This document shows positions 1 to 64,000 of a stretch of 64,000 nt of DNA, in pieces. Numbering within the stretch: position 1 is the first letter of the stretch; the number at the start of each line of letters is the position of its first letter. Origin of the DNA: Spirochaetia bacterium (lineage in GTDB: Bacteria > Spirochaetota > Spirochaetia > DSM-16054 > Sediminispirochaetaceae). The position numbers and the translations under genes were made by a program. Location: NCBI GenBank assembly GCA_034520965.1, contig JAXHMY010000003.1, positions 1 to 64,000 of the forward strand. The letters run 5' to 3'. Below the pieces are notes generated by a model. That model saw only the letters and a list, made by a program, of their open reading frames with translations. It was not told the origin of the DNA and did not search any database.

Positions 1-318
1 AACGCATTGTCTTCAGAGCCATAGCCGTGATTACGTGCAGGTTTTGCAGTTGGTAGCAAAGGAAGAGAAAACGAGCGTATTTTCGACGAGTTTTCTCCAA
101 CGAGAACGCGTGGAGGTACTGACGCCCGCAATGGAGACCACACGAGGGCACGCACGATCTTTTCCGCCAGCTCCGGAAGCGGGAAGCCCGATGTCTGATG
201 AAGTGACATACGATTGCTGCCATAACCATTCGACACAACAGATACCATTTTGCAGCCGCGCAGGCGCATTTCAATGCCCTCCCACAAATTCCCCGTATGT
301 AAAAATTACCATACGCCC

Positions 319-477
319 CTATCTCGTGGCAATTATCCAGACGGCATGAACGATACCGGGGATATATCCCAAAATCGTTAAGAGAATATTGATCCAGAAA
401 TGCAACCCTATACCAACCTGTAGAAATACGCCCAGCGGGGGCAACAGAATAGCAACAATTATTCTGAAAAAATCCAT
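319..477 (-). CDS. YqaE/Pmp3 family small membrane protein
   Basis: 52-aa hydrophobic ORF MDFFRIIVAILLPPLGVFL...LGYIPGIVHAVW with the family signature; GAGG RBS upstream. Confidence 0.9.
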   Translation of the reverse strand: MDFFRIIVAILLPPLGVFLQVGIGLHFWINILLTILGYIPGIVHAVWIIATR

Positions 478-577
478 AATTTTCCTCCTGTTATGTAAAG
501 TAAAAATAGGAATAATGAGACGGTCTGTCAATGACTCCATCAAGCCCCTATCGGGGCAGAAATATCTTTACTTCCTA

Positions 578-1743
578 CTAAAGTTGATTAGTGCCGCTCC
601 CGCCCGCCGGCTCGGTTCGCCACAGCTCATGCAAGAACTGCTGCCAGGGCAAAATTTGAATGCCGTCGCTGGTGGTGCGGGGCAGTTCTTCCATGCTTAC
701 TACTACACGCTGGGAGATCTCGGCCTCCTCCCCAAGGGCGCGCAATCCTTTTAAGTCACCCGGGTGGATGCGGTTGGCGGCCTTTACCTCTACAGCAAGC
801 CGTTTGCCCACAATAAAATCGACCTCCAGGCCATCGCGAGTGCGCCAGTACTGCAAGGTTTCTTTGTGGCGACCATAGGCCAGCCAAGCGCGAAGCTCCA
901 TGGCAATAAAATGCTCAAAGGCGGCTCCAAATTCAGCACTGTTACGGTTCAGACTGCGCAGCCCGCCAGAAAATTGGCAACGCCGGTATCAAAGAAATAA
1001 AACTTGGCGGTGGCGACCGCCTTGCGACCGGGGCTGTGCCAGGGGTCAAGCATAAAGCCAGTAAAATTGTCGTTTAAAATCTTGAACCATGCCCGAACCG
1101 AGCTGGCTGGAACCCCAGTATCGCGCGAAACATTGGCAAAGTTGATCTGCTGGGAGTTGCTTAAGGCGGCGACTCTCAGAAAAGCCGAAAAATGCACCAG
1201 ATTCTGCACCAGCGATTCCGCCATAATTTCCTCGGTCAGATAGGTGTTGATGTAGGCATCCAGCTCCTCCAGCGGGTCTTCGCTATCAACCACTTGCGGC
1301 AGGCCGCCATACAGCAAGTAGCGATTCAAATCGTCCTGATGGAACTGAGCCGAACACAGCGGGAAAAGATTGCACTGCCACGCGCGACCGGCCAGCAAAT
1401 TCACACCTCCGCGGCGAAGTTTGCGAGCGCTCGAACCGGTCAGAATAAAACGCAGCCCACGCTCCTCTATCAAGTCGTGCACCTCGTCCAGTAGCGCAGG
1501 GATTTTTTGAATCTCGTCGATAATAACCGGCAAATCGGAATCCGGCATTGCGTTTATTAGCTCGCGCAACTCGCCTGGATTATGACTCAACGGAATAGCA
1601 ACCCCGCTGCGCAACAGGTTAATGATGCGCTCGCCCGGAAACTGAGCCCGTAAAAGAGTAGTTTTACCAGTGCTGCGTGGACCAAACAGAAACAGCGATT
1701 TCTTTTGTGCCAGCGTTGGCAGATCAAGCATGCGCTCGTACAT
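578..1743 (-). CDS. AAA_14/DUF4143 ATPase (frameshift near 950)
   Basis: Walker A GPRSTGKT, Walker B IIDEIQK; C-terminal YWRTRDGLEVDF...EVKA lies in a second frame (578-901). Confidence 0.85.
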
Positions 1744-2230
1744 ACCAGTAGTGTAATAGCGCATGTTGGTTAAATCAACAGCAGCTCTGCGGATTTTACG
1801 GCAAATTCCACAGTGCAACTAATTAGATTTAGATTGATGAGTGTTGCGCCCGGCCACTGCTGCTCAAACCACCTCGATATTAGCTGGATATATCATGCTC
1901 CCTAGTGTGAAGCGAAGTGTGGATCATAAACGCACAGATTGCATCCCCCGGGCAAGCTACCCGGGGGGCTTTTCGGTAAAAACGGGGACGGAGGAGACAG
2001 TTTCACATGGTCGTCCGATATCTACCAACTGCCCCGGCCCCACGGAGCGGCCCGAGCGAATGTCTGTAAGGTACAGTGGATGCTCGCAGACAGCTGCTGC
2101 GGTGAGGCCGAATAATTCGAGCAACTTGACGGGGCGGTTTTGTCGAGGATGATTAGTTGTGAATCGATTTGTTTTTGTGAAAAGGATCGCTTCGATGCTC
2201 GTCGAACCTGTGCTGCTGGCCTCGAAAGCT

Positions 2231-2293
2231 CCATCCGCGCCCATCCATGTGCTCTGCCCCATATATCCGTAGTTTATATAACTTCCCCCATCC
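2231..2293. repeat. GC-rich intergenic repeat, copy 1 (shortened)
   Basis: CCATCCGCGCCCATCC...CTGCCCC.ATATATCCGTAGTTT shared with copies at 3083, 3777 and 4280. Confidence 0.8.
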
Positions 2294-2329
2294 AAACCGC
2301 ATAATTGAACAGATAACTATTTCATTAGG

Positions 2330-3016
2330 CTATCCCAAGAAACCGCTTACAATGTTTTCCTCCACATAAGTGGTAAGGTTTTTTATATTTTCCACCGAGG
2401 CTTCTAGGTTGTTATCTTTGTCTTCGAACACGTGCCCCGCGTTCTTTATTAACCTGTATTTTATAGTAACTTCATTTTTAAGAGTATCAATTATCGCTTC
2501 TTCATAATAGGGATCTTTCTCGCCGATTACATACAGCAGTTTTTTTTTCTCTTGCTTTAAAATCGGTATTATCTCTTTCTGAGATTCGGTTGGCGTCAGG
2601 AGCATAAACGAAACACTCTTGAAAGCGCTGAGCAGTTTTGTATGTGTAAGGATATTCAGAATTCCGGTAGTTCCCAGGGATTTACCGATTAGACAGATGC
2701 TCATATTTTTATATTTATCAATAATATACTCACCGATCTTTGCCTGATCTTGCTTTAAATATTCATCTTTTCCCCCATCATCTAAAGCAAGAAACTTGTC
2801 ATTTTCATTGTACCGGTAATCGACTGTCAGGTAATCCCACCCGTGTTTCATGAAAGCAAGCTTTAAGAAGAAAGTTGCTGGGGCATCGGGGGGATAAATA
2901 TACCCGGGCAAGACTATTGCTAATTTATCACTCTGTTTCTCATCCATTTGCCAATATGTAGTTTCAATGAATCTTTCATCAACTCCGTACAAATCTTTTG
3001 TTCTGCTGAATTTCAT
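2330..3016 (-). CDS. alpha/beta hydrolase-fold protein
   Basis: GKSLG nucleophile elbow, IGEKDPY and NAGHVF (Asp/His of triad); AT-rich relative to neighbours. Confidence 0.75.
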   Translation of the reverse strand: MKFSRTKDLYGVDERFIETTYWQMDEKQSDKLAIVLPGYIYPPDAPATFFLKLAFMKHGWDYLTVDYRYNENDKFLALDDGGKDEYLKQDQAKIGEYIIDKYKNMSICLIGKSLGTTGILNILTHTKLLSAFKSVSFMLLTPTESQKEIIPILKQEKKKLLYVIGEKDPYYEEAIIDTLKNEVTIKYRLIKNAGHVFEDKDNNLEASVENIKNLTTYVEENIVSGFLG

Positions 3017-3082
3017 AAAATTATGCCTCCTTCTAAATGATAGCATAAAGAATACACTACTAAACAACAAATTTTACCGCTT

Positions 3083-3157
3083 CCCATCCGCGCCCATCCG
3101 TGGTGCCCGCCTGCCCCGCCCTATATATCCGTAGTTTAAACAACCTCCCCATCCGCG
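3083..3157. repeat. GC-rich intergenic repeat, copy 2
   Basis: CCCATCCGCGCCCATCCGTGGTGCCCGCCTGCCCCGCCCTATATATCCGTAGTTTAAACAAC. Confidence 0.85.
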
Positions 3158-3240
3158 GGCCATATTAAGAGTCAGATTTGACTGCAGCACTTATCCTGCA
3201 TATCCTTAAAATAGGCAATGTTAATGAGGAGAAGTAGAGT

Positions 3241-3644
3241 ATGAAAAGCGCACAGCGAACCAGAACGCTTCTGTTAATAATAGTAGTAGTAACACTTTCA
3301 CTGATAAGTTTATCCGCATGTACAGGCGGCAGTCGCATAGAAGTATCGACGGAATGGGAAATAGTCACGGAAGGACTCGCCTTTAACCGCGGAATGATTG
3401 CCGTACCTGCGGGCGAGCAGGTTGTCATTCAGCTTAAAAATTCCGATAACTATACCCATTACTTTGGAGTGTACCGGACTGAAGATTCCGAGCAAGCCTT
3501 AGCACGGGACCAACTGAACTGCCGGCCAATGCGATCAAAGAGTTTAGTTTTACCGCCCCCGAAGAAACCGGCCGCTATCACTTTCGCGATCATACGTACC
3601 CAAATAAAATAAAGGGAATAATGATTGTCAGTGATAAAGATTGA
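3241..3644 (+). CDS. cupredoxin-like lipoprotein (frameshifted)
   Basis: Signal peptide with LSAC lipobox; AFN..I.VPAGEQVVIQLKNSD...HYF pattern; C-terminus continues in another frame to TGA at 3642-3644. Confidence 0.6.
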
Positions 3645-3684
3645 AGTCGACCTCGAACGAAAAGAAACAATCAGTCGCGTCCAG

Positions 3685-3840
3685 CACGCGGATATACACA
3701 AATAAACTCGGATATTAAAAAATTAATTACTCTTAAAAAAAAAACCAAATTCCCATACTAAACTCAAACTCCCCTTCCCATCCGCGCCCATCCGTGTGGT
3801 CCGCCTGCCCCGCCCTATATATACAGCGTTCAAACAACTT
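3685..3840. repeat. GC-rich intergenic repeat, copy 3 with inverted left arm
   Basis: Core at 3777-3840; ACGCGGATATACAC at about 3686 is partly complementary to the right end. Confidence 0.8.
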
Positions 3841-3846
3841 TTTTCA

Positions 3847-3930
3847 GTTACCGGGATCTTAAAAAGTCATCAACCGTCATTCCAAAATTTTGACTACTTC
3901 TTGTGGTTTAAGTACAGGAATTGTCCCCAT
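3847..3930 (-). pseudogene. hicA: HicA toxin remnant (internal deletion)
   Basis: Starts MGTIPVLKPQ directly after hicB and ends GMTVDDFLRSR*; the core is missing. Confidence 0.55.
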
Positions 3931-3933
3931 ATT

Positions 3934-4143
3934 CTATGCAACAACTATTTGTTGTGTGCCTACGAATTCTATATTAGACGAAGGCTCATTATCTTCAAGC
4001 AGCATTGAAACAACTTCAACCAGATTATGACGCAGTTCATCTATTGTATCACCTTGTGAGTGAGCTCCGGGAAACTTAGGAATATACCCAACATAACAGC
4101 CAGTTGTTCCGTCTCGCTCTATAATAGCTGTGAAAGTTTTCAT
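3934..4143 (-). CDS. hicB: HicB family antitoxin
   Basis: FTAIIERD...YVGYIPKFPGAHSQGDTIDELRHNLVEVVSMLLE is the typical short HicB. Confidence 0.85.
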   Translation of the reverse strand: MKTFTAIIERDGTTGCYVGYIPKFPGAHSQGDTIDELRHNLVEVVSMLLEDNEPSSNIEFVGTQQIVVA

Positions 4144-4215
4144 TCTTTCTCCTCTTCCCTTTTATGTTACTCATCATAATTACCATATGTCGATCGCAAT
4201 CAACTAATAGCTTCA

Positions 4216-4355
4216 ATCGCGGATTCACACATGATTACACAGATACTAAAAATTATAATTTTTAGATTTCCCACAAATTCCCATCCGCGCCCATCCGTGT
4301 GGCCCGCCTGCCCCGCCTCTGTATATCCGCAATTTTCCAATGGCCTCCCCCATCG
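4216..4355. repeat. GC-rich intergenic repeat, copy 4 with inverted left arm
   Basis: Core at 4280-4355; AATCGCGGATTCACA (4216) versus TGTATATCCGCAATT forms an imperfect inverted repeat. Confidence 0.8.
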
Positions 4356-4364
4356 CTAGTCATT

Positions 4365-4931
4365 TCACTCAAGGAATACCACATTCTTCTCGTACAGCTT
4401 CTCCGGCAGCAGATCCTGCAGGGCAGCCTTCACGTGCGGCGCCTTTAGCCCCGGTAAATAGCCGCCGGAAACTGCATGTGAAAGGAGCGCCATATTCTGC
4501 GTGCGGGGGTCAGCAAGGTCGGACCGGTAGACTCGCTCCACCCGGAGCTTTTGCCGGCCGGCAAGCAGCTCTATATCACTGCCGGTCACATCCTCCGCCT
4601 CTCCCAGGCGAATGGGCAGGGCCTGCCAGTAGGCGTCGTAGTAGACTAAAAGCCCCCCCGGACGCAGGTAATCCCGGGCGCCGCGCAGGGCCTCGGTACG
4701 CTCGAGGGCCAGTACAATGTCCACCCTTCCCGGCTCGTTCAGGGGGCTAAAAACCCCCTCCCCCACACGAATGTGGGAACGGACGATACCGCCCCGCTGC
4801 GCAAGGCCATGGGTATCCACCCCGCGAACCTGGCAGCCGGCGTGGTCGTAGGCCCGTAACACCGCCTCGCTCAGCAGGCCGATTCCCTGGCCGCCTACAC
4901 CACAGAGGTATATGTTAATCTGTTCACTCAT
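4365..4931 (-). CDS. iorB: indolepyruvate:ferredoxin oxidoreductase beta subunit
   Basis: GVGGQG and THGLAQRGGIVRSHIR motifs; start overlaps iorA stop. Confidence 0.9.
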   Translation of the reverse strand: MSEQINIYLCGVGGQGIGLLSEAVLRAYDHAGCQVRGVDTHGLAQRGGIVRSHIRVGEGVFSPLNEPGRVDIVLALERTEALRGARDYLRPGGLLVYYDAYWQALPIRLGEAEDVTGSDIELLAGRQKLRVERVYRSDLADPRTQNMALLSHAVSGGYLPGLKAPHVKAALQDLLPEKLYEKNVVFLE

Positions 4932-6814
4932 TGCTCATCCACCTTTTTTAGCTCGATCGCATTGACCGGACAGGTCTGCAGACAGGAACCGTCGCCGATG
5001 CACAGGTCCTGGTTAACCGTCACTTGTCCCCCGGGATGCCGCACGAAGGAGGGGCAGGCAAAGAGACCCACGCAGTGGTGAATCTGATTGCAAGTCTCCT
5101 GATCGATCGCGGCCTGGGTTTGAATAGTATGACCAGCCCTACGCCGCTCGCGGGTAAACTTGAGCATGCAGGGGTGGCGGGCGATTACGGCGGTAAAGCC
5201 CTCTATCTCCATCGCCTCTTTCAAGAGCTCTCCCAGGCGTTTCTGATTGTAGGTGTCGGTCTCGCCAATGTGTTTTACCCCCAGCCCCTCAAGTACCGAC
5301 CGCACCTTAATCTTTTGGCCGACTCCGGCGTGGGTAGTTTTCCCGGTACCCGGGTGGTCCTGATGGCCGGTCATCGCGGTGGTATCGTTGAGCAGGATAA
5401 TCAGGGTGATGTTATGGTCGTTGTAGACCGAGTTTGCAACTCCCGGCAGACCGGCGTGAAAGAACGTCGAATCGCCGATAAAGGTAATCACATTGCGCGA
5501 GTCGTTAAAAAGGCTCAGACCCGAACCGGTGCCGTTGGAGTGGCCCATACACAGCAGTACCTGCCCCATATTGTAGGGAGGCAGCGCACCGAGGGTATGG
5601 CAGCCGATGTCCGCCACACTAATAATATCTTTTTTAATTACCCTCTTAATAGCATGAAAGGCGCTGCGATGCCCGCAGCCCGGACACATCTGCGGCGGCC
5701 GTTCTGGAACGGCAAGCTCAGTTGCTGCGCTCTGCTCCTCCTCGGCCGGCAGCAGCTGGGGCCAGCGGCGAGAAAGAATACGGCGGGTCTTCGCCGGCTT
5801 ATATTCGCCTATCAGATCCTCACGCTCGCCCTTGCCGCAGATCTTTACCGAGATCCCCTCATCGAAGGCAATCGCCTTGAGCTCCCCTTCTATGATCGGA
5901 TCAAGCTCCTCCAGCACCAGCACCTCGTCGTGACTGCGGCAGAACTCCGCCAACCTCTGCCTGGGCAGGGGATAGCTCATTGCTAATTTGAAGATGTCCG
6001 GCCGGGTGGAGGCCCCGAATAACACGTCCAGGAGCGAGTAGTAGGGCAAACCGCCGGCAACAACCCCCATGCGCTTGTTGCCGTTGTCATCCAGGCGGTT
6101 GAGGGGCGAGTTTTCGGCGTATTCGGCCACCCTATCCAGCTTCTCCAGGGCCCGGCGTTTCATCCGCAGGGCCTTCTCGGTAAGCGGGATGTAGGGCCCG
6201 TTCTCCGGGTCAAAGCGCGGCTCGCGGCTTGCCTCACGGGGTTCATAAGGGCCAAAGGAAACCCGCGCCTTGGCGTGGCATATGTGGGTGGAAAGGCGCA
6301 GAATCACCGGCATCTTCATCTCTTTAGACAGCTTTGCCGCATCGCGGTACATCTCGTAGACCTCCTGCGGATCTCCCGGCTCAAAGACCGGGCAGTAGGC
6401 CATTCGCGCATAGTGGCGGTTATCTTGTTCGTTCTGTGAGGAGTTGGCACCCGGGTCGTCGCCGATGATAATCACCATACCGCCGACCAGTTCCATCAGC
6501 GGCAGCTGGACAAAGCTGTCCGCCGCCACGTTCAAACCGACGCTTTTGAAAACCGTAGACAGATGCCCATTGACCGAGGCACCAAAGGCCACCTCGGTGG
6601 CTACCTTCTCGTTTACCGAAAACTCAAAGTAGAATGGGCGCTGCTCCTCTTGAATCGACATAATTGCCCCGCCAATCTCCGGGGTTGGTGAACCGGGATA
6701 AGCTGTTACCACCCGGGTCCCTTCCTCCACCATGGCTCGAACCACAGCCGAGTTGCCCATCATTATTTCACTAAAAGCTTCCTGCTGAATGAGCAGTTCG
6801 CCGAGTTGTTTCAT
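4928..6814 (-). CDS. iorA: indolepyruvate:ferredoxin oxidoreductase alpha subunit
   Basis: AYPGSP, NEKVA, RPPQMCPGCGH, GDSTFFHAG TPP motif, C-terminal ferredoxin cysteines. Confidence 0.92.
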   Translation of the reverse strand: MKQLGELLIQQEAFSEIMMGNSAVVRAMVEEGTRVVTAYPGSPTPEIGGAIMSIQEEQRPFYFEFSVNEKVATEVAFGASVNGHLSTVFKSVGLNVAADSFVQLPLMELVGGMVIIIGDDPGANSSQNEQDNRHYARMAYCPVFEPGDPQEVYEMYRDAAKLSKEMKMPVILRLSTHICHAKARVSFGPYEPREASREPRFDPENGPYIPLTEKALRMKRRALEKLDRVAEYAENSPLNRLDDNGNKRMGVVAGGLPYYSLLDVLFGASTRPDIFKLAMSYPLPRQRLAEFCRSHDEVLVLEELDPIIEGELKAIAFDEGISVKICGKGEREDLIGEYKPAKTRRILSRRWPQLLPAEEEQSAATELAVPERPPQMCPGCGHRSAFHAIKRVIKKDIISVADIGCHTLGALPPYNMGQVLLCMGHSNGTGSGLSLFNDSRNVITFIGDSTFFHAGLPGVANSVYNDHNITLIILLNDTTAMTGHQDHPGTGKTTHAGVGQKIKVRSVLEGLGVKHIGETDTYNQKRLGELLKEAMEIEGFTAVIARHPCMLKFTRERRRAGHTIQTQAAIDQETCNQIHHCVGLFACPSFVRHPGGQVTVNQDLCIGDGSCLQTCPVNAIELKKVDEQ

Positions 6815-6834
6815 GGCACCTCCCCTATCTCTCT

Positions 6835-8253
6835 TTATCTTCCGGACCTTAACATAGCCAGCACATCGGCGGCGGTATAGTCATATCCCTTCTCTTTTAG
6901 CATAAGGCTAATGGAGTCGATTGTCACCCCGCCGTAACCGAGAGGCTCTTCGGTATATCCCCGGGCATATCTCTTTGCGAGGCCGATATTCGACAACAGG
7001 GCATTGCACAGGCATTTTCTTCCCTCAGTCTCCTCGGCAGCACCCCCTTTTCTGGTGAACTGGTCAACCGGTTCCGCCGGACAGCGGTAGCCTAGGGACC
7101 CATCCTCTTTTTTGTACACATGCCGCAAGTAACCGAGGTTGCACACCCGCTTTCTTTGCTCGTACACCTCCCGTTGGAACAAAGTGCCCGCCATTAGTGC
7201 AACCTTAAAGGGAAAGCCGGTGGGCGAGGCCTTGGGGTCGGTAAATACTTCCTGCTCTCCCGCCTCCATCGATTTCAGGAAATGCATTTTTAGATCGTGC
7301 TGGAAAGCCGATTCCCTGCAGAAAGCAAATACGCTTCCCACCTGAATACCCTCGGCCCCTTCTTCACGGGCGTTTTTCAGCGAACCGGGCATGCTGTAGC
7401 CGCCGGCAAGCCAGAAGGGCACACCCAATTCAGCTATTTTCTTATAGTCCATCTCGTCCTTGCTTCCGAACACGGGCGATCCCGCCGCATCAAGCTGCAG
7501 AGCCCCCCTCGGCGGGGCATTATGTCCGCCGGCGGTATGATTTTCCAGAATAAGCCCGTCAACCCCCTTTACTTTTTTTGCCATCGTCATCGCAAGAATA
7601 AAGGAAGAGACTATCGGAAAAAAGTACGGCCGTTTTAATTCTTTGGGCGGGTCGTGTAATATCTCCGCCGGGTTCAGCTCCATGAAATATTCATGGCCCT
7701 TTTCCGCCCCTTCTACATTCAGCTTGATACGGCCGGCTTTACTCCGGGTATAATTTTCTATCATCCCAGGGAACTCAAGGGGTATGCCCGCCCCCACAAA
7801 AATATAATCGACACCGGCCAGCATGGCCCCGTATACAGACGCAGGATTCGGCATCTGAATCTTTTCAAGGTAGTTAATTCCCACCTTGCCGGAGTGCCCC
7901 TCCTTTGCAAGGTACACCTCTGCAAAGTTCGCGGCCACGGTAATCTCCTGTATTTCACGCCCGGGTTCAACAGTAAAAACGGGGGCCTGCTTAAAGTCGT
8001 GAAAGCCCTCCGTGCCCTCTTCATTGTAGTATTTTTCTATAATTCTGGAAGCTACAGCCTGATCCGGAAAAGCCTTCAGGGCCCGCAGCATATGTCCCCC
8101 CGGATCCCCCTGCTGAAGCCTTCTTACCAAAATTACATCCAGAGCTACGCTGGAGACCACCCCAAGTTCACCCTGTTCGGCCACAGCCCGTGCAAGCCTC
8201 CAATTAGAAACTCCGGCTCCCATTCCGCCTTGGATTATACGTGGATGCTGCAT
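6835..8253 (-). CDS. nitronate monooxygenase (2-nitropropane dioxygenase) family flavoprotein
   Basis: IIQGGMGAGVS, AGGHN, GIQVGS, ASPTGFPFKV motifs. Confidence 0.85.
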   Translation of the reverse strand: MQHPRIIQGGMGAGVSNWRLARAVAEQGELGVVSSVALDVILVRRLQQGDPGGHMLRALKAFPDQAVASRIIEKYYNEEGTEGFHDFKQAPVFTVEPGREIQEITVAANFAEVYLAKEGHSGKVGINYLEKIQMPNPASVYGAMLAGVDYIFVGAGIPLEFPGMIENYTRSKAGRIKLNVEGAEKGHEYFMELNPAEILHDPPKELKRPYFFPIVSSFILAMTMAKKVKGVDGLILENHTAGGHNAPPRGALQLDAAGSPVFGSKDEMDYKKIAELGVPFWLAGGYSMPGSLKNAREEGAEGIQVGSVFAFCRESAFQHDLKMHFLKSMEAGEQEVFTDPKASPTGFPFKVALMAGTLFQREVYEQRKRVCNLGYLRHVYKKEDGSLGYRCPAEPVDQFTRKGGAAEETEGRKCLCNALLSNIGLAKRYARGYTEEPLGYGGVTIDSISLMLKEKGYDYTAADVLAMLRSGR

Positions 8254-8458
8254 ATAAACTCCTTTATTTACATTATATTCAGCCCGGGGCAAATCTTCAA
8301 GAATTCCTGTGTACCCGCAGTTGAACTGGTCGGTCTTCTTATATAAAAATGCTCATCCCCTAGCCATCCGCCATGTGGTCAGCCCGGCCCGCAGTGCTGT
8401 AGCGCACCCGAGGACCCTTGGGTCGGCGTGCTAACCCCCGCCCTAGGAGCCATTTATT

Positions 8459-9640
8459 TCAGCCCATCAGTCTCCGCAGTACCTTAAGATAATCATCTGC
8501 ACTCATCGGGCGGGGGTTATCTTTATTACTGCCGTTGCGGGCTGAGTTCTCCGCCAGCTCCTGCAGATCCTCCGCCTGAACTCCCAGGCTGCGAAACTCC
8601 GGCAGGCCTAGCTCCTTGGCAAGCTGCTCTACCCGCTTTACCGCCAGGCGGGCACCGTCTGCGGGCTCTTCAAACTCTAAGCCCATCGCCTGGGCAATAC
8701 GGGCGTAGCGCTCCAGGGCAAACTCCATATTATAGTCCATCATCACCGGCAGAACTATCGCATTGCACACCCCGTGGGGAGCATCGTACTTGCCTCCCAG
8801 GGCTTCGGCGATACAGTGTACTCCGGCTACATCGGAATGGCTAAAGGCTATACCCGCCAGAAGGCTGCCGGTCATCATCCCGTCCCGCGCCTCTGCATTC
8901 GAGGGCTCCAGCACCGCAGTCACCAAATGGGCATTAATCAGCTCTATCCCATGCAGCGCCGCCGCATCCGATAAAGGGTTGGCCGCCTTTGCGGTAAACC
9001 CTTCAATCGCGTGGGTAAGGGCATCCAGCCCGGTGGCAGCAGTCAGCCCTGCCGGCATAGAATGGGTAAGCAGCGGATCGATATAGGCAACCCGCGGGGC
9101 AATTTTGGGCGATTTAATGGTAAACTTGAACTTATCCCGGGTATCGGTGATAACCGAACTAAAGGTTACCTCACTGCCGGTCCCGGCGGTAGTCGGAATA
9201 GTATATACAGGCAATACCTTCCCGAAAATATTGTTCGAATCAGAAAAAGAGCGTACGCTTCCATCATGGGTGGCCACGACACTCACCGCCTTTGCACAGT
9301 CGATCGGGCTGCCCCCGCCAATGGCGACAATCGCATCGACCATCAAGTTGCTCGCTTGTCCGGCCGCCGCCTCTACGTTACTGTCCTTCGGATTTGCCTC
9401 CACCCCATCATACACAACCACCCCGATATCTTCTGCGGCAATGCTGTCGATAATAGCAGTGGCAAACTCTTGTGAGCGGATTACCTTGTCGGTAATCACT
9501 AATACCGAATCAACACCCCGTAACACCAGTTCCTCCGGCAGCTTTCCGGCAGCCCCGTTTCCGTACTCAATTTCTGTCGGTAATGTAAAATTAAAACCCT
9601 TCTGCCCTGTTTGCATATGCATATGTAACCCCTTATTCAC
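8459..9640 (-). CDS. iron-containing alcohol dehydrogenase
   Basis: GGGSPIDCAK, PTTAGTGSEVT, DALTHAIEG, PHG motifs; exact start uncertain. Confidence 0.93.
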   Translation of the reverse strand: MNKGLHMHMQTGQKGFNFTLPTEIEYGNGAAGKLPEELVLRGVDSVLVITDKVIRSQEFATAIIDSIAAEDIGVVVYDGVEANPKDSNVEAAAGQASNLMVDAIVAIGGGSPIDCAKAVSVVATHDGSVRSFSDSNNIFGKVLPVYTIPTTAGTGSEVTFSSVITDTRDKFKFTIKSPKIAPRVAYIDPLLTHSMPAGLTAATGLDALTHAIEGFTAKAANPLSDAAALHGIELINAHLVTAVLEPSNAEARDGMMTGSLLAGIAFSHSDVAGVHCIAEALGGKYDAPHGVCNAIVLPVMMDYNMEFALERYARIAQAMGLEFEEPADGARLAVKRVEQLAKELGLPEFRSLGVQAEDLQELAENSARNGSNKDNPRPMSADDYLKVLRRLMG

Positions 9641-9917
9641 AATCTACATCTACACTATACAAGGGATATCTCTCTCTTCCAAGAAAAAATCAGAGTTGAC
9701 CTTCCTAGAGTGATGCGGATATAAGGTTTCAGCTGTGCCTTAGACTTTACTATTCCGTAACGAGGGTCTGGCCGGCCATCTTTTTAATGATATCAGCGCA
9801 CTCTTCCTTATCTTTGTACCCAGATTTATCAAGCCCAGTCTGGATATATGCGATATCATCATACTCAATTGATGTAATGATATCCGCCGCCTCTTTGTTC
9901 GATACACCATGTGCCTA

Positions 9918-10901
9918 CTACTTGTTCCCAGCAGTAAGGCGAGTTTCGATTATAAACACCAGAAGCAGCTCTTCCAGGGTTCGTTTCGGGCCGGGTAAAT
10001 CCGTATCCTTCCTGCCGATAGCCTTTCGGGTCCTGCTTTGATAAAAACGGTAAATTTCTCGTGGATCCACCTTAGTCTCATCTTCGGCTGACAGCTCTAT
10101 GTTTTGCATTCGGCCGAGCATCTCCCGATCTATGACCGAAAGCTGCCGCTTTTCCATGTCATCTCGTACTCGACAAAGATCTTCAAAGGCCAGCCCAAAA
10201 ATAAACTCTTCCAGCGCCTGCTGAACTTCTTTGTCCTTGCCATGCTGATCAAGAAAGTTATACCAGCGGCTCGGCAAAAGGCTGGATAGGCGAATCAACT
10301 CAACAGTCCCCATCATGGTTCCGAAAACGGGTACCAGTCGCCCCCTTACCGACCACAACTTTATCAGTATGGGCGCGTATTCAGTTACGTTCTTATCAAA
10401 GCGCTGCTCCCAAAGGTGAATCAGATCCATGGCTGCATAGTGGCGGACCGCTGTGTCGTACTCAGTCCGCTCTATTATCGCCTGATACACATCCTCGATC
10501 ATAAGCGAAAAAATAACCGTCTCCCAGTGGGCTTGCAGTTCGTCCTTAAACTCTGCAAAATCATCAATCAGGTCGCAAAGTTTCCGCACATAGCCAAAAA
10601 GGTTAAACTTTGCGATCATGAAACTGCGACCTACAGTGATTTTCGTCGGCAGTAGTACAGTGTGATCAATGCCCCCGTGGAAAAGCGTTTCAACCAAAGT
10701 CTGTACCGTTTGATGCTCTTCTCCACTGTCCCGAGTATCAAGTATGGAGGGGTATCCAATGAAGGCTTCGGAAAGATGACTGATATTTTCTTCCATTAAT
10801 TTAAACGCTGCCGACATCTTGCGATCCTTAAGTTTGTCGATCAGCGGTCTGACACGCGAGAGGAGTAGTCTTTCCGACTCATTATACGGCTGTTTTTTCA
10901 T
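9918..10901 (-). CDS. hypothetical protein
   Basis: 327-aa ORF with GAGG RBS; no motif recognised. Confidence 0.75.
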   Translation of the reverse strand: MKKQPYNESERLLLSRVRPLIDKLKDRKMSAAFKLMEENISHLSEAFIGYPSILDTRDSGEEHQTVQTLVETLFHGGIDHTVLLPTKITVGRSFMIAKFNLFGYVRKLCDLIDDFAEFKDELQAHWETVIFSLMIEDVYQAIIERTEYDTAVRHYAAMDLIHLWEQRFDKNVTEYAPILIKLWSVRGRLVPVFGTMMGTVELIRLSSLLPSRWYNFLDQHGKDKEVQQALEEFIFGLAFEDLCRVRDDMEKRQLSVIDREMLGRMQNIELSAEDETKVDPREIYRFYQSRTRKAIGRKDTDLPGPKRTLEELLLVFIIETRLTAGNK

Positions 10902-11399
10902 AAAAACCTCATATCAATTCATCGCAGACCAGTAAACTGGCACCTTCATTTCCATATATCCCGTAATCCCATGGATCGATACCTTTAAACATCACATAAT
11001 GATAACTATCATTTCTTTGGAAACCGAGCAAAGGGTTCATTGGTTCATATCATTGTTTTTCCTTTATAATATTTTATTTTTTTCATACGTACTAAACAGC
11101 ACTTTGCTCACACTACTGTAGCATCATTAATTTAACCACACAATCTTTATAAGAGCCCTTTTCGATGGTCAACCGTTATTCCGGCACGCTGAAGTGACTA
11201 GTCCACTTTTTCCCATAAATAATAGCTTCCCGAGGAGCGGCTCTTGTCTATGACATTCCAGTAAATTAGCCCTCCGATGTTTATTTTTTCTCTTAAATCA
11301 TCATCCTCGACAAACTCACCATAGGCATTGTAGGCATACTGAAAATTAGTTGCCGCCGCATATTGCAAATGCGAAATCAATTGCATTACAGTTCATATC

Positions 11400-11945
11400 A
11401 TGAAACGTACCGTTCTGATACTGCTGGGAATAATGTTGAGCACTTTAACTGTATGTCTCAGTGCGGAAGGAAATCCAATGGAAAGAAAAGATGTCGAGGG
11501 TATGATATTTCCGAATCTGGTAGCTGAAACTCTGGCGGGTAACCAGTTTCAAACCCCCGACCCTGACGGAGAAACAAGCCACGTTATTCTGATTGCATTT
11601 AAGCGCGGAGTACAAGCGGAAATCGACGAATGGCTGTCCGCTTTATCCGGCACAGTTACAAACAGTTCGGATATAGAAATGTACGAAGTACCGATGCTGG
11701 CCGGCGGTTTTCGATTGATGTCCGGGATTATTGACGGCGGGATGCGGTCTGGAATCCCCCAGGAAAAGCACTCTTCGGTAGCCACCTTTTACGGAGATAT
11801 AAAGCGTTATAAAGAGATCCTGGACATGGAGCAGGAGGATCAGTGCTATCTGTACATTATTGATCCCCAGGGAACGATCCGATTTGCCGCTACCGGCCCG
11901 CCCTCTCCCGAACTTGTCGATGGGGCTCTTAAAGCCCTGCAATAA
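11400..11945 (+). CDS. exported thioredoxin-like (ATP10-like) protein
   Basis: Signal peptide; IIDGGMRSGIP and YLYIIDPQGTIRF patterns. Confidence 0.6.
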   Translation: MKRTVLILLGIMLSTLTVCLSAEGNPMERKDVEGMIFPNLVAETLAGNQFQTPDPDGETSHVILIAFKRGVQAEIDEWLSALSGTVTNSSDIEMYEVPMLAGGFRLMSGIIDGGMRSGIPQEKHSSVATFYGDIKRYKEILDMEQEDQCYLYIIDPQGTIRFAATGPPSPELVDGALKALQ

Positions 11946-12012
11946 GCCGATTTCGCCAACAGCCCCTGCTCGGTACTCAAAACTAAACGCTGAACAAAGC
12001 ACAGGGGGATTT

Positions 12013-12561
12013 TCAATCAGCTGGATTGAGTTCGCTCTCGTCTTCGGGATTAACTGGACGGTGGGCCTCGATGAGGGCGGCAAAGGAGTCCTCAGCCTCC
12101 AAAATCTCGCGGATTCGAAAGAACCGCAGGTCTTTATCGGAGATATCCTCTGATTTATTCACCCGTTGATACTCATACAAATTTTTGAGGTCTCCAAAAA
12201 GACGCGCAAAGCGTACATGCCAGGTTTCGGCCTCTTTCTGATGACGAACAATATAATCCATGAGTTCCGCTCGGTCTATATTGAGAAGCCGTTCCTCGGC
12301 TTCCTTGGCGGTATCATATACCCCCGCCAAAAGGGTGTGCCAGATGGAAAAATAGACTTCCTGGGAGACGCTATTGCAGCTCGAACAGAACAGGTCCTCC
12401 TGAATAACTCCAGTGAGCATCGGCGATCCGCTTACAATGTCTCCTACTCGATATTCTCTAAGTGAAGGAGAAAAGGATTTTGTCTGTACCGAGTCGATTG
12501 ACGCCCCGCAGGCTCTGCACACCTTCGGCGTATCGAGAATGACCGTATCAAATATTCCCAT
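12013..12561 (-). CDS. hypothetical protein with two CxxC motifs
   Basis: MGIFDTV...CRAC...QTK...CSSC; GGAG RBS. Confidence 0.7.
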   Translation of the reverse strand: MGIFDTVILDTPKVCRACGASIDSVQTKSFSPSLREYRVGDIVSGSPMLTGVIQEDLFCSSCNSVSQEVYFSIWHTLLAGVYDTAKEAEERLLNIDRAELMDYIVRHQKEAETWHVRFARLFGDLKNLYEYQRVNKSEDISDKDLRFFRIREILEAEDSFAALIEAHRPVNPEDESELNPAD

Positions 12562-12682
12562 GTTCGTTCTCCTTTATATGCCTTTTGCATCTCGTTGGCT
12601 TAAAATAATCTCTAATTTTCTTAAAACTAATAAAATTATTTTCATTCCTGTGCATTTATAACCGCCTTTACCCTAAGGCCCA

Positions 12683-13792
12683 TTACAGCTTTTCAGAGGG
12701 AATCAAAAGGGCAAGCCGCTTTTTTTCCGGATTCAGACGTATCCATTCCTCCGGTATAAGTTCATTTTCAAATAAATCTTCAACCGATTCCGGAATATTT
12801 GAAAGCCGGCTAAGCTGGATAATAAGCTCTACTGTTCCACGAGCCCCGGGGCTTTTTGAAATTTGTGATGCTGCCAACGCTACTTTTATAGGACCGTAGG
12901 GTGTAAGACCGTGGATTATATCCGATAAACCAACTGCAATTTCTGTAATCCTTTCTGGGGACAACAAAATTTTACCCTCACCCTCTACTGAATCTATACC
13001 GGCCCGCAGCATTCCCCTTATTAAATCAAACAAATCAACCTCTGGATTGGAGGGGTCGGCCATAAACAGCTCATTTGCCGCAGATATTGCCGATACTCTT
13101 CTTGAGAGTCGCTCATAATCGGAAGATGTTCCCCCCTCAATAGCGATCAGACTTTCTATGGTCTGCAGATTATTTTTTACACGATGGTCCAGAAATTGTA
13201 ACAGTTCTTCTCTTACATCAAGCTCCTCTTTCAAGACCTTTAAAAGCTGGTAGGTGATCAGCGATAAGGTAATAGCGATAAGCAAAAAATTCGCGGCTAT
13301 TGCGACAAGCCCTGTCATGGTGGTTTTTTGGTCGATGATATCGTGATATGCAAATATCCCGTATAAAATCATTACTACTTCCGACACCGAAATTGAAAAA
13401 ACAATACCGACAACTTTTCCGAACAGTGCAGAAATAACCACGGCGCAGAGCAGCCAGATAAAACCGGCCCCTTCTGTCCCTGTATAAATAAAAACCGCTC
13501 CGCCCATAAGAAGCAACACAAATACAGTGAGAAATAAACGTACTTGGTATGAAGTTTTTGGATAAAAGACCGCCAGTGCGATAATGATGTAAGCCAGGGT
13601 ATCAATAAGTGCAAGGGTATAAAGTTCTTCTCTAAGGGCGGCAAATATGCTCGGAACATAGGCAATTGCTCCCAATATAACCATAGCCCTTAAGAGAGTA
13701 GTTAATAGCTGCTCCTTGCGTTGTTCAAGTATAGTCATGTCCTTAAGTGTAGTAAGCTCCACATGGGAACGCAATCTATTAAAATAGTTCAA
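12683..13792 (-). CDS. membrane protein with HisKA_2-type histidine kinase dimerisation motif
   Basis: About 6 TM helices, then LDHRVKNNLQTI; ATP-binding boxes not recognisable. Confidence 0.7.
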   Translation of the reverse strand: MNYFNRLRSHVELTTLKDMTILEQRKEQLLTTLLRAMVILGAIAYVPSIFAALREELYTLALIDTLAYIIIALAVFYPKTSYQVRLFLTVFVLLLMGGAVFIYTGTEGAGFIWLLCAVVISALFGKVVGIVFSISVSEVVMILYGIFAYHDIIDQKTTMTGLVAIAANFLLIAITLSLITYQLLKVLKEELDVREELLQFLDHRVKNNLQTIESLIAIEGGTSSDYERLSRRVSAISAANELFMADPSNPEVDLFDLIRGMLRAGIDSVEGEGKILLSPERITEIAVGLSDIIHGLTPYGPIKVALAASQISKSPGARGTVELIIQLSRLSNIPESVEDLFENELIPEEWIRLNPEKKRLALLIPSEKL

Positions 13793-13824
13793 AACTAAGT
13801 GTGCGAAGCGGCGCCTCGTATAAA

Positions 13825-14052
13825 TTATAACGTGTTACGGCGAATAAATTCCTCGGCAGCTGCTTCTAGTGCTGTAAATCCTTCGGGTGCCATTTTGTCG
13901 AGCCAGGCAGTCATCATTTTCATGCGCGGATTTCTCTCAAACACCGGGCGCTGCAGCTTCACAAACCGCCATTAAAGGCCGTCCACCGTGTCGCACCAAG
14001 GACCCTTTGTGTAATTACTCATCTTCAATAAATAACATGAAGAGGCCACATA
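13825..14052 (-). pseudogene. degenerate 228-bp duplicate of the photolyase 3' end
   Basis: Aligns directly with 17551-17778 and carries an in-frame TAA in place of TAC (GLYWR). Confidence 0.9.
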
Positions 14053-14166
14053 CACAGCGCTTACCGGCAAAAGCAATCGTAAAGACGGTTTTTATTTTGT
14101 CAACTTGAACTTCAGCCAGCTCCGGCATGCATTGCTCCTGGACTCAGTTTTCACTATTATAATTTC

Positions 14167-15357
14167 ATGAACGAAGAAGATGGGCACGCGAAGGGCGTGC
14201 GCTTAAGGGCCGGTATCCCCGCATTAGCACTGATGCTGACGGTCTTTGTTTCAAATATGACCTCCAGATCGATTCTCTCTCCCCTCCTGCTGCGGGTGGA
14301 ACAAGATTTTTCAGTCAGCCATGGTCCGGCGGCACAGCTGTTTCTTTTTATTAGTATTGGTTACAGCATTTCAGTACTCTTTTCAGGCTTTGTCTCTTCT
14401 AAAACAACCCATCGGGGAGCAATCCTGGTCTGTGCATTGGTAATGTCGGCCGGACTGCTGCTCATGTCCCTTGCACCAACGATGAATCTAATGCGGGCGG
14501 GGGTTTTGCTGATGGGGGCCGGTTCCGGCTTATATCCACCGTCGAGTATAGCTACTATTACCAACCTCTTCGACCGGCGAGATTGGCAAAAAGCTCTGTC
14601 GATCCACGAGATCGGGCCGCATATTGCAATGGTATTGGCACCGCTCTATGTGAATCTCATGTTGAACTATACCGACTGGCGCGGGACGATCGGACTACTG
14701 GCAGTAATCATTCTAATTTCAGGGTCTATTTTCTTTATAAGAATCAAAGCCGGGACTCTGAAAGGCGAGGCGCCTACCTTCAGCAACTTGCTGCCCCTGT
14801 TCCGGGAGCCCAATTTCTGGATTTTGATGCTATTTTTCGGGCTTGCTCTGGGCAGCATTCAGGGCATTTACATGCTGGTACCTACTTTTTTAGTTGCCGA
14901 GGCGGGCTTTACTCTGGAGCGGGCCAACAGTATCTTCGGAATTTCCCGGTTTCTGCCGATTGTAGCCCTGTTGACTGCCGGTTTAGTGATGGATCGCATC
15001 GGGCTGCGAAGGACGCTGATGATAACGCTGGCCGGCGCCGGTTTGACAATTCTTCTGATGGGATTCTTGCGTGGACCTCTGCTGGTAACAGTGGTGTTTC
15101 TACAGCCGACAATCGGGGCCCTTTACTTTCCGGCCGGGCTGGCGGCACTGGCGAAAATCGGACCCCCGCAATCGCGCAATGTCTCCGTTTCTATGGTACT
15201 GCCTGTATCGGCTTTGATCGGAACAGGAATAATCCCCGCCTTCCTCGGATATATGGGTGACATTCTCAGCTTCTCCACAGGCTTTTTGATTGTCGGTATT
15301 ACGATAACACTGTTGAGTATGTTGGCAAGGTTCATTTCAATTGCAGAAACAGACTAA
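14167..15357 (+). CDS. MFS transporter
   Basis: About 12 hydrophobic segments; GLVMDRIGLRR loop motif. Confidence 0.9.
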   Translation: MNEEDGHAKGVRLRAGIPALALMLTVFVSNMTSRSILSPLLLRVEQDFSVSHGPAAQLFLFISIGYSISVLFSGFVSSKTTHRGAILVCALVMSAGLLLMSLAPTMNLMRAGVLLMGAGSGLYPPSSIATITNLFDRRDWQKALSIHEIGPHIAMVLAPLYVNLMLNYTDWRGTIGLLAVIILISGSIFFIRIKAGTLKGEAPTFSNLLPLFREPNFWILMLFFGLALGSIQGIYMLVPTFLVAEAGFTLERANSIFGISRFLPIVALLTAGLVMDRIGLRRTLMITLAGAGLTILLMGFLRGPLLVTVVFLQPTIGALYFPAGLAALAKIGPPQSRNVSVSMVLPVSALIGTGIIPAFLGYMGDILSFSTGFLIVGITITLLSMLARFISIAETD

Positions 15358-15420
15358 ACTATTATTATCAAAACCTAGAGATCTTGTTCCCCGCCAGGGA
15401 AAGTTTACATTTCAAAGGCT

Positions 15421-17079
15421 CTACTTTTTGTAATGCCAGCGGAATAGTTTTTTTATACCGGCAAATAGAAATCCAATCCCCATAACCGCGCCAATACCGT
15501 AGCCTATGATACCAAACAAGGGTATACCGTATATTTGGGGCTCTATATCGGCCAGCACAATCAAGGATGAGCTAATGAGAAGGGCCGAGAGAACAAGGCC
15601 AAAAACAAGTCTAAAACCTACCTTGTCATAGGTTTCCCTAATTACGTCCGCCTGAGGAGCTCTTATGATTAGCTCTCTTTCCTTTATTAACCTGCGCAGG
15701 TCAACAAACAGTTCCGGTGTTTGGAATAAGATCTCCCCCCAGTTAAGACTGGAGTCGAGAATTTTATTGGCTGTCCTGTGAGAACCGAGCTGGTTTGCCC
15801 ATATCTTTGGAGCATACTCCCGGAGATACTTGATAAACTGAAATTCCGGATCAAGACCAGCACCTATCGACTGTAAAGATCCAATCACCTTGGCTACATA
15901 TATAAAGCGGGCCGGTAGATGTACACCAAAGTTTACTACTATTTGCAGAAGCGATATAAGCGCAAAAGAGACATCTATATACTCAAGAGGTTTGTTCAAA
16001 TGGGTTTCGATATAGTCGTGAACCACCGCAACAAAGACGTCATGCTCCACCTTTCCCTCGGCGTTTCCCATTCGAAGCAGCGACCGCGACACGAGGGAAG
16101 GGTCGAGCCGGGCCAAACCGAGCATCATATAGTTGAGATTTTCCAGCTCGTAGGGGCGCAGGCTGTAAACCATGCCATAGTCGATATAGCAGATAATATC
16201 TCCCTCTATGATCAGGAAATTTCCCGGGTGCGGGTCTGCGTGAAAATAACCATTTATAAAGAGCTGGGACATAATAAAATCGGCATTGTGACGGTTCAAT
16301 TTTTTTAAATCAAAGCGAGATTCTTTTTCCTCAATTACTTCAGAGACCTTCTTTCCGTGAATGTACTCCATTACCAGCAGATCCCTACTGCAGTATTGAT
16401 CGTAGCCATCCGGTACGATAACCGTTTTATTGTTGTGGTACAATTCTTTGAACCGCTTGAGGCTGAGGAGTTCCTGCACAAAGTCGAGTTCCTTTCTCAT
16501 CTGCTGTTCAAACTCTTCGAGGAGCTCCGCAGCGGTAATCACTTGAAAGTAGGATGTATTGTTGTCTACAAAATGTGCCAGCTGATGCATTATCTGTATA
16601 TCAGCCTCGATCTGCTCGTCTATACCGGGGCGTTTCACTTTTACTGCTACGGGTTTTCCGGTGGGTAAAATCGCACGATGGACCTGGGCGAGGGATGCGG
16701 CGGCATCGGGCTCATCATCGAAACGCAGGAATACATCTTCCAGTGCTGCTCCGACGTTTTTCTCAACAATCGCCTTGGCCACTTCAGAGGAAAAGGGAGG
16801 CACCTCATCCTGCAGTTTCTCGAGTTCCCGCAGGACGTGAATGGGTAATATATCTTTACGGTCGCTCAGTATCTGCCCAAACTTGATAAAGGTAGGTCCG
16901 AGCTCGACGAACGCCTCTCTAAGGCGCTCGCCGAAACTCTCCGCTACAATATGCGGTGGCTTTTTTTTCTCTTTACTGAAGTTCTTGCTAAACCTTCTTA
17001 GCAGAGGTCTGTGGCTAATGAACTCAGCTAAACCGTAGCGTGTCGCCACTCCGATAATTTCCAAGTATCGGGCGGACAC
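15421..17079 (-). CDS. AarF/ABC1/UbiB family kinase
   Basis: LGPTFIKFGQ, AAASLAQVH, VAVKV, FHADPHPGN, DYG motifs; start may be slightly upstream. Confidence 0.92.
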   Translation of the reverse strand: MSARYLEIIGVATRYGLAEFISHRPLLRRFSKNFSKEKKKPPHIVAESFGERLREAFVELGPTFIKFGQILSDRKDILPIHVLRELEKLQDEVPPFSSEVAKAIVEKNVGAALEDVFLRFDDEPDAAASLAQVHRAILPTGKPVAVKVKRPGIDEQIEADIQIMHQLAHFVDNNTSYFQVITAAELLEEFEQQMRKELDFVQELLSLKRFKELYHNNKTVIVPDGYDQYCSRDLLVMEYIHGKKVSEVIEEKESRFDLKKLNRHNADFIMSQLFINGYFHADPHPGNFLIIEGDIICYIDYGMVYSLRPYELENLNYMMLGLARLDPSLVSRSLLRMGNAEGKVEHDVFVAVVHDYIETHLNKPLEYIDVSFALISLLQIVVNFGVHLPARFIYVAKVIGSLQSIGAGLDPEFQFIKYLREYAPKIWANQLGSHRTANKILDSSLNWGEILFQTPELFVDLRRLIKERELIIRAPQADVIRETYDKVGFRLVFGLVLSALLISSSLIVLADIEPQIYGIPLFGIIGYGIGAVMGIGFLFAGIKKLFRWHYKK

Positions 17080-17130
17080 TTTTCTTCTACCGGCTCGTTT
17101 TAATTGAATAGCTGTAACTCCTTTGGAGTT

Positions 17131-17448
17131 TTACTCATTCATTTTCTTTTCGAGCTCATCGATCTTTTTAGATAGCTTATCGATGTCCTTCTTGGTTGGC
17201 ATATTGGCTTCTTTCATGTATGTGGCTAAGCGTTTCTCGATAAGTTCATCTAATCTCGTTTGAGTATCCTCAGATTCCTTCATGAGGTCGTCTACAAACT
17301 TCTTTCCCTCTTCTTCGCTCATGTTATAATCTTCGGATATTTTTTTCCCGAAATCTTCGATTTTCTCTTTTGTTCGAAGTGCCAGGCCAAGTCCAACATA
17401 AAGACCTTCTTGAAATACATTTCTTTTTTCCGATCCTTGTTCTGCCAT
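17131..17448 (-). CDS. phasin family protein
   Basis: GLGLALRTKEK...MSEEEGKKFVD...PTKKDIDKL pattern; next to the AarF kinase. Confidence 0.8.
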   Translation of the reverse strand: MAEQGSEKRNVFQEGLYVGLGLALRTKEKIEDFGKKISEDYNMSEEEGKKFVDDLMKESEDTQTRLDELIEKRLATYMKEANMPTKKDIDKLSKKIDELEKKMNE

Positions 17449-17550
17449 ATGTGTTTTTCCTCCTTTAATAAGCGTCCTTATATCTCTAGTATAAGAAAAC
17501 AATACCACTGCTGTCAAATTTTGAATGGCAGAGTGAAAGCGAGTTTCTAT

Positions 17551-19098
17551 TTATAACGTGTTACGACGAATAAATTCCTCGGCAGCCGCCTCTATTGCAG
17601 TAAATCGTTCGGGGGCCATTTTGTCGAGCCAGGCAGTCATCATTTTCATGCGCGGATTTCTCTCAAACACCGGGCGCTGCAGCTTCACAAACCTCCAGTA
17701 AAGGCCGTCTACTGTGTCGCACCAAGGACCCTTTGTGTAATTACTCATCTTCAATAAATAACGTGAAGAGGCCACATAGGGTTTAGTAGCAAAACTTCCG
17801 CCGTCGGCGTATTGGCTCATCCCGTACACATTGGGAATCATCACCCAATCGTAGGCATCAACAAATAATTCTGAAAACCATTTGTATACTTCATCAGGAT
17901 GGATCTCGCACAACAACATAAGGTTCCCAATTACCATGAGGCGTTCAATGTGGTGAACATAGCCGTAGCGCAGCACTTTCTTTATGCTGTCGTCGAGTAT
18001 CGGAATGCCGGTTGTACCTTGGTACCAGGCCGGACCGAGGCTGCGCCGGTGCTGAAAAAAGTTCCCCCGCAAGTCGCGGGTAAGATACATACCCCGCACA
18101 AACTCACGCCAGCCGATGATCTGTCTAAGAAAGCCCTCTTTGCTCGGCAGCGGCACATCACATTCAAGGGCAGCGTTGATCACTTCGCCGGGAAAAAGCA
18201 GGCCAATATTCAAGAGCGGTGAAAGCATTGAGTGAAAGCCGAGTAGTTCAGACTGATGAATGGCATCCTCGTAAGGCCCGAACTGTGCAAAGCGATACTG
18301 CAGAAATGATTCGAGCCACTTTAGGGCTTGCACGCGGGTAGTTGGAAGAAAAAAGTCTGCCGGATCTCCGGGATTATCCGGAAAAAGACGGCTCAGCAGA
18401 GGGGCGAGCTCACGGGTATGTGCGGTCCAGTCGGCTTTGGGAAGCGGAAGAAACTGGATGTCTTTAGGAAAGGACTTTCGGTTCTCCTTATCGAAGGTCC
18501 AGCTTCCTCCGACGGGTTGTGAGTTATCCGTGAGAACGTTCATTTCTCGGCGGCGTTTCACATAAAAGTCGCGCAGCCGCGGTGTGCGCATATCCGCCAG
18601 TTCACTTCGCACTGCATCTCCGTGAAGCAGGAAGCTCTTGCTGGGACGTATATAAAGCGGCAGCCCGAGCTGCGCTGCATATTCATTGAGCCGAGATTCT
18701 ATACCAAAATCGTCCGGCTCGTAGGCTGCCAGTGCCTCTGCCTTTGAGTGCTGCACCGCATCGCGCAGCTTATCCAAATAGCTGCGCGAATCTTCTATTT
18801 CATAATAATAGACCCTGTGCCGGCCTTGTAAAAAATCACGATGAGAACGCATCGCACTGAGAATCAGGAGGAGCTTGTGACGGTGGTAACGGAAGCGGCG
18901 GCAGAGGTCCATGTCTTCGGCCATAAAAACCGACATAGGGGCAGGTCCGAGGGGAGTATAACTGCCGCGCTTCTCGCGACTGTTGTTCTGCCCGGCCGCT
19001 GCAGGGCCCGCCGGCTCCGCCCCCACTCCTTCCAGCATACCGACCTTGTGATTAGGGTAGAGCTGATTTCCCAGTACAATCAGAAGAATCTGTTCCAT
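17551..19098 (-). CDS. cryptochrome/photolyase family protein (DPRP/PhrB-like)
   Basis: LGNQL, HRHKL, FGPYEDAI, RQIIGWREF, HHIERLM, ADGG...KPY motifs. Confidence 0.9.
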   Translation of the reverse strand: MEQILLIVLGNQLYPNHKVGMLEGVGAEPAGPAAAGQNNSREKRGSYTPLGPAPMSVFMAEDMDLCRRFRYHRHKLLLILSAMRSHRDFLQGRHRVYYYEIEDSRSYLDKLRDAVQHSKAEALAAYEPDDFGIESRLNEYAAQLGLPLYIRPSKSFLLHGDAVRSELADMRTPRLRDFYVKRRREMNVLTDNSQPVGGSWTFDKENRKSFPKDIQFLPLPKADWTAHTRELAPLLSRLFPDNPGDPADFFLPTTRVQALKWLESFLQYRFAQFGPYEDAIHQSELLGFHSMLSPLLNIGLLFPGEVINAALECDVPLPSKEGFLRQIIGWREFVRGMYLTRDLRGNFFQHRRSLGPAWYQGTTGIPILDDSIKKVLRYGYVHHIERLMVIGNLMLLCEIHPDEVYKWFSELFVDAYDWVMIPNVYGMSQYADGGSFATKPYVASSRYLLKMSNYTKGPWCDTVDGLYWRFVKLQRPVFERNPRMKMMTAWLDKMAPERFTAIEAAAEEFIRRNTL

Positions 19099-19216
19099 AT
19101 ACCCCATCACCTGCTTTCCCAAAATACATATCAAGTTTAATTGTAAGCGCCTGATGCATAAAATGCAATTTAGAAGCGACTTTTATCTGGTTCTGTAATT
19201 TTTATGTTTTCTTCTC

Positions 19217-20468
19217 TTGAGCTTGTGGTATAATTTTTTTGCTCGTGTCTCACTGCCAAGGAGGTTGCAGATGTTGTCTCGAGAAGATTCTCCTAGTGTC
19301 GGAAGGCTGTTTTTTGGGTTGCTGCTCATCTCTTTTTCTGTTCCCTTTATCTTTGCCCAAAACCAGACAGTAGCTGTTCTTCCCCTTGAGAATTCCACCG
19401 GAGATACCCGCTCAGACTACCTCGGTAAAATCGCCGAAGCCCTGCTGATGTTTGACCTCGCCTCGCAGAAGGATGTAGAACTTGTGAGTCGGAGTGAGCT
19501 CGATTCAGTCATGCAGGAACAACGGCTTGCCCTTAGCGGACTCACCGATGAGAATTCCGAATTGAGAGAGATCGGTGGACTTACAGGTGCCGGTTATCTT
19601 ATAAGCGGAGAGTACGTTCATCTAGGAGATGATATTCTCTTCAATATCCGACTCATTTCCGTGGAAAGCGGTGAAGTCATTGTGGTGAGGGAGCGGGGGA
19701 CCGACGAGAACACCGTTCACAGGGTTTCCGAAAAACTCTTGGCCGGGCTCACCGGCTCGACTCCCACTTTGGAGAACAAAGCAGGCACACGTTCAATTAT
19801 CAGCATGAAAAATGAGGAGCCCGGCTCACTTCACATTTTTTCCCATCTGATAGATGCACAAATTTTTCTCGATGATGAGTTCGTCGGCTACACTACAGGT
19901 GTAGCTACCCATCCTTTTATCCTGGATCAGGTGCGCCCTGGGCCGCACATCGTGAAAACGCACTTAAGCAAAAACTTCGGTGTGGTAGAACTCCCGGAGA
20001 TACGCTTTAAAGATTGGCAAACCGAGGTGATAGTTCGCCCTGGGGCGCGTACAGTAATCCGTGATGAAAGTCGCCACTTCAACAATTATCTTTACGAACT
20101 GCAGTGGCTCATTAGGGAGGAATATGACTTCCAAACCTTTGAGGAACTCTCTGATTTTGAGGCGGTACTCGCTTATGAGTTTACTGATAGAGATGGGAGG
20201 CTTCGACGGGGGAGTCTCACCGCGGTGTTCATTGAAGAGGGCCCTGTTAATTCACGGAGCCTCTCGAGCTCGGACTCAAGTTCGACCGGCTATCTGCAAA
20301 ACGAAGGCTTCCGGTGCCTGTAGAGTCTGGGGAAGAGGAGGAAAGACTGAATCTCGATCTAGTAAATCTTAAGGCCTCGATAGAGTACAGATACGACCGC
20401 TACGAACTATCGTTATCTCTAACTCGAAACGATGTGTATCAGGGAATGCACCGGGATGAGTATCATTA
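19217..20468 (+). CDS. CsgG/FlgO-like plus PEGA domain exported protein (frameshift near 3' end)
   Basis: VAVLPLEN, LVSRSELDSVMQEQRL, DAQIFLDDEFVG; start and end approximate. Confidence 0.6.
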
Positions 20469-21413
20469 GTTTCTCACCTGGGCCAGCACGGACACTTGAG
20501 AATTAGTACAAAATGCTGTTCGTCCTTCGAACTCGCCTCCACAATCAAATATCGATTGCAGATTCTCAGAAATTCGTAGGTATAGTTCCTTCGAAATAGA
20601 CACTTTTCCTGGAGATGTAAAAGTTTTTTCCAGGTGAGCGGCATAATTGATAATTTCCGAGACAATCTGACCGGTATTCTGGGTAAACTTCAGTTTGCCT
20701 GTATCAAGTCCGATTCGCAGTGAAATTGGCTCGTCGATTTGCAGGCCGGGATCGACGTTGAATACCGATAGTACGTTCTGAAGCTCCAGGGCAAACAAAA
20801 CTGCGCGGGTCGGATGCTCCTTGAAGGTAAAGGCGACCAAGCCCCCGTCCCCAGACCAACTCCAGGTGCGCCCGTCATACACCGCTAAAATGCGCCGCAG
20901 CAAACTCCAAAATTTGGCGTACACCTTTTCTATCTTTTTCATACCATACTTTTTTACCAGTGCCGAATTGCCTACTATATCGATACTTGCAACGGTTACC
21001 TCATAGTTTTTGCCTTCCCTAAGGGCTCCCCAGTTCGACAGTTCATCCTGGTCTCCTTTTAGTATCCTTATCTTTCGTTTTTTAAAATCGTAAAGATAAC
21101 CGGATGAGACCATATCTTTCATAAAAGTCTCGATACTATCGAAAGCAACGGTTTTCCCCAACAAATCGCTGCCGTCCAGTTCGATGAGACACTTGATGAG
21201 CTCCTCTTCTTTTTTATTAGTGAGGCATTCATCGATTAAAGCTTCAGCAGCTTTTCGACGTGGAATGGTGATGTGATCATCAATTTCGAGCTTTTCGTGG
21301 GAATTATAATGTTTTAACAACATACGGCCGATTTCATCGATCTGATTCGGCTTTAAATGTTTGGTCAGCATTTCGGTCATGTCGTTTATCAAAACCGGAT
21401 CAAGCATGTACAT
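20466..21413 (-). CDS. class III adenylate/guanylate cyclase domain protein
   Basis: SIDIVGNS, WSGDGGL, LRIGLDTG, INYAAHLEK motifs. Confidence 0.85.
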   Translation of the reverse strand: MYMLDPVLINDMTEMLTKHLKPNQIDEIGRMLLKHYNSHEKLEIDDHITIPRRKAAEALIDECLTNKKEEELIKCLIELDGSDLLGKTVAFDSIETFMKDMVSSGYLYDFKKRKIRILKGDQDELSNWGALREGKNYEVTVASIDIVGNSALVKKYGMKKIEKVYAKFWSLLRRILAVYDGRTWSWSGDGGLVAFTFKEHPTRAVLFALELQNVLSVFNVDPGLQIDEPISLRIGLDTGKLKFTQNTGQIVSEIINYAAHLEKTFTSPGKVSISKELYLRISENLQSIFDCGGEFEGRTAFCTNSQVSVLAQVRN

Positions 21414-21554
21414 CTCCTAATATTTGCATTGAAAGTATAATAACACCAATAGCTATAATATAAAAGTGATTGCTAAAATGTAAACAAAAATAGTTATGAT
21501 GCCCGCTATTTGACTTTAGCACCTAAAACTCTTACACATAAGTTAGGTGTACAA

Positions 21555-23465
21555 ATGAAACCTTTCTTGGGGAACAGTCTTTCCAAATCTCTGTTCATAA
21601 ACAGTACCATGGTATTACTGTTGTTATTCGTTTCCCTCTCCGGCAGTTTCTTATGGCTGGAGCAAGTCGATTATCGCCGTAATATAGAACAGCTTGAATC
21701 CGATTTTATGCAGCAAAACCGCGAGAGAGTAAAAGTAGAGGTCAATGATGTAATAGAATATGCCCGTTTCCGGGACAACGGCCTGCTGGAAAGGACAAAG
21801 ACGGGAGTGAAAACCCGCGTAGCTAATGCGGGGGCTATAATCGAACAGATCTACACCGATATGGAACCGTCTTCGGAGAAAACTGAAATTCTGCATGAAG
21901 CAATTGAAACAGTCCGCCTGCTCAACTTGAACCGCAGTTCCGATTACATTTTTATCAATTCCCTGGAAGGGACGAATCTTCTCTACCCGCCCGATTCTAA
22001 TATGGAATTTGGCAATTTAATTGAATCGGGTAACTTACATGAAGAACAGGTGATGCGTAAATTAGTGCACACAGCCCGCACAAGTGGCGGAGGCTTTACC
22101 ACATACAAATGGCCTCTCCCCGATTCTCCGGACATTCTATACGACAAAGTTACTTATATAGATGTGTTCGAACCGCTGCAGATCTTTATCGGCAGCGGGG
22201 AATACCTTACGCATATAGAAGAAGAAATTAAGCAGGAAACACTGAACTGGATATCAAACCTGCGTTTCGGGAACGAGGGATATATTTTTGTTGTTGAGTC
22301 CAATGGGTTTATGTTGTCACACATAGATGACGAGTACAACCGGCAGAACCTGCGCAACTACCGTGATCCGGAGGGATTTCCCGTAGTACAGGCAATAATA
22401 GATACGGCTATTAGTGATGCCGAAGGTGGCTATGTCGAATATCTATGGGAAAAGCCTTCCACCGGCCGCCAGGCGCCGAAACTCTCCTTCGTCAAGTATT
22501 ATGAAAACTGGAACTGGGTGTTCGGGGCAGGTGTGTATCTGGACTCGCTCCAGGAGCAGATCGACAACAAACTCGCAGAGTATCAACAACAAACCTGGAC
22601 TCGGGTTGGTATCTCCCTTGGGCTGTTCGGATTCGTCGCACTACTAAGTCTTGCCTTAGTCCTGTTTATGACCCACAAAGTCGAACGAAGTCTTCATTTG
22701 TTCGCCGATTTCTTCCATAAGTCGGTCCGTACCTACACTCACATAGATCCGGGTTCTCTGAAATACAGAGAATTCAAGCAGATCGCCCAATATGCAAACA
22801 GTATGGTAACCGAATACAACCATACCCAGCGCCAGATAGAAAACTCTCTGCAAGAAAAGGAGACCCTCCTCAAGGAGGTGCACCATCGGGTAAAAAACAA
22901 TCTGCAGCTGATCTCGAGCATCTTGAATCTGCAGTCGACTTATCTACAGGACAAAACTTTGCAGCAATATTTCAAAGAGAGTCAAAGCCGCATCTTTACC
23001 ATGGCTTCGGTACACGAGGAACTCTATGAGTCGGAAAACTTTCAAAAGGTCGATCTGAACACCTTTTTGAACCGCATAATCCCCGATCTAGTCCGTCTCT
23101 ATTCGCAGGATACTCGCATTACTTATGAAATCGCTGCCGAAGAAATTCTGGTCGAAATAAGCCTAGCTATTCCACTTGGCCTGATAGTCAATGAAATAAT
23201 AACCAACAGTATTCAACACGCATTCCCCAATTATGAACATGGGCGTATTGATATCAGCTGTAAACTAAAAGAGAGCTCGGTTGAATTAATTATTCGAGAC
23301 AACGGTATCGGAATGCCCGATACGTACTTTTCGGATGAGCCCAAGAGTCTGGGTATTCAGTTAATAGATACACTGGTGAAGCAGATCAGGGGCAGCTATG
23401 AGGTTCGAAACCAGCAGGGCTGCGCATTTCACTTAATAATACCCCTTCAAACAGAATTGATATGA
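21555..23465 (+). CDS. Cache-domain sensor histidine kinase (HisKA_2)
   Basis: Two Cache-like repeats (Y.W..P...K); EVHHRVKNNLQ; NEIITNS, DNGIG and SLG boxes. Confidence 0.92.
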   Translation: MKPFLGNSLSKSLFINSTMVLLLLFVSLSGSFLWLEQVDYRRNIEQLESDFMQQNRERVKVEVNDVIEYARFRDNGLLERTKTGVKTRVANAGAIIEQIYTDMEPSSEKTEILHEAIETVRLLNLNRSSDYIFINSLEGTNLLYPPDSNMEFGNLIESGNLHEEQVMRKLVHTARTSGGGFTTYKWPLPDSPDILYDKVTYIDVFEPLQIFIGSGEYLTHIEEEIKQETLNWISNLRFGNEGYIFVVESNGFMLSHIDDEYNRQNLRNYRDPEGFPVVQAIIDTAISDAEGGYVEYLWEKPSTGRQAPKLSFVKYYENWNWVFGAGVYLDSLQEQIDNKLAEYQQQTWTRVGISLGLFGFVALLSLALVLFMTHKVERSLHLFADFFHKSVRTYTHIDPGSLKYREFKQIAQYANSMVTEYNHTQRQIENSLQEKETLLKEVHHRVKNNLQLISSILNLQSTYLQDKTLQQYFKESQSRIFTMASVHEELYESENFQKVDLNTFLNRIIPDLVRLYSQDTRITYEIAAEEILVEISLAIPLGLIVNEIITNSIQHAFPNYEHGRIDISCKLKESSVELIIRDNGIGMPDTYFSDEPKSLGIQLIDTLVKQIRGSYEVRNQQGCAFHLIIPLQTELI

Positions 23466-23474
23466 GGAGCTACA

Positions 23475-23990
23475 ATGAATATTTTACAGAAACAGTTCGA
23501 GGATGACGGCAGCATACCCAACAATCAACTTAAAGCGCTTATTTACAAGTTAGTTTTTGAAGGTAATGAGGCACGACGACCGGAGCACTACGAACAGTTG
23601 TTCCGTAAAAACGGCTGGTCAGGTGCATGGCGTAACGGTATTTTCAGTTATCATCATTACCACAGTACCGCCCATGAAGTACTCGGTATCTACACCGGAT
23701 GGGCCGACGTACTGCTCGGCGGCGACCGGGGAGAAGTGCTGCGGGTTGAGGCTGGCGACATCATTACTACTTCCGGCAGGACACACGGCCAGAAGACTGT
23801 GCAGCAGTCCGACCGCCTGGGAGTGATCGGCGCCTACCCGCAGGGGCAGCCGCCGGGCATGGGTGTACGGCCGCCCCGATGAGCGACCACAGGCCGATCA
23901 AAATATAGCCGCTGTCCCCTTACCGGATACCGACCCGGTTAGCGCGGAGGAGAGCGGCGAAGAGCAGCATGGTTACCATTTTGGTGGTAG
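23475..23990 (+). CDS. YjlB-like cupin (frameshifted)
   Basis: DDGSIPNN, WRNGIFSYHHYHSTAHEVLG, VIGAYP; the P..DP tail is in another frame; end approximate. Confidence 0.75.
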
Positions 23991-24809
23991 AGTAAAAATC
24001 TAACTATACAACCCATGAAGGCGATACCAGGTAATGCGGTAAATGCGCTGTCCGCGGAGACGGCGTCGAGCACGGCTCGGAGGGCAAAGGGTATTGGCGT
24101 GGATATCGGAGAAGACAGCGTGATCAGCCGATATTCATCCATGCTGACAAAGAGACTTAAAATGAAGAGGTTCTGTTGTCCAGTCCTTCCAGAGAAATCC
24201 CGGAGGCTACAATTTTTCCCGCTAAAGGCAAAATAACCTTTTCGTTTGAAATGATGTTTCAAATTTTAGGTCGTTCACGAACGTTTTGTCCGCTTTCGCT
24301 TCTTTTCCTTTGGCGCCACAGTCTCGAAGTAATGCTCTCTTAGCGGCGATCTGATCTCTTTCTTAGCCTGTTTTCGGCGCGAAGTTTCACCATCATGAGC
24401 TTCTGCTAACTATCCAATCTTTTTATCTGTTCGATTTTCATATCATCGGACACATCGCTACCGCCTATCAGGTACGCGGACTGACGATCTGGCCTATGGG
24501 TCCGGGACGCATGCTGTCTGGAGTAATAGCGATTTAGATACCTCTATCAGCGATATCGATATTCGTATTGAAACGGTCGTAGACCAAACTGACAAAGCTC
24601 ATATCCTCTATATCGACTACGGCGATTCCCCCTACACCCTTAAACTGGTCAGCGAGCCGCAGACGGCGGAAGGGACGGTACATATTGCATAGATGCTAAT
24701 GGATCCGACAGACAGCTCTACTACGCCGGGCATGAGAAGCGCCTGGTCGGTCACCCGGGTGCCGATCCGGAGCGGCCGTTGATCGCCTACATCGACTGGG
24801 ATGAGAGGC

Positions 24810-26300
24810 TTACTCAGCCAAGGCGCTGCGTACCCCGGACGATGGCGCTAGGCTTCTGGATACACAGAACAGCTTGGAAGGAACCGTAGACTGAACGGTT
24901 ATTCTACTCTTTACGTCGGATACGAATATGTTTCCGCTATGAGTGTTCACGCTCAGCGGACCGACATCAGTCGATGCGGCGCTCCCGTTGGGATAGATCT
25001 GATAGTCATCTCGAAGGGTGAAGCTCTCTCCCGGAACGGCGCCGTAGTCATCACCTCGGACCACAAAGAAATCTTCATAGGCGGAACCAGCGGTTTCCGT
25101 CGTCCCCGCCGTGACCACCCCCTCTCCAGCAGCCGCAGTTACGGCGAATCCGCCCTCGCTTTCGAGTCCATCAATATGAGTTGTCCCAAGCGGAGCGGCA
25201 TCGTCGTCCTGTACCATTGCCAGCCACATGTCGTCGCTGCGCCCGTCGCTGCGCTGGGTTGTGGCGGCGATCGTGTGGAGGTATGTTGTTCTCGACTTCC
25301 GTGGTGCCGGACGCCCCCCGCGATCGTATCGCGGGCCTCTACACGCCAGGCTCGGTCAATCTGGCTTCCCGTCAGAGGATCCATGCGAAACGTGTAAACC
25401 GAATCGGGATGTCCGGGCCCCGCTACGATTGAGTCACCGTCGAAGGCCCAGACCAGAGCGGTTAGATGGGGTGTAACCGGTCATGGCTCCAGAACGTTAC
25501 GGCCCAGTTGGTTTCATACGGAGCGCTTGACCCGTCGAATCGGGCTGCGAAGTAATCGGCCCCGCCTCCGGCGGCCTCGGTTGTCCCAACAAAGATGTAG
25601 CGTTCCGGCCCGGTGTGCAGAATGCTGCCGACCTCCTGATAACCGGGATAATCGAGGGAATATGCAGCCGACGGCACGCCGTCGGTGGTCACCTCGACGA
25701 CCATGGGTTCAAGTTGATCTCCGCCTGTTTCCGAACTGTCGAGAGTCGCTGTGCCGCCGAGTAGTAAGTCTCCCGCATGATTTTTCTTCAAGAGATGTAC
25801 ATAGAACGCGGTCGCGTTGGCGTCGTCAGTCCGATCAAAATCGAGATCAATTGCGGTTGCCCAGCTGATTGTACCGTCGGAGCCAAGCTTCATCACGAGG
25901 GCATCCTGCTCCGATCCGCTGGCGTCGGTTACCAGCGAGTCTCCTCCTACTATGAATCCGCCGTCATTCGTTTGAAACGCTCCCGCCACTTCATCCCGCG
26001 GGCTTGCGGCGTATCGTGTTGCCCCAGATGACTGAACCATTCGAATCGAGTTTAACGGCCAGATGTTTAGCCTTTCGGTTGAGGGGCTGAACGCCTATCC
26101 CTTACCACCGGATAGCCGCCGTCGTCTGTGGCAATGATTTTTTTCGGGGTTTCGCTTTTCTCTGATGTGTACACGTTGGCCCAGTAACTCGGTGAGTTTC
26201 CTTCGTCAGAGGTTCCCGGCTGGGGACAGCCTGTTAATACAAGGATGGTAGCAAAAGCTAATAGTATCGTCCACGTTATATATATTCCTGATTTCATCAT
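24810..26300 (-). pseudogene. repeat-rich surface lipoprotein, split into several frames
   Basis: LTGC lipobox; recurring (A/Q)T.DGG(Y/F) and GTT..AG...D motifs across ORFs 26067-26300, 25462-26040 and 24810-25229. Confidence 0.55.
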
Positions 26301-26399
26301 CTTCTCCTCGTTTCTAAATATATCTACAGGGATCGCTACTTCTCCATAGTCAATTTATCGAGGAAGTATAGAATCAATTGTGTGTGTAAAAGTAAAGGT

Positions 26400-26622
26400 G
26401 CGGGGATTCCCCGCGGTTGTAGGCAGATTTTACCGCCTCTATAACGACCATGTTTTCAAATATATTTCCCAGCAAGGGATCCCGCCGCCCAGCCTGCTGT
26501 TCCCCGCCAGGAGGCGAATTAAGTTTTCAAATTTTACCAACTCCTTTACATTTACCATCTGCCGGAGGTCCCGTTCCACATAAGTGGCGAAATAGGCGGA
26601 ATAGAGCTCCCGCGGCTTACCG
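26400..26622 (-). pseudogene. AAA_14/DUF4143 ATPase internal fragment
   Basis: Translates to KPRELYSAYFATYVERDLRQMVNVKELVKFENLIRLLAG. Confidence 0.65.
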
Positions 26623-26739
26623 GTAAAAGAGCTCCGTTACCTTCAAAAAAACAAAACGGTATCGGACACCTGTTAGAGAATTCATCTATCGCTCGGTCCC
26701 CCGACCCTACTACCTCACGGGTATAGAGCTGAGAACCGA

Positions 26740-27130
26740 CACCGAGGGCTACTCGTATCTGATCGCCGGACCGGAGAAGGCTTTATTTGATATGTTGTAT
26801 TTTGCCGCCGGAATCCATAGCAAAAAAGACGTACGTACCTACCTGTTCGAAGACCTGAGAATTGACGAATCAGCATTTATCAAAGCACCAACGCGAACCC
26901 ACCTGCTTCAGGTGAATCCCGGACCGTCGATTGTCGGGGCAGTTCCCTCGAACCAGCTGCTGAAAGTGAAGGTGGAGATTGACACGGATCCACCCGGAGC
27001 TTTCGAAACGGAAGTCCTGCCTGTGCTCGATCCCATTCCCTTTAATGTCCGCATCGTAAGCCTGCCCGGTCTTTTTGCCGGGAAAATGCACTGCGTCCTC
27101 TGTAGGAGATGGAAATCAAGGGTAAAGTGA
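26740..27130 (+). pseudogene. fused AbiEi/AbiEii (type IV TA) remnant
   Basis: LIAGPEKALFDMLY (AbiEi C-terminus) joined to KVKVEIDTDPP...LFAGKMHCVLCRRWKSRVK (AbiEii). Confidence 0.65.
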
Positions 27131-27136
27131 CGGCTG

Positions 27137-27559
27137 CTATTCATAGAATGGGTTGCGTATACGAATTCCCATGTAGACTCGATCGTGCTTCAGGTCTTCG
27201 GAATAGAGAATGTCGGCACCCGACTTCAATGCAGAAACCAGTATGAGGCTGTCGTACCACCGGTAACCCGTCTCCAGTCCGGCGCTCAGCGCCCCATGGT
27301 ACAGTGATTCTTCCGGCCATACGGTACACAGGGGCAGCAAGACGGTATTCAAGTAATCTCTCAAATTGTCCCGCCCCATGGGCTTCTCGAATTTGTGGAG
27401 CGCCACATTGGAGAACTCTTGAATAACCTGCCAGCTTATTGTTCCCCGACCTTCGAGACCGGTGCGAATCAGCTCTTGGGCTCGCTTCTGTTTACCGGGC
27501 TCTTTGCTGTCAAAGCTGTATACAAAAATGTTGGTGTCGAGAAAGAAGCTACCGTTCAT
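27137..27559 (-). CDS. vapC: PIN-domain (VapC) toxin
   Basis: FLDTNIFVY, QVIQEF, YDSLI, LYSEDL acidic PIN motifs. Confidence 0.9.
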   Translation of the reverse strand: MNGSFFLDTNIFVYSFDSKEPGKQKRAQELIRTGLEGRGTISWQVIQEFSNVALHKFEKPMGRDNLRDYLNTVLLPLCTVWPEESLYHGALSAGLETGYRWYDSLILVSALKSGADILYSEDLKHDRVYMGIRIRNPFYE

Positions 27560-27770
27560 TCATCTCGTCCCTGCTAAATTTTCGTCCCGCCTCACAGGAA
27601 CTCTGAACCTGTTCCATTAAGTCATCGTATTCCTTCGCCCGATTCGTTTCGCGGGTCCACTCCGCGAGCCACTGTCTTACCAGCTTGTTGAGGCTCCGAT
27701 GTTCCCTTCCCGCCTTTTCACGGGCCTTCTGAATGAGGTTCTCATCGAAACTGAAGGTGATGTTTTTCAT
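27549..27770 (-). CDS. ribbon-helix-helix antitoxin (VapB-type)
   Basis: MKNITFSFDENLIQKAR...SLNKLVRQWL; overlaps the toxin start. Confidence 0.8.
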   Translation of the reverse strand: MKNITFSFDENLIQKAREKAGREHRSLNKLVRQWLAEWTRETNRAKEYDDLMEQVQSSCEAGRKFSRDEMNER

Positions 27771-27959
27771 GTATACCCCCTCTTTTCCAAATTTATTCAC
27801 ATTAATAGTGTACACGAACTTCGCGTAAATATCAATAACCGAATTTCATCGCAAGGGCATTTCCTATCAATCCCTCGTAACAAGCATTATCCATAAAATA
27901 ATCCTCGAGCCAAATTATGATAAATCCCCGGTAACGGACTGTCGAGGGTAATCATATTC

Positions 27960-28333
27960 CCGGCTAAATTGCGGAAGGAGATGGGCATTGACGCGGAATC
28001 GCTGCTTGCACGGAATCCACCGAGGAGGGGATCCTTCTTCGGCCTGCGGTGGCCCTTCCGGTAGAGGTCTACTCCCAGGAGCGTCTGGACGAGTTTGCCG
28101 CGGCGGAGCGGGATCTGGTTGAGTGGTACAGCGGCGAGTCCCGGTGAGTGATGCGGATCTTTCTTGACGCCAACATATTGTTTTCGGCAGCATATACCGA
28201 CGGTGCGATTCATGCCTGCTGCGACAGCCTGATGACCGGTGACTCCCGCCATTTCGCACAGCTTTTCGGCAGGACCGTTGGCGGGGTTACCATACGTTCT
28301 CCGGTCGATACAGCCCTGGCTGTGTTCAGGTAG
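27960..28333 (+). pseudogene. AbrB-type antitoxin plus PIN toxin remnant
   Basis: IPAKLRKEMGI fragment followed by MRIFLDANILFSAA...LMTGDSRHF with an internal deletion. Confidence 0.55.
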
Positions 28334-29050
28334 GAAGTGACTGTAATATCATCCGCATAGGGCCTCCGTTGATACTCCCGGATAAGATCGATCATCCAGC
28401 CCCGACTTGTCCCGATAAAAGGAGAGGCGCGGGGATTCCGGAATATGTCAAAATAGGCGGGATAGAGCTCCCGCGGCTCCATCCCCGCATTGTAGAGCCG
28501 GGCAAGGAAGCCCTTTACCAGAGCCTCGTCGATAATGAGCCGATCTTTTCCATTTCGCAGAACGCTTTTCGGGTCTTCCCGCAGAAAGCTCCGTGTTTTC
28601 TGTATTTTAGATTTACGGTAGTGGAATTGTAAAGAAACGGAGTCAGTGTACTTTTCTTACTGCCGGGAATCAAGCAGTAAGCACCGGAAACTGCGTCGCC
28701 GCTTTTTTTAGAACAGCTGCAATTTTTCTTGGTATCATTATATATAGACTTCGACCCGTTTATAAAAAGTACCGAGAGTTTCAAACTGGAGAAAAACCGC
28801 CGCAGCCCGTTCTACCGGAACGTAATGAACGAGGAGTTGCCGTATGAGTCTGAATGCCGAAGAGAAGAAATCTCTTAGCGACATCCGCTTTGAAAAGGCG
28901 AAAGAGTTCGTTCAAGATACAGAGCTGTTGAAAGTCAGCCCACCAGGCGTTAAAAGATTACCGAAGCCAACCGATAGGCGGAATCGGGGAGAAAGCTGGG
29001 GAATGTGGTTGTGAGGGTCGGAGGGTAATATCGATCACCCATAGGCTCTG

Positions 29051-30307
29051 TTAAACAACCGGAAAGCCCAGTGCATGGAGAGGAATCCGCTTTCCCGCTT
29101 CGTATCCGGAAGCTCCGGCTTTTGCGTCCGGCCTGCCACCCTCCTGGAACAGAGCGATCTTTTTATCATAGTCGACCCCTTTAAACTGGCTGCGCCCCTT
29201 GCCTCTTCCTCCGACCTCCAGGATAAGCCGGGAATCGCTGCCGTCAACAGCACTGCCTTCAATAAGGAAGTCCGGCGTCTTCTGCCCCCGATTTGTTTTC
29301 AGATAGGAGAAGGGTATATCGTGTTGTTGAAGGGCAAGGGCAAAGAAATCTTCCCGCAATTCCCCGATACACTCCTGATAATCCCGAAACAGGAGTCTGT
29401 AGGGAAGCTCCATGAGGATCTTCGGCTCTTTGAGAACATTGGTACCCCTGGGAAAAATGATAAAAATGAGAAAACTTTGTTCCAGCAGCTTAAGATATTT
29501 TTCAGCTCTGTACTTGGTGATACCTATGTTTTTTGCAATGGAGGTGTAGTTGATCCCATCGACCGGAGATTTTCCGATAAAGGAGAGGGTTTTTTCGATA
29601 TGCATCACATCCTCCAGGGTAATGGTGCGGTCAAAATTGGGGATGTCCTGATGGATGATCTTCTCCTCAATAGCGGAGAACTGATTGATGCTGCTTCCCG
29701 GTTCCAGCAAAAAGGGGTAGAGTCCCCCGCGGAGGTATTCTTCCAGGTAGCCGAAGAGCCTGAAGGACTTGCCCGATGGAAGGGATTTCTGAAACAGAGT
29801 ACTCAATGGAAGCGGATCGATTTCAATATTGTGCTTAAAATAGAGATATTCCCGGAGCGAAAAGGGACTGAGCCGGATGATCTGCACCCGTTGGAAGAGA
29901 TTCGAGCTGGGAATTTGCTGGAAGGGAGAGGGCAACCGAACTGGTAAAGTAGAGCCGGACTTTGAAAAAATCGTATACCTCTTTCAGTATAGCCGCATAT
30001 TCAGGGATGAATGGATCTCATCAATAAAAAACCGCTCAATGCCCATTGAACTGTTCAGGTATTTGACTATCTCCAGAAGTGATGCATCCCTGCCCAGAGT
30101 ATCGGCGGAAATATAGATTGCATCGGAATAAAGAGCCCGAAGCTGACGAAAGAGAACCGTTTTACCTGATCCCCGGGGACCGGTCAGTCCAAGGAAAGGA
30201 CGTCCTTCCGTTTCTGCCAGCCCTTCAAAGATGAACCGGTGTTTTGTGAATGACGAGACATAGTCGACAGCCCGGCGGTCCAGTTCCAGAATTCTTTCAA
30301 GATCCAT
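29051..30307 (-). CDS. AAA_14-family ATPase (frameshift near 29,990)
   Basis: GPRGSGKT, FFIDEIH, KTPDF...LEVGG; homologous to the cassette ATPase at 39,346. Confidence 0.8.
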
Positions 30308-30843
30308 GGTATAATGATAGTCTTATTGTTGCATTTTGTCAAATCGCTTTTTAAAATGATATACATTTTGGGTAATGGGTGGCTATAATGAGTATATCAT
30401 CGCAAAGGAGATTATTAGAACCTTCTTAGAACCGATAGCCGCCGCTGTTGTCGGCTGGAATAATATCACTAACGTTTATTCCAGCCATTCAGATGTATTG
30501 ATAACGGTTTTCTATAAACAAACAAGCTTTTTGCAAACTCTACATTCCCCCGGGCAATTTCCTCAAGAGAGAGTGGCAGCAGATGGTGGATACAAGTTCT
30601 TACTGCCAGGGACTGGGAAATTGCCTGTCCGAGTTCTGTCTGATTTCTGGCGGGGACCAAGCAGGGTAAACACTGGGTACTCCTGTGCCGCCTTTTCCAG
30701 AGCACCTGCAATTTTTCTTGGTATCATTGCTTAACTTATGCTGCCGAACTGGACAGATTTCAAGTTATGTTTGATATTTGTCCAGTAATATCTATTACTA
30801 TTGGCATTCTATTTAAAGAAGGCACTCAGTGATACATTCCCTT

Positions 30844-32206
30844 CTATCGATAATATGTGCCTGAATAAACCTTGGCGCTATCACCAACCTCATTTGAAGC
30901 CCATATTCGAAACTCAATGGCCCCAATAACCGGCATAATATATTTCTCGGTGGCGTTAGGATTTAGTGTGCACTCAAGCTCCCAATCAGTCCAACCAGTG
31001 AATCTATCTTTCCTACGTGCTTCCAAATAATATCCATCTTCATTTCTTGCATTATCATCCCAACTTACTTTGACAGAAGATATTCCTGATGCAGAAACTG
31101 ATATATTGCTAGGATCAGCAGGAATAGTTGTAATCTCTGTAAAGAATGAACTTTCAGAAGAGGAAGAACTATGATTACTATTAACAGCCTCCACATACCA
31201 CTCATATTCAAAATCGCTTGTGAGATTTAATGAAGACACAGAGTATTGAGAACTCGAAATTTCATTGTAAGTGTCCCATGAGGTTGCGCCCTCTTCCCTA
31301 AAATACAGGGTATATGAATCAGTATGATCACTATCCGACCAATCAAGGGTTGCATTCTCTGAATCTACACCTCTATCATTAATAGCTGGCAAGCAGAATT
31401 GTGGGAATAGAAGGGGCATAAGTCCCTGTAGTAAAGATCCAATTTGATGAAGGGAACTTCGTTAATCCAGAGCTATTATATGCCAGCACATACCAGATTA
31501 TCTCAGTATTTTCCGGTAAATCACCTTGCGGCAATTCAGATAGATCATAATATGAGTATATATGATCAGGGGATAATGGCAATGTAATCGGGCCCCATGG
31601 TAAATCGTCATAGTCATATACAAATTGATAAAAATCTACATATTGAGCATTCGGCCAATCAATAACAGTTGAAGAGTAAATAGGATCGACAGTTGAACCA
31701 TCAGCAGGATTGATTCCGCCGGAAGGTGCTATTGGTAGAGGCAATATGGTAAAAACAAAAGAATCAGCTGCTACGTTTACTCCATCTGTATCAAAAACCT
31801 TTCCTCCCGAGCTGTTTCGGTTAATCCGTACTGTGTAAGTTTCCCCTGGAATAAGATCGCTTTGCGGATCTATAACAATTGTCCCCTGCCCATCACTGTT
31901 TGTAACACTGCAATCGATAGAAGTATATGGATCAATAGTCACATTACCATCAGGGGAGGAATATTCAAGGGAGTTCTCCTCTATTTCATTTTCATAGCTT
32001 ATAGAAATATTAGTGGTTTTCAAAACCTCAATGGAATTCGGTTCGGGACTCCTGTTTACTATTGTTGAATGGACCGGTTCGGTAGTCGCCTCCGCCACCC
32101 GATCTTCCACTGTACCAAGCAAATCCGCCGCATCTCCGCACTGCATCAGCAATCCGGCACTCGCAACCACAATCAATACCACAATAATTGTTCTCAACCT
32201 TTTCAT
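30844..32206 (-). CDS. lipoprotein with Ig-like and fibronectin type III-like domains (frameshift near 31,420)
   Basis: LMQC lipobox; P.SDL.PGETYTV; YEWYVEAVN and VSWDDNARNEDGY motifs. Confidence 0.7.
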
Positions 32207-34401
32207 TCCTCTTCCTCCTCCCACACCATGGTGGAGTGTATCTGAGCCGCGTCCGAGGCGCGGCCGGTATCACCGGAGCTCCCCGAGGCCAGATATGCAA
32301 AGCGCTCGGCCAACTCAGGATCGATGGTCCCAAGCTCGCTGTAGGCTTCCTCGGCCGCCTGGTAATCTTCGGCGGAGTAGGCAACCCGGGCCATACCCAG
32401 CAGGGCCGTCTTGTTGTCGCCGTCGATCTTCAGGGCCCGTGAATATGCCTCCCGGGCCCCAGTGTAGTTTTCATTCAGGTAAGAGATATTCCCCAGGTTG
32501 ATAAACCCCGGCACGTAGTCACGACCTCGCACCGCAGCCCGGAACTGCTCCTCGGCCTGCCGGTACTTTCCGTAGCGGGCATAGAGGACCCCCAGGCGGT
32601 TACGCAGCCGTACATCCGCCGGGCGCCGCTGCAGGCGGCTGAGCAAACTCTCCTCACGGCCCGAAATCTCGCGGTTTACAAAGCGGTCGAACTGGCTGCC
32701 GAACCCCGCTTCCACATCCTCCCGAAGGGGAATGTCCACCTCGTAATCGGAAACACCGAAAGCAACCGGCTCGTAGGTTCGCCACGCCTCTGCGGTGGGG
32801 ATGAGCTGCGCCGCCCCTTCCGGATGGTGCTTCCGCCACTGACTTCCCCCCTCCGCCCAGGCGGCGAGAAAACCGTCGCCCAGAATCGTCGTCTCAACGG
32901 GAATCCAGACAGAGCCGTCTTCGCGTACGATAAGGTCACCCGGGCGGGAGAAGGTGCGCATCGCCTCGCCCTCGCTCATATCGATCTTAAAGGCTGTGTA
33001 GATGTGCCCCGGCACGGTGATAAAGGCGGTGGATACCCCGGAGGACTCCAGCAGCGCCGCGTAGGCAGCGGAAAGATCGTCGCAGTCGCCCGCCTTGTAC
33101 TGCAGGGTCTGCCGGGGAAACTGCACCGTGTCGATAGCCCCGCCGTCCCGGGACAATTCAAAATAGGAGGATGAAGGATCCACCACATAGGTGCAGCGAT
33201 GGGCCTTCATCGCCTCGAGAAAAACCATGGCCAATTGCAGCTCCCGGGGAAGCGCCTTCACACCCCTGTCCTCCACGATGGAGGCGTTGTTCCGGGCAAA
33301 GCGTTGTACCTCCTCGTCCCTGGCGGTTACAAAGGCGGCAATCTTCGCATCATCGTCCCAGCTGAGGGAGTTGCGGTTGTAGGTATCCAGGGTTACCACT
33401 TCGCCGTCGCTGCCGCCGCGCCCGCCTCGACTCGGAACTTTGTAATCGGCACCAATCTCCGCGGCAACTTTTGCCCCCTCGGTAACCGTTAAAATCTGTT
33501 CGGTAAAGAGGGCGTAGATATCAATCTGCCGCTCCTCTCCCGGATCGAGCTTCTCTATACGGGCGCTTAGTTTGGGTGCATCCATAAACTGCTTCATACT
33601 AAAGCGCACTTCCACATTCTCCACAGGGCGGGTGCCCTCGTTTTTAACAGTAGCACTACCCATGGGGTGGTCGTCGTAGTACTTGTAGAGAACGGGAAAA
33701 ACCCGGTCCAGCTCTACAGAGGTAAAACGGATATACCCGTCCAGAGGCCCGGTGCCGGATCCCGGGCTAAAGTCCGCTCGCGGAATTGCCCCGTTCCCCG
33801 GCCCCGAGAGGCGCAGCGTCGTACCAAGAGATACCGAAAGTCCGTCATAGAGGTCGGTGTAGGAGTCGTAGCCTGCAGCCAGCTCGAGCTTCACCGCCGA
33901 AGAGAGGAGAAGCCCCATACCGGCCCCGCCTCCCCAGGCAAAACCACTCGCCGTACCAGTGCTATCGCCGCCCAGGGACGCGAAATAGCCCGAGACGTGG
34001 GCCCTGGAGAAAAAGCTCAGGCGCTCTCCAAACCCAAATGATGCTCTGAGCCCGATCCCTCCCCGAAGGAGGTTGAGGTAGGTCGATGAGGTAAATCCCT
34101 CCTCCCCCAGATCCAGGGGAATATAGGCAAAACCGGTGTCGAGAACCGGGGTAAGCCATGGCGGCAAAAGCCCTTTCCCATTCTCAGAGAATCCAACCAG
34201 CCCCTCGATCCTAGCACCGAGCCCGGTTTTATAGTTATCCGCCTTGAGGCCCACAGGCATCTGCGCCTCCGGGGTGGCGAATAATCCTATGCTGGACTCA
34301 GCCTGGGCAAAAGCAGAGGGAGTTGAAGTGCACAGCACTACAAAACCACACGCAATTAAAACGAGTGTGTTTTTGTATCGATTTTTTATTCTATTTTTCA
34401 T
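32203..34401 (-). CDS. exported protein with beta-barrel-like N-terminus, transglutaminase-like domain and TPRs
   Basis: GDCDD...PGHIY...WIPVETT catalytic-like motifs; C-terminal TPRs (NRLGVLYARYG, INLGNISY). Confidence 0.8.
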   Translation of the reverse strand: MKNRIKNRYKNTLVLIACGFVVLCTSTPSAFAQAESSIGLFATPEAQMPVGLKADNYKTGLGARIEGLVGFSENGKGLLPPWLTPVLDTGFAYIPLDLGEEGFTSSTYLNLLRGGIGLRASFGFGERLSFFSRAHVSGYFASLGGDSTGTASGFAWGGGAGMGLLLSSAVKLELAAGYDSYTDLYDGLSVSLGTTLRLSGPGNGAIPRADFSPGSGTGPLDGYIRFTSVELDRVFPVLYKYYDDHPMGSATVKNEGTRPVENVEVRFSMKQFMDAPKLSARIEKLDPGEERQIDIYALFTEQILTVTEGAKVAAEIGADYKVPSRGGRGGSDGEVVTLDTYNRNSLSWDDDAKIAAFVTARDEEVQRFARNNASIVEDRGVKALPRELQLAMVFLEAMKAHRCTYVVDPSSSYFELSRDGGAIDTVQFPRQTLQYKAGDCDDLSAAYAALLESSGVSTAFITVPGHIYTAFKIDMSEGEAMRTFSRPGDLIVREDGSVWIPVETTILGDGFLAAWAEGGSQWRKHHPEGAAQLIPTAEAWRTYEPVAFGVSDYEVDIPLREDVEAGFGSQFDRFVNREISGREESLLSRLQRRPADVRLRNRLGVLYARYGKYRQAEEQFRAAVRGRDYVPGFINLGNISYLNENYTGAREAYSRALKIDGDNKTALLGMARVAYSAEDYQAAEEAYSELGTIDPELAERFAYLASGSSGDTGRASDAAQIHSTMVWEEEEE

Positions 34402-34568
34402 ACAAAACCTCCGTGAGACCGGAGTATACACGCGGCGGGCTGCAGCTGCTCGAGGACTACATAAGCTATACCCTAACTGTATCACTGATGGAGAAATAGC
34501 GTATTGTACGAAGGTACAGTTTTTCTTTTTTTTCTTGTTTTTGCCCGGAGTAACGCTTACTATACAGT

Positions 34569-35843
34569 ATGGCCCTCCTGAATATTCTCAACATTGCCGC
34601 GGCGGCCTTTTGTTTCTACCTCTTTGTCGCCGTGCAGAGGATGAAGGTGCGGCAGCGGGAGCACAGGATTCTCAGCATTACCGCCATAGCCCTCTTCCAG
34701 TGGACTATTACCGCGTACTTTGTCTACAACAGCGAGCAGCTCGAGATTCTGCGGATCCTCCTGCCTATATCCTGCATAGGCATGTTCTTCTTCTTTCCCC
34801 TCAATTTTCATTTTGCCTACTCCCTGGTGTACAGCCGTCCGATGCCCAAGGGGCTCTTTTTCTCTCTCTATACCTCTGCCGCGGCTCTGGCCGTTGCACA
34901 ATTCTTCTACCCTATTTCGATGAAGATAGTCCAAACCGCCCCCGGGGCGGGGGCGGTGACCCAGGCGGTAGGGACCCCGGTTAACCTCTTCTGGATACTC
35001 TACGCCCTCTCCTGCTGGTTGCTACCAACAGTATTCTATATCCGTTACAGGCGTGCGGCAGAGCTTAACAGGCAGAGGAGACAGGCGGATATCCTTATTA
35101 GAATGATAGTTTTTACCATCCTCATCGTCATGGCCGAGTACTACCTGCCTCTGCTCATTTCCTGGTGGAACACCCCTTCCCGCTCTCCTATACTCTTTAC
35201 TCCATGGGTTGCCGCGATGGTCTACGCTATATGGAACTACGGCTTCCTGCGTATTGCACCCGGGCTGCTCACCGGCAAGATCCTCGACTCTATCGAAGAT
35301 ATTGTCATCCTCTACTCCATGGACGGGAAGGCGGTGTACAGGAACCGAAAGGCACTCTGCTTACTCGGCGACGGCAATTGTCACCGTATAGGAGAAGTCG
35401 ACATCCTCAAAAAAGCGGTGGAACCGGTGGTGCGGCGGCACGAATCCTGGACCACAGACTACCCGGAAAAACAGTTGAGCATGCAGGTGCCGCAGCAGGC
35501 TCACGGGGAGCATACCGAACTCGCTGCTTCTACCGAATCCCTTACCGTAAAGTTTCGCATCAAACCCGTTCTCGACAGATTCAACGATCCCCTCGGAGTT
35601 CTAGTTACGGGGACGCCTGTCCCTCGTTATGGGGATATTCTGCAGGCCTACCACCTCTCCAGGAGGGAGGCGGAGGTGCTCGAACACCTCATGGCGGGAT
35701 GGACTATTGAGAAAACAGCACGTGCACTCTTTATTACCGAGCGAACGGTAAAAGCTCACATTTCCAGCATCTATGAAAAAACAGGAGCCACGAACCGAAT
35801 AGAACTTGCCAACTTACTCGCTCCCACCGACCGCATAATGTGA
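34569..35843 (+). CDS. membrane-anchored (7TM) LuxR-family regulator
   Basis: Seven hydrophobic segments; C-terminal LSRREAEVL...LFITERTVKAHISSIYEK HTH. Confidence 0.88.
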   Translation: MALLNILNIAAAAFCFYLFVAVQRMKVRQREHRILSITAIALFQWTITAYFVYNSEQLEILRILLPISCIGMFFFFPLNFHFAYSLVYSRPMPKGLFFSLYTSAAALAVAQFFYPISMKIVQTAPGAGAVTQAVGTPVNLFWILYALSCWLLPTVFYIRYRRAAELNRQRRQADILIRMIVFTILIVMAEYYLPLLISWWNTPSRSPILFTPWVAAMVYAIWNYGFLRIAPGLLTGKILDSIEDIVILYSMDGKAVYRNRKALCLLGDGNCHRIGEVDILKKAVEPVVRRHESWTTDYPEKQLSMQVPQQAHGEHTELAASTESLTVKFRIKPVLDRFNDPLGVLVTGTPVPRYGDILQAYHLSRREAEVLEHLMAGWTIEKTARALFITERTVKAHISSIYEKTGATNRIELANLLAPTDRIM

Positions 35844-36028
35844 AGTTTTTATGCAATAAACTCCATCCTTATCCGGATTCATCATCTTCCCCATCGATAA
35901 ATAGCTCCTGGATTTCATCAATGCGGCCCAGAAAGTCTTTTTCCGCCTTACTTTCTTTTATTTTGAACCTAAATTCATAACAATTAGAAATCAAGGGATC
36001 CTAAAAAAGCCGCATGCCAGGGGGCACT

Positions 36029-36796
36029 TCAAGCTGATTGCTCCAGTTCTGCGATATAGTGGCGCTCGGTATACTCGGCAATCCGCACAAAACGCTTGAG
36101 GGTCTCCCGGCTGCGGTCCTGCACCAGTGCCTCCAGCTGTTCCATCACCTCCACAGCGTAGTGCAAAGCCACCACCTCCTCCTCGGAGGCAATTAGGTCG
36201 CGAATGGCCCGAAGCACCTCGAGGGTGGCTTCCACCGTCCTTCGCCGCATGCCCAGCTCGGTGAGCGTTTTCAAGTGCTCGATCATATGTTCGATATCCC
36301 GCCGGGGTACGGCTATAAAGGCGTGGCGCAGCAAAGCATCAGGAATCTCTTCAGCGGGCTTTCCGTTGAGTCCTTCCTCTTCACGCAACTCCTGTATATT
36401 CTCCGTCGCCCGCTGCTCCACTTTGATAGAATGGCTAAATGTAGCGAGCACCTCCAATCCCGCCCGTGCGGCGGTCACCAAGCTTCCGCCGTGTTTTACC
36501 ATAAAGCCCGGCATCTTGGGCAGCAGGGCCAGTAAACGGACGCGGTTATTGAGAATATCCACTACCGCCTCTACGCTCTCATCCCGGCGTTTACGCTGTT
36601 CCCCGGCTGGGTAGAGGACTTCCTGGAAAAATGCTTTAACCTGATCAACGGTGTGTTGATCGAGCCCCTTCCAAAAGCCCCTCTTCTTCGATGGCGGGGA
36701 TGGATTCGAGATAGTCGAGCCGGTATCTGCGCTCCACTTCTTCTCTGAAGAACGCAATGAAGCAGAGACGCAAAGCCTCGATATCCTGTGGTTCAT
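36029..36796 (-). CDS. hypothetical protein
   Basis: 255-aa ORF; no motif recognised; start uncertain. Confidence 0.6.
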   Translation of the reverse strand: MNHRISRLCVSASLRSSEKKWSADTGSTISNPSPPSKKRGFWKGLDQHTVDQVKAFFQEVLYPAGEQRKRRDESVEAVVDILNNRVRLLALLPKMPGFMVKHGGSLVTAARAGLEVLATFSHSIKVEQRATENIQELREEEGLNGKPAEEIPDALLRHAFIAVPRRDIEHMIEHLKTLTELGMRRRTVEATLEVLRAIRDLIASEEEVVALHYAVEVMEQLEALVQDRSRETLKRFVRIAEYTERHYIAELEQSA

Positions 36797-37016
36797 GTGT
36801 TTCGTTCATCATTACCTAGTGTAATGGCGGTGGTGCGGGGAGTAAAGACATTGACCTCTTTTTATTACCGTAGAGAATGTCATCTTTTATCTGCTTTCTG
36901 TCTCACTTGATTCACTATTTGGAATTGCTGTAATTAAAAATAATAACTTGTTTCATAATGAAAACTGTTCTATTATTAGTGTAGATTTATGTCTATTTTT
37001 TAAAAGGAGGCATTCG

Positions 37017-37757
37017 ATGAAAATAATCACGGTTTTTAAGGAAAGTATTGCAGCAGCAAAGGGTAACCCGCTGATTTTTGTTCCAATGTTAGCTTCCATT
37101 GTGTTCTCGGCAATCATCAGCCTTATTTTTGCCGGTTCGGCTATGCCTATGATGAGCAGATTCTCCGGAGAGCAGATTGCTGCCAATCCGGAACAGGCTT
37201 TGGCAGGAGCCGGAGCAGCTGCCGGCAGTATTATGTTTGTAAGTATAATCGGCAGCTTTGTCAGTCTTTTGGCGCATGGAATGACTGTCGGGATGGCCGA
37301 TATAGCCTTTAAAGGCGAATCTGTAACACTAAAAACCGGTTGGATGCGCCTGGTTTCACGTATAGTTCCTCTTGTCATTGCCACCATTGTGGTTGTTATC
37401 ATTGTAACTTTTGGAATGATCCTGCTGGTTCTTCCAGGCTTGATTGCGGCTTTTCTCCTTATATTTACGCTGATAGCAGTCATGTTGGATAATCTTTCAG
37501 CTTGGAAAGCATTGGGCCGCAGTGTTAAAACGGTCAAAAAAAACTTCGGGGCCGTGCTTATCACTTTTCTGGTGATAATCGGACTGACATTCCTGGTCGG
37601 AATCTTGAACTTCGTTGTTGTATTCATTCCCATATTAGGGGCGATTCTGTCTATTATAATTTTTTCAATCTACACGGCGTTTATAACGATTTTACTGGTT
37701 CGTGTATACCAAAATCTTGATGTGCAGACCGACACTTCTCCGGAAGTTGAAACCTGA
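37017..37757 (+). CDS. multi-pass membrane protein
   Basis: AGGAGG RBS; about 5 TM helices; LLVLPG...ALGRS pattern. Confidence 0.75.
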   Translation: MKIITVFKESIAAAKGNPLIFVPMLASIVFSAIISLIFAGSAMPMMSRFSGEQIAANPEQALAGAGAAAGSIMFVSIIGSFVSLLAHGMTVGMADIAFKGESVTLKTGWMRLVSRIVPLVIATIVVVIIVTFGMILLVLPGLIAAFLLIFTLIAVMLDNLSAWKALGRSVKTVKKNFGAVLITFLVIIGLTFLVGILNFVVVFIPILGAILSIIIFSIYTAFITILLVRVYQNLDVQTDTSPEVET

Positions 37758-37837
37758 TCATTCAAGGTAGTTGATGAACTTTTTTTCAGTAAAAACATAT
37801 TCTGTGTGCTGAAGTAATGGCAACTTACCAAGCCCGC

Positions 37838-39027
37838 CTATGCTTTCTTTTTGTACGGGACCGCTTCGTCAAGACTTTGGATGTAGCTCTCTTCATATGC
37901 GTTAATGCGGTCCATGTTCGTTTCGAGAATCCACCGCATGTCGGGATCGAAAAAGTAGTGGAGGCTCCAGTTAGGCACGGCGCGAAAACCTCGACGCAGC
38001 TTGTGGGGTGAACCCATCCCAGGGTCGAAGATTGTAATTCCGTTCTCTATGGCCCATTCGATAGGAGTATAGTAACAGGTGTTGAAGTGAAGATCCTTTA
38101 TAGTTCGACGCGCTCCCCAGTACCGTCCGATGAGACGGTCATTTTTCACCACCAGCATCGACAGTGCAATAGGATCCTCGGGTGGAGCAAGCTCAGGTGC
38201 GGCGACCTCGCCATTTTTCACTTTAGAATCTTCGTGCGCCGCGGCAAACCACACCCATTGCCGGACGCGCTCCGGCATCTCAGTGAAGAATTTCGTTGAG
38301 AGAAAGCGCGCAGCATAGGGGCCGAATTGTGCGTTCGTGTGAAGGTAGTACTCCGCCATCCTAGCAAAGTAGAGCTCCGGCGCCTCTGTACCGGGAAGGA
38401 CCCGCATCGTGATTCCCTGCTCCTGAAGAGACGGCGCTCGCGCCGGATGTTGCGGCGCTGGTTCTTGCGAAACCGACCTAAGTAATCATCGAATGAGGAA
38501 AATGATTCGTTGCGCCACTCGAAGCCCTGATGTTTCCATGCGCACATCCCCAGGGCGGCAAGACGCCGTTTCCATTCGGGCAGGACAAAGTTGAACTGCA
38601 GTACTGGGATCTCTTCTTCCCGACAGATTTCGGTGATCGCATGGAAGATCGCGGTGGTCAGCTCTTCCTCTCTACCGGGAACGATAAGGAAGGAGAAGGC
38701 CGGCGTCGGACTGGCCGGGCTCATGCCCACCAGTTTAGGATAATAGGTCTTTCCAAGTTTTTCGGCGAGTTCAGCAAAGGCGAAATCGAAAACAAACTCA
38801 CCCCAGCTGTTGTTCCGGAGGTAGAGGGGGACTGCGGCTATCATCTCTCCTCCCTCGTGTACCGTCAAGTGACGCGCCTCCCAGCCCTGTCCCGGGTCGA
38901 TACCTCCCCGTTCTTCAAGGTGTTCCAACCAGTCCCAGGACATTAAGGGTGTAGGCGAAAATCGAACAAGCCTATTCCACTGGCCACGGTCTATGTCGCT
39001 AATCGAACGGTTACGTCGGAACTCCAT
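37838..39027 (-). CDS. FemAB-like GNAT (DUF482) protein (frameshift near 38,430)
   Basis: SWGEFVFDF, YYPKL, GRYWG, LHFNTCYY, HKLRRGF motifs. Confidence 0.88.
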
Positions 39028-39304
39028 AAGGCAATGGTAACGAAAGGCAAGGTGCCGAAGCAATAGTTCAGCTACTCATTCTGAATGATTTCGTTTTTCG
39101 CCGTTACTCATCCGAGGAGGCAGAACTGCTGTATGCAATCTCCGATGATATCAATATATTTTTATATTTTACTTATAACCCATTTTAAGTACAGTCCTTA
39201 GTATTATGTATTCAACTAAATATCAGTATATTCACGAATCATTAATTTTTTTATAGTAACTCGTAACAAAATATCTATTTGAAATTATACATTTACTATC
39301 TTAT

Positions 39305-39335
39305 CCGCCAGGTCAACTCCAAGTGCTTGTTAAAA
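39305..39335 (-). repeat. terminal attC, only R''/L'' arm intact
   Basis: CCGCCAGGTCAACTCCAAGTGCTTGTTAAAA on + strand; partner arm degenerate. Confidence 0.75.
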
Positions 39336-39345
39336 ACCTTTTTTA

Positions 39346-40556
39346 TTAGTATAGAAAACCAAATAAATACAATGGGATTTCCTTTTTATTACCATAAAGA
39401 ATATCATCCTTTACTAAATAGGATTTATCTAGTTCTTTTTTTATCTGCTTTTTATCTTTTTTCTTTCCGCCTATTTCAAATATTTTATTATTCACTAAAA
39501 AATCCCCTACCTCATTATAATATATTTTATTCCCGGAGTTTTTTAACATTTTTATAAAAAAGATCTCTCTTATTGTTTTCATCTGTGCCTCATATCCTAT
39601 CTCTTCTATAATAGCGGAATATAAGTCCTGATTATCAAGATACATCTTTTCAGTATTTTTTAATAAATTGCTGCCTGCCTTATTCCTTTTTAGGAGTTCA
39701 ATCAGTCCCGTTTCATATAATATCATTAAGTAATTTTGTATAGTCTTATTATCCAATCCAATATTTTTTGAAATGCTATTTATATTTAGCTCTCCCGGTG
39801 GAATAGTGGCAAGATAAGATAAAATTCTTTTAAAATGAAATAAGTTTTCAGTTTTTAATTTATAGTAGTTCGATATATCTTCAAATATGACCTTTTCTAT
39901 CACTCTCAGTATTTTTTGATGATACTGTTCTTTATCTTCCAAGTAAAAAGGATAATATCCACTGTTCAAGTATTCTTTAAAATGCCCTTTGATTTTTTTA
40001 ATTGATGATAGATTGCTTTCTAGTTCGCTTCTATTTTCTAATATCTCTTTCAATGTAGTATTTTCCGTTTCATAAATGTCATTAAAAAGCAAATACTCGC
40101 GAAAGGACATTCCATCCATACGATACAATACACCTCGTCTGGATAAATCATAGGTGCCTTTAATCAGGTCAATACTCGAACTACCAGAAAAGATCAATTT
40201 AATATCAGGATACGAATCATAAGCATTCTTCAACTCTTGATTCCATCGAGCGTATTTATGGATCTCATCAAAGAAAAAATATCTTACCCCATAGTCCTCA
40301 TATAACTCATTTATAAAGTCTATAATGGTATTTTTAGAAAAATATATATGATCAACTGATACATAGATGCACTCATCCTTGTCCCTTATATTCTCTTGTA
40401 TATATTGTAGTAACAGAGTAGTCTTGCCAGTACCTCGTGGACCAATCAATCCAGTTAGACGACTATTGATATTGAACTCTTTATAGATATACCTGTGATA
40501 CTGATAATTGTATTCTCTAATAGACGCTTATAAGTAGCAATAAAATTTGTTAACAT
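39346..40556 (-). CDS. cassette: AAA_14-family ATPase (5' end frameshifted)
   Basis: GPRGTGKT, FFFDEIHKY, SGSSS, FEIGGK, IPLYLFGFLY; start approximate. Confidence 0.85.
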
Positions 40557-40624
40557 TAGAGTAAACTCCTATAATAACAACCCTAATCTTGAGTATACTC
40601 CAATATTTTGTATTTGAAAAGTGT

Positions 40625-40758
40625 TTTTAACCTTCACTTGAGCTGCCTGGCGCTGTCACGCTATAACTCATATTCTTTATCAAATTTACACCGGTTTCTC
40701 AAATCAAAAAACACTTTTCACTATTTACCACCAGATCAACTCCAAGTGGTTGTTATGT
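40625..40758 (-). repeat. attC site
   Basis: TTTTAACCTTCACTTGAGCTGCCTGGCG...CCAGATCAACTCCAAGTGGTTGTTATGT. Confidence 0.9.
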
Positions 40759-41460
40759 TCATTTTTTACTATTTTTTCTCCATATACCAGTATATTCTGG
40801 TACAATTTTCTTTTTATTCTTTAATATATTTTTTCCCATTTCTGCTCCAAAGAAGAACCCAATTGTTTCTGCTGCTTCTTCGTAATTCTTGAACTTAAAA
40901 TCTGTACTTACAATTGTATTCTCAAATCCATATTTGTTTTCTAATAGGTTATAGAAATATTTCAAAGCATTAGTATTTATTTTAGGTTCATTAACGTTTG
41001 TTCCCATAGTTTCAATTATTATTATTTCCCCTCCATTGATAATATTTTCATTTATATTCTTAATTAATTTTTCTGTTGTTCTTTTTATATTATTACTGTT
41101 TTCCACAATTGTGTGACCAAAACTCCAGCCCTCAATAAATATATGTGCTTTTTCTCTTATTACTGGAAGAGACTCATTATCTCCTACTTGTAGTATCATT
41201 CTATCTTTATACTTATTTAAATTTTCTTCACATTTCGAAAGCATATGATCTTCTTTGTCAAACCCATAGACTTTTTCTATTTTATCAATATATATTTTTG
41301 TTAATCTACCTGTTCCGATACCTGCTTCGTATACGATCTTTTTATTCCAATCAATATTGTTAACTAGTTGTTCGATTAGTATCCGCTGATAATCTTCTGC
41401 TTTAACTAAATTATCATATTCTTCAGCGTACTTTTTATATATTTCTTGCATTGTTGGCAT
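40759..41460 (-). CDS. cassette: class I SAM-dependent methyltransferase
   Basis: YEAGIGTGR motif I; YGFD motif II. Confidence 0.85.
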   Translation of the reverse strand: MPTMQEIYKKYAEEYDNLVKAEDYQRILIEQLVNNIDWNKKIVYEAGIGTGRLTKIYIDKIEKVYGFDKEDHMLSKCEENLNKYKDRMILQVGDNESLPVIREKAHIFIEGWSFGHTIVENSNNIKRTTEKLIKNINENIINGGEIIIIETMGTNVNEPKINTNALKYFYNLLENKYGFENTIVSTDFKFKNYEEAAETIGFFFGAEMGKNILKNKKKIVPEYTGIWRKNSKK

Positions 41461-41569
41461 TTTATTTACCTACACTTTTTCAATTGCTATTGTTCTATCC
41501 AATAATTTATTTAAAATTGTTTCTTACCGTTACCAGTATTATAATAAATTTGATTTCTTTACTAAATGA

Positions 41570-41704
41570 ACATAACGGTCACTTGAGCAGCTTTACTCTG
41601 TTATCATATAGCCCAATCTCTTTAAATAGTGTAACTCCAGTTCTCCAAATCAACAACTTCTTTGCCATATTCACCGCCAAGTCAAGTCCTAGTGGTTATT
41701 ATAT
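41570..41704 (-). repeat. attC site, degenerate (R'' AAC mutated to AAT)
   Basis: 135 bp matching the consensus with several arm substitutions. Confidence 0.85.
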
Positions 41705-41998
41705 GGTGTTTTACTATTTTATTATAAAAGATGGACGTACATTCCACTGTATATTTCCATTTGTAAGAATCGATATCGTTTTCTTATTGATTTTTATTAT
41801 CCTCCCTTCAATTATCTGATTGTTATTATCTTCAAATTTTTACCCATTCTACTATAGTGTATTTTCTCATTGCATTTGAAGCTTCAATCTGATGTAATAC
41901 ATTTATTCTCTCAACCACCATCTTATTCAATGAAATTAACTCATTGATTGAAAGCCCTTTTATAAACTCTTCTCTTTTCTTGTGTTGGATTGTTCTTT

Positions 41999-42260
41999 TT
42001 ACTCATAATGTGTCCACATTCGAATTATCTTTACGATTCTCTCTTTTTCATACACCTGATATACTATACGGTGTTGGATGTTTATTCTTCGTGAAAAGGA
42101 TCCTGCTAAATCGCCTAATAGTCTTTCGTCAGGAAGGACATCTTCAATGGATCTCCCCTTTGAAGTGTATCGTATTTTCTCGGCGTTCTTTTTCGAATTC
42201 GACTTGCGTGATTTTTTTCGCATCTTTTTGTGCTTGTTTTGTATATACCAGTTTATACAA
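41999..42260 (-). CDS. yoeB: cassette: Txe/YoeB toxin (frameshifted)
   Basis: YKLVYTKQAQKDAKK...ERLLGDLAGSFSRRINIQHRIVYQV...IRMWTHYE. Confidence 0.85.
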
Positions 42261-42266
42261 CAGCCT

Positions 42267-42512
42267 TTACCACTCTATTTCTTCAGCACATTCGTCTATA
42301 TCGGCCTTCATCCCTTCTATTATTGATTCTCTCATACCCGGGATTGATGTAAGATACAATGTCTCTTCAATGTTTTTCCAATCTTCTTCGCTTATGATAA
42401 CCGCTGTTCCCTTCTTTCCGGTTATGTGTACCGGCTCATGAGATTCTATTACTTGTTCTATCAGTTTATACAAATCTTTTCTTGCGTTTGTTATGTTTAT
42501 TGTATTATTCAT
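42267..42512 (-). CDS. yefM: cassette: Phd/YefM antitoxin
   Basis: NITNARKDLYKLIEQV...HEPVHITGKKGTAVIISEEDW...ETLYL. Confidence 0.92.
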   Translation of the reverse strand: MNNTINITNARKDLYKLIEQVIESHEPVHITGKKGTAVIISEEDWKNIEETLYLTSIPGMRESIIEGMKADIDECAEEIEW

Positions 42513-42523
42513 CCTTACTCCTC

Positions 42524-42572
42524 GTACGTAATAACGTACTACAAATTTACCCTGATTTTTATGATCAGTCAA
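42524..42572 (-). promoter_or_regulatory. cassette-internal sigma70 promoter and operator of yefM-yoeB
   Basis: TTGACT-17 bp-TAAATT followed by the palindrome GTACGT-N4-ACGTAC before the RBS. Confidence 0.65.
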
Positions 42573-42616
42573 CAAGTATTTACTTAGTTATTTATTATTT
42601 TATTAGTTTGAACATA

Positions 42617-42751
42617 ATATAACGTTCACTTGAGATGCTTGGCGCTAACAGTATATAGCCCACTCACTTTAACCATTGTAACTCTACATTTCCAATTCAA
42701 AAATCTCTTTGCCATATTCACCGCCAGGTCAACTCCAAGTGGTTGTTATCC
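42617..42751 (-). repeat. attC site
   Basis: 135-bp consensus; R'' overlaps the stop codon of the upstream gene. Confidence 0.92.
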
Positions 42752-43048
42752 AGCAATTTTGTCTTTATCGACCAATTGCCCAGTTATATACTTATGAACA
42801 ACACTTTTTATAAATGTTTGATATTTTAATCCCTCTTTCGAAGCATATTCTTTTATCTTTTCAAGCTCATAGGGATCGATTCTAATATTCATTTTCTTTT
42901 CATTTTTCACAAACTCCCTTGCGGCTTCTTGGATTTTGTCCTGTTCTTCAGCTTTTGATTTTGACAGTGTTTCATAATCCAGCCCATCAATAGATTCTAT
43001 CAACTCTTTTTCTTCTTCATCTAAAAAATCAGTATCATATTTATTCAT
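42746..43048 (-). CDS. cassette: CopG/BrnA-like antitoxin
   Basis: KMNIRI...LEKIK..A..EGLKYQTFIKSVVHKY RHH pattern. Confidence 0.8.
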   Translation of the reverse strand: MNKYDTDFLDEEEKELIESIDGLDYETLSKSKAEEQDKIQEAAREFVKNEKKMNIRIDPYELEKIKEYASKEGLKYQTFIKSVVHKYITGQLVDKDKIAG

Positions 43049-43313
43049 AAGTTTCCTCCTCTATAAGGTACTTAAATTTCCTGTTTGGATAGATAGTCTT
43101 TAAAAACCATGTATCTCCCTCTACAACATAGGGAACACAGTATGCATAACCATCTATTTCAACAACCATTACTTTTTGATTTGAATATTTCTCTCTGTTT
43201 GGATTATCAAAATTGAGCAGTACACCCTTTTCAGCAATTGCTTCAATGACGTTATAGAAAATAACACCTCTTTTTTTTAAACAAGAGTATGTTCTTTTAT
43301 TGACTAAAATCAA
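43041..43313 (-). CDS. cassette: BrnT-like toxin (5' end damaged)
   Basis: PNREKYSNQK...YAYCVPYV...FLKTIYPNRK; overlaps the antitoxin start. Confidence 0.7.
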   Translation of the reverse strand: MILVNKRTYSCLKKRGVIFYNVIEAIAEKGVLLNFDNPNREKYSNQKVMVVEIDGYAYCVPYVVEGDTWFLKTIYPNRKFKYLIEEETYE

Positions 43314-43492
43314 ACTTTATACTACTAATATAATACGTTGTGCGCACTTTGTCTACATGCTTGTTAATGTTATTTTTTCTTGTGTTAGAACTAAGAACAC
43401 ATTTCAGTAATTTTTCTTAAAAGCACTTATTCGAACTATTGTATTTATTTTGTAATTATTTTTACATTTTCTAAGAACTGTGTAGCAATGAA

Positions 43493-43529
43493 TATTCACC
43501 GCCAGGTCAACTTTAAGTGGTTGTTATAT
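43493..43529 (-). repeat. attC, only R''/L'' arm intact
   Basis: TTCACCGCCAGGTCAACTTTAAGTGGTTGTTATAT; partner arm eroded. Confidence 0.75.
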
Positions 43530-43543
43530 GGTGTTCATTCTTC

Positions 43544-43948
43544 TTAATATTCTTTAATTATTTTTTCTGTTTCGTTAAATATGTTTTCTGCTTCATCTAA
43601 AAATTCTTTAACTTTATTGATTGATGGTTTTCCTTCTGGCAGTAGTCCGAAATCTGCTGGATATCTTGTATCAATATATACTTGGTTTATTTGATCCAAT
43701 ACTTCTTCGCTTATCTTCATATCAATATTAATTTTTTCTTCTTCAATTTTTTTTAATAATTTTATTAGATCATGCGTTCTTGGTATCTTTTTATTATTTA
43801 GTTCTAATAATGCTTTAAATGACTTTTCAATACATTGTTGGGTATGAAAGGCTGCTATTGTGCTAAGATTATCTACAGTAATTATTGCAATAGTTGCTTG
43901 CAAGTCAGTCTTTGCAAATTTAATCCATTCTTTAGCTTGCTTCTTCAT
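43544..43948 (-). CDS. cassette: HEPN domain protein
   Basis: FHTQQCIEKSFKALL, PRTHDL, YIDTRYP. Confidence 0.9.
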   Translation of the reverse strand: MKKQAKEWIKFAKTDLQATIAIITVDNLSTIAAFHTQQCIEKSFKALLELNNKKIPRTHDLIKLLKKIEEEKINIDMKISEEVLDQINQVYIDTRYPADFGLLPEGKPSINKVKEFLDEAENIFNETEKIIKEY

Positions 43949-44276
43949 ATAGTATTTTTCCAGATTCATGGATTTCTTTTTGAAATGAGTTCATTTCTTT
44001 CTTTAATAATTCATATTGAGGTCGAGTATATACTAATAAATCTAGCGCAACATCTCTGTTTATTTCTCTCAATACTCTTCTTACTCTCATTTTAATTTCT
44101 AGCCAGTCGTCATAATTTTTAGGTAATATATCCTCATTCAACACAATTAGTAGATCAATATCACTTTCTTCATCTTCTTTTTCATTAGCATAAGAACCGA
44201 ATAGTATGACCTTATATACATTAAGTGTGGATAGCTTTTCCAGTATTTTGTCTATATACGAGTTCTTTACAGCCAT
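43932..44276 (-). CDS. cassette: minimal nucleotidyltransferase (MNT)
   Basis: ILFGSYA...SDIDLL, DLLV motifs; overlaps the HEPN start. Confidence 0.9.
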   Translation of the reverse strand: MAVKNSYIDKILEKLSTLNVYKVILFGSYANEKEDEESDIDLLIVLNEDILPKNYDDWLEIKMRVRRVLREINRDVALDLLVYTRPQYELLKKEMNSFQKEIHESGKILYEEAS

Positions 44277-44378
44277 AAATTCATTCTATTTCTCTTTTAG
44301 ATGTTTGTCGAGTATTTTATAACATTTCTGTTTCGTTAGACTTATATGACTTATTAGATATTATGTTTATTTTACACC

Positions 44379-44513
44379 ATATAACGTTCACTTGAGTTGC
44401 TTGACGGTCTTTACCGTAATAAGTCTTTCTATACTATTGTATGTCCTGTGAGCCTGCTACACCAACACTTTCGCTTTTACACCCGCAAAGTCTGCTCCAA
44501 GCGCATGTTATGT
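44379..44513 (-). repeat. attC site, divergent variant
   Basis: 135 bp; consensus R' arm, but different R'' arm (CGCAAAGTCTGCTCCAAGCGCATGTTATGT) and loop. Confidence 0.8.
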
Positions 44514-44804
44514 GGTTACGATTTTGTTTTTTCTATGTGAAGAAAAATGTACATTTTCGCAGCTGGCGCTGTTTCTCAAGCTCCTTAAGTGGGGCGATCA
44601 CCAGGGATTCAAGCTCCGCGGAAAGGCCCCACGCGAATGTATGCAGTATTTTTCCGAGCAGCTTCCGCTTCCCGTCAAAAAATTTTTAAGAACAGCCGAA
44701 CTTTTCGAAATATCAATGTTTTCTTCCAGAAAGCCTACAGCTCAGGAGCTTAAAGAGTATAAAAGCCTCTGCAGAGAGATCCTCAGGCTAAACAAACCAA
44801 AGCA

Positions 44805-44884
44805 ATCATAATGGGGTCAAAGCTGCCTGCCATTTCCAAACAACCGCGCCAAAGGAACGGTCGCCGTGGACCGATGTGTTAGAC
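44805..44884 (-). repeat. probable foreign-type attC remnant
   Basis: Canonical R'' GTCTAAC 22 bp after the esterase stop, then ACATC-GGTCCACG; R' arm poorly conserved. Confidence 0.5.
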
Positions 44885-44906
44885 CGCCATCTGGTTTCGC
44901 GATCTA

Positions 44907-45789
44907 TTACTGTTGCACGCTCCGGTACTGCAGCATCCATTCATATATGGAGCTGTCAAACGGCGCCCACTCGCTTTGTGTAGGTTCGTCGTGTGCCGAA
45001 TGGTACACGGCGTCCCAACAGTTGTGCCCGAGATCAGTGAAGATGGTCAATTTAGCCGTATACTCTGGATCATCGGCATTGGTCATTTTGACAAGGCGAA
45101 CTGATTCCTGTGGATCAATCACTTCGTCTTCCGCGCCGTGAAATGCCCAGATCGGAATATGATCAAACCCATCGCGAGACATATACTCTCTCGCAGCGTC
45201 GTCCGGTAGGAACCCCGCGATGGGGACCGCGGCCGCTATGCGTAGAGACCGACCGTTCCCTCCGACGACTTCCCAAGTCGCCACGCCTCCCAGGCTAAGG
45301 CCTGTAAGATATTGTCTGGTTTCGTCAATTCGGTAATGCTTTCGCAGGTCCGGAAGGATCTCCTCAACACCTTTCCAGGCTGTTTCCGGGTGAGCCTGCG
45401 GTGCCACGACAATAAACGGATGAGGCGGATTCCAAGTCCCTTCGGCGATCATTCGAGGTATTCCGTACTCCAGAACACGCTCCAAGATAACCTCATACTC
45501 GGTACTGTCACCGATTTCCCCACGACCGTGAAGGAAAAAGATTACCGGGTAGTCCTTGTCATGGGAGTCATAGCCCCCTGGCAAATAGACAATGAGGCCA
45601 TTCTTGGCACCAGGAAAGTCCTTGCCAGCGATCAGTTTCAACTCGCCGCCTGTGTCCGGCGGTAGTGACAATTCAGACTCCCACGCGGGATCACGAATCG
45701 TTCTGAACTGAGGGGTACCTCGAACCGCAACCAAGCAGTAACAAGGAAATGACGATCACAATCGCGACAACTACAATACTGACACGCAT
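44907..45789 (-). CDS. cassette: lipoprotein esterase/peptidase, alpha/beta hydrolase (5' frameshift)
   Basis: AGGAGG RBS, LLGC lipobox, FLHGRGE, GLSLGG, WAFHGAED, GHNCW; GC-rich compared with the array. Confidence 0.8.
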
Positions 45790-46202
45790 AATTCCTCCTT
45801 AAAAAAACGTGATTCCTGATGGAGTTCGGTCGCCACAGGATGAACCAGTCGGACCTTCCCTTTTTTTTATACATGATTGTATGGAAACTTTGTGGAGCCG
45901 CAACGAGTGACGGTACTATAACGTCCTGCGGATATACGATATTTTGCCATATTTTCTCTAACAAAGTTATCAACACCTCTTCTTATCAACTTTCTCTTCA
46001 TTATACCACTCCTCTAACTCTTTTTTTTATCTACATTTTAAGTCCTATCTTAGCTCTTTCTATATCTTTTTTATTGTCTTCTTGTTGTGCAGTTGTGATC
46101 ATATTTTTTTTCTTTTTAGTTCCTCTATTAATCAATCAGTTCGTTCATTATTTTTTTATATTGAAAACCTCTTCTTAGGTTGTATTAACAATCGTAGAGA
46201 CG

Positions 46203-46337
46203 GTATAACGTTCACTTGAGTTGCCTGGCGCTGTTATGATTTAGCCCACTCACTTTAACCATTGTAACTCCTGTTTTTCAATTCAACAATCTCTTTCTCA
46301 ATTTCATCGCCAGGACAACTCCAAGTGGTTGTTATGT
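46203..46337 (-). repeat. attC site
   Basis: 135-bp consensus. Confidence 0.95.
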
Positions 46338-46831
46338 AGCGCAGGTTCAAATGAAATTATATTTTATATATGCTTTTTGCATCCGATCAATTAGATTATT
46401 TATTAGGTTATTAACCACGAATGTTTTTCTTATACCTGCAATTTGGATAATTTGAACAACCATAAAATTTACCATATGGTCCATTTCTAACTAATAAATT
46501 TCCTCCACATCTGGGACAAACTAATGATCTTTCTTTTTGTATTCTTTCATAATTATTCTTATGTATCTGCTGCACATGTTCTTTTCTAGTATCTTTATCC
46601 AGGATATTTAATTTCGAAAGTTGATCTGAAATTATTTTTACTTCACTAATAGATAAGTTTTGTCTTATGCTTTTTCTTGCAATAATTTGAAAAAGTTCAT
46701 TATCATTGTCAGCAACGGTGATAAAGTTCCGGATATCGACGGTTTAAAAGTTCCGCTTTTACGACACAAATAAGGGCGGATAACCTATAGTGGGATTGAC
46801 CGAAAATACACCACAAAAGGAAACCGCCCAA

Positions 46832-48113
46832 ATGTGTCGAAAGGAAGATCGGATGCATATAGCTCGCATCCTGGCCAGAGAAGGCCACAGACAGAAAGAC
46901 ATCGCAGCACAGCTCGGAGTCAGTGACCGTATGGTACGAAAGTACCTGAAAGAAGACTTTGGAGCAAGAGCTCGAAAGAAGCGTCGCAGCATTCTCGAGC
47001 CGTTTCACCGAATAATCGATGAGACGATCGAAGAGAATCCCTACACCAACCTGGTGCTGCTGTATGAGCGGCTCAAAAGTCAAAGGTATGGAGGAGGGAT
47101 GACTATCTTACGGGACTATGCCCGAGGGGTCAGGGAGCAAGTGATCACCAAAAGCGGTGCTGCGCTTTGAAACCGAGCCAGGCAGACAAGCCCAGGTCGA
47201 CTGGAAAGAGTGTGGAAGCTGGCTTATCGAGGGGAGAATGCAGAAACTCTATGCATTTGTCATGCTCTTGGGCTACAGTCGACGGCCTTTCGTGCTGTTT
47301 ACCACCAACATGAGGCTCTCGACGGTGTTGTTGGCACATTTGGCGGCCTTTGCCTGGTTTGGAGCTGTGCCTTAGGAGATACTCTACGACAACATGAAAA
47401 CCGCCTGGCTGAATCAGGGCGGCAGTTGGATCGTAAATCCTGGGCTTCTCTCATCGGCCTCGGCCTGTGGGTTTACGCCTCTGAGGTGTAAGGTCCGCCG
47501 GCCTCAAACGAAAGGCAAAGTCGAGAGGTTTATCGGCTATTTGGCGCATAACTTTCTACCGAGAGTGGAGAATCGAGCCGGAACGACACTCGAGGAGCTT
47601 AACGGCGAGGTCGCCGATTGGCTTAAAGAGATAGATGCGCAGCAGATCGGCGGTATTCGCAGCACCCGTGCCGAGAGGTTTGCCGAGGAGAAGCCCTATA
47701 TGAATACCTGGGTACCGGAGGCTGCCCCCGATGTACGGGATATGGTGGGCCTGGTGGTCTCCAGGGAGGGGAAGTTGACCTATCAGACGAACCAATACAG
47801 TGTGCCTGCCGAGCATATCGGCCAAATGGTTACTCTGAAAATAAATACCCTCAACTACCGTTCTCAGGTATTCACTCAGGAGAATCTGCTGCTGCGTGAG
47901 TTTACCCTTTCGACAAAAGGGGCTCGGGAGATGAATATACGCAAGGAGGATACCGAAAGCCTCATAGAGCGTTGGAAAGCCGAACGACGGCCTACGGTAA
48001 AAAAAGCACCACAGGAGGTGACCGATCCGCAGATTCTTGATGAGCTAATAGCCACATCGGTGGAAACACGCAGTCCCGCCTGTTACGATCAGCTGGTAGG
48101 AGCGGCCTCATGA
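46832..48113 (+). pseudogene. istA: IstA transposase (frameshift near 47,150; in-frame TAG at 47,373)
   Basis: [30 protein letters not shown] motifs. Confidence 0.85.
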
Positions 48114-48874
48114 ATGCACTCAGCGAAACGGTAGGAACCCGTATGCAGGAGATGGGTCTGCAGTTCATGGCCGCCTCTCTGGAAAGTTATCTCGAAGAGC
48201 AGAGCCATAGTGACAAAACCCTTCTGCAGTCCCTTGCAGACCTGCTGGAGCTCGAATACCTTCCCCGCAAAGAGAGGGCTGCTCGCAGTCGCCTGAAGCT
48301 CTCGGGGATGCCTGCGGTAAAGCGGTTGGAGGACTTTGATATCTCCTGGCTCAAAGGGGGCCTGTCGGCCCGTCAGCTTGCCGAACTGTCCTCACTGAGC
48401 TTCATAGAGCGGAAAGAGAATGTGGTGCTCATGGGACCCAGCGGCCTGGGCAAGAGCCACCTTATGCTGGCCTTGGGGTACAAAGCGTGCATGACCGAGT
48501 TCACTGTCTGGTACACCAGCTGTATAGATTTGATCGAAGGACTTAAAAGGGCACGTGAACAGGGGCGTTTGAAACGCCGACTGACATGGCTGAAAAAACC
48601 GCATTTGATTCTTATCGATGAAGTCGGTTACGAGAATCTCTCGAAAGAAGAAGCGAACCTTCTCTTCCAAGTGGTCAATGCCCGCTACGAATATGGCAGT
48701 ATGATTCTCACTACGAATAAGGCTTTTGGTCGTTGGGCGGAGGTCCTGGCAGAGGAAGCTATTGCAACAGCCACCATCGACCGGCTTCTCCATCATGCAC
48801 ATGTGTTCAGCCTAAAAGGAGATTCATACCGGATGAAAGACCGGCTGAAAATCGGGGTCGTTGACCCTATGTAA
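48110..48874 (+). CDS. istB: IstB ATPase
   Basis: GPSGLGKSHL, IDEVGY, LTTNK, DRLLHH, GDSYR. Confidence 0.95.
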   Translation: MNALSETVGTRMQEMGLQFMAASLESYLEEQSHSDKTLLQSLADLLELEYLPRKERAARSRLKLSGMPAVKRLEDFDISWLKGGLSARQLAELSSLSFIERKENVVLMGPSGLGKSHLMLALGYKACMTEFTVWYTSCIDLIEGLKRAREQGRLKRRLTWLKKPHLILIDEVGYENLSKEEANLLFQVVNARYEYGSMILTTNKAFGRWAEVLAEEAIATATIDRLLHHAHVFSLKGDSYRMKDRLKIGVVDPM

Positions 48875-49531
48875 AACTATAAAAAGCGGAACCGCTACAC
48901 CGTTGAAAAGCGGAACTTTCTAAACCGCTGTTGACATTATCATAAACAACTGGAACTTGAGAAGTTACGTTTTTTAATTCTCCACTACCAACAAAAACGA
49001 TAATAGGATGATACGTTATATGTCTGAAATTCGAAAGAACTTCTTTTAATGCATATATATGGGACCAATTTTGTTTAATAGGATTCCTAAATTTATCTCT
49101 ACTTTTATAGAAAGTTTGAGTCCAATATTCTGTAATTCTCATTTCCATGTATCCAACCACTATAGTTCTTGGTTTCAATAACAAATATACCATATGTTGA
49201 AATAACAATATGATCTATTTGGCTACTTCCTTTACTTGTTCTTATAAAAATATTATTCAGAACTTTGTATTCTTTATCATCTAGTTTGTTTAATTGCCCT
49301 GCTATCCTTGATTCGCCTATGTGGCCCTTAATTTTTGGTTTATTTATCTTGAAAATGAATATCAAGATAATTGCGATTAAAAATAAAACTATATTCATAA
49401 TATGTTTACTCTTTTACTTTTAATTTGCAATAATTTCACACAACATCCTGTAGATAATGAATTTCATTATGTTATTTCTAATGCATCAATTATTTACCAA
49501 TAAACGGTATAATTAAATTATACATTGTGCT

Positions 49532-49666
49532 ACATAACGTTCACTTGAGTTGCCTGGCGCTGTCCTTATATAGCCCTTTCTCTTTGACCATTGTAACTTC
49601 AGTTCGACAATTCAACAACTTCTTTGCCACATTCACCGCCAGGTCAACTCCAAGTGGTTGTTATGT
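49532..49666 (-). repeat. attC site
   Basis: 135-bp consensus. Confidence 0.95.
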
Positions 49667-49674
49667 GCACCACA

Positions 49675-50759
49675 TCATTTCTTTAATAATTCATACAAAT
49701 CTCTATTAACATAGATTGTTTCTTTCCAAGATTTATATGATTCTAATATTCCTACTTCTTCTAACTGCTTTAGAATTTGCTAGCAGTTCTTCTTTCAGCA
49801 ATATTCTCATTTACTAAAAACTCAATTTTTGTGTACGGCTGTACAAATAATAATTCAATGAGTTCCTTAGAGTAAGTTGTTTTTGGCAGTTTTTCTTTAC
49901 ATAATTCTATAGACTTATTCATTAGATTCATTATTGAAGAAATTATCTGCAATGTATCTTTTGAAGTTTCTTCTACTGCTCTTAGCATAAATAAAATCCA
50001 TTTTTCCCATTCATTATCAGTTCTTACTTTTTGCAATAAATTGTAATATTGTCCCTTGTTTTTTATTATATAATCACTTAAATAGAGTATGGGGGTATCA
50101 ATTAAATTCTTTTGTACCAGATATAAAACATTTATTATTCTTCCTGTTCTGCCATTGCCGTCATAGAATGGATGTATCGATTCAAATTGGTAGTGTATAA
50201 TAGCCATTTTAATAAGAGAATCAATTTCGCTGTCTTTATTCATATAGCTCTCTAAGTTAGAAAGTAAATTCAATATTGTTTTCTCATTATCCGGTGGTGT
50301 GTATATCACCTCACCTGTTTGATCATTCATCAAACTTGTTCCAGGCAGTTTCCTAATGCCAGCATTATTTCCTTCTAAATCTTTTTGTATATTTAAGATC
50401 GTGTTTATACTCAGCCCACCTTTTTTGCTAAGTTCGTTATAACCGGTCCATATTGCTGATCGATAATTTAATACTTCTTTTGTTGCTGTATCGATTTTTC
50501 TTTCACTTTCTGCTAGCGCTTTATATATTTCATCCTGAGTAGTAATTATATTTTCGATTTCAGAGCTTGTTCTTGCTTCCTTCAATACTATGGAATTAAG
50601 TAATATGGTTTCATTTGGTAACAGAGAACAATAACCTTTTAACCTGGCAAGCTCTCTATTTGCTCTTATTGCTTGGTTCAGAATTTTCTTTGTTTCAATA
50701 TCAACCTTTGGAGGAAGATGAGGCAGATCGTTGTATGGTTCATTTTTACTTACGCTCAT
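49675..50759 (-). CDS. cassette: SoFic-like Fic protein (3' frameshift)
   Basis: N-terminal SSEIEN inhibitory motif; HPFYDGNGRTGR Fic motif; C-terminal HTH-like tail. Confidence 0.9.
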
Positions 50760-50818
50760 TTCATGTACATTATAACACATTCTTTGCTCATTACAAGCTT
50801 TTCATGTACATATCGTGC

Positions 50819-50953
50819 ACATAACGTTCACTTGAGTTGCCTGGCGCTATAACGCATTAGCCCACTCTCTTTAACCATTGTAACTCCAGTTCTCCAAATC
50901 AACAATCTCTTTCTCAATTTCATCGCCAGGACAACTCCAAGTGGTTGTTATAC
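50819..50953 (-). repeat. attC site
   Basis: 135-bp consensus. Confidence 0.95.
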
Positions 50954-51103
50954 ACGCCGCATTCATATTTCAATATGTCTTAGATCATGTTATTGGAACT
51001 ATAGTTCATATCTTTATTTTTTTTACTCACACGTGAAGTAATCCTTTTGCCGTTTGATTATTCTTATCTTCCTTAAGTATCTAGTATTTTTTATTCTATT
51101 TAC

Positions 51104-52775
51104 CCTAAATTCCGCAATTTTTATAACTATGTCGAAAAAAATAATTTCTAACCCTATATAAAGTAAAGAATAAAAAGGCAATATTTTTGTTGACATTTGC
51201 CAAAAACATAGTATAGTTATACTATGTTTACTATAGATCAAAAGGTAGGAAAATACACCTACGTATACGAGGTGCACAGCTATTGGGATAAAGAGAAGAA
51301 AGGTCCCAGGCAACAGCGTATTCGTATCGGTAAGCGAGACCCTAAAAGCGGAGAGTTTGTTAAGCTCGAACAAAAAAGACTAAGCCGCGAGTATGGCACG
51401 GTGTATCTGCTTGCATCGATAATCGAGCGTCTCGGACTCAAAGAGCTGCTCAGCGAAGAGTTTCCCTCAGAGGCTCGAGAGATAATTATCGCTGCCTGTT
51501 TTCAGATTTCTGAGCACCGCCCTTTTTACCTCTGTGCAAATTGGTTGGAACACATCTATCTGAGAGAACCGATTGAACTGTCTTCCCAACGTATTAGTCG
51601 TCTGCTCCAGGATATTGGAGAGGATGAAAGAGCGGTCTATCGCTTCTTAGATGAATGGACTGAAAGCCGAGAAGAGAATGAGTTCATCGTCTTTGATATA
51701 ACCAGCGTATCTACCTATGGGAAGGGCATTGACTTTGCCGAGTGGGGCTACAATCGTGACGGTGAGCGCTTGAGTCAAATAAATATTGGTATGGTGTATG
51801 GCGAGCCAAGCACCTTACCTCTTCTCTACTCCCTGTATCCCGGAAGCGTTCCAGATGTAGTGACCCTTAAGAATATGAAAAAGCGTCTTGAGCGAATTGC
51901 GAGCTTACGAGCACTGTTTGTGCTCGATCGAGGTTTCTATAGCTTGAAAAACCTTGACGAGCTGGAGAGTCTTGGCCCTTTTCTAATTCCTTTACCCATG
52001 AGTACTAACGCAGCCCGTGAGTTGGTAGGCTCTCACCGCTCGACGATAGGCTCACCGGATAACGCTTTTCAGATGGGAAAGCAGATATACTACAGCAACA
52101 GCGATGAGCTGTGCATGGGAGAGAATACTTTCAATGCGCATATCTTCTTTAATGAAAAACAAGCCTCAGAGGAGCGTGAAAAGCTAATGACTTTCCTGCT
52201 TACCGTAGAAGATCAGGTGGCAGGGAAAAAGTGGAGCACCTCGAAAAAGCTCATACATTTTCTCGAAGATGGTTTCCCAGGGTGGCAACACAGTTTTTCA
52301 GTAATAGAGGCCGAAGAGGGGTATACGGCTGCAAGACGAAAGGAGGCTATTAATGAGGCCTCAAAGCGCCAGGGAATTTTTATTCTTCTAACTAATACAA
52401 ATCTCACCGCAGAGCAGTGCCTTGAATACTACCGTAGAAAAGATGGAGTTGAGAAACTGTTCGACTCAATGAAACACGGAATAGATATGAAGAGACTGAG
52501 AGTGCACAGCAGAAAATCAGTGCAAGGGCTTTTATTTATAGAGTTCATCAGTCTCATTATATACTCGGAAATACAGCGGGTGCTTCGGGAAAGTGGACTT
52601 GGGAAGAAGCTTACAGTGGAGCAAATGTTGTATGAACTTAAAAAGTTAAGCGTTCTTGAAATTGACGATAAAAAACCAATGATCACTGAACTGACTAAAA
52701 AACAAAAGGATATATTCGGTGCATTCGAAATACCACTACCGATGCTCACATAGTATAAATTTTGCGGAATTTAGG
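51104..52775 (+). mobile_element. IS1634-family insertion sequence
   Basis: Inverted repeats CCTAAATTCCGCAA / TTGCGGAATTTAGG; 6-bp target duplication ATTTAC. Confidence 0.9.
51224..52753 (+). CDS. IS1634-family DDE transposase
   Basis: FDITSVS, GYNRD, DRGFYS, YRRKDGVEKLF (YREK) motifs; intact 509 aa. Confidence 0.9.
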   Translation: MFTIDQKVGKYTYVYEVHSYWDKEKKGPRQQRIRIGKRDPKSGEFVKLEQKRLSREYGTVYLLASIIERLGLKELLSEEFPSEAREIIIAACFQISEHRPFYLCANWLEHIYLREPIELSSQRISRLLQDIGEDERAVYRFLDEWTESREENEFIVFDITSVSTYGKGIDFAEWGYNRDGERLSQINIGMVYGEPSTLPLLYSLYPGSVPDVVTLKNMKKRLERIASLRALFVLDRGFYSLKNLDELESLGPFLIPLPMSTNAARELVGSHRSTIGSPDNAFQMGKQIYYSNSDELCMGENTFNAHIFFNEKQASEEREKLMTFLLTVEDQVAGKKWSTSKKLIHFLEDGFPGWQHSFSVIEAEEGYTAARRKEAINEASKRQGIFILLTNTNLTAEQCLEYYRRKDGVEKLFDSMKHGIDMKRLRVHSRKSVQGLLFIEFISLIIYSEIQRVLRESGLGKKLTVEQMLYELKKLSVLEIDDKKPMITELTKKQKDIFGAFEIPLPMLT

Positions 52776-53211
52776 ATTTACATTTGGTAGCCCGTTCATT
52801 TTTGCTAATGAATTTAAATCCAGAATCCCAACGTATTTAAAACTAACAACTTTGCTTTGCCAATTTTACACTTACTCCGAAAAGTGAAGATTATTTCTAT
52901 TACATTTTCACTCGATCTATTACAATATTAAATATTGTTTCAATTGCATCCATTTTTTTTTATTAGAACTATACTTACGCACTTTATTATTGACCTTTAA
53001 CTTATCGATATTACTTCATCTATGTAATTTTCATTTTATATTTTCACATTACATCACTTATTTATTTATAATTATATTGTTTTAAGCAGTTCTACTATAT
53101 TTTTAAATTCATTATTTTCTCTTCTATCAACTCATTCAATTTTTATATTATTAATTGCCTTAATAAAAATTTCTAAAACCGAATTAATTACATAGTTCTA
53201 AACTGGCGGCC

Positions 53212-53346
53212 GTATAACGTTCACTTGAGTTGCCTGGCGCTGTCATTCTATAGCCCGCTCTCTTTAACCATTGTAACCCCACTTTTGCAATTCAACAATT
53301 TCTTTGCCATATTCACCGCCAGGTCAACTCCAAGTGGTTGTTATGT
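53212..53346 (-). repeat. attC site
   Basis: 135-bp consensus; R'' overlaps the radical-SAM stop codon. Confidence 0.95.
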
Positions 53347-54126
53347 ACTTTTCTCATATATTATATTTCTATCTATAACAGCCATTATACTTTCCTTCCA
53401 CATTATATTTTTATTTTCTTTATTTCTTTTATAGAGATTCATAATGAAATCATCATTTAAAATTTCTATCAGTTTCAGAGCTTTAATATACTCTTCTGTA
53501 GACTTGTCATAACCATTCATTTTCAATCTACGCAATAGATAATTTGGTTTTCCAATCCAAATAGTTTCTGTAATGTAATTTTCAACTTCTTCAATAAGTG
53601 TTTCTATCTGATCATCTAACATTGGTTCACAAGATATACTTGTTTGATAACCATTTTCATATGCGTAAATAAGTGATTTTTTTCTTTCTAAAAATCTTGG
53701 TGCATATGGTTCCCAAAAACTTAATGTTTCATCAAATACTGAACCAATTGTAAAACGGAATAGTATTTTGTCTTTATACTCACTGAAAGTATCACAAATT
53801 CTTTTTATTACCTCTAAGTTTGGTTTTGAAACTAATAAGAGATATTTTCCATTTGTAAGAATATATTTTATAACCTCTATTTCTTCATCTATATATTTTT
53901 TTGATAAATCATGACTAGAAGGAAACATAATTGTACCAGTTTCCTTTGGTAACTTTATTTCATTAACTGTTTTTATCTTTTCCTCGAATTTCCAATTATC
54001 CCTGTTTTTCCTTTTAAACCTTATCGCCATTTCTTTACTGTAACAATATTTACAGTCATTCTTACAGCCATTTAAGATATTTACATTATGTGTCGCCCAT
54101 TCCAAAGTTCCAAATTTTCTTTTCAT
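53341..54126 (-). CDS. cassette: radical-SAM-like protein (DUF5131/SPL-like)
   Basis: EWATHNVNILNGCKNDCKYCYS (CxxxCxxC); ISCEPML, IWIG; start abuts the tcmP stop. Confidence 0.75.
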   Translation of the reverse strand: MKRKFGTLEWATHNVNILNGCKNDCKYCYSKEMAIRFKRKNRDNWKFEEKIKTVNEIKLPKETGTIMFPSSHDLSKKYIDEEIEVIKYILTNGKYLLLVSKPNLEVIKRICDTFSEYKDKILFRFTIGSVFDETLSFWEPYAPRFLERKKSLIYAYENGYQTSISCEPMLDDQIETLIEEVENYITETIWIGKPNYLLRRLKMNGYDKSTEEYIKALKLIEILNDDFIMNLYKRNKENKNIMWKESIMAVIDRNIIYEKST

Positions 54127-57100
54127 CTAAAGTAATAACTCTCTTTGTCCCTTATAGTTAATTGAATTGGCTTTTTTCCAAAACTCAATTCCAGTTTTGC
54201 TTTTAGAAGCAAAGATAATATCATAATAATGCTTAATAGGTCTATAATCGAATTTTGAATAACCTAAATTTCTTAAACTATTTTCATAGTACTTCCTGAA
54301 TAGTAGCCTTAATTCCTTATGTAGCCCTTTTTCAGCCATATCCATTGCTTCTTGATTTTCAAAAAAATCATTACTTCCAAGAAATGTTCTATATTTTGTA
54401 GAGTAGACATACTATCGCCTTCCTTCATTAAGAGAGTTACGACAGCATGCCCCTCCCAGAACCGTACGTGCGCAACTAACGCATACGGCTCCTAGCACTA
54501 AACATTCGACCATTGCCAGATGTCTTTGCAAATTCTCGGTCTTGGTATTAATTTCCATATCCTTTCAAACGTCTCCCAATTAATCTTGCGCTTCTGACCT
54601 CTACGCCTTAGAGCCTTATACAGCGTGTATCTGATGTATTTATAGAACTTGTACAACCCTTTCAGATTGCCATTGACCCCGTAGTAATTGTAGTGCCCAA
54701 CCAGTTTCCGGCTGAGTGCTCTCACAATCTCCATGACAGGTCGATGCATATTCCATCTAATCCACTGTTTTGCGCTCTCGCGTTTAGCCTTCAGCTTCTT
54801 CTTGCTAGTGAGGTGCAGGACTGTGTACTTACCAGTCCTCGTACTGGCATTCACGTGGGTGAATCCAAGAAAATCAAATGTTTCCTTGGTTCCTTTGTAC
54901 CTTCCAAACGGAATGATCCTTGTCTTCTCTTCGGCCACCGTTAGCTTGAACTTTGCAAGCCTTTTAAGCATCACCTCGTAGAATCTTTTCGCATCACCCT
55001 CGTACTGGAACAATACCACATAGTCATCCGCATAACGGTACAAGTATGCCTCACCCCTCAAATACCTTTTTGCTGACCTTCTCAAACCACAAGTCGAGTA
55101 CGTAATGAAGATAGACGTTAGCCAGCACCGGCGACAGAAGCCCTCCTTGCGGAGTGCCCTTGTCGCTGTCGCTGACATTCCCATTCTCCATGATCCCCGC
55201 CTTGAGAAATCTTACTACATAACGGATGAAATTCTTGTCCTGTATATCGTTCTCAAGAAACTTCACCAGCCATTCGTGGTCGACATTGTCAAAGAACCCT
55301 TTGATGTCGGCATCAAGAATATAATTTACCTTCTTAGTCATGATCGTTTGGTTTATTTCCCGTATCACATCATGACAATTCCGATTCGGCCTGAACCCAT
55401 AGGAACAGTCCAGAAACCTCGGTTCGTATATCTCAGTCAGCGCCTTCGCCATTATTCCCTGTACGAGTTTGTCCTCATACGCCGGGATTCCCAGCGGCCG
55501 TACCGTGCCGTCCGTCTTGGGTATATACGTTCTTTTAACCGCCTGCGGTCTGTAACTGAAGGATTTCATCCGTCCAAGCAATGCATCCACATGCTCTTCC
55601 AATCCGGTTTCATAGCTCTCCTTCGTCGCTCCGTCTATGCCTGCGGCTTTTCCTCTGACCTGCGCTCGATGCTCTGCCTTCAGGTTCTCCCTGTTGACAT
55701 AGTGTATGAGCGTCTGCATCTTCGCGTGACTCTCCGACAACCTCCTCAATTCCCCATAACTGTTTTCCACTCTCTCAGAACCTCCAGTGTTCCTGGTGTT
55801 GGTCACAAGAAATACGTTTAATGCCCAGACCCCTTCGCTCCACCGACTTTCACCGGTTTCATCGCTACTATGAGTCGTAAGCGCTTCACAAACACAGGGT
55901 TAAAAAACTAACCTGGGAAGTTCTGTGGCAGAAGTTTTCTCCAGTCGCCATCTGTTTCTGCGGAAATACATCCTGAAAGCACATATCTAAGGTATCCATA
56001 GGGATCCAATCCGTTTAGTTTGGCCGTTTCAATGAGAGAATAGAAGTTTGCACTTGCATAGGCTCCTCGTGGACTGTCACAAAACTGCCAGTTTTTTCGT
56101 CCGATTACGAAAGGCCGAATTGCACGTTCACTCACATTGTTGTCCGGAGTCAGAGCTTCATGATCGAGAAAATGGCTTAGTTTATCCCACTGGCCTCTGG
56201 CATATGCAACAGCTTTTCCTAACTGAGATGAGGGGGCAACATTGCTTTTCCTGCTGAGCCAGATAGAAAAATCTTCAAGTAAAGGTTCAATCGCCGCCCG
56301 CCGGGCTGCAAGAAATTCGGTTGCAGGGAGGTCTTCTCCCGCAGTTCTTTTTCTTTTTGGTAGATCTTTGCAATCTTGCTCACTGCCTCATGGGCCGCTC
56401 CGGTTTTCTTTTTCACCTTTGCCGCGTCAACAAACTTACGACGGATATGGGCCAGACAGGCTACATGCGTAATATCGCCGAAGCCTCCGATGTGACTGTA
56501 TCCTTCATACCCATCGGTTTGAAGATAACCGCGGAAAGAATGCAGATACACTTCGGGCACGTGTTTGCCTCGCGATGGGGCATAGAGATAGCGTACGATT
56601 GGCTTCTTTGGCATTCCCCCAACTGCTACCCACATGTAGGAGTTACTGCTGTTCTCTTTGTTTTGCTCCCGGTGGACCTGCACCCGGGTTTCATCCATAT
56701 TGATTACAGGCCCGGCGCGAATCTCATCATCGAACAGCTCGATCAGCGGCTCAAGTTTTTTGCTGGCTTTCATGATCCACCTTCCCATCGTCTCTCTGGG
56801 AATATGGATGTTCAGCCGCTCAAACATTTTCTCCTGCCGGTACAAAGGTAGGCTGTCGCAGTACTTCGCCGTTGCAATGTAGGCTACCAGGGATTCTGTG
56901 GCTATCCCCTTTTCAATCAGCTGCGGGGCAGCGGCTGCAGTGAGTATGGTGTGCGCATCTGCACTCTCATCTCCGCCTGTACTACATGCATAGGTGTGGC
57001 GAACCGTACGTTTGACCACAAACTGCGGTGGGCGAATCTCCAGCTTTTCGCTGATCTCTTCTCCAATACGCTGAAGAGTAAGCGCTTCACAAACACAGGG

Positions 57101-60100
57101 TTAAAAAACTAACCTGGGAAGTTCTGTGGCAGAAGTTTTCTCCAGTCGCCATCTGTTTCTGCGGAAATACATCCTGAAAGCACATATCTAAGGTATCCAT
57201 AGGGATCCAATCCGTTTAGTTTGGCCGTTTCAATGAGAGAATAGAAGTTTGCACTTGCATAGGCTCCTCGTGGACTGTCACAAAACTGCCAGTTTTTTCG
57301 TCCGATTACGAAAGGCCGAATTGCACGTTCACTCACATTGTTGTCCGGAGTCAGAGCTTCATGATCGAGAAAATGGCTGAGTTTATCCCACTGGCCTCTG
57401 GCATATGCAACAGCTTTTCCTAACTGAGATGAGGGGGCAACATTGCTTTTCCTGCTGAGCCAGATAGAAAAATCTTCAAGTAAAGGTTCAATCGCCGCCC
57501 GCCGGGCTGCAAGAAATTCGGTTGCAGGGAGGTTCTTCTCCCGCAGTTCTTTTTCTTTTTGGTAGATCTTTGCAATCTTGCTCACTGCCTCATGGGCCGC
57601 TCCGGTTTTCTTTTTCACCTTTGCCGCGTCAACAAACTTACGACGGATATGGGCCGAGACAGGCTACATGCGTAATATCGCCGAAGCCTCCGATGTGACT
57701 GTATCCTTCATACCCATCGGTTTGAAGATAACCGCGGAAAGAATGCAGATACACTTCGGGCACGTGTTTACCTCGTGATGGGGCATAGAGATAGCGCACG
57801 ATTCGATTCTTCCGATCCCCTCCAACTGCGACCCACATGTAGGAGTTGCTGCTGTTTTCTCTGTTTTGCTCCCGGTGGACCTGCACCCGGGTTTCATCCA
57901 TATTGATTACAGGCCCGGCGCGAATCTCATCATCGAACAGCTCGATCAGCGGCTCAAGTTTTTTGCTGGCTTTCATGATCCACCTTCCCATCGTCTCTCT
58001 GGGAATATGGATGTTCAGCCGCTCAAACATTTTCTCCTGCCGGTACAAAGGTAGGCTGTCGCAGTACTTCGCCGTTGCAATGTAGGCTACCAGGGATTCT
58101 GTGGCTATCCCCTTTTCAATCAGCTGCGGGGCAGCGGCTGCAGTGAGTATGGTGTGCGCATCTGCACTCTCATCTCCGCCTGTACTACATGCATAGGTGT
58201 GGCGAACCGTACGTTTGACCACAAACTGCGGTGGGCGAATCTCCAGCTTTTCGCTGATCTCTTCTCCAATACGCTGAAGAGGCGCTCCACAGTTACAGAC
58301 CCTTTGCTCTTCGGGCAGATCAATTTCGGTAGTCTCACGGGGTAGATGCTCAGGCAAAGGCTCTCTGCCCCCATGGCCCTTTTTCTTTACCCTCGTGTGA
58401 GCGGCCACCGGTCTCTCTTCGCTCTCCTCTTGCGGGGCCTCTGAGAGACATTCGGCTTCATTGAAAAGCAGTGCTTGTTTTTGCTCGACGGTATTTAGTT
58501 TTTCTGTTGATTTAGCAAAAAATCTGTTCAGGACAATCTGATACTTCTCTTCCAGCTGCTCGTAGGCCAGTTTTTGCTTGAGGTTTTCATTTTGCAGATC
58601 ATGTATCATCTGCTGCAGTTCATCTATGTCTTCCGGTAGTTGCTCCGGTCTCGCTTCTATACTCACAAGCCGAATTGTATCAGATCACTTATTTTTGTTC
58701 TAGACCCTAAGTCACTTTTGTGTACTCAAGTTCACGGTGGGCTTTCCAAATATTCAGCCCGTCGAGCAGCAGCCGCCACTGTCGAGCACTAATCTGATGT
58801 ACTTCATCTGCCTCCGTAGGCCAGGGGAAAGTATCTTGTTCAAGGCGTTTTTGCCATAGACAAAAGCCGTTGCGATCCCAGTAGATTGCCTTCATAAGGG
58901 TGCGTTTACGATTGCAGAAGATGAACAGTGCTTTTTGAAAAGGATCAAGCTCCATTTCTTCCTGCACCACTGCCGCCAGTCCGGCTGATTGCTTTCGCAT
59001 ATCGGTCGGTCCAGCTTTTACAAACAGCTGGACCTTTGACAGATCGAGAAACATTAGAGGTGCTCCAATGCAGAGACTACAGCCCGTAGGGTATCTGGAC
59101 TAAAATCCGGGTACACTTCGATGCGATAGTCATTAGGTAGTTCGATTTTAATGCTGGCCGCTTCTTTACTGCTGCTTGTGTGAGCACACTGTGCTGCTGT
59201 TAAGCTGACAGAGACAAAGCCCTGATCGGCGGTTCTCTTTTTATTTTGCAGCTGATTAAACCAACTGTAGAAGATATTCCGTTTTATTCCGATTTGCTGT
59301 GCATACTCGGTCTTGGTCAGGCCACTTTCTTTCCATAGTTCGATGTGCAGCTTCTTCTCTCTTTGGTAATTTTCATAGGCAGTCACTCCTTTTTCTGTTC
59401 TTATTTGGAGTTTCTGCTATTTTTCCTTTCCTGAACCAGACGGGGTTTGTGAAGCGCTTACTATGAGTCTGTCCGATTGCTGATGCCCCATATAGGTTTC
59501 TTGACTCTTCGCCTTTATGTCCCCTCTTAGTCCAACGGACAGGACATCAGCCCTCCCAGGTACGCTTGATCTACCTTGTGTGCTCGCCATGCTCTCAGAC
59601 CCCGTTGGGTTCTCGGCACTCTCGCCTTTTCCGAGTGCTTCTTGCTGGTTGCTGTCATATGAAAAACATCACCACCCAATCTTTATACTAACGAGGCTCA
59701 ATCACGTTCAACCTTTCGGCTTATGGCTCGCACACTCCTTTACCTACGCTTAAACCTCACCTCACGGCTTCGGCTCCAAGGCTAAGTACCGGCTGTTGGC
59801 TAGACTTTACCGGACAGGGTGTCTCACCCTGCTATATATCAAACGCCGAACTGGCGCACTCATATGATCTACTATACTTCTTTGGACTGTTAAAAACCCC
59901 TAGTATATTTCTATTGAAGTCAGTTCCTGAAGCAACATTAATAATAAAATCAACATTGTTTATTGTCTTAGATATTTCTTCTATTAAATTAAAGGGTACA
60001 CTACAATCTGTCGGATCAATAAATACAATGTTAAGATGGTCAGTAGGTATTTTTCTTTTAAGACATTACAAATTGTTTCTGGATGATAATAATCACCTTG

Positions 60101-60532
60101 TATAGCTTGTGCTTTTTCCAATTTATTATCTATAAATCTGTCATTTAGATTAGTGACTATTTCGTTATCAATATCAAAGAAAAGAGCATTTGATATATAT
60201 TTTAAATTTTTATGCTTACCAATAGCTAAAGGAGTACCATCTAGTTCAATTCCTGTATCTCTATTTACACATCTGCCAGGACCGCTGCAAATTTCAATAT
60301 AATTAAGTCCGTTCCACCGAATATGCATACCTTGAGAAAATATACCAAAATATTTCACTAAGTAGAATATTTTCTCTTCCGCCCAATCACCAACACATCT
60401 CACAGGCCTATTATCAATTGTAGATAAGGTCTCAACACACATATCATCTATGGTATAAGCTTTTCGGTCATTTTTATTACATTTCTTATAACAATTTTTG
60501 TTTTCAACTTTGTTTAGATCGAAACTTTCCAT
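54127..60532 (-). CDS. tcmP: cassette: TcmP-like (three-Cys-motif partner) methyltransferase-fold protein, split by a group II intron
   Basis: VGDWAEEKI, YIEICSGPG, GTPL, VFIDP, IIFASK motifs; exons 60532-59860 and 54397-54127 join in frame (..KYSRSYE|KYRTFLG..); extra frameshift near 60,055. Confidence 0.75.
54498..55806 (-). CDS. ltrA: group II intron reverse transcriptase/maturase (frameshift near 55,055; no endonuclease domain)
   Basis: RPLGIP, SYGFRP, DADIKGFFD, GTPQGG, YADD, FDFLGF; maturase GHYNYYG. Confidence 0.93.
55877..57077 (-). mobile_element. partial IS66 copy (3' part of tnpC plus terminal inverted repeat)
   Basis: Begins GTAAGCGCTTCACAAAC; near-identical to 57078-58279. Confidence 0.9.
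57109..58666 (-). CDS. tnpC: IS66 transposase (frameshift near 57,655)
   Basis: LPLYRQ, MDET, LQTDGY, DNNVSERAIRPFVIGRKNW motifs. Confidence 0.9.
58707..59054 (-). CDS. tnpB: IS66 accessory protein
   Basis: PTDMRK...LFIFCNR...YWDRNGFCLWQKRLE. Confidence 0.93.
   Translation of the reverse strand: MFLDLSKVQLFVKAGPTDMRKQSAGLAAVVQEEMELDPFQKALFIFCNRKRTLMKAIYWDRNGFCLWQKRLEQDTFPWPTEADEVHQISARQWRLLLDGLNIWKAHRELEYTKVT
59054..59386 (-). CDS. tnpA: IS66 HTH accessory protein
   Basis: WKESGLTKTEYAQQIGI...FYSW. Confidence 0.85.
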   Translation of the reverse strand: MTAYENYQREKKLHIELWKESGLTKTEYAQQIGIKRNIFYSWFNQLQNKKRTADQGFVSVSLTAAQCAHTSSSKEAASIKIELPNDYRIEVYPDFSPDTLRAVVSALEHL

Positions 60533-60548
60533 TTATTCTCCTAAAAGT

Positions 60549-60683
60549 ACATAACGTTCACTTGAGTTGCCTGGCGCTGTTACGCAATAGCCCACTCTCT
60601 TTAACCATTGTAACCCGAGTTTCGCAATACAACAACTTCTTTGCCAAATAGTCCGCCAGGTCAACTCCAAGTGGTTGTTATGT
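60549..60683 (-). repeat. attC site
   Basis: 135-bp consensus. Confidence 0.95.
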
Positions 60684-60686
60684 TCA

Positions 60687-61384
60687 TTACATTTTACTTT
60701 TTATCCATATCCCTGTATATTCTGGTACAACTGCACTTTTACTCTCTAATACTTTATCTTTCATTTCTTCTCCAAAGAAAAAACTTATTATTTGGGCAGC
60801 TTCTCTATAGTCATTGAATTTATAATCAGTTTTAACAATAGTTTTTACAAACGCATATTCTTCTTCAAGCAAGCTATAGAATTCTATTAAATCAGTATTA
60901 TTTATTTCCGGATCTTTCACATTTGTACCAAGAGTTTCAATTAATATTTTCACACTATTATCAGTGGTTATCTGATTTATGTTATTTAACAGCTTTACAG
61001 TAGTACTCTGAATATCATTATTGTTTTCAACTATAGTGTGTCCAAAACTCCATCCTTCAATAAATATATGTGCTTTATTTTTTACCAAAGGCAAATTCTC
61101 ATTTTCACCAACATTCAAAACTATTTTATCTGAATATTTTTTTAAGTTTTTTTTACATCTATTTAGCATATGAGCTTCCCGATCAAACCCATAGAGCTTC
61201 TCTATTTTGTCAATATATATTTTGGAGAGACGTCCCGTACCGATACCTGCCTCATATACGATCTTTTTATCCATTCTATTCTATTTAATAGCTCTTCAGT
61301 CAAGTTGTTTTGATAATCTTCAGCGGTTACCAACTTGTCGTATTCGGTAGCATACTTTTTATATATTTCACTCATTTTCGGCAA
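60687..61384 (-). CDS. cassette: class I SAM-dependent methyltransferase, paralogue of 40759-41460 (frameshift near 61,272)
   Basis: YEAGIGTGR, FIEGWSFGHTIVENN, VPEYTGIW shared with the other copy. Confidence 0.85.
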
Positions 61385-61519
61385 AACAATTTTCCCTTCC
61401 TCATTTTGTTAATCTAAAACTCACAATAACTTTTGAGATTAAAATAGTATTATAAATAATGTTTCATCTTACATGCCCACTAAGTTTAACCAACTTCAGC
61501 ATCGATAGTAATTTCATGA

Positions 61520-61655
61520 ACATAACGTTCACTTGAGTTGCCTGGCGCTGTTACTGCAATAGTCCACTCTCTTTAACCATTGTAACTCCAGTTCTCCGAA
61601 TCAAAAATCTCTTTCTCAATTTCATCGCCAGGACAACTCCAAGTGGTTGTTATGT
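61520..61655 (-). repeat. attC site
   Basis: 136-bp consensus. Confidence 0.95.
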
Positions 61656-61659
61656 TTAA

Positions 61660-62471
61660 TCAGTTATCTAATTTTAATAATTTATTAGCATACTCAGATC
61701 CATGGTTTTCACACCAATATGTTTTCATGTAATACGCATTATTAAAATCGAAGTTTTTATTATCTTTCAATGATAATGATTGCCATATATCTTTTTCTCA
61801 CCAGTATAGGTACCGTTTTCACACCCACAAGACTTAAGTGCATAATCAGATTTTAATTCTTTATAATATCTATCTGAAACCATTAACTGTCCCTTTTCTG
61901 TCAAACTCGCTAATTTTGCAGCCATATTCACTGGCTTACCTGCCCATACTTCATTTCTTCTATCTGATCTATTATTCTTTTGCCTTAAACCTATTTTTTT
62001 TACTAATACAGTCTTTTTATCTATTCCTATATGTACACCTAAATCCAATTTACTTCTTTGCTTATATAAAGGAATAAAAGATTTTTCTACAAATGTTTTT
62101 ACAGTAACAGCGGATACAAGCGATCTATAAATTTCATTTTTATTAAATAATGCAAAAACGCCATCACCCTGCACTTCGACATATGAAGCATCATAAAAAT
62201 GAAAAATTTTTATTATTGTACCTGTAAATAATTCATATGCACTGGCAGTGCTCGAATCATATTTTTGTTCTGCAGAAAGTCTTGTTGAACCAATCATATC
62301 CGTATATACACATATTACATCATTTATCTTGAGCCATTTATTTCCTTCTTTTGGAATATTATTTGTGTCTGGAATGCTGTCAATTATATCAATATTATTT
62401 TTCTGATTAAACAGTTCTATTTGTTCGTTTATTTTATCTAAAATACCTTTCGGTAGTTGTTTTTCATCCAT
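61660..62471 (-). CDS. pycC: cassette: Pycsar pyrimidine cyclase (3' frameshift)
   Basis: YTDMIGST, QGDGVFALF, HIGID, VWAGKPVNMAAKL class III cyclase motifs; adjacent to a TM effector. Confidence 0.8.
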
Positions 62472-62481
62472 ACTAATATCC

Positions 62482-62987
62482 CTATAACAAAATTGTTAAA
62501 AAAGTTAATATCAAACCAATTGTAAATATGCTAATTGCAATATTAAATGCTCTAAATTTTTCTAAAACAATATTTGATAGTGTATAAATCTGCTTTGCTA
62601 TATCTTTTTCTTCTTTATTTAATTCTTCATTATTAAAATACTCCCTCTGTATTATTTCAATAAATTCATCCTTAGTTTGTATGCAAGCTATATCTGAAAA
62701 AAGAAATAAATTTGGATTTGATACAATTTTTCTGCGTCTTGCATAGATCTGTTTTGTTTTAGGTATCATACTTAACAGACTAATCAATAGTGATAATATT
62801 AATAATATAATACTTTATAAAAAAATATTAAGCTATCATTGTTGTATAATAATCTCTGGCTTTTCAGAAACCCAATTAATGCAATTACAAAACCTATTAG
62901 TATTGTGTTTTTACTTTCTGCATATTTAATTAAATTTTGCAAATTCTCAAAATTTGTTATTAATTTACTTATCTTGTCCATTATCAT
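62482..62987 (-). CDS. pycTM: cassette: Pycsar transmembrane effector (frameshift near 62,800)
   Basis: IKYAESKNTIL + TM; NLFLFSDIA; KQIYTLSNIVLEKF + TM, matching the DUF5706 layout. Confidence 0.8.
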
Positions 62988-63000
62988 GCTCCAGGATTAA

Positions 63001-63135
63001 ACATAACGTTCACTTGAGTTGCCTGGCGCTGTAACGCTATAGCTCACTCTCTTTAACCATTGTAACTCCAGTTTTTCAAATCAACAATCTCTTTCTCAAT
63101 TTCATCGCCAGGACAACTCCAAGTGGTTGTTATGT
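63001..63135 (-). repeat. attC site
   Basis: 135-bp consensus. Confidence 0.95.
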
Positions 63136-63150
63136 AGCGCAGGTTCAAAT

Positions 63151-64000
63151 TGCAGAATCCGGACCAATCCGGACACCAATTCCGTTTCAAAACGGACAGT
63201 CATTCCGGCGCAAAGCGGACACCGATTCCGGGAATAAACGGACAGTTTTTTTGCTGACGCCGGAATAATTTACGGTAAGAACAATCCTCGAAAAGTCGCT
63301 ACACTTCTGCTCAAACATACAATAAAGCAGGAGTACTATGGCACGAGCGAGGATTACTATGAGACAGCTACGAAAGATCTTGGAATACTCCCTCGAGAGC
63401 AGGCTGAGCCTGCGTGAGGTTGCTACGCTCACCGGAGCATCCAAGACTACCATCAGTGAGTATCTGGCCCGCTTCAGGAATAGCGGGATTACTTATCAAG
63501 ATAGTTTGACGATGTGCGATCAGCAGCTGATCGAACTGTTCGAAGAGAAAAAGGAGGCAGAGAGCGAAGCTTACAAAGCTTTGGTTGCCCTTTTTCCCGC
63601 CTATGAGGTGAAACTGAAAAAGAAAGGCATGACTCGGCAATTGCTTTGGCAGGAGTACCGCAGAGCTCATCCTGAGGGGTATCTCTATAGCCAGTTTTGC
63701 CATCACTTGAGAACATGGAGGGACAGCCTCGATGTAACAATGCACCAACACCACGAGCCTGGCGACAAAGCTTTTCTCGACTACACCGGTACGAGGTTTC
63801 CCTACTGGGATCGAGAGGGCGGAGAGCAGAAGAAGGCTGAGGTGTTTGTTGCCATTCTCGGAGCAAGTGGGCTGACCTATGTGGAGGCCAGTAGGAGTCA
63901 GGAAAAGGAGGAGTTTGTTCGATCCACCGAGCGAGCACTTCTCTACTACGGCGGTGTCCCCCGTGCCTTGGTGCCGGACAATCTCAAAAGCGCCGTAAAG
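63151..64000 (+). mobile_element. IS21-family element (second type), truncated by the window end
   Basis: TG start; tandem CGGACA...ATTCCG subterminal repeats; istA follows. Confidence 0.88.
63338..64000 (+). CDS. istA: IstA transposase (partial)
   Basis: MRQLRKILE HTH; LLWQEY; MHQHHEPGDKAFLDYTG; VPDNLKSAV. Confidence 0.9.
   Translation, partial: MARARITMRQLRKILEYSLESRLSLREVATLTGASKTTISEYLARFRNSGITYQDSLTMCDQQLIELFEEKKEAESEAYKALVALFPAYEVKLKKKGMTRQLLWQEYRRAHPEGYLYSQFCHHLRTWRDSLDVTMHQHHEPGDKAFLDYTGTRFPYWDREGGEQKKAEVFVAILGASGLTYVEASRSQEKEEFVRSTERALLYYGGVPRALVPDNLKSAVK

Follow-up and report, generated by a model that had tools for sequence, protein, structure and literature searches.

A predicted promoter in the attC loops of a sedentary chromosomal integron from a spirochaete

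In the standard model of the integron, attC serves recombination alone, apart from slowing translation, and distal cassettes are a silent memory of low cost except where special promoter cassettes step in. The Vibrio superintegrons with their VCRs (PMC4889954, PMC5371416) possess a divergent intI, attI, Pc and a long homogeneous attC family, carry toxin-antitoxin (TA) and defence cargo as well as paralogous cassettes, and place the bottom strand of attC on the template of leading-strand synthesis. All of these features recur in the array described here, which comprises 22 cassettes compared to about 100 in Vibrio. In contrast to Vibrio, the present array has a largely unpaired 73-nt attC loop with a promoter signature and an IntI with an additional N-terminal SAM-like domain. 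Treponema chromosomal integrons (PMC3607928) likewise reside in a spirochaete host, and some Treponema attC sites are 115-132 bp long. We consider it fairly probable that a free-living spirochaete carries here a sedentary chromosomal integron in which the 135-bp attC has a dual function, as hairpin substrate and as loop promoter.

Integron platform and cassette cargo

The window, i.e. the whole stretch of 64,000 nucleotides that was analysed, contains 11 full attC sites and 2 halves, all on the minus strand. A first-pass annotation had listed 11 full and three partial repeats; the full sites were recovered, while the partial ones were reduced to two 5' halves. It had further proposed a large array in a spirochaete-like host that continues past the window, with intI and attI to the right, and had suggested a search beyond position 64,000 for an IntI with the integron-specific insertion. 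These expectations were borne out. Eleven further attC sites occur at 66688-78208 (minus strand), so that the array on the contig has 22 full sites and extends up to 78.2 kb, and the following platform was identified at its proximal end:

79562: attI, crossover after G 79562, proximal end of the array
79703-79675, minus: predicted Pc, TTGnnn-17-TAnnAT
79716-80998, plus: intI, divergent from the cassettes (minus), with one frameshift near 80627

The Pc footprint is kept in silico in 6/6 aligned genomes. At the G/TT crossover of attI, cassette 1 and its copy after attC 63001 begin with identical bases, contigs of three relatives (G009, G011, and G016) terminate at the same AAGATGTTAT, and the junction of cassette 1, attI and intI is spanned by one short-read contig. 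The best family for both halves of intI was TIGR02249, with 185.8 and 172.7 bits, each alone below the cut-off of 265. The IntI alignment displays the R-K-H-x-x-R-H-Y residues together with the integron-specific insertion. In the relatives G003, G005, G007, and G009, intI is located tail-to-tail with the same chemoreceptor-like gene, and in G014 and G016 its neighbour is the same ABC operon; in a quick tree, IntI groups with those of G003, G009, G011, and G014. Because intI occupies the same locus in related genomes, the system is, as judged from sequence, a sedentary chromosomal integron, a kind already known. The start of intI lies 154 nt from attI, ruling out a CALIN, and the opposite orientation of intI and cassettes ruled out an inverted integron of the Treponema type, in which both are co-oriented. 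In G019, a single attC follows intI on the same strand, and its IntI belongs to a clade separate from the present one.

The cassettes and inserted elements are as follows:

39346-40449, minus: AAA_14/DUF4143 ATPase gene (PADLOC PDC-S01, E 6e-31)
40759-41460, minus: SAM methyltransferase, older paralogue, its DNA about 70% identical to that of the three younger copies
41999-42575, minus: YefM/YoeB-type TA cassette, toxin frame split
42746-43313, minus: CopG-type antitoxin and upstream toxin-like ORF (no family match)
43544-44276, minus: MNT-HEPN (type VII-like) TA pair
44907-45734, minus: esterase gene, GC-rich compared with the rest of the array
46338-49537, minus: NERD/Zn-ribbon cassette copy 2, broken by IS21 (about 46707-48936, plus)
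49770-50780, minus: SoFic, third copy (PADLOC E 2e-111)
50954-53211, minus: gene-less cassette with IS1634 (about 51104-52775; transposase 51224-52753, plus)
53341-60532, minus: TcmP-like and radical-SAM/DUF5131 cassette, interrupted by a group II intron
54398-59859: the group II intron, containing IS66 (about 55876-59464)
60687-61525, minus: methyltransferase cassette, duplicated as cassettes 2 and 9
61656-63006, minus: Pycsar cassette (PycTM followed by PycC), duplicate of cassette 1 at attI
63155-64000, plus: second IS21, extending to about 65743
78209-79561, minus: Pycsar cassette 1 (beyond the window)

Further cassettes beyond the window encode NERD, ParE/Phd (two), DUF262-HEPN, methyltransferase (two), SoFic (two), a lipoprotein and a glycosyltransferase, and one is gene-less. 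As annotated before, the cargo genes are AT-rich (28.6% GC compared to 48.3% for the genome) and, inserted IS elements excepted, co-oriented. The Pycsar, Fic (SoFic) and TA cassettes of the first reading were confirmed by HMM, Pycsar through adjacent PycC (PADLOC E 1e-91) and PycTM/2TM matches. Together with DUF262-HEPN, these cassettes are, by family membership, likely anti-phage or defence cargo. The suggestion that their neighbours are defence candidates as well does not extend to the glycosyltransferase, esterase, lipoprotein and gene-less cassettes, which are not defence-like. Ordinary defence candidates offered by the array are NERD-Zn ribbon, TcmP/radical SAM, and the methyltransferase in its four copies. 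The 473-aa lipoprotein beyond the window reached a best Atlas search score of 0.85, which we regard as a lead only. When the window and three loci were scanned against Rfam at gathering thresholds, the group II intron was the only match. Group IIC-attC introns insert into attC antisense to the cassettes, whereas this intron follows ATGA inside a cargo gene in sense orientation; the idea of a IIC-attC intron that builds cassettes was therefore rejected.

Compared to five relatives, intI lacks one base near the frameshift position, and the break falls within a short G run. From the sequence, it represents either an assembly error or recent damage. If the frameshift were real and recent, the integron would now be frozen, with IS insertion and homology-driven exchange as the only sources of change in the array; we regard the chances of this as evenly balanced, and it would be compatible with the loop promoter proposed below. 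Single-base losses are uncommon among the errors of this assembly (4 losses against 17 gains in 227 kb, by hand count), none of the short-read contigs listed has an inserted base at the break, searches returned no near-identical whole IntI protein, and the array has accumulated four IS and one intron. On the other hand, the short-read contigs correct seven other single-base errors in the nearby cassettes 1-2, frame changes occur in 29/192 conserved genes of the assembly (one would fall in intI with a probability of about 0.2), and the intI frame of relatives at 85-87% is intact.

The attC family and its loop

The attC sites in the window and an example of the predicted loop promoter are listed below:

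39292-39332, minus: 5' half attC (R''-L'' arm only) at the distal end of the array
40625-40758, minus: decayed attC, 134 bp, loop TTTTTT-17-TAAATT
41570-41704, minus: attC with decayed arms (11/55 changed), TTGTTG-17-TACACT intact
42617-42751, minus: attC, exact match across 129 nt with attC 71108 (outside the window) of an unrelated SoFic cassette
43492-43531, minus: 5' half attC; the junction recurs as a loose end in short-read contigs
44379-44513, minus: attC of a divergent subtype, loop TGGTGT-17-TACAAT
46203-46337, minus: mosaic attC, 5' part like 63001, 3' part like 66688 (outside the window), no private base
49532-49666, minus: attC of SoFic copy 3
50819-50953, minus: attC
53212-53346, minus: attC
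60549-60683, minus: attC
61520-61655, minus: attC, 136 bp
63001-63135, minus: attC of NERD copy 1
63059-63087, minus: predicted promoter in the loop of attC 63001, -35 TTGTTG 63087-63082, -10 TACAAT 63064-63059

Full sites in the window are 134-136 bp long with the layout R''-AACCA-L'' (CTTGGAGT)-loop-L' (ACTCAAG)-TGAAC-R'; the arm motifs matched 12 and 10 times compared to 0.00-0.01 expected by chance. Both these motifs and the attC architecture agree with the earlier description: the folded bottom strand has R'', L'', L' and R', an unpaired central spacer, and two extrahelical bases, C and T/A. The bulges thus correspond to T/A-N6-C instead of the usual T-N6-G, and both types recombine (PMC3053210). 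In the named structure 97.3% of cells are paired, compared to 20-39% when it is slid, with little covariation. Of the 22 sites, 17 have folding z values of -2.8 to -7.0, while four distal sites (z +1.9 to -0.7) and attC 71108 (z -0.9) fold weakly. Identity among the 22 sites averages 83% (range 62-99%), and 75% of pairs reach at least 80%; the sites hence form the homogeneous 135-bp family that had been proposed, but are not near-identical as also claimed. The stop codon, said to overlap R'' often, does so in only 3/13 cargo genes checked and lies at most 9 nt away in seven more.

The unpaired attC loop carries TTGTTG-17-TACAAT, which faces the next gene, and the offsets of both hexamers in the other full sites are the same as in attC 63001. 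Across 64 family members, the key columns of the -35 and -10 are more conserved than the loop (0.94 compared to 0.78, p=0.0009). The spacer measures 17 nt in 63/64 distinct attC, and the -10 variants, which fit TAnnnT, are among the commonest -10 forms of the host. A host promoter model seeded with TAnnnT alone learnt TTG(A/C) at 17 nt, and the sigma70-type hexamers of the loop match this form of the host's own promoters. Under this model the loop site scored moderately, ranking near the 70th percentile among upstream regions of the host, and outperformed shuffled sequences (p≤0.05) in 20/22 attC; in 2 of these 20 the top-scoring site was located 9 nt further on. In decayed attC, only 2/35 key promoter bases have changed compared to 53/221 arm bases (p=0.014). 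The loop is therefore likely, on sequence grounds, to contain a predicted housekeeping-type (sigma70-type) promoter for the next cassette. No published description of a promoter built into attC was found in the literature. Assignment to the promoter-cassette class, in which the promoter resides in the body of an ORF-less cassette, was rejected, as the motif lies inside attC and the gene-less cassette type is separate.

A generic scan with the E. coli consensus misses the loop site (8/12 matches, below its threshold). The same scan called 71 promoter-like sites in 9.3 kb of the AT-rich array, compared to 51 in shuffled sequences, and several cassettes have promoter candidates of their own. Other loop bases, AAAG at -42 to -39 and T at +12, are equally conserved; a UP element was dismissed for AAAG, since no such tract occurs in 120 host promoter sites. 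One run, guessed to be RNA, includes contigs of the methyltransferase cassette and of attC; being contigs, they say nothing on starts or levels.

We also searched for the motif in related attC families. A strict finder gave arrays in 8/20 loci around intI, and a relaxed finder gave nothing in at least 7/30 genomes; the table of loop types leaves out sites with a poor L box or below 95 bp. We compared 27 long attC of three other genomes plus a metagenome contig. Their loops could not be aligned except for TAnnnT at one column, and the top strand scored better than the bottom strand in 26/27, with approximate -10 frequencies. After this comparison, scoring was based on the host-derived model instead. 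Two more loop types have fixed hexamers on either side of a variable 17-nt spacer, TTGTTC/TATACT in 6/7 sites and GTGATT/TAnnAT in 8/8 sites. Short attC have no loop promoter motif; some of 113-115 bp in G128 (5/16) and G165 (2/4) passed the -10 threshold and were left out of the counts. Families of 170-187 bp mostly lack a TTG -35 and reach only moderate scores under this host's model, and the long loops of the 197-202-bp attC of G073 lack the motif. Because of their common ancestry, the attC families do not constitute independent evidence.

Alternatively, this may be an ordinary sedentary integron with little transcription from the loops. The motif would then be an AT-rich leftover of shared ancestry, or would act in DNA melting or protein binding as the hairpin extrudes. 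Chance -10 sites are abundant in AT-rich DNA, the -35 is only half consensus, further loop bases are as conserved as the hexamers, and Blanco et al. (bioRxiv 2023.11.21.568050 / PMC11014356) take starts inside attC as possibly spurious. However, the 17-nt spacing is fixed while the spacer itself varies in three loop types, the top strand is favoured, the motif persists after decay of the arms, and its -10 variants are those common in the host. We consider this alternative improbable.

Duplicated cassettes and mosaic attC sites

A Pycsar-methyltransferase block is present twice, at attI and 17 kb further down. Between duplicates, the cassette body has diverged less than the attC (SoFic 2% vs 16%, TA 0.4% vs 7.8%, NERD 0.3% vs 6%). 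The differences of attC 46203 divide 8+8, one set following its sister site and the other the attC upstream of that sister, with a switch in mid-loop (columns 48-57), and attC 42617 and 71108 share their sequence in spite of unrelated cargo. An incompatibility test was significant within the array (p=0.002) and null among the 42 members outside it (p=0.52) and all 64 members (p=0.55). In an all-triplet recombination scan, attC 46203 was not significant after Bonferroni correction (0.35); the only significant triple, one with the decayed attC 41570, was discounted as rate heterogeneity. Taken from the sequences, the swapped and mosaic attC of duplicated cassettes point to homology-driven exchange between sites.

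The same differences might instead result from fast hairpin mutation, IntI top-strand exchange at R'', or consensus errors, which we regard as unlikely. The partner change of 42617/71108 lies inside the R''-proximal identical tract, where IntI top-strand exchange would also fall, and the short-read contigs break at attC and do not confirm linkage. Yet attC differs no more than the body in 4/7 cross-sample cassette pairs, the differing bases are mostly states found in other attC, and the mid-loop switch of 46203 is away from any IntI cut site. In addition, 90% of attC pairs share at least 25 identical bases and the genome contains a RecA motif, both in line with homologous exchange.

Proposed mechanism and comparison with known systems

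In accordance with established integron biology, the attC arms would form the hairpin substrate of the integrase, and IntI would use the folded bottom strand to insert cassettes at attI. IntI has probably acted recently, because the Pycsar-methyltransferase block occurs both at attI and further down the array. RNA polymerase is predicted to start about 50 nt ahead of R' in each attC, so that expression of a cassette would be set by the attC of its upstream neighbour as well as by its distance from Pc, and an excised cassette circle would drive its own gene. Homology-driven exchange between repeats, by a RecA-type process or replication slippage and not by IntI, may swap whole attC sites or halves, and this swapping would mix and help to homogenise the family. 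A bolder proposal, to which we give slightly less than even confidence, is that a spirochaete lineage evolved, more than once, a promoter in the tip of the attC hairpin. Every cassette would then switch on its neighbour, the whole defence array would be expressed and not stored silent, shuffling would set gene levels via the preceding attC, and attC recombination would both re-deal promoter halves and homogenise the family.

If true, an attC-borne promoter would account for expression of defence cassettes lying as much as 40 kb away from Pc and would provide a function for the long loop, with distant cassettes on rather than silent. Conversion of attC was proposed as a possibility by Boucher et al. 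(PMC1382264); the mosaic attC may be a natural trace of it and bear on what keeps chromosomal attC families uniform.

The predicted loop promoter resembles the gene-less promoter cassettes of Blanco et al. (bioRxiv 2023.11.21.568050 / PMC11014356) and promoters carried by cassettes (PMC8876359) in that a mobile promoter expresses a downstream cassette far from Pc. However, those promoters are cargo of special cassettes or located in the 5' leader, whereas here the promoter is predicted inside the attC of nearly every cassette. The PeSL repeats of T4-type phages (PMC2839356), about 100 bp in length, likewise join a sigma70-type promoter to a hairpin and flank accessory genes. For PeSL no dedicated recombinase is known and the hairpin acts as a terminator, whereas the hairpin here is an attC beside its cognate intI and attI, and no terminator-like site was called among the attC scanned; identity with PeSL elements was ruled out on both counts. 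Homologous recombination of PeSL yields circles that carry a chimeric repeat, and the mosaic attC 46203 suggests that the present repeats may do likewise.

The attC array, attI and the integrase

A profile search of the genome holding the window (3.35 Mb, 9 contigs, 86% complete; window, C3 bases 1-64000) yielded 24 repeat matches on contig C3 at 39.3-78.2 kb, all on the minus strand: 22 full attC sites and two 5'-half sites. Eleven full sites fall within the window, as the first-pass annotation had counted, whereas its three partial sites were replaced by the two half sites. The arm motifs were found at 12 and 10 places in the window versus at most 1 in 100 shuffles. The sites are 134-136 bp long with a mean identity of 83%, so the family is not near-identical as had been claimed. 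The proposed folding with two extrahelical bases was borne out, with 97.3% of cells paired in the named hairpin compared to 20-39% in slid register; covariation was slight because the arms scarcely vary. The bulged bottom-strand bases are C and T/A, six apart, and this C and T/A pattern recombines with the integrases assayed in PMC3053210. The genome search revealed further, scattered attC sites on four other contigs:

C2:425968-426102 (L004), lone attC; TTGTTG-17-TACACT, followed after approximately 28 nt by an ABC-three-component operon (CTD6, MC2, ATPase)
C8:1329-5193 (L002), two full and two decayed attC; HEPN/Toprim and other cargo
C7:187694-187781 (L005), one decayed attC; precedes a methyltransferase-like ORF
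C9:about 286320-286420 (L003), short 100-bp attC type; adjoins an AbiJ/Abi_C gene

In two other genomes, G119 (L166) and G128 (L167), attC sites follow one another at intervals of approximately 390-400 bp, and in G119 many of them are near-identical; these runs are perhaps stacks of very short, gene-less cassettes.

The array had been expected to continue past 64,000 with attI and intI to the right, and it does so, reaching 78.2 kb. Cassette 1 starts after G 79562 (attI); its copy stands after attC 63001 (sites are named by their C3 start) and begins with identical bases. The same attI bases form the contig ends in three relatives. One short-read contig joins cassette 1, attI and the intI start; its run is possibly from the source sample and hence not independent. 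A TTGnnn-17-TAnnAT footprint at 79703-79675, which overlies the intI ribosome site and is kept in 6/6 aligned genomes, is likely Pc as judged from its sequence. The integrase gene follows:

C3 79716-80998, plus strand (divergent), intI in two pieces, both matching TIGR02249 best

Alignment of the pieces revealed the integron-specific insertion, which the first-pass annotation had proposed to look for, together with the catalytic residues. No close second copy was found in the assembly. An extra N-terminal domain (C3:79716-79970; relatives L028, L031-L035) resembles a second SAM-like domain (hhalign probability 90.7%), and spirochaete IntI proteins sampled are mostly 390-470 aa long. The frame is broken by loss of one base near 80627, and assembly error and real damage are equally probable causes. 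Short-read contigs delete 7 extra assembly bases in cassettes 1-2, indicating that the assembly has indel errors, and frame changes affect 29 of its 192 conserved genes (0.18 per kb). Single-base losses are rarer than gains (4/21 single-base events, hand count), the short-read contigs list no inserted base at the break, and protein searches returned no near-identical whole IntI.

In four same-genus genomes the tail-to-tail neighbour of intI is the same gene, and in two further genomes intI adjoins the same ABC operon. In a quick tree, IntI clusters with same-family integrases; of 161 genomes from the class, 56 encode such an integrase. With 22 full attC sites, attI and intI at a locus conserved in relatives, this is a genuine integron of a type already known. 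According to GC skew, the attC bottom strand is the leading-strand template, as in 25/30 sedentary integrons (PMC5371416).

Cassette cargo and inserted elements

Cargo families were assigned by PADLOC and Pfam matching:

Pycsar, two copies
SoFic, three copies
DUF262 protein (PD-T4-2_A/NsnA-like) with HEPN partner, one
PDC-S01 ATPase, one
TA-type pairs, five
NERD, two copies
TcmP/radical-SAM pair, one
Methyltransferase, four copies
Non-defence: glycosyltransferase, esterase, lipoprotein of no known family, gene-less cassette

Defence cargo is established for sedentary integrons (bioRxiv 2024.07.02.601686). Short-read contig depth was approximately threefold for SoFic and methyltransferase and twofold for Pycsar, which agrees with genuine duplicates, although such depth is no copy number. 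The methyltransferase cassette occurs at ~99% in microbial-mat runs X3 and X8, and SoFic at ~98% in X3, while no intI was found at 90% in either run (compared with L001:10390-20000). These cassettes thus probably also occur in other hosts that carry this attC family. Two IS21, one IS1634, one IS66 and one group II intron lie within cassettes. Individual features were as follows:

Window 54398-59859, minus strand, group II intron; copies at C1:529614-531482 and C2:355468-357338
C3:75475-76055 (L001:13475-14055), 580-bp gene-less cassette, without a sense ORF of 35 aa
C3:72593-74014 (L001:10593-12014), cassette gene for a lipoprotein-like protein of 473 aa containing HExxH

All three intron copies are inserted after ATGA; in the window this ATG is apparently out of frame with the interrupted TcmP-like gene, and the intron contains the IS66 with a 1.2-kb tandem repeat. 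A short-read contig is identical to the gene-less cassette; the IS1634 lies in an older copy of it (window 50954-53211), and metagenome locus L133 has a 91% relative. The 473-aa protein had no family match. Left of the array are unrelated direct repeats (window 3077-4341, 68 nt x3; 13825-14052/17551-17778, 228 nt x2 at 95%; 28677-28739/30666-30728, 63 nt x2) and a small gene pair (27137-27815, minus strand) which we take to resemble a PIN-domain toxin-antitoxin module.

A predicted promoter in the attC loop

The top strand of the 73-nt attC loop carries TTGTTG-17-TACAAT approximately 51 nt before R'. The loop was compared among 64 distinct members of the family, which came from the present genome, from G010 and G019, and from 53 metagenome loci. 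The sigma70 promoter positions that matter most are TTG in the -35 and T, A, T in the -10; conservation was 0.94 at these six and 0.78 across the loop columns (p=0.0009). Spacer length was 17 nt in 63/64 sites, and the -10 read TACAAT (44), TACACT (6), TAAAAT (5), TAGAAT (3), TATAAT (2) or otherwise (4). AAAG before the -35 (columns 42-45, e.g. window 63094-63091) and a single T after the predicted start (column 95) are 96-100% conserved.

Some results speak against a promoter: a generic scan missed the motif, and its output included numerous chance sites and several candidates within cassettes, other loop bases are conserved equally to the promoter bases, and long attC families scored only moderately under this host's model. 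That model was derived from 542 divergent upstream regions in the host genome, with TAnnnT as the only seed. It learnt TTG(A/C) at 17 nt and placed the attC region near the 70th percentile, above shuffles in 20/22 sites. In five decayed sites, 53/221 arm bases were changed versus 2/35 key promoter bases (p=0.014), a count omitting wholly lost arms and two half sites missing the loop.

Similar signatures occurred in other families. The loops of 27 attCs of 170-187 bp (G010, G013, G024, one metagenome contig) are unalignable save for TAnnnT at a single column, frequently with TGn in front of it, and the top strand outscored the bottom in 26/27; a 101-bp attC of G010 resembles its 178-bp site minus that loop. 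TTGTTC-17-TATACT was kept in 6/7 sites of another loop type and GTGATT-17-TAnnAT in 8/8 of a further one, both with variable spacers, and a lone 155-bp attC in G089, built on a 100-bp scaffold, carries TTGAGC-18-TACAAT. The motif was absent from the 97-143 bp attCs of G017, G049, G050, G054, G071, G072, G119, G135, G140 and G141 and from two 197-202-bp attCs of G073 (L162/L181), whose long top-strand loop is pyrimidine-rich. In a 171-bp type (L164, L175, L084; G094, G010), GAACAA precedes the -35 TTGTTC by approximately 10 nt, and the two form an inverted repeat, possibly an operator.

Blanco et al. reported start sites inside an attC, read as possibly spurious (bioRxiv 2023.11.21.568050 / PMC11014356), and a review lists leader, intron and gene-less-cassette types of cassette promoter (PMC8876359). 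In openly accessible article text, our search found no paper on a promoter as an attC family feature.

Probably swapped and mosaic attC sites

Duplicates are expected to travel with their own attC, and greater divergence in the attC than in the body runs contrary to this. SoFic copies differed by 2% in the body (~5% at synonymous sites) but by 16% in the attC; the corresponding differences were 3/724 and 10/129 for TA copies and 3/961 and 8/129 for NERD copies. Fast attC mutation could produce this pattern, yet is unlikely, since attC divergence did not exceed body divergence in 4/7 cross-sample cassette pairs. Swapping is further suggested by attC 46203, which agrees with its sister 63001 at 8 informative positions, then at the following 8 with 66688, the site directly upstream of 63001, and has zero private bases. 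By our arithmetic, this order has a chance of 1 in 12,870, or ~0.002 allowing 21 possible donors. Such a junction is the product that would be expected, as circle or tandem copy, from a mid-loop crossover between a cassette's two flanking attCs. Likewise, 42617 equals 71108 over 129 nt while their cargo is unrelated.

Across the array alignment, site incompatibility was clustered (p=0.005-0.046 in one test, p=0.002 in another), attC halves were less correlated than random splits (p=0.003-0.04), and a two-parent fit added at least 5 matches in 5/16 sites versus 0.75 in permutations. Family members from other sources showed no such clustering (p=0.52), and the signal from a recombination scan of all triplets did not hold after correction.

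Boucher et al. raised the possibility that these sites undergo gene conversion (PMC1382264); among VCRs, 83% identical, integrase-free events were observed and attributed to slippage (PMC5371416), and attC homogeneity has been explained by integrase specificity (PMC12614218). Our literature search found no genomic study of chimeric, hybrid, mosaic or swapped attC. Further literature cited comprises PMC4889954, PMC8352920, PMC8946536, PMC3607928, bioRxiv 2025.06.18.660453, PMC2669170 and PMC7923331. What appears to be new here, with good support at the sequence level, is an attC family with predicted promoters and mosaic sites. The closest working analogy to its mosaic sites is provided by the PeSL repeats of T4-type phages (PMC2839356).

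Follow-up and report, generated by a model that had tools for sequence, protein, structure and literature searches.

The locus described here raises the question of how a group II intron came to lie within the reading frame of an integron cassette gene, and what became of that gene when an insertion sequence later entered the intron. It belongs to a 64,000-nt stretch of a Spirochaetia bacterium contig, analysed here as a whole (the window), in which the cassette, the intron and the insertion element, with the parts named below, are read on the minus strand. We consider it probable that an intron of a promoter-targeting class E lineage inserted at a promoter look-alike within a tcmP-family gene, and that an IS66-family element with a partial duplicate of itself then likely disabled it.

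The cassette is bounded by two attC sites, one preceding it (60551..60684; 141.8 bits with an nhmmer profile of the window repeats, long hairpin fold) and one closing it (53214..53347; 145.5 bits). The array comprises 24 attC-like hits on contig C3 (39293-78208) and is accompanied by an intI-like gene (C3:80037-80989) in two frames, each below the TIGR02249 cut-off. Between the two attC sites lie tcmP exon 1 (59860..60532; TIGR04474, E 1e-7, below cut-off on the piece), exon 2 (54127..54397; identified by frames and homologue alignment) and an intact radical SAM (DUF5131-like) partner gene (53341..54126; Pfam Radical_SAM, E 8.7e-8, with DUF5131 below cut-off). Scored separately, the tcmP pieces reach 32.2 and 15.5 bits against a TIGR04474 cut-off of 53, and the intact homologue P0001 reaches 96.2. 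With the intron removed and X placed at one break, the product aligns with P0001 over 314/314 aa without a gap (61% identity). A preliminary description of this DNA had claimed that splicing restores the tcmP frame exactly and had named, as the outcome that would count against it, homologues that do not align across the junction. They do align: the exon join reads SRSYE|KY with no gap, and within 15 aa on either side the net length does not differ in 77 of 119 homologues and is 4 aa shorter in 26. The claim holds at the junction but not for the gene as assembled, since exon 1 contains a one-base frameshift at T runs near 60050-60059, overlooked at the time, so that the assembled frame already ends at 59984, before the intron. 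This frameshift is probably an assembly error.

The intron extends from GTGCG (59859) to CTCTAC (54398) and measures 1,869 nt without the insertion element, as first described. Its 5' part (59462..59859) includes domains I and II and the start of III and is 97.7-98% identical to the sister copies discussed below, and its 3' part (54398..55876), delimited by Rfam and sister-copy comparison, includes the rest of III, domain IV with the reverse transcriptase (RT) gene, V and VI. The Rfam matches are RF02005 (120.6 bits, in the 5' part) and RF00029 (48 bits). Together with the GUGYG...AY ends, domains V and VI, a bulged A and a catalytic triad in domain V that reads AGC, as already noticed, identify a group II intron, as do the restored host frame at the junction and the pairing of EBS1 with IBS1. 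EBS1 (UCAUAU, a 6-mer at 59662-59657, assigned by alignment and covariation), the segment whose pairing with the exon end had been recognised before, forms 6/6 pairs with IBS1 (ATATGA, 59860..59865; pairing and covariation), inside which lies an out-of-frame ATG. The column that contains EBS3 (U, 59597) shows pairing to the first base of the 3' exon in 35 of 38 introns. The EBS2 loop AGUAUA (59684..59689; alignment and covariation) makes 5/6 pairs, with one G.G, to TATAGT (59871..59876), the predicted IBS2, which resembles a -10 box, lies 11 nt before the insertion site, lacks TG and is accompanied by a -35 match of 1/6. Scanning of domain I by eye yielded no perfect partner for TATAGT.

The RT-maturase (54498..55770; TIGR04416 on both pieces) has ~423 aa and a YADD motif, ends at domain V and lacks an endonuclease domain, which, together with EBS1, EBS2 and EBS3, is characteristic of class E. 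Its likely start is GTG 55770, behind GGAGG and ~100 nt from the insertion element; the distance of about 70 nt given previously is valid only for GTG 55806, the start of the longest ORF. A frame break at 55075 is likely an assembly error: the base is absent in contigs of all four runs examined, and one low-depth X2 contig without it carries the tcmP copy's own letters. In the phylogenetic analysis that the preliminary description had recommended for assigning a class, the RT fell into the class E clade (support 98) beside the disrupted RT of pRmeGR4b, which was taken as S.me.I4 and is 42.6% identical, and apart from RmInt1-like class D, Sr.me.I2 (g1), B.th.I3 (g2) and Ni.ha.I1 (g3); this was a quick tree of 42 rows, whose single class E reference was recognised by its description in a paper and whose reference set left out g4-g6, U1-U3 and CL1. 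Quick trees were used throughout, with three short RTs dropped.

What attracted such an intron to tcmP is indicated by its sister copies. Two copies free of the insertion element, on contigs C1 and C2, lie behind TATAGT, 4 nt into host start codons, one in lepA (ATG A|AT..) and the other in the gene for a NarL-type response regulator (ATG A|GT..). The C1 copy, with an intact RT and EBS1 UCAUGU facing the exon end GCAUGA, is an intact intron of the kind that the preliminary description had suggested looking for. In intron-free lepA orthologues, TATAGT occurs 7-8 nt before ATG in 15/15, and a Shine-Dalgarno motif was flagged in none. Across the first ATGs of host genes, the box peaks at a spacer of 6 (70/2,046, 3.4%, versus 0.8-2.4% at other spacers). 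On this signature, the sister sites are predicted to be leaderless sigma70-type promoters. Domain VI contains a spare GAAGGAAGG and ATG (54408..54426), in frame with the host genes at C1 and C2 and out of frame (33 codons) for tcmP; this spare ribosome site and start would rescue genes hit at the start codon, but not tcmP. The tcmP site, TATAGT-N7-ATGA, has the -10-like box that the preliminary description overlooked, and a rule based on such a box explains the position of the intron inside the gene. As TG and the -35 element are missing there, a full promoter is not needed; the TATAGT box was not among the 9 sites listed by a sigma70 scan, for which 12.5 were expected.

Is the box a general property of this lineage? 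Searching the DNA of 60 relatives yielded no close copy of the intron, the best match having 70% identity. Among 69 unique insertion sites, a -10-like box lies 8-12 nt upstream in 39, against 9.5 expected from shifted windows and 17.2 from shuffles, the window of 8-12 nt and the columns of the loop having been picked after inspection of the data and the related introns being non-independent. It is absent from this window in 30/69 sites. By group of relatives, the counts are 7/9, 8/15, 14/18 and 10/27; the outgroup of other class E-like introns has 0/12, and in the group associated with Shine-Dalgarno motifs the spacing is 11-20 nt. TG precedes the box in 25/57 cases versus 65/862 in the same flanks, a roughly six-fold enrichment that lies mostly outside the paired stretch, and a -35 match is found in 16/56 versus 112/862. 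EBS1, EBS2 and EBS3 covary with their sites. EBS2 pairs with its own site at 5.76 versus 5.25 for permuted sites (0/5,000, n=56), with matched changes in L092 (TGTAAT/AUUACG), L096 and L099 (TATACT/AGUAU) and L083 (TATGC/GCAUG). Genes start no more than 60 nt after the site in 19/29 evaluable loci. Start-codon targeting as the sole rule had to be widened: in L023 the intron follows ATGA, but the gene starts downstream, and most relatives are located in leaders.

On these data, the tcmP-intron lineage is predicted to find promoters through two pairings, of its EBS2 loop to the -10 box and of EBS1 to the bases that are transcribed first. They also allow a wider model, which we put forward tentatively: in a widespread class E lineage, EBS2 would serve as an anti-promoter guide, and the intron would reverse-splice at promoters where RNA polymerase has opened the DNA, entering 3-5 nt after the transcription start. 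The target to which EBS1 is tuned would differ among sub-lineages: leaderless AUGA starts in the tcmP lineage, which has a 4-nt 5' exon and, in domain VI, the spare ribosome site and ATG; Shine-Dalgarno motifs or plain 5' ends in others. The tcmP copy would be an off-target hit exposing the minimal rule. If the normal 5' exon is indeed 3-5 nt, IBS2 would never be present in the RNA and would act on DNA only. The boxes, judged from sequence, would be working promoters, and landing behind one would secure transcription of the intron. We did not find such a target rule reported, nor promoter or leaderless targeting by group II introns in general, in the literature searched, outside which most subscription papers lie.

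The same pairing would be used by an ordinary class E intron retrohoming through EBS1, EBS2 and EBS3, with the promoter pattern arising from later selection of expressed and tolerated copies; the sole difference is the need for an open promoter. Such retrohoming, which we regard as rather unlikely, agrees with the tcmP site, which has the box but no TG or -35 and, compared with the other two copies, matches its intron best overall (EBS1 6/6), and with the pairing of EBS2 to non-promoter sites in L084, L146, L150, L052 and L036. It does not readily account for the enrichment of TG, mostly beyond the paired bases, or for EBS2 itself, which in many members has become anti-TATAAT and finds its partner at a distance of 8-20 nt rather than within the usual -7 to -13. 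What speaks against the promoter-targeting reading is an imperfect pairing in the tcmP subfamily: the perfect match for AGUAUA would be TATACT, but the 3 copies in the genome are all at TATAGT, and 12 TATACT-N6/7-ATGA gene starts are empty of the intron. A tie to the integron, in which the intron would be directed to attC or act as a switch for a defence cassette, is scarcely credible: it fits the location in a 24-attC array with intI and a weak match of the cassette to the PADLOC candidate PDC-M41A/B (E 8e-8 and 2.9e-6), but the intron is 691 nt from the nearest attC, is oriented as the cassettes are and encodes a class E RT, and neither sister copy is within the array. The integron link looks incidental, and the puzzle implied earlier, that of an integron harbouring a non-IIC intron, has nothing special about it, given that such cases are published (PMC7923331) and 2/3 of the genome copies lie outside the integron.

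Another important question is whether the intron can still be spliced. The inserted block consists of a full IS66-family element of 2,384 nt (57078..59461) with tnpA, tnpB and tnpC (Pfam TnpB_IS66, DDE_Tnp_IS66, zf-IS66), terminal inverted repeats and an 8-bp duplication, 98% identical to a C7 copy that has its own 8-bp duplication, and of a 1,201-nt fragment with the 3' part of tnpC and the right end (55877..57077; repeat comparison), which has neither a left end nor a duplication of its own. The nest of one IS66 within another proposed earlier is therefore not a clean one: there are two right ends and a single left end, and the only target-site duplication, TATGAGTC, is the outer one (59462..59469 and 55869..55876). 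It is situated at the base of domain III, in keeping with the earlier recognition of domain III-like sequence there. The order previously proposed, from cassette gene to intron to IS66, is supported by the duplication inside the intron and by the absence of the element from both sister copies. Before its arrival, the intron was plausibly silent through splicing, as EBS1 pairs 6/6, EBS3 is paired and the C1 copy has an intact RT, on the premise that the exon-1 frameshift is an assembly error. The block interrupts domain III in both its basal stem and its AUAGUA loop, and hence IS66 likely stopped splicing and, with it, tcmP expression. The invariance of this loop in the alignment results from how the rows were selected: 33 of the 44 sequences were distinct, and four rows had matched another motif. 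Run X21, presumed to be RNA, yielded 4 contigs and no exon join, which speaks neither for nor against splicing.

The architecture of group II introns argues against splicing across the 3.6-kb block, and that the intron splices nevertheless, the duplicated 8 bp re-forming domain III and the C1 copy supplying maturase, seems unlikely to us. The second duplication does keep GACUCAUAGUA, with 5/7 basal pairs, the C1 RT is intact, and no terminator-like site was found on the minus strand of the window; however, 3.6 kb would part J2/3 from domain III or split the AUAGUA loop, and translation of the transposase runs through the domain III region. It is distinctly improbable that tcmP was already dead through a real frameshift near 60050-60059, with intron and IS66 piling up in neutral DNA and splicing irrelevant. 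The assembled frame does end at 59984, the contigs examined leave this frameshift and both outer IS junctions uncovered or unbridged, and frame breaks in core genes are few across the assembly (8 in 58.5 kb, 5/76 frames). Against it, the break falls in a homopolymer, no other break occurs over 314 aa, and contigs contradict eight assembly indels nearby (55075, 57656, 59359, 59389, 59433, 59626, 61270 and 61461). The same abundance of indels could suggest that the second, partial IS66 arose through misassembly, as could a junction contig with 29 letters on one side where 31 were required and a 95-nt variant patch of the full copy that is absent from the X1 and X2 contigs. We nevertheless hold misassembly very unlikely: contig depths of 13.3 in the duplicated part, 8-10.7 elsewhere in the element and 5.0 in unique DNA fit 3:2:1 copies, a check that is not independent insofar as run X1 may be the source sample.

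By itself, the nest of intron and IS66 is ordinary piling of mobile elements that likely knocked out one cassette gene, and the target rule matters more. If true, it would add a promoter guide to the known target specificities (homing sites, terminators, attC, start and stop codons), predict splicing from 5' exons of 3-5 nt, turn insertion sites into markers for where transcription begins in uncultured bacteria and suggest a promoter-directed targeting tool. It would also give a use to the EBS2-IBS2 pairing, which is conserved yet, in class E Cl.be.I2, dispensable for splicing (PMC3753933). Group II introns are described as having no promoter of their own (PMC12584367); with an RT that lacks an endonuclease, landing behind a -10 box would therefore secure expression and perhaps provide single-stranded target DNA.

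The class E reference (S.me.I4, pRmeGR4b RT) shares with the tcmP intron an RT without endonuclease, EBS1-3 and GUGCG...AC ends, but in the tcmP lineage EBS2 pairs 8-20 nt upstream, with a -10-like box, and no promoter preference appears in the sections of the class E literature examined. The IS66 block has the tnpA-tnpB-tnpC order, GTAAGCG ends and 8-bp duplication of its family and differs in the partial copy that follows in tandem and in having one left end for the two. As described in PMC12584367, introns of the IIB1 (CL1) start/stop-codon lineage (Avi.groEL, EcKTE56.groEL) also lie at or near start codons of housekeeping genes, lepA being the present example; they have another RT class and a 300-700 nt 5'-subterminal insertion, whereas in the tcmP intron, placed in a tree without a CL1 reference, neither CL1 protein nor such an insertion was found and the RT begins at nt 497. 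What its relatives have in common is the promoter box, most being located in 5' leaders or Shine-Dalgarno motifs. The IIB introns of halophile integrons (UHB.I2, CL1; H.ha.F1/F2, class E; PMC7923331) are likewise non-IIC introns in hypersaline cassette arrays, UHB.I2 in cassette orientation, and BPROM predicted promoters upstream of them, EBS2-promoter pairing not being among the points made in the sections examined; compared with these, the tcmP intron is full length, interrupts an ORF with exact frame and has its target rule revealed by sister copies. Class C (IIC) introns (PMC4424553, PMC7923331) similarly aim at a class of host signal and can occur in integron arrays, at the bottom strand of attC or after terminators, opposite to the cassettes and with a CGC triad; the tcmP intron, in contrast, is neither at attC nor after a terminator, follows the cassette orientation and has an AGC triad, an EBS2 and a class E RT. 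Class C introns aim at the ends of transcription units, and the tcmP-intron lineage would aim at their starts.

The group II intron at positions 59859 to 54398 (minus strand) matches Rfam models of domain I and of domains V-VI, has an AGC triad and measures 1,869 nt once its IS block is subtracted. It splits the tcmP-family gene of an integron cassette that also contains a radical SAM partner gene. As the preliminary description had claimed, removal of the intron restores the frame exactly: the exon join reads SRSYE|KY, the joined product (314 aa, with an X at one further break) aligns gap-free to the homologous proteins P0001 (61%) and P0002 (60%), and 77 of 119 homologues have the same net length in the junction region. 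The protein P0044 is a 587-aa fusion of TcmP with the radical SAM partner. The extra break, overlooked in the preliminary description, is a one-base shift at T runs near 60050-60059, a place outside contig coverage, and in our judgement it is likely an assembly error; eight other indels in the vicinity are contradicted by contigs, whereas the core genes of the genome contain 8 frame changes in 58.5 kb. The RT frame break at 55075 is missing from the contigs of all four runs compared (X1-X4).

The best-matching runs, from which these contigs came, are salt-pan and microbial-mat metagenomes. The nearest relatives of the RT are Spirochaetaceae and Sphaerochaeta records (91% and 82% identity), and the host is therefore likely a free-living spirochaete. 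In the assembly (9 contigs, 86% complete; the window is C3:1-64000), the integron array begins at ~ 39 kb on C3, its 24 attC-like matches reaching 78208, with an intI-like gene beyond them at 80037-80989; attC-like sites also occur on C8:1328-5189 (four), at C2:425970 and at C7:187695. A Pycsar cassette at 61767-62987 (-) encodes a PycC cyclase (E 1e-91) and a PycTM effector, the latter split over two frames as assembled, and defence-like cassettes at 49770-50780 (-), 39346-40449 (-) and 41999-43313 (-) include SoFic (E 2e-111) and a PDC-S01-like AAA ATPase. Small gene pairs resemble toxin-antitoxin cassettes, judged by translation only. Two methyltransferase cassettes (40759-41460 and 60687-61384) are related (DNA 72-77% identical), and the frame break at 61270 in the second is contradicted by contigs. 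Two IS21-like elements and one DDE_Tnp_1 element with inverted repeats lie within the array at 46723-48919, 51104-52775 and 63158-64000.

The IS block inside the intron (55877-59461) comprises one full IS66 and a 1,201-nt right-end fragment, so the nesting of one IS66 in another described previously needs correction. The block has two right ends, one left end and a single outer 8-bp duplication; this arrangement could have come from a nested insertion that recombination later collapsed, or from a one-ended event. Contig depths of 13.3, 8-10.7 and 5.0 are consistent with 3:2:1 copies, and the contig over the IS junction has just 29 letters on one side, below the threshold applied. The duplication is intron nt 391-398, comprising the 5' strand of the basal stem of domain III, a domain with a role in group II introns, and the start of AUAGUA; the distance to the likely RT start is ~ 100 nt, against ~ 70 nt in the preliminary description. 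Clustered substitution patches that distinguish the three IS66 copies (window 57770-57861; C7 copy) may stem from gene conversion, or from polishing in which reads of related elements were used. In L036, a relative's locus, the intron lies in a second group II intron, apparently within its domain III, behind a CATAG motif also hit by IS66 in the window.

Two copies without IS occur elsewhere in the genome, both outside the array: C1:529614-531482, whose RT is intact, and C2:355469-357338, whose RT frame is broken in the assembly. Between the window copy and these there are 55 and 63 substitutions, respectively, against 17 between the two sisters; together with 28 silent and 11 replacement codons between the window and C1 RTs, this suggests that the window copy evolves as a variant of its own and that its disabling was recent. 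The sister copies are inserted directly after ATG A of lepA and of a NarL-type regulator (genes named from translations), and TATAGT lies 10-11 nt upstream of the site at all three copies. TATAGT precedes the ATG by 7-8 nt in 15/15 lepA orthologues of the family that lack the intron, with no Shine-Dalgarno flag, and two of these genes contain the exact empty site. Transcription usually starts 6-7 nt after a -10 box, and at host first ATGs the box frequency peaks at spacer 6. Judged from sequence, the sister sites resemble leaderless promoters, in which case the intron would sit at transcript position +4. A YCDD-clade intron in the lepA 5' leader of a clostridial genome (L088) is a second lepA hit.

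The comparison of relatives covered RT loci from species genomes (the best 80 of 146) and from metagenomes (43); the 5' end was assigned in 100 of 126 loci, including our three copies, and the site count excludes duplicate sites as well as seven loci flanked by <18 nt. A -10-like box ended 8-12 nt before the site in 7/9 own-subfamily, 8/15 near-group and 14/18 YCDD-clade sites and in 10/27 other metagenome matches (20/27 at 8-20 nt), against chance expectations of 9.5 (shifted windows) or 17.2 (shuffles) of 69 sites, the 8-12 nt interval having been picked after inspection of the sites and related loci not being independent. The outgroup of other class E-like introns had such a box in 0/12. 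TG preceded the box in 25/57 cases versus 65/862 in the same flanks. Of the 29 loci that could be evaluated, 19 had a gene start within 60 nt past the site, and in four the site lay deep within an open frame. YCDD-clade introns (L070-L101), whose RT carries YCDD, seemingly end in AG, not AY. In L127, an intron 3' end is followed by 7 nt (ending ATGA) and an intron 5' end, representing either tandem copies or else a circle that includes additional exon bases. An X21 contig (a run guessed to be RNA) matching window 59820-59864 holds a further own-subfamily site ending TAGGGT-N6-ATGA.

EBS1 covaries with the exon end, reading UCAU where the exon ends in ATGA and UCCU or CUCC at Shine-Dalgarno motifs (0/5,000 permutations), and EBS3, intron nt 263, pairs in 35/38 introns. 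The EBS2 loop pairs better with its own site than with others' (0/5,000 permutations, n=56; outgroup 224/5,000), with matched EBS2 and site changes in L083, L092, L096 and L099. The own-subfamily EBS2, AGUAUA, forms 5/6 pairs with TATAGT (one G.G) and 6/6 with TATACT, yet no intron occupies any of the 12 gene starts of the form TATACT-N6/7-ATGA in the genome; in 7/7 own-subfamily boxes within the 8-12 nt interval, position 5 is G, a base that the intron protein may read. Also against a promoter rule, EBS2 of several relatives pairs with non-promoter sites, and the tcmP site has neither TG nor a -35.

Beyond the intron anatomy, the order of insertions, the site statistics and the EBS covariation, which are established, a mechanism can be proposed. 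The intron RNP would pair with the -10 box through EBS2 and, through EBS1/EBS3, with the first transcribed bases, reverse-splicing at this place, and insertion behind the box would give the intron a promoter. Since IBS2 would lie upstream of the transcript start, it would act on DNA alone, which fits the dispensability of EBS2-IBS2 for class E splicing described in PMC3753933. In domain VI there are GAAGGAAGG and an ATG 13 nt short of the intron end; this ATG shares the frame of lepA and of the regulator, and the frame that it opens continues for at least 90 codons in 10/18 near-clade loci. The AT-rich tcmP would hold the same words by chance and not in frame, which leaves splicing as the one possible rescue of the gene; the IS66 insertion then likely ended it.

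The RT groups in the tree with the disrupted RT of pRmeGR4b, assigned to class E in PMC5894124, and is separated from the class D and g1-g3 references. Integron arrays with non-IIC introns have been described before (PMC7923331). The nest of elements is real and ordinary; the target rule proposed for the lineage matters more and was tested on its own data. Promoter targeting by group II introns was not found in the literature searched. The target specificities given in PMC4424553 are homing sites, terminators and attC, to which PMC12584367 adds start/stop codons for a IIB1 lineage; the lineage of the window intron is associated with -10-like boxes.
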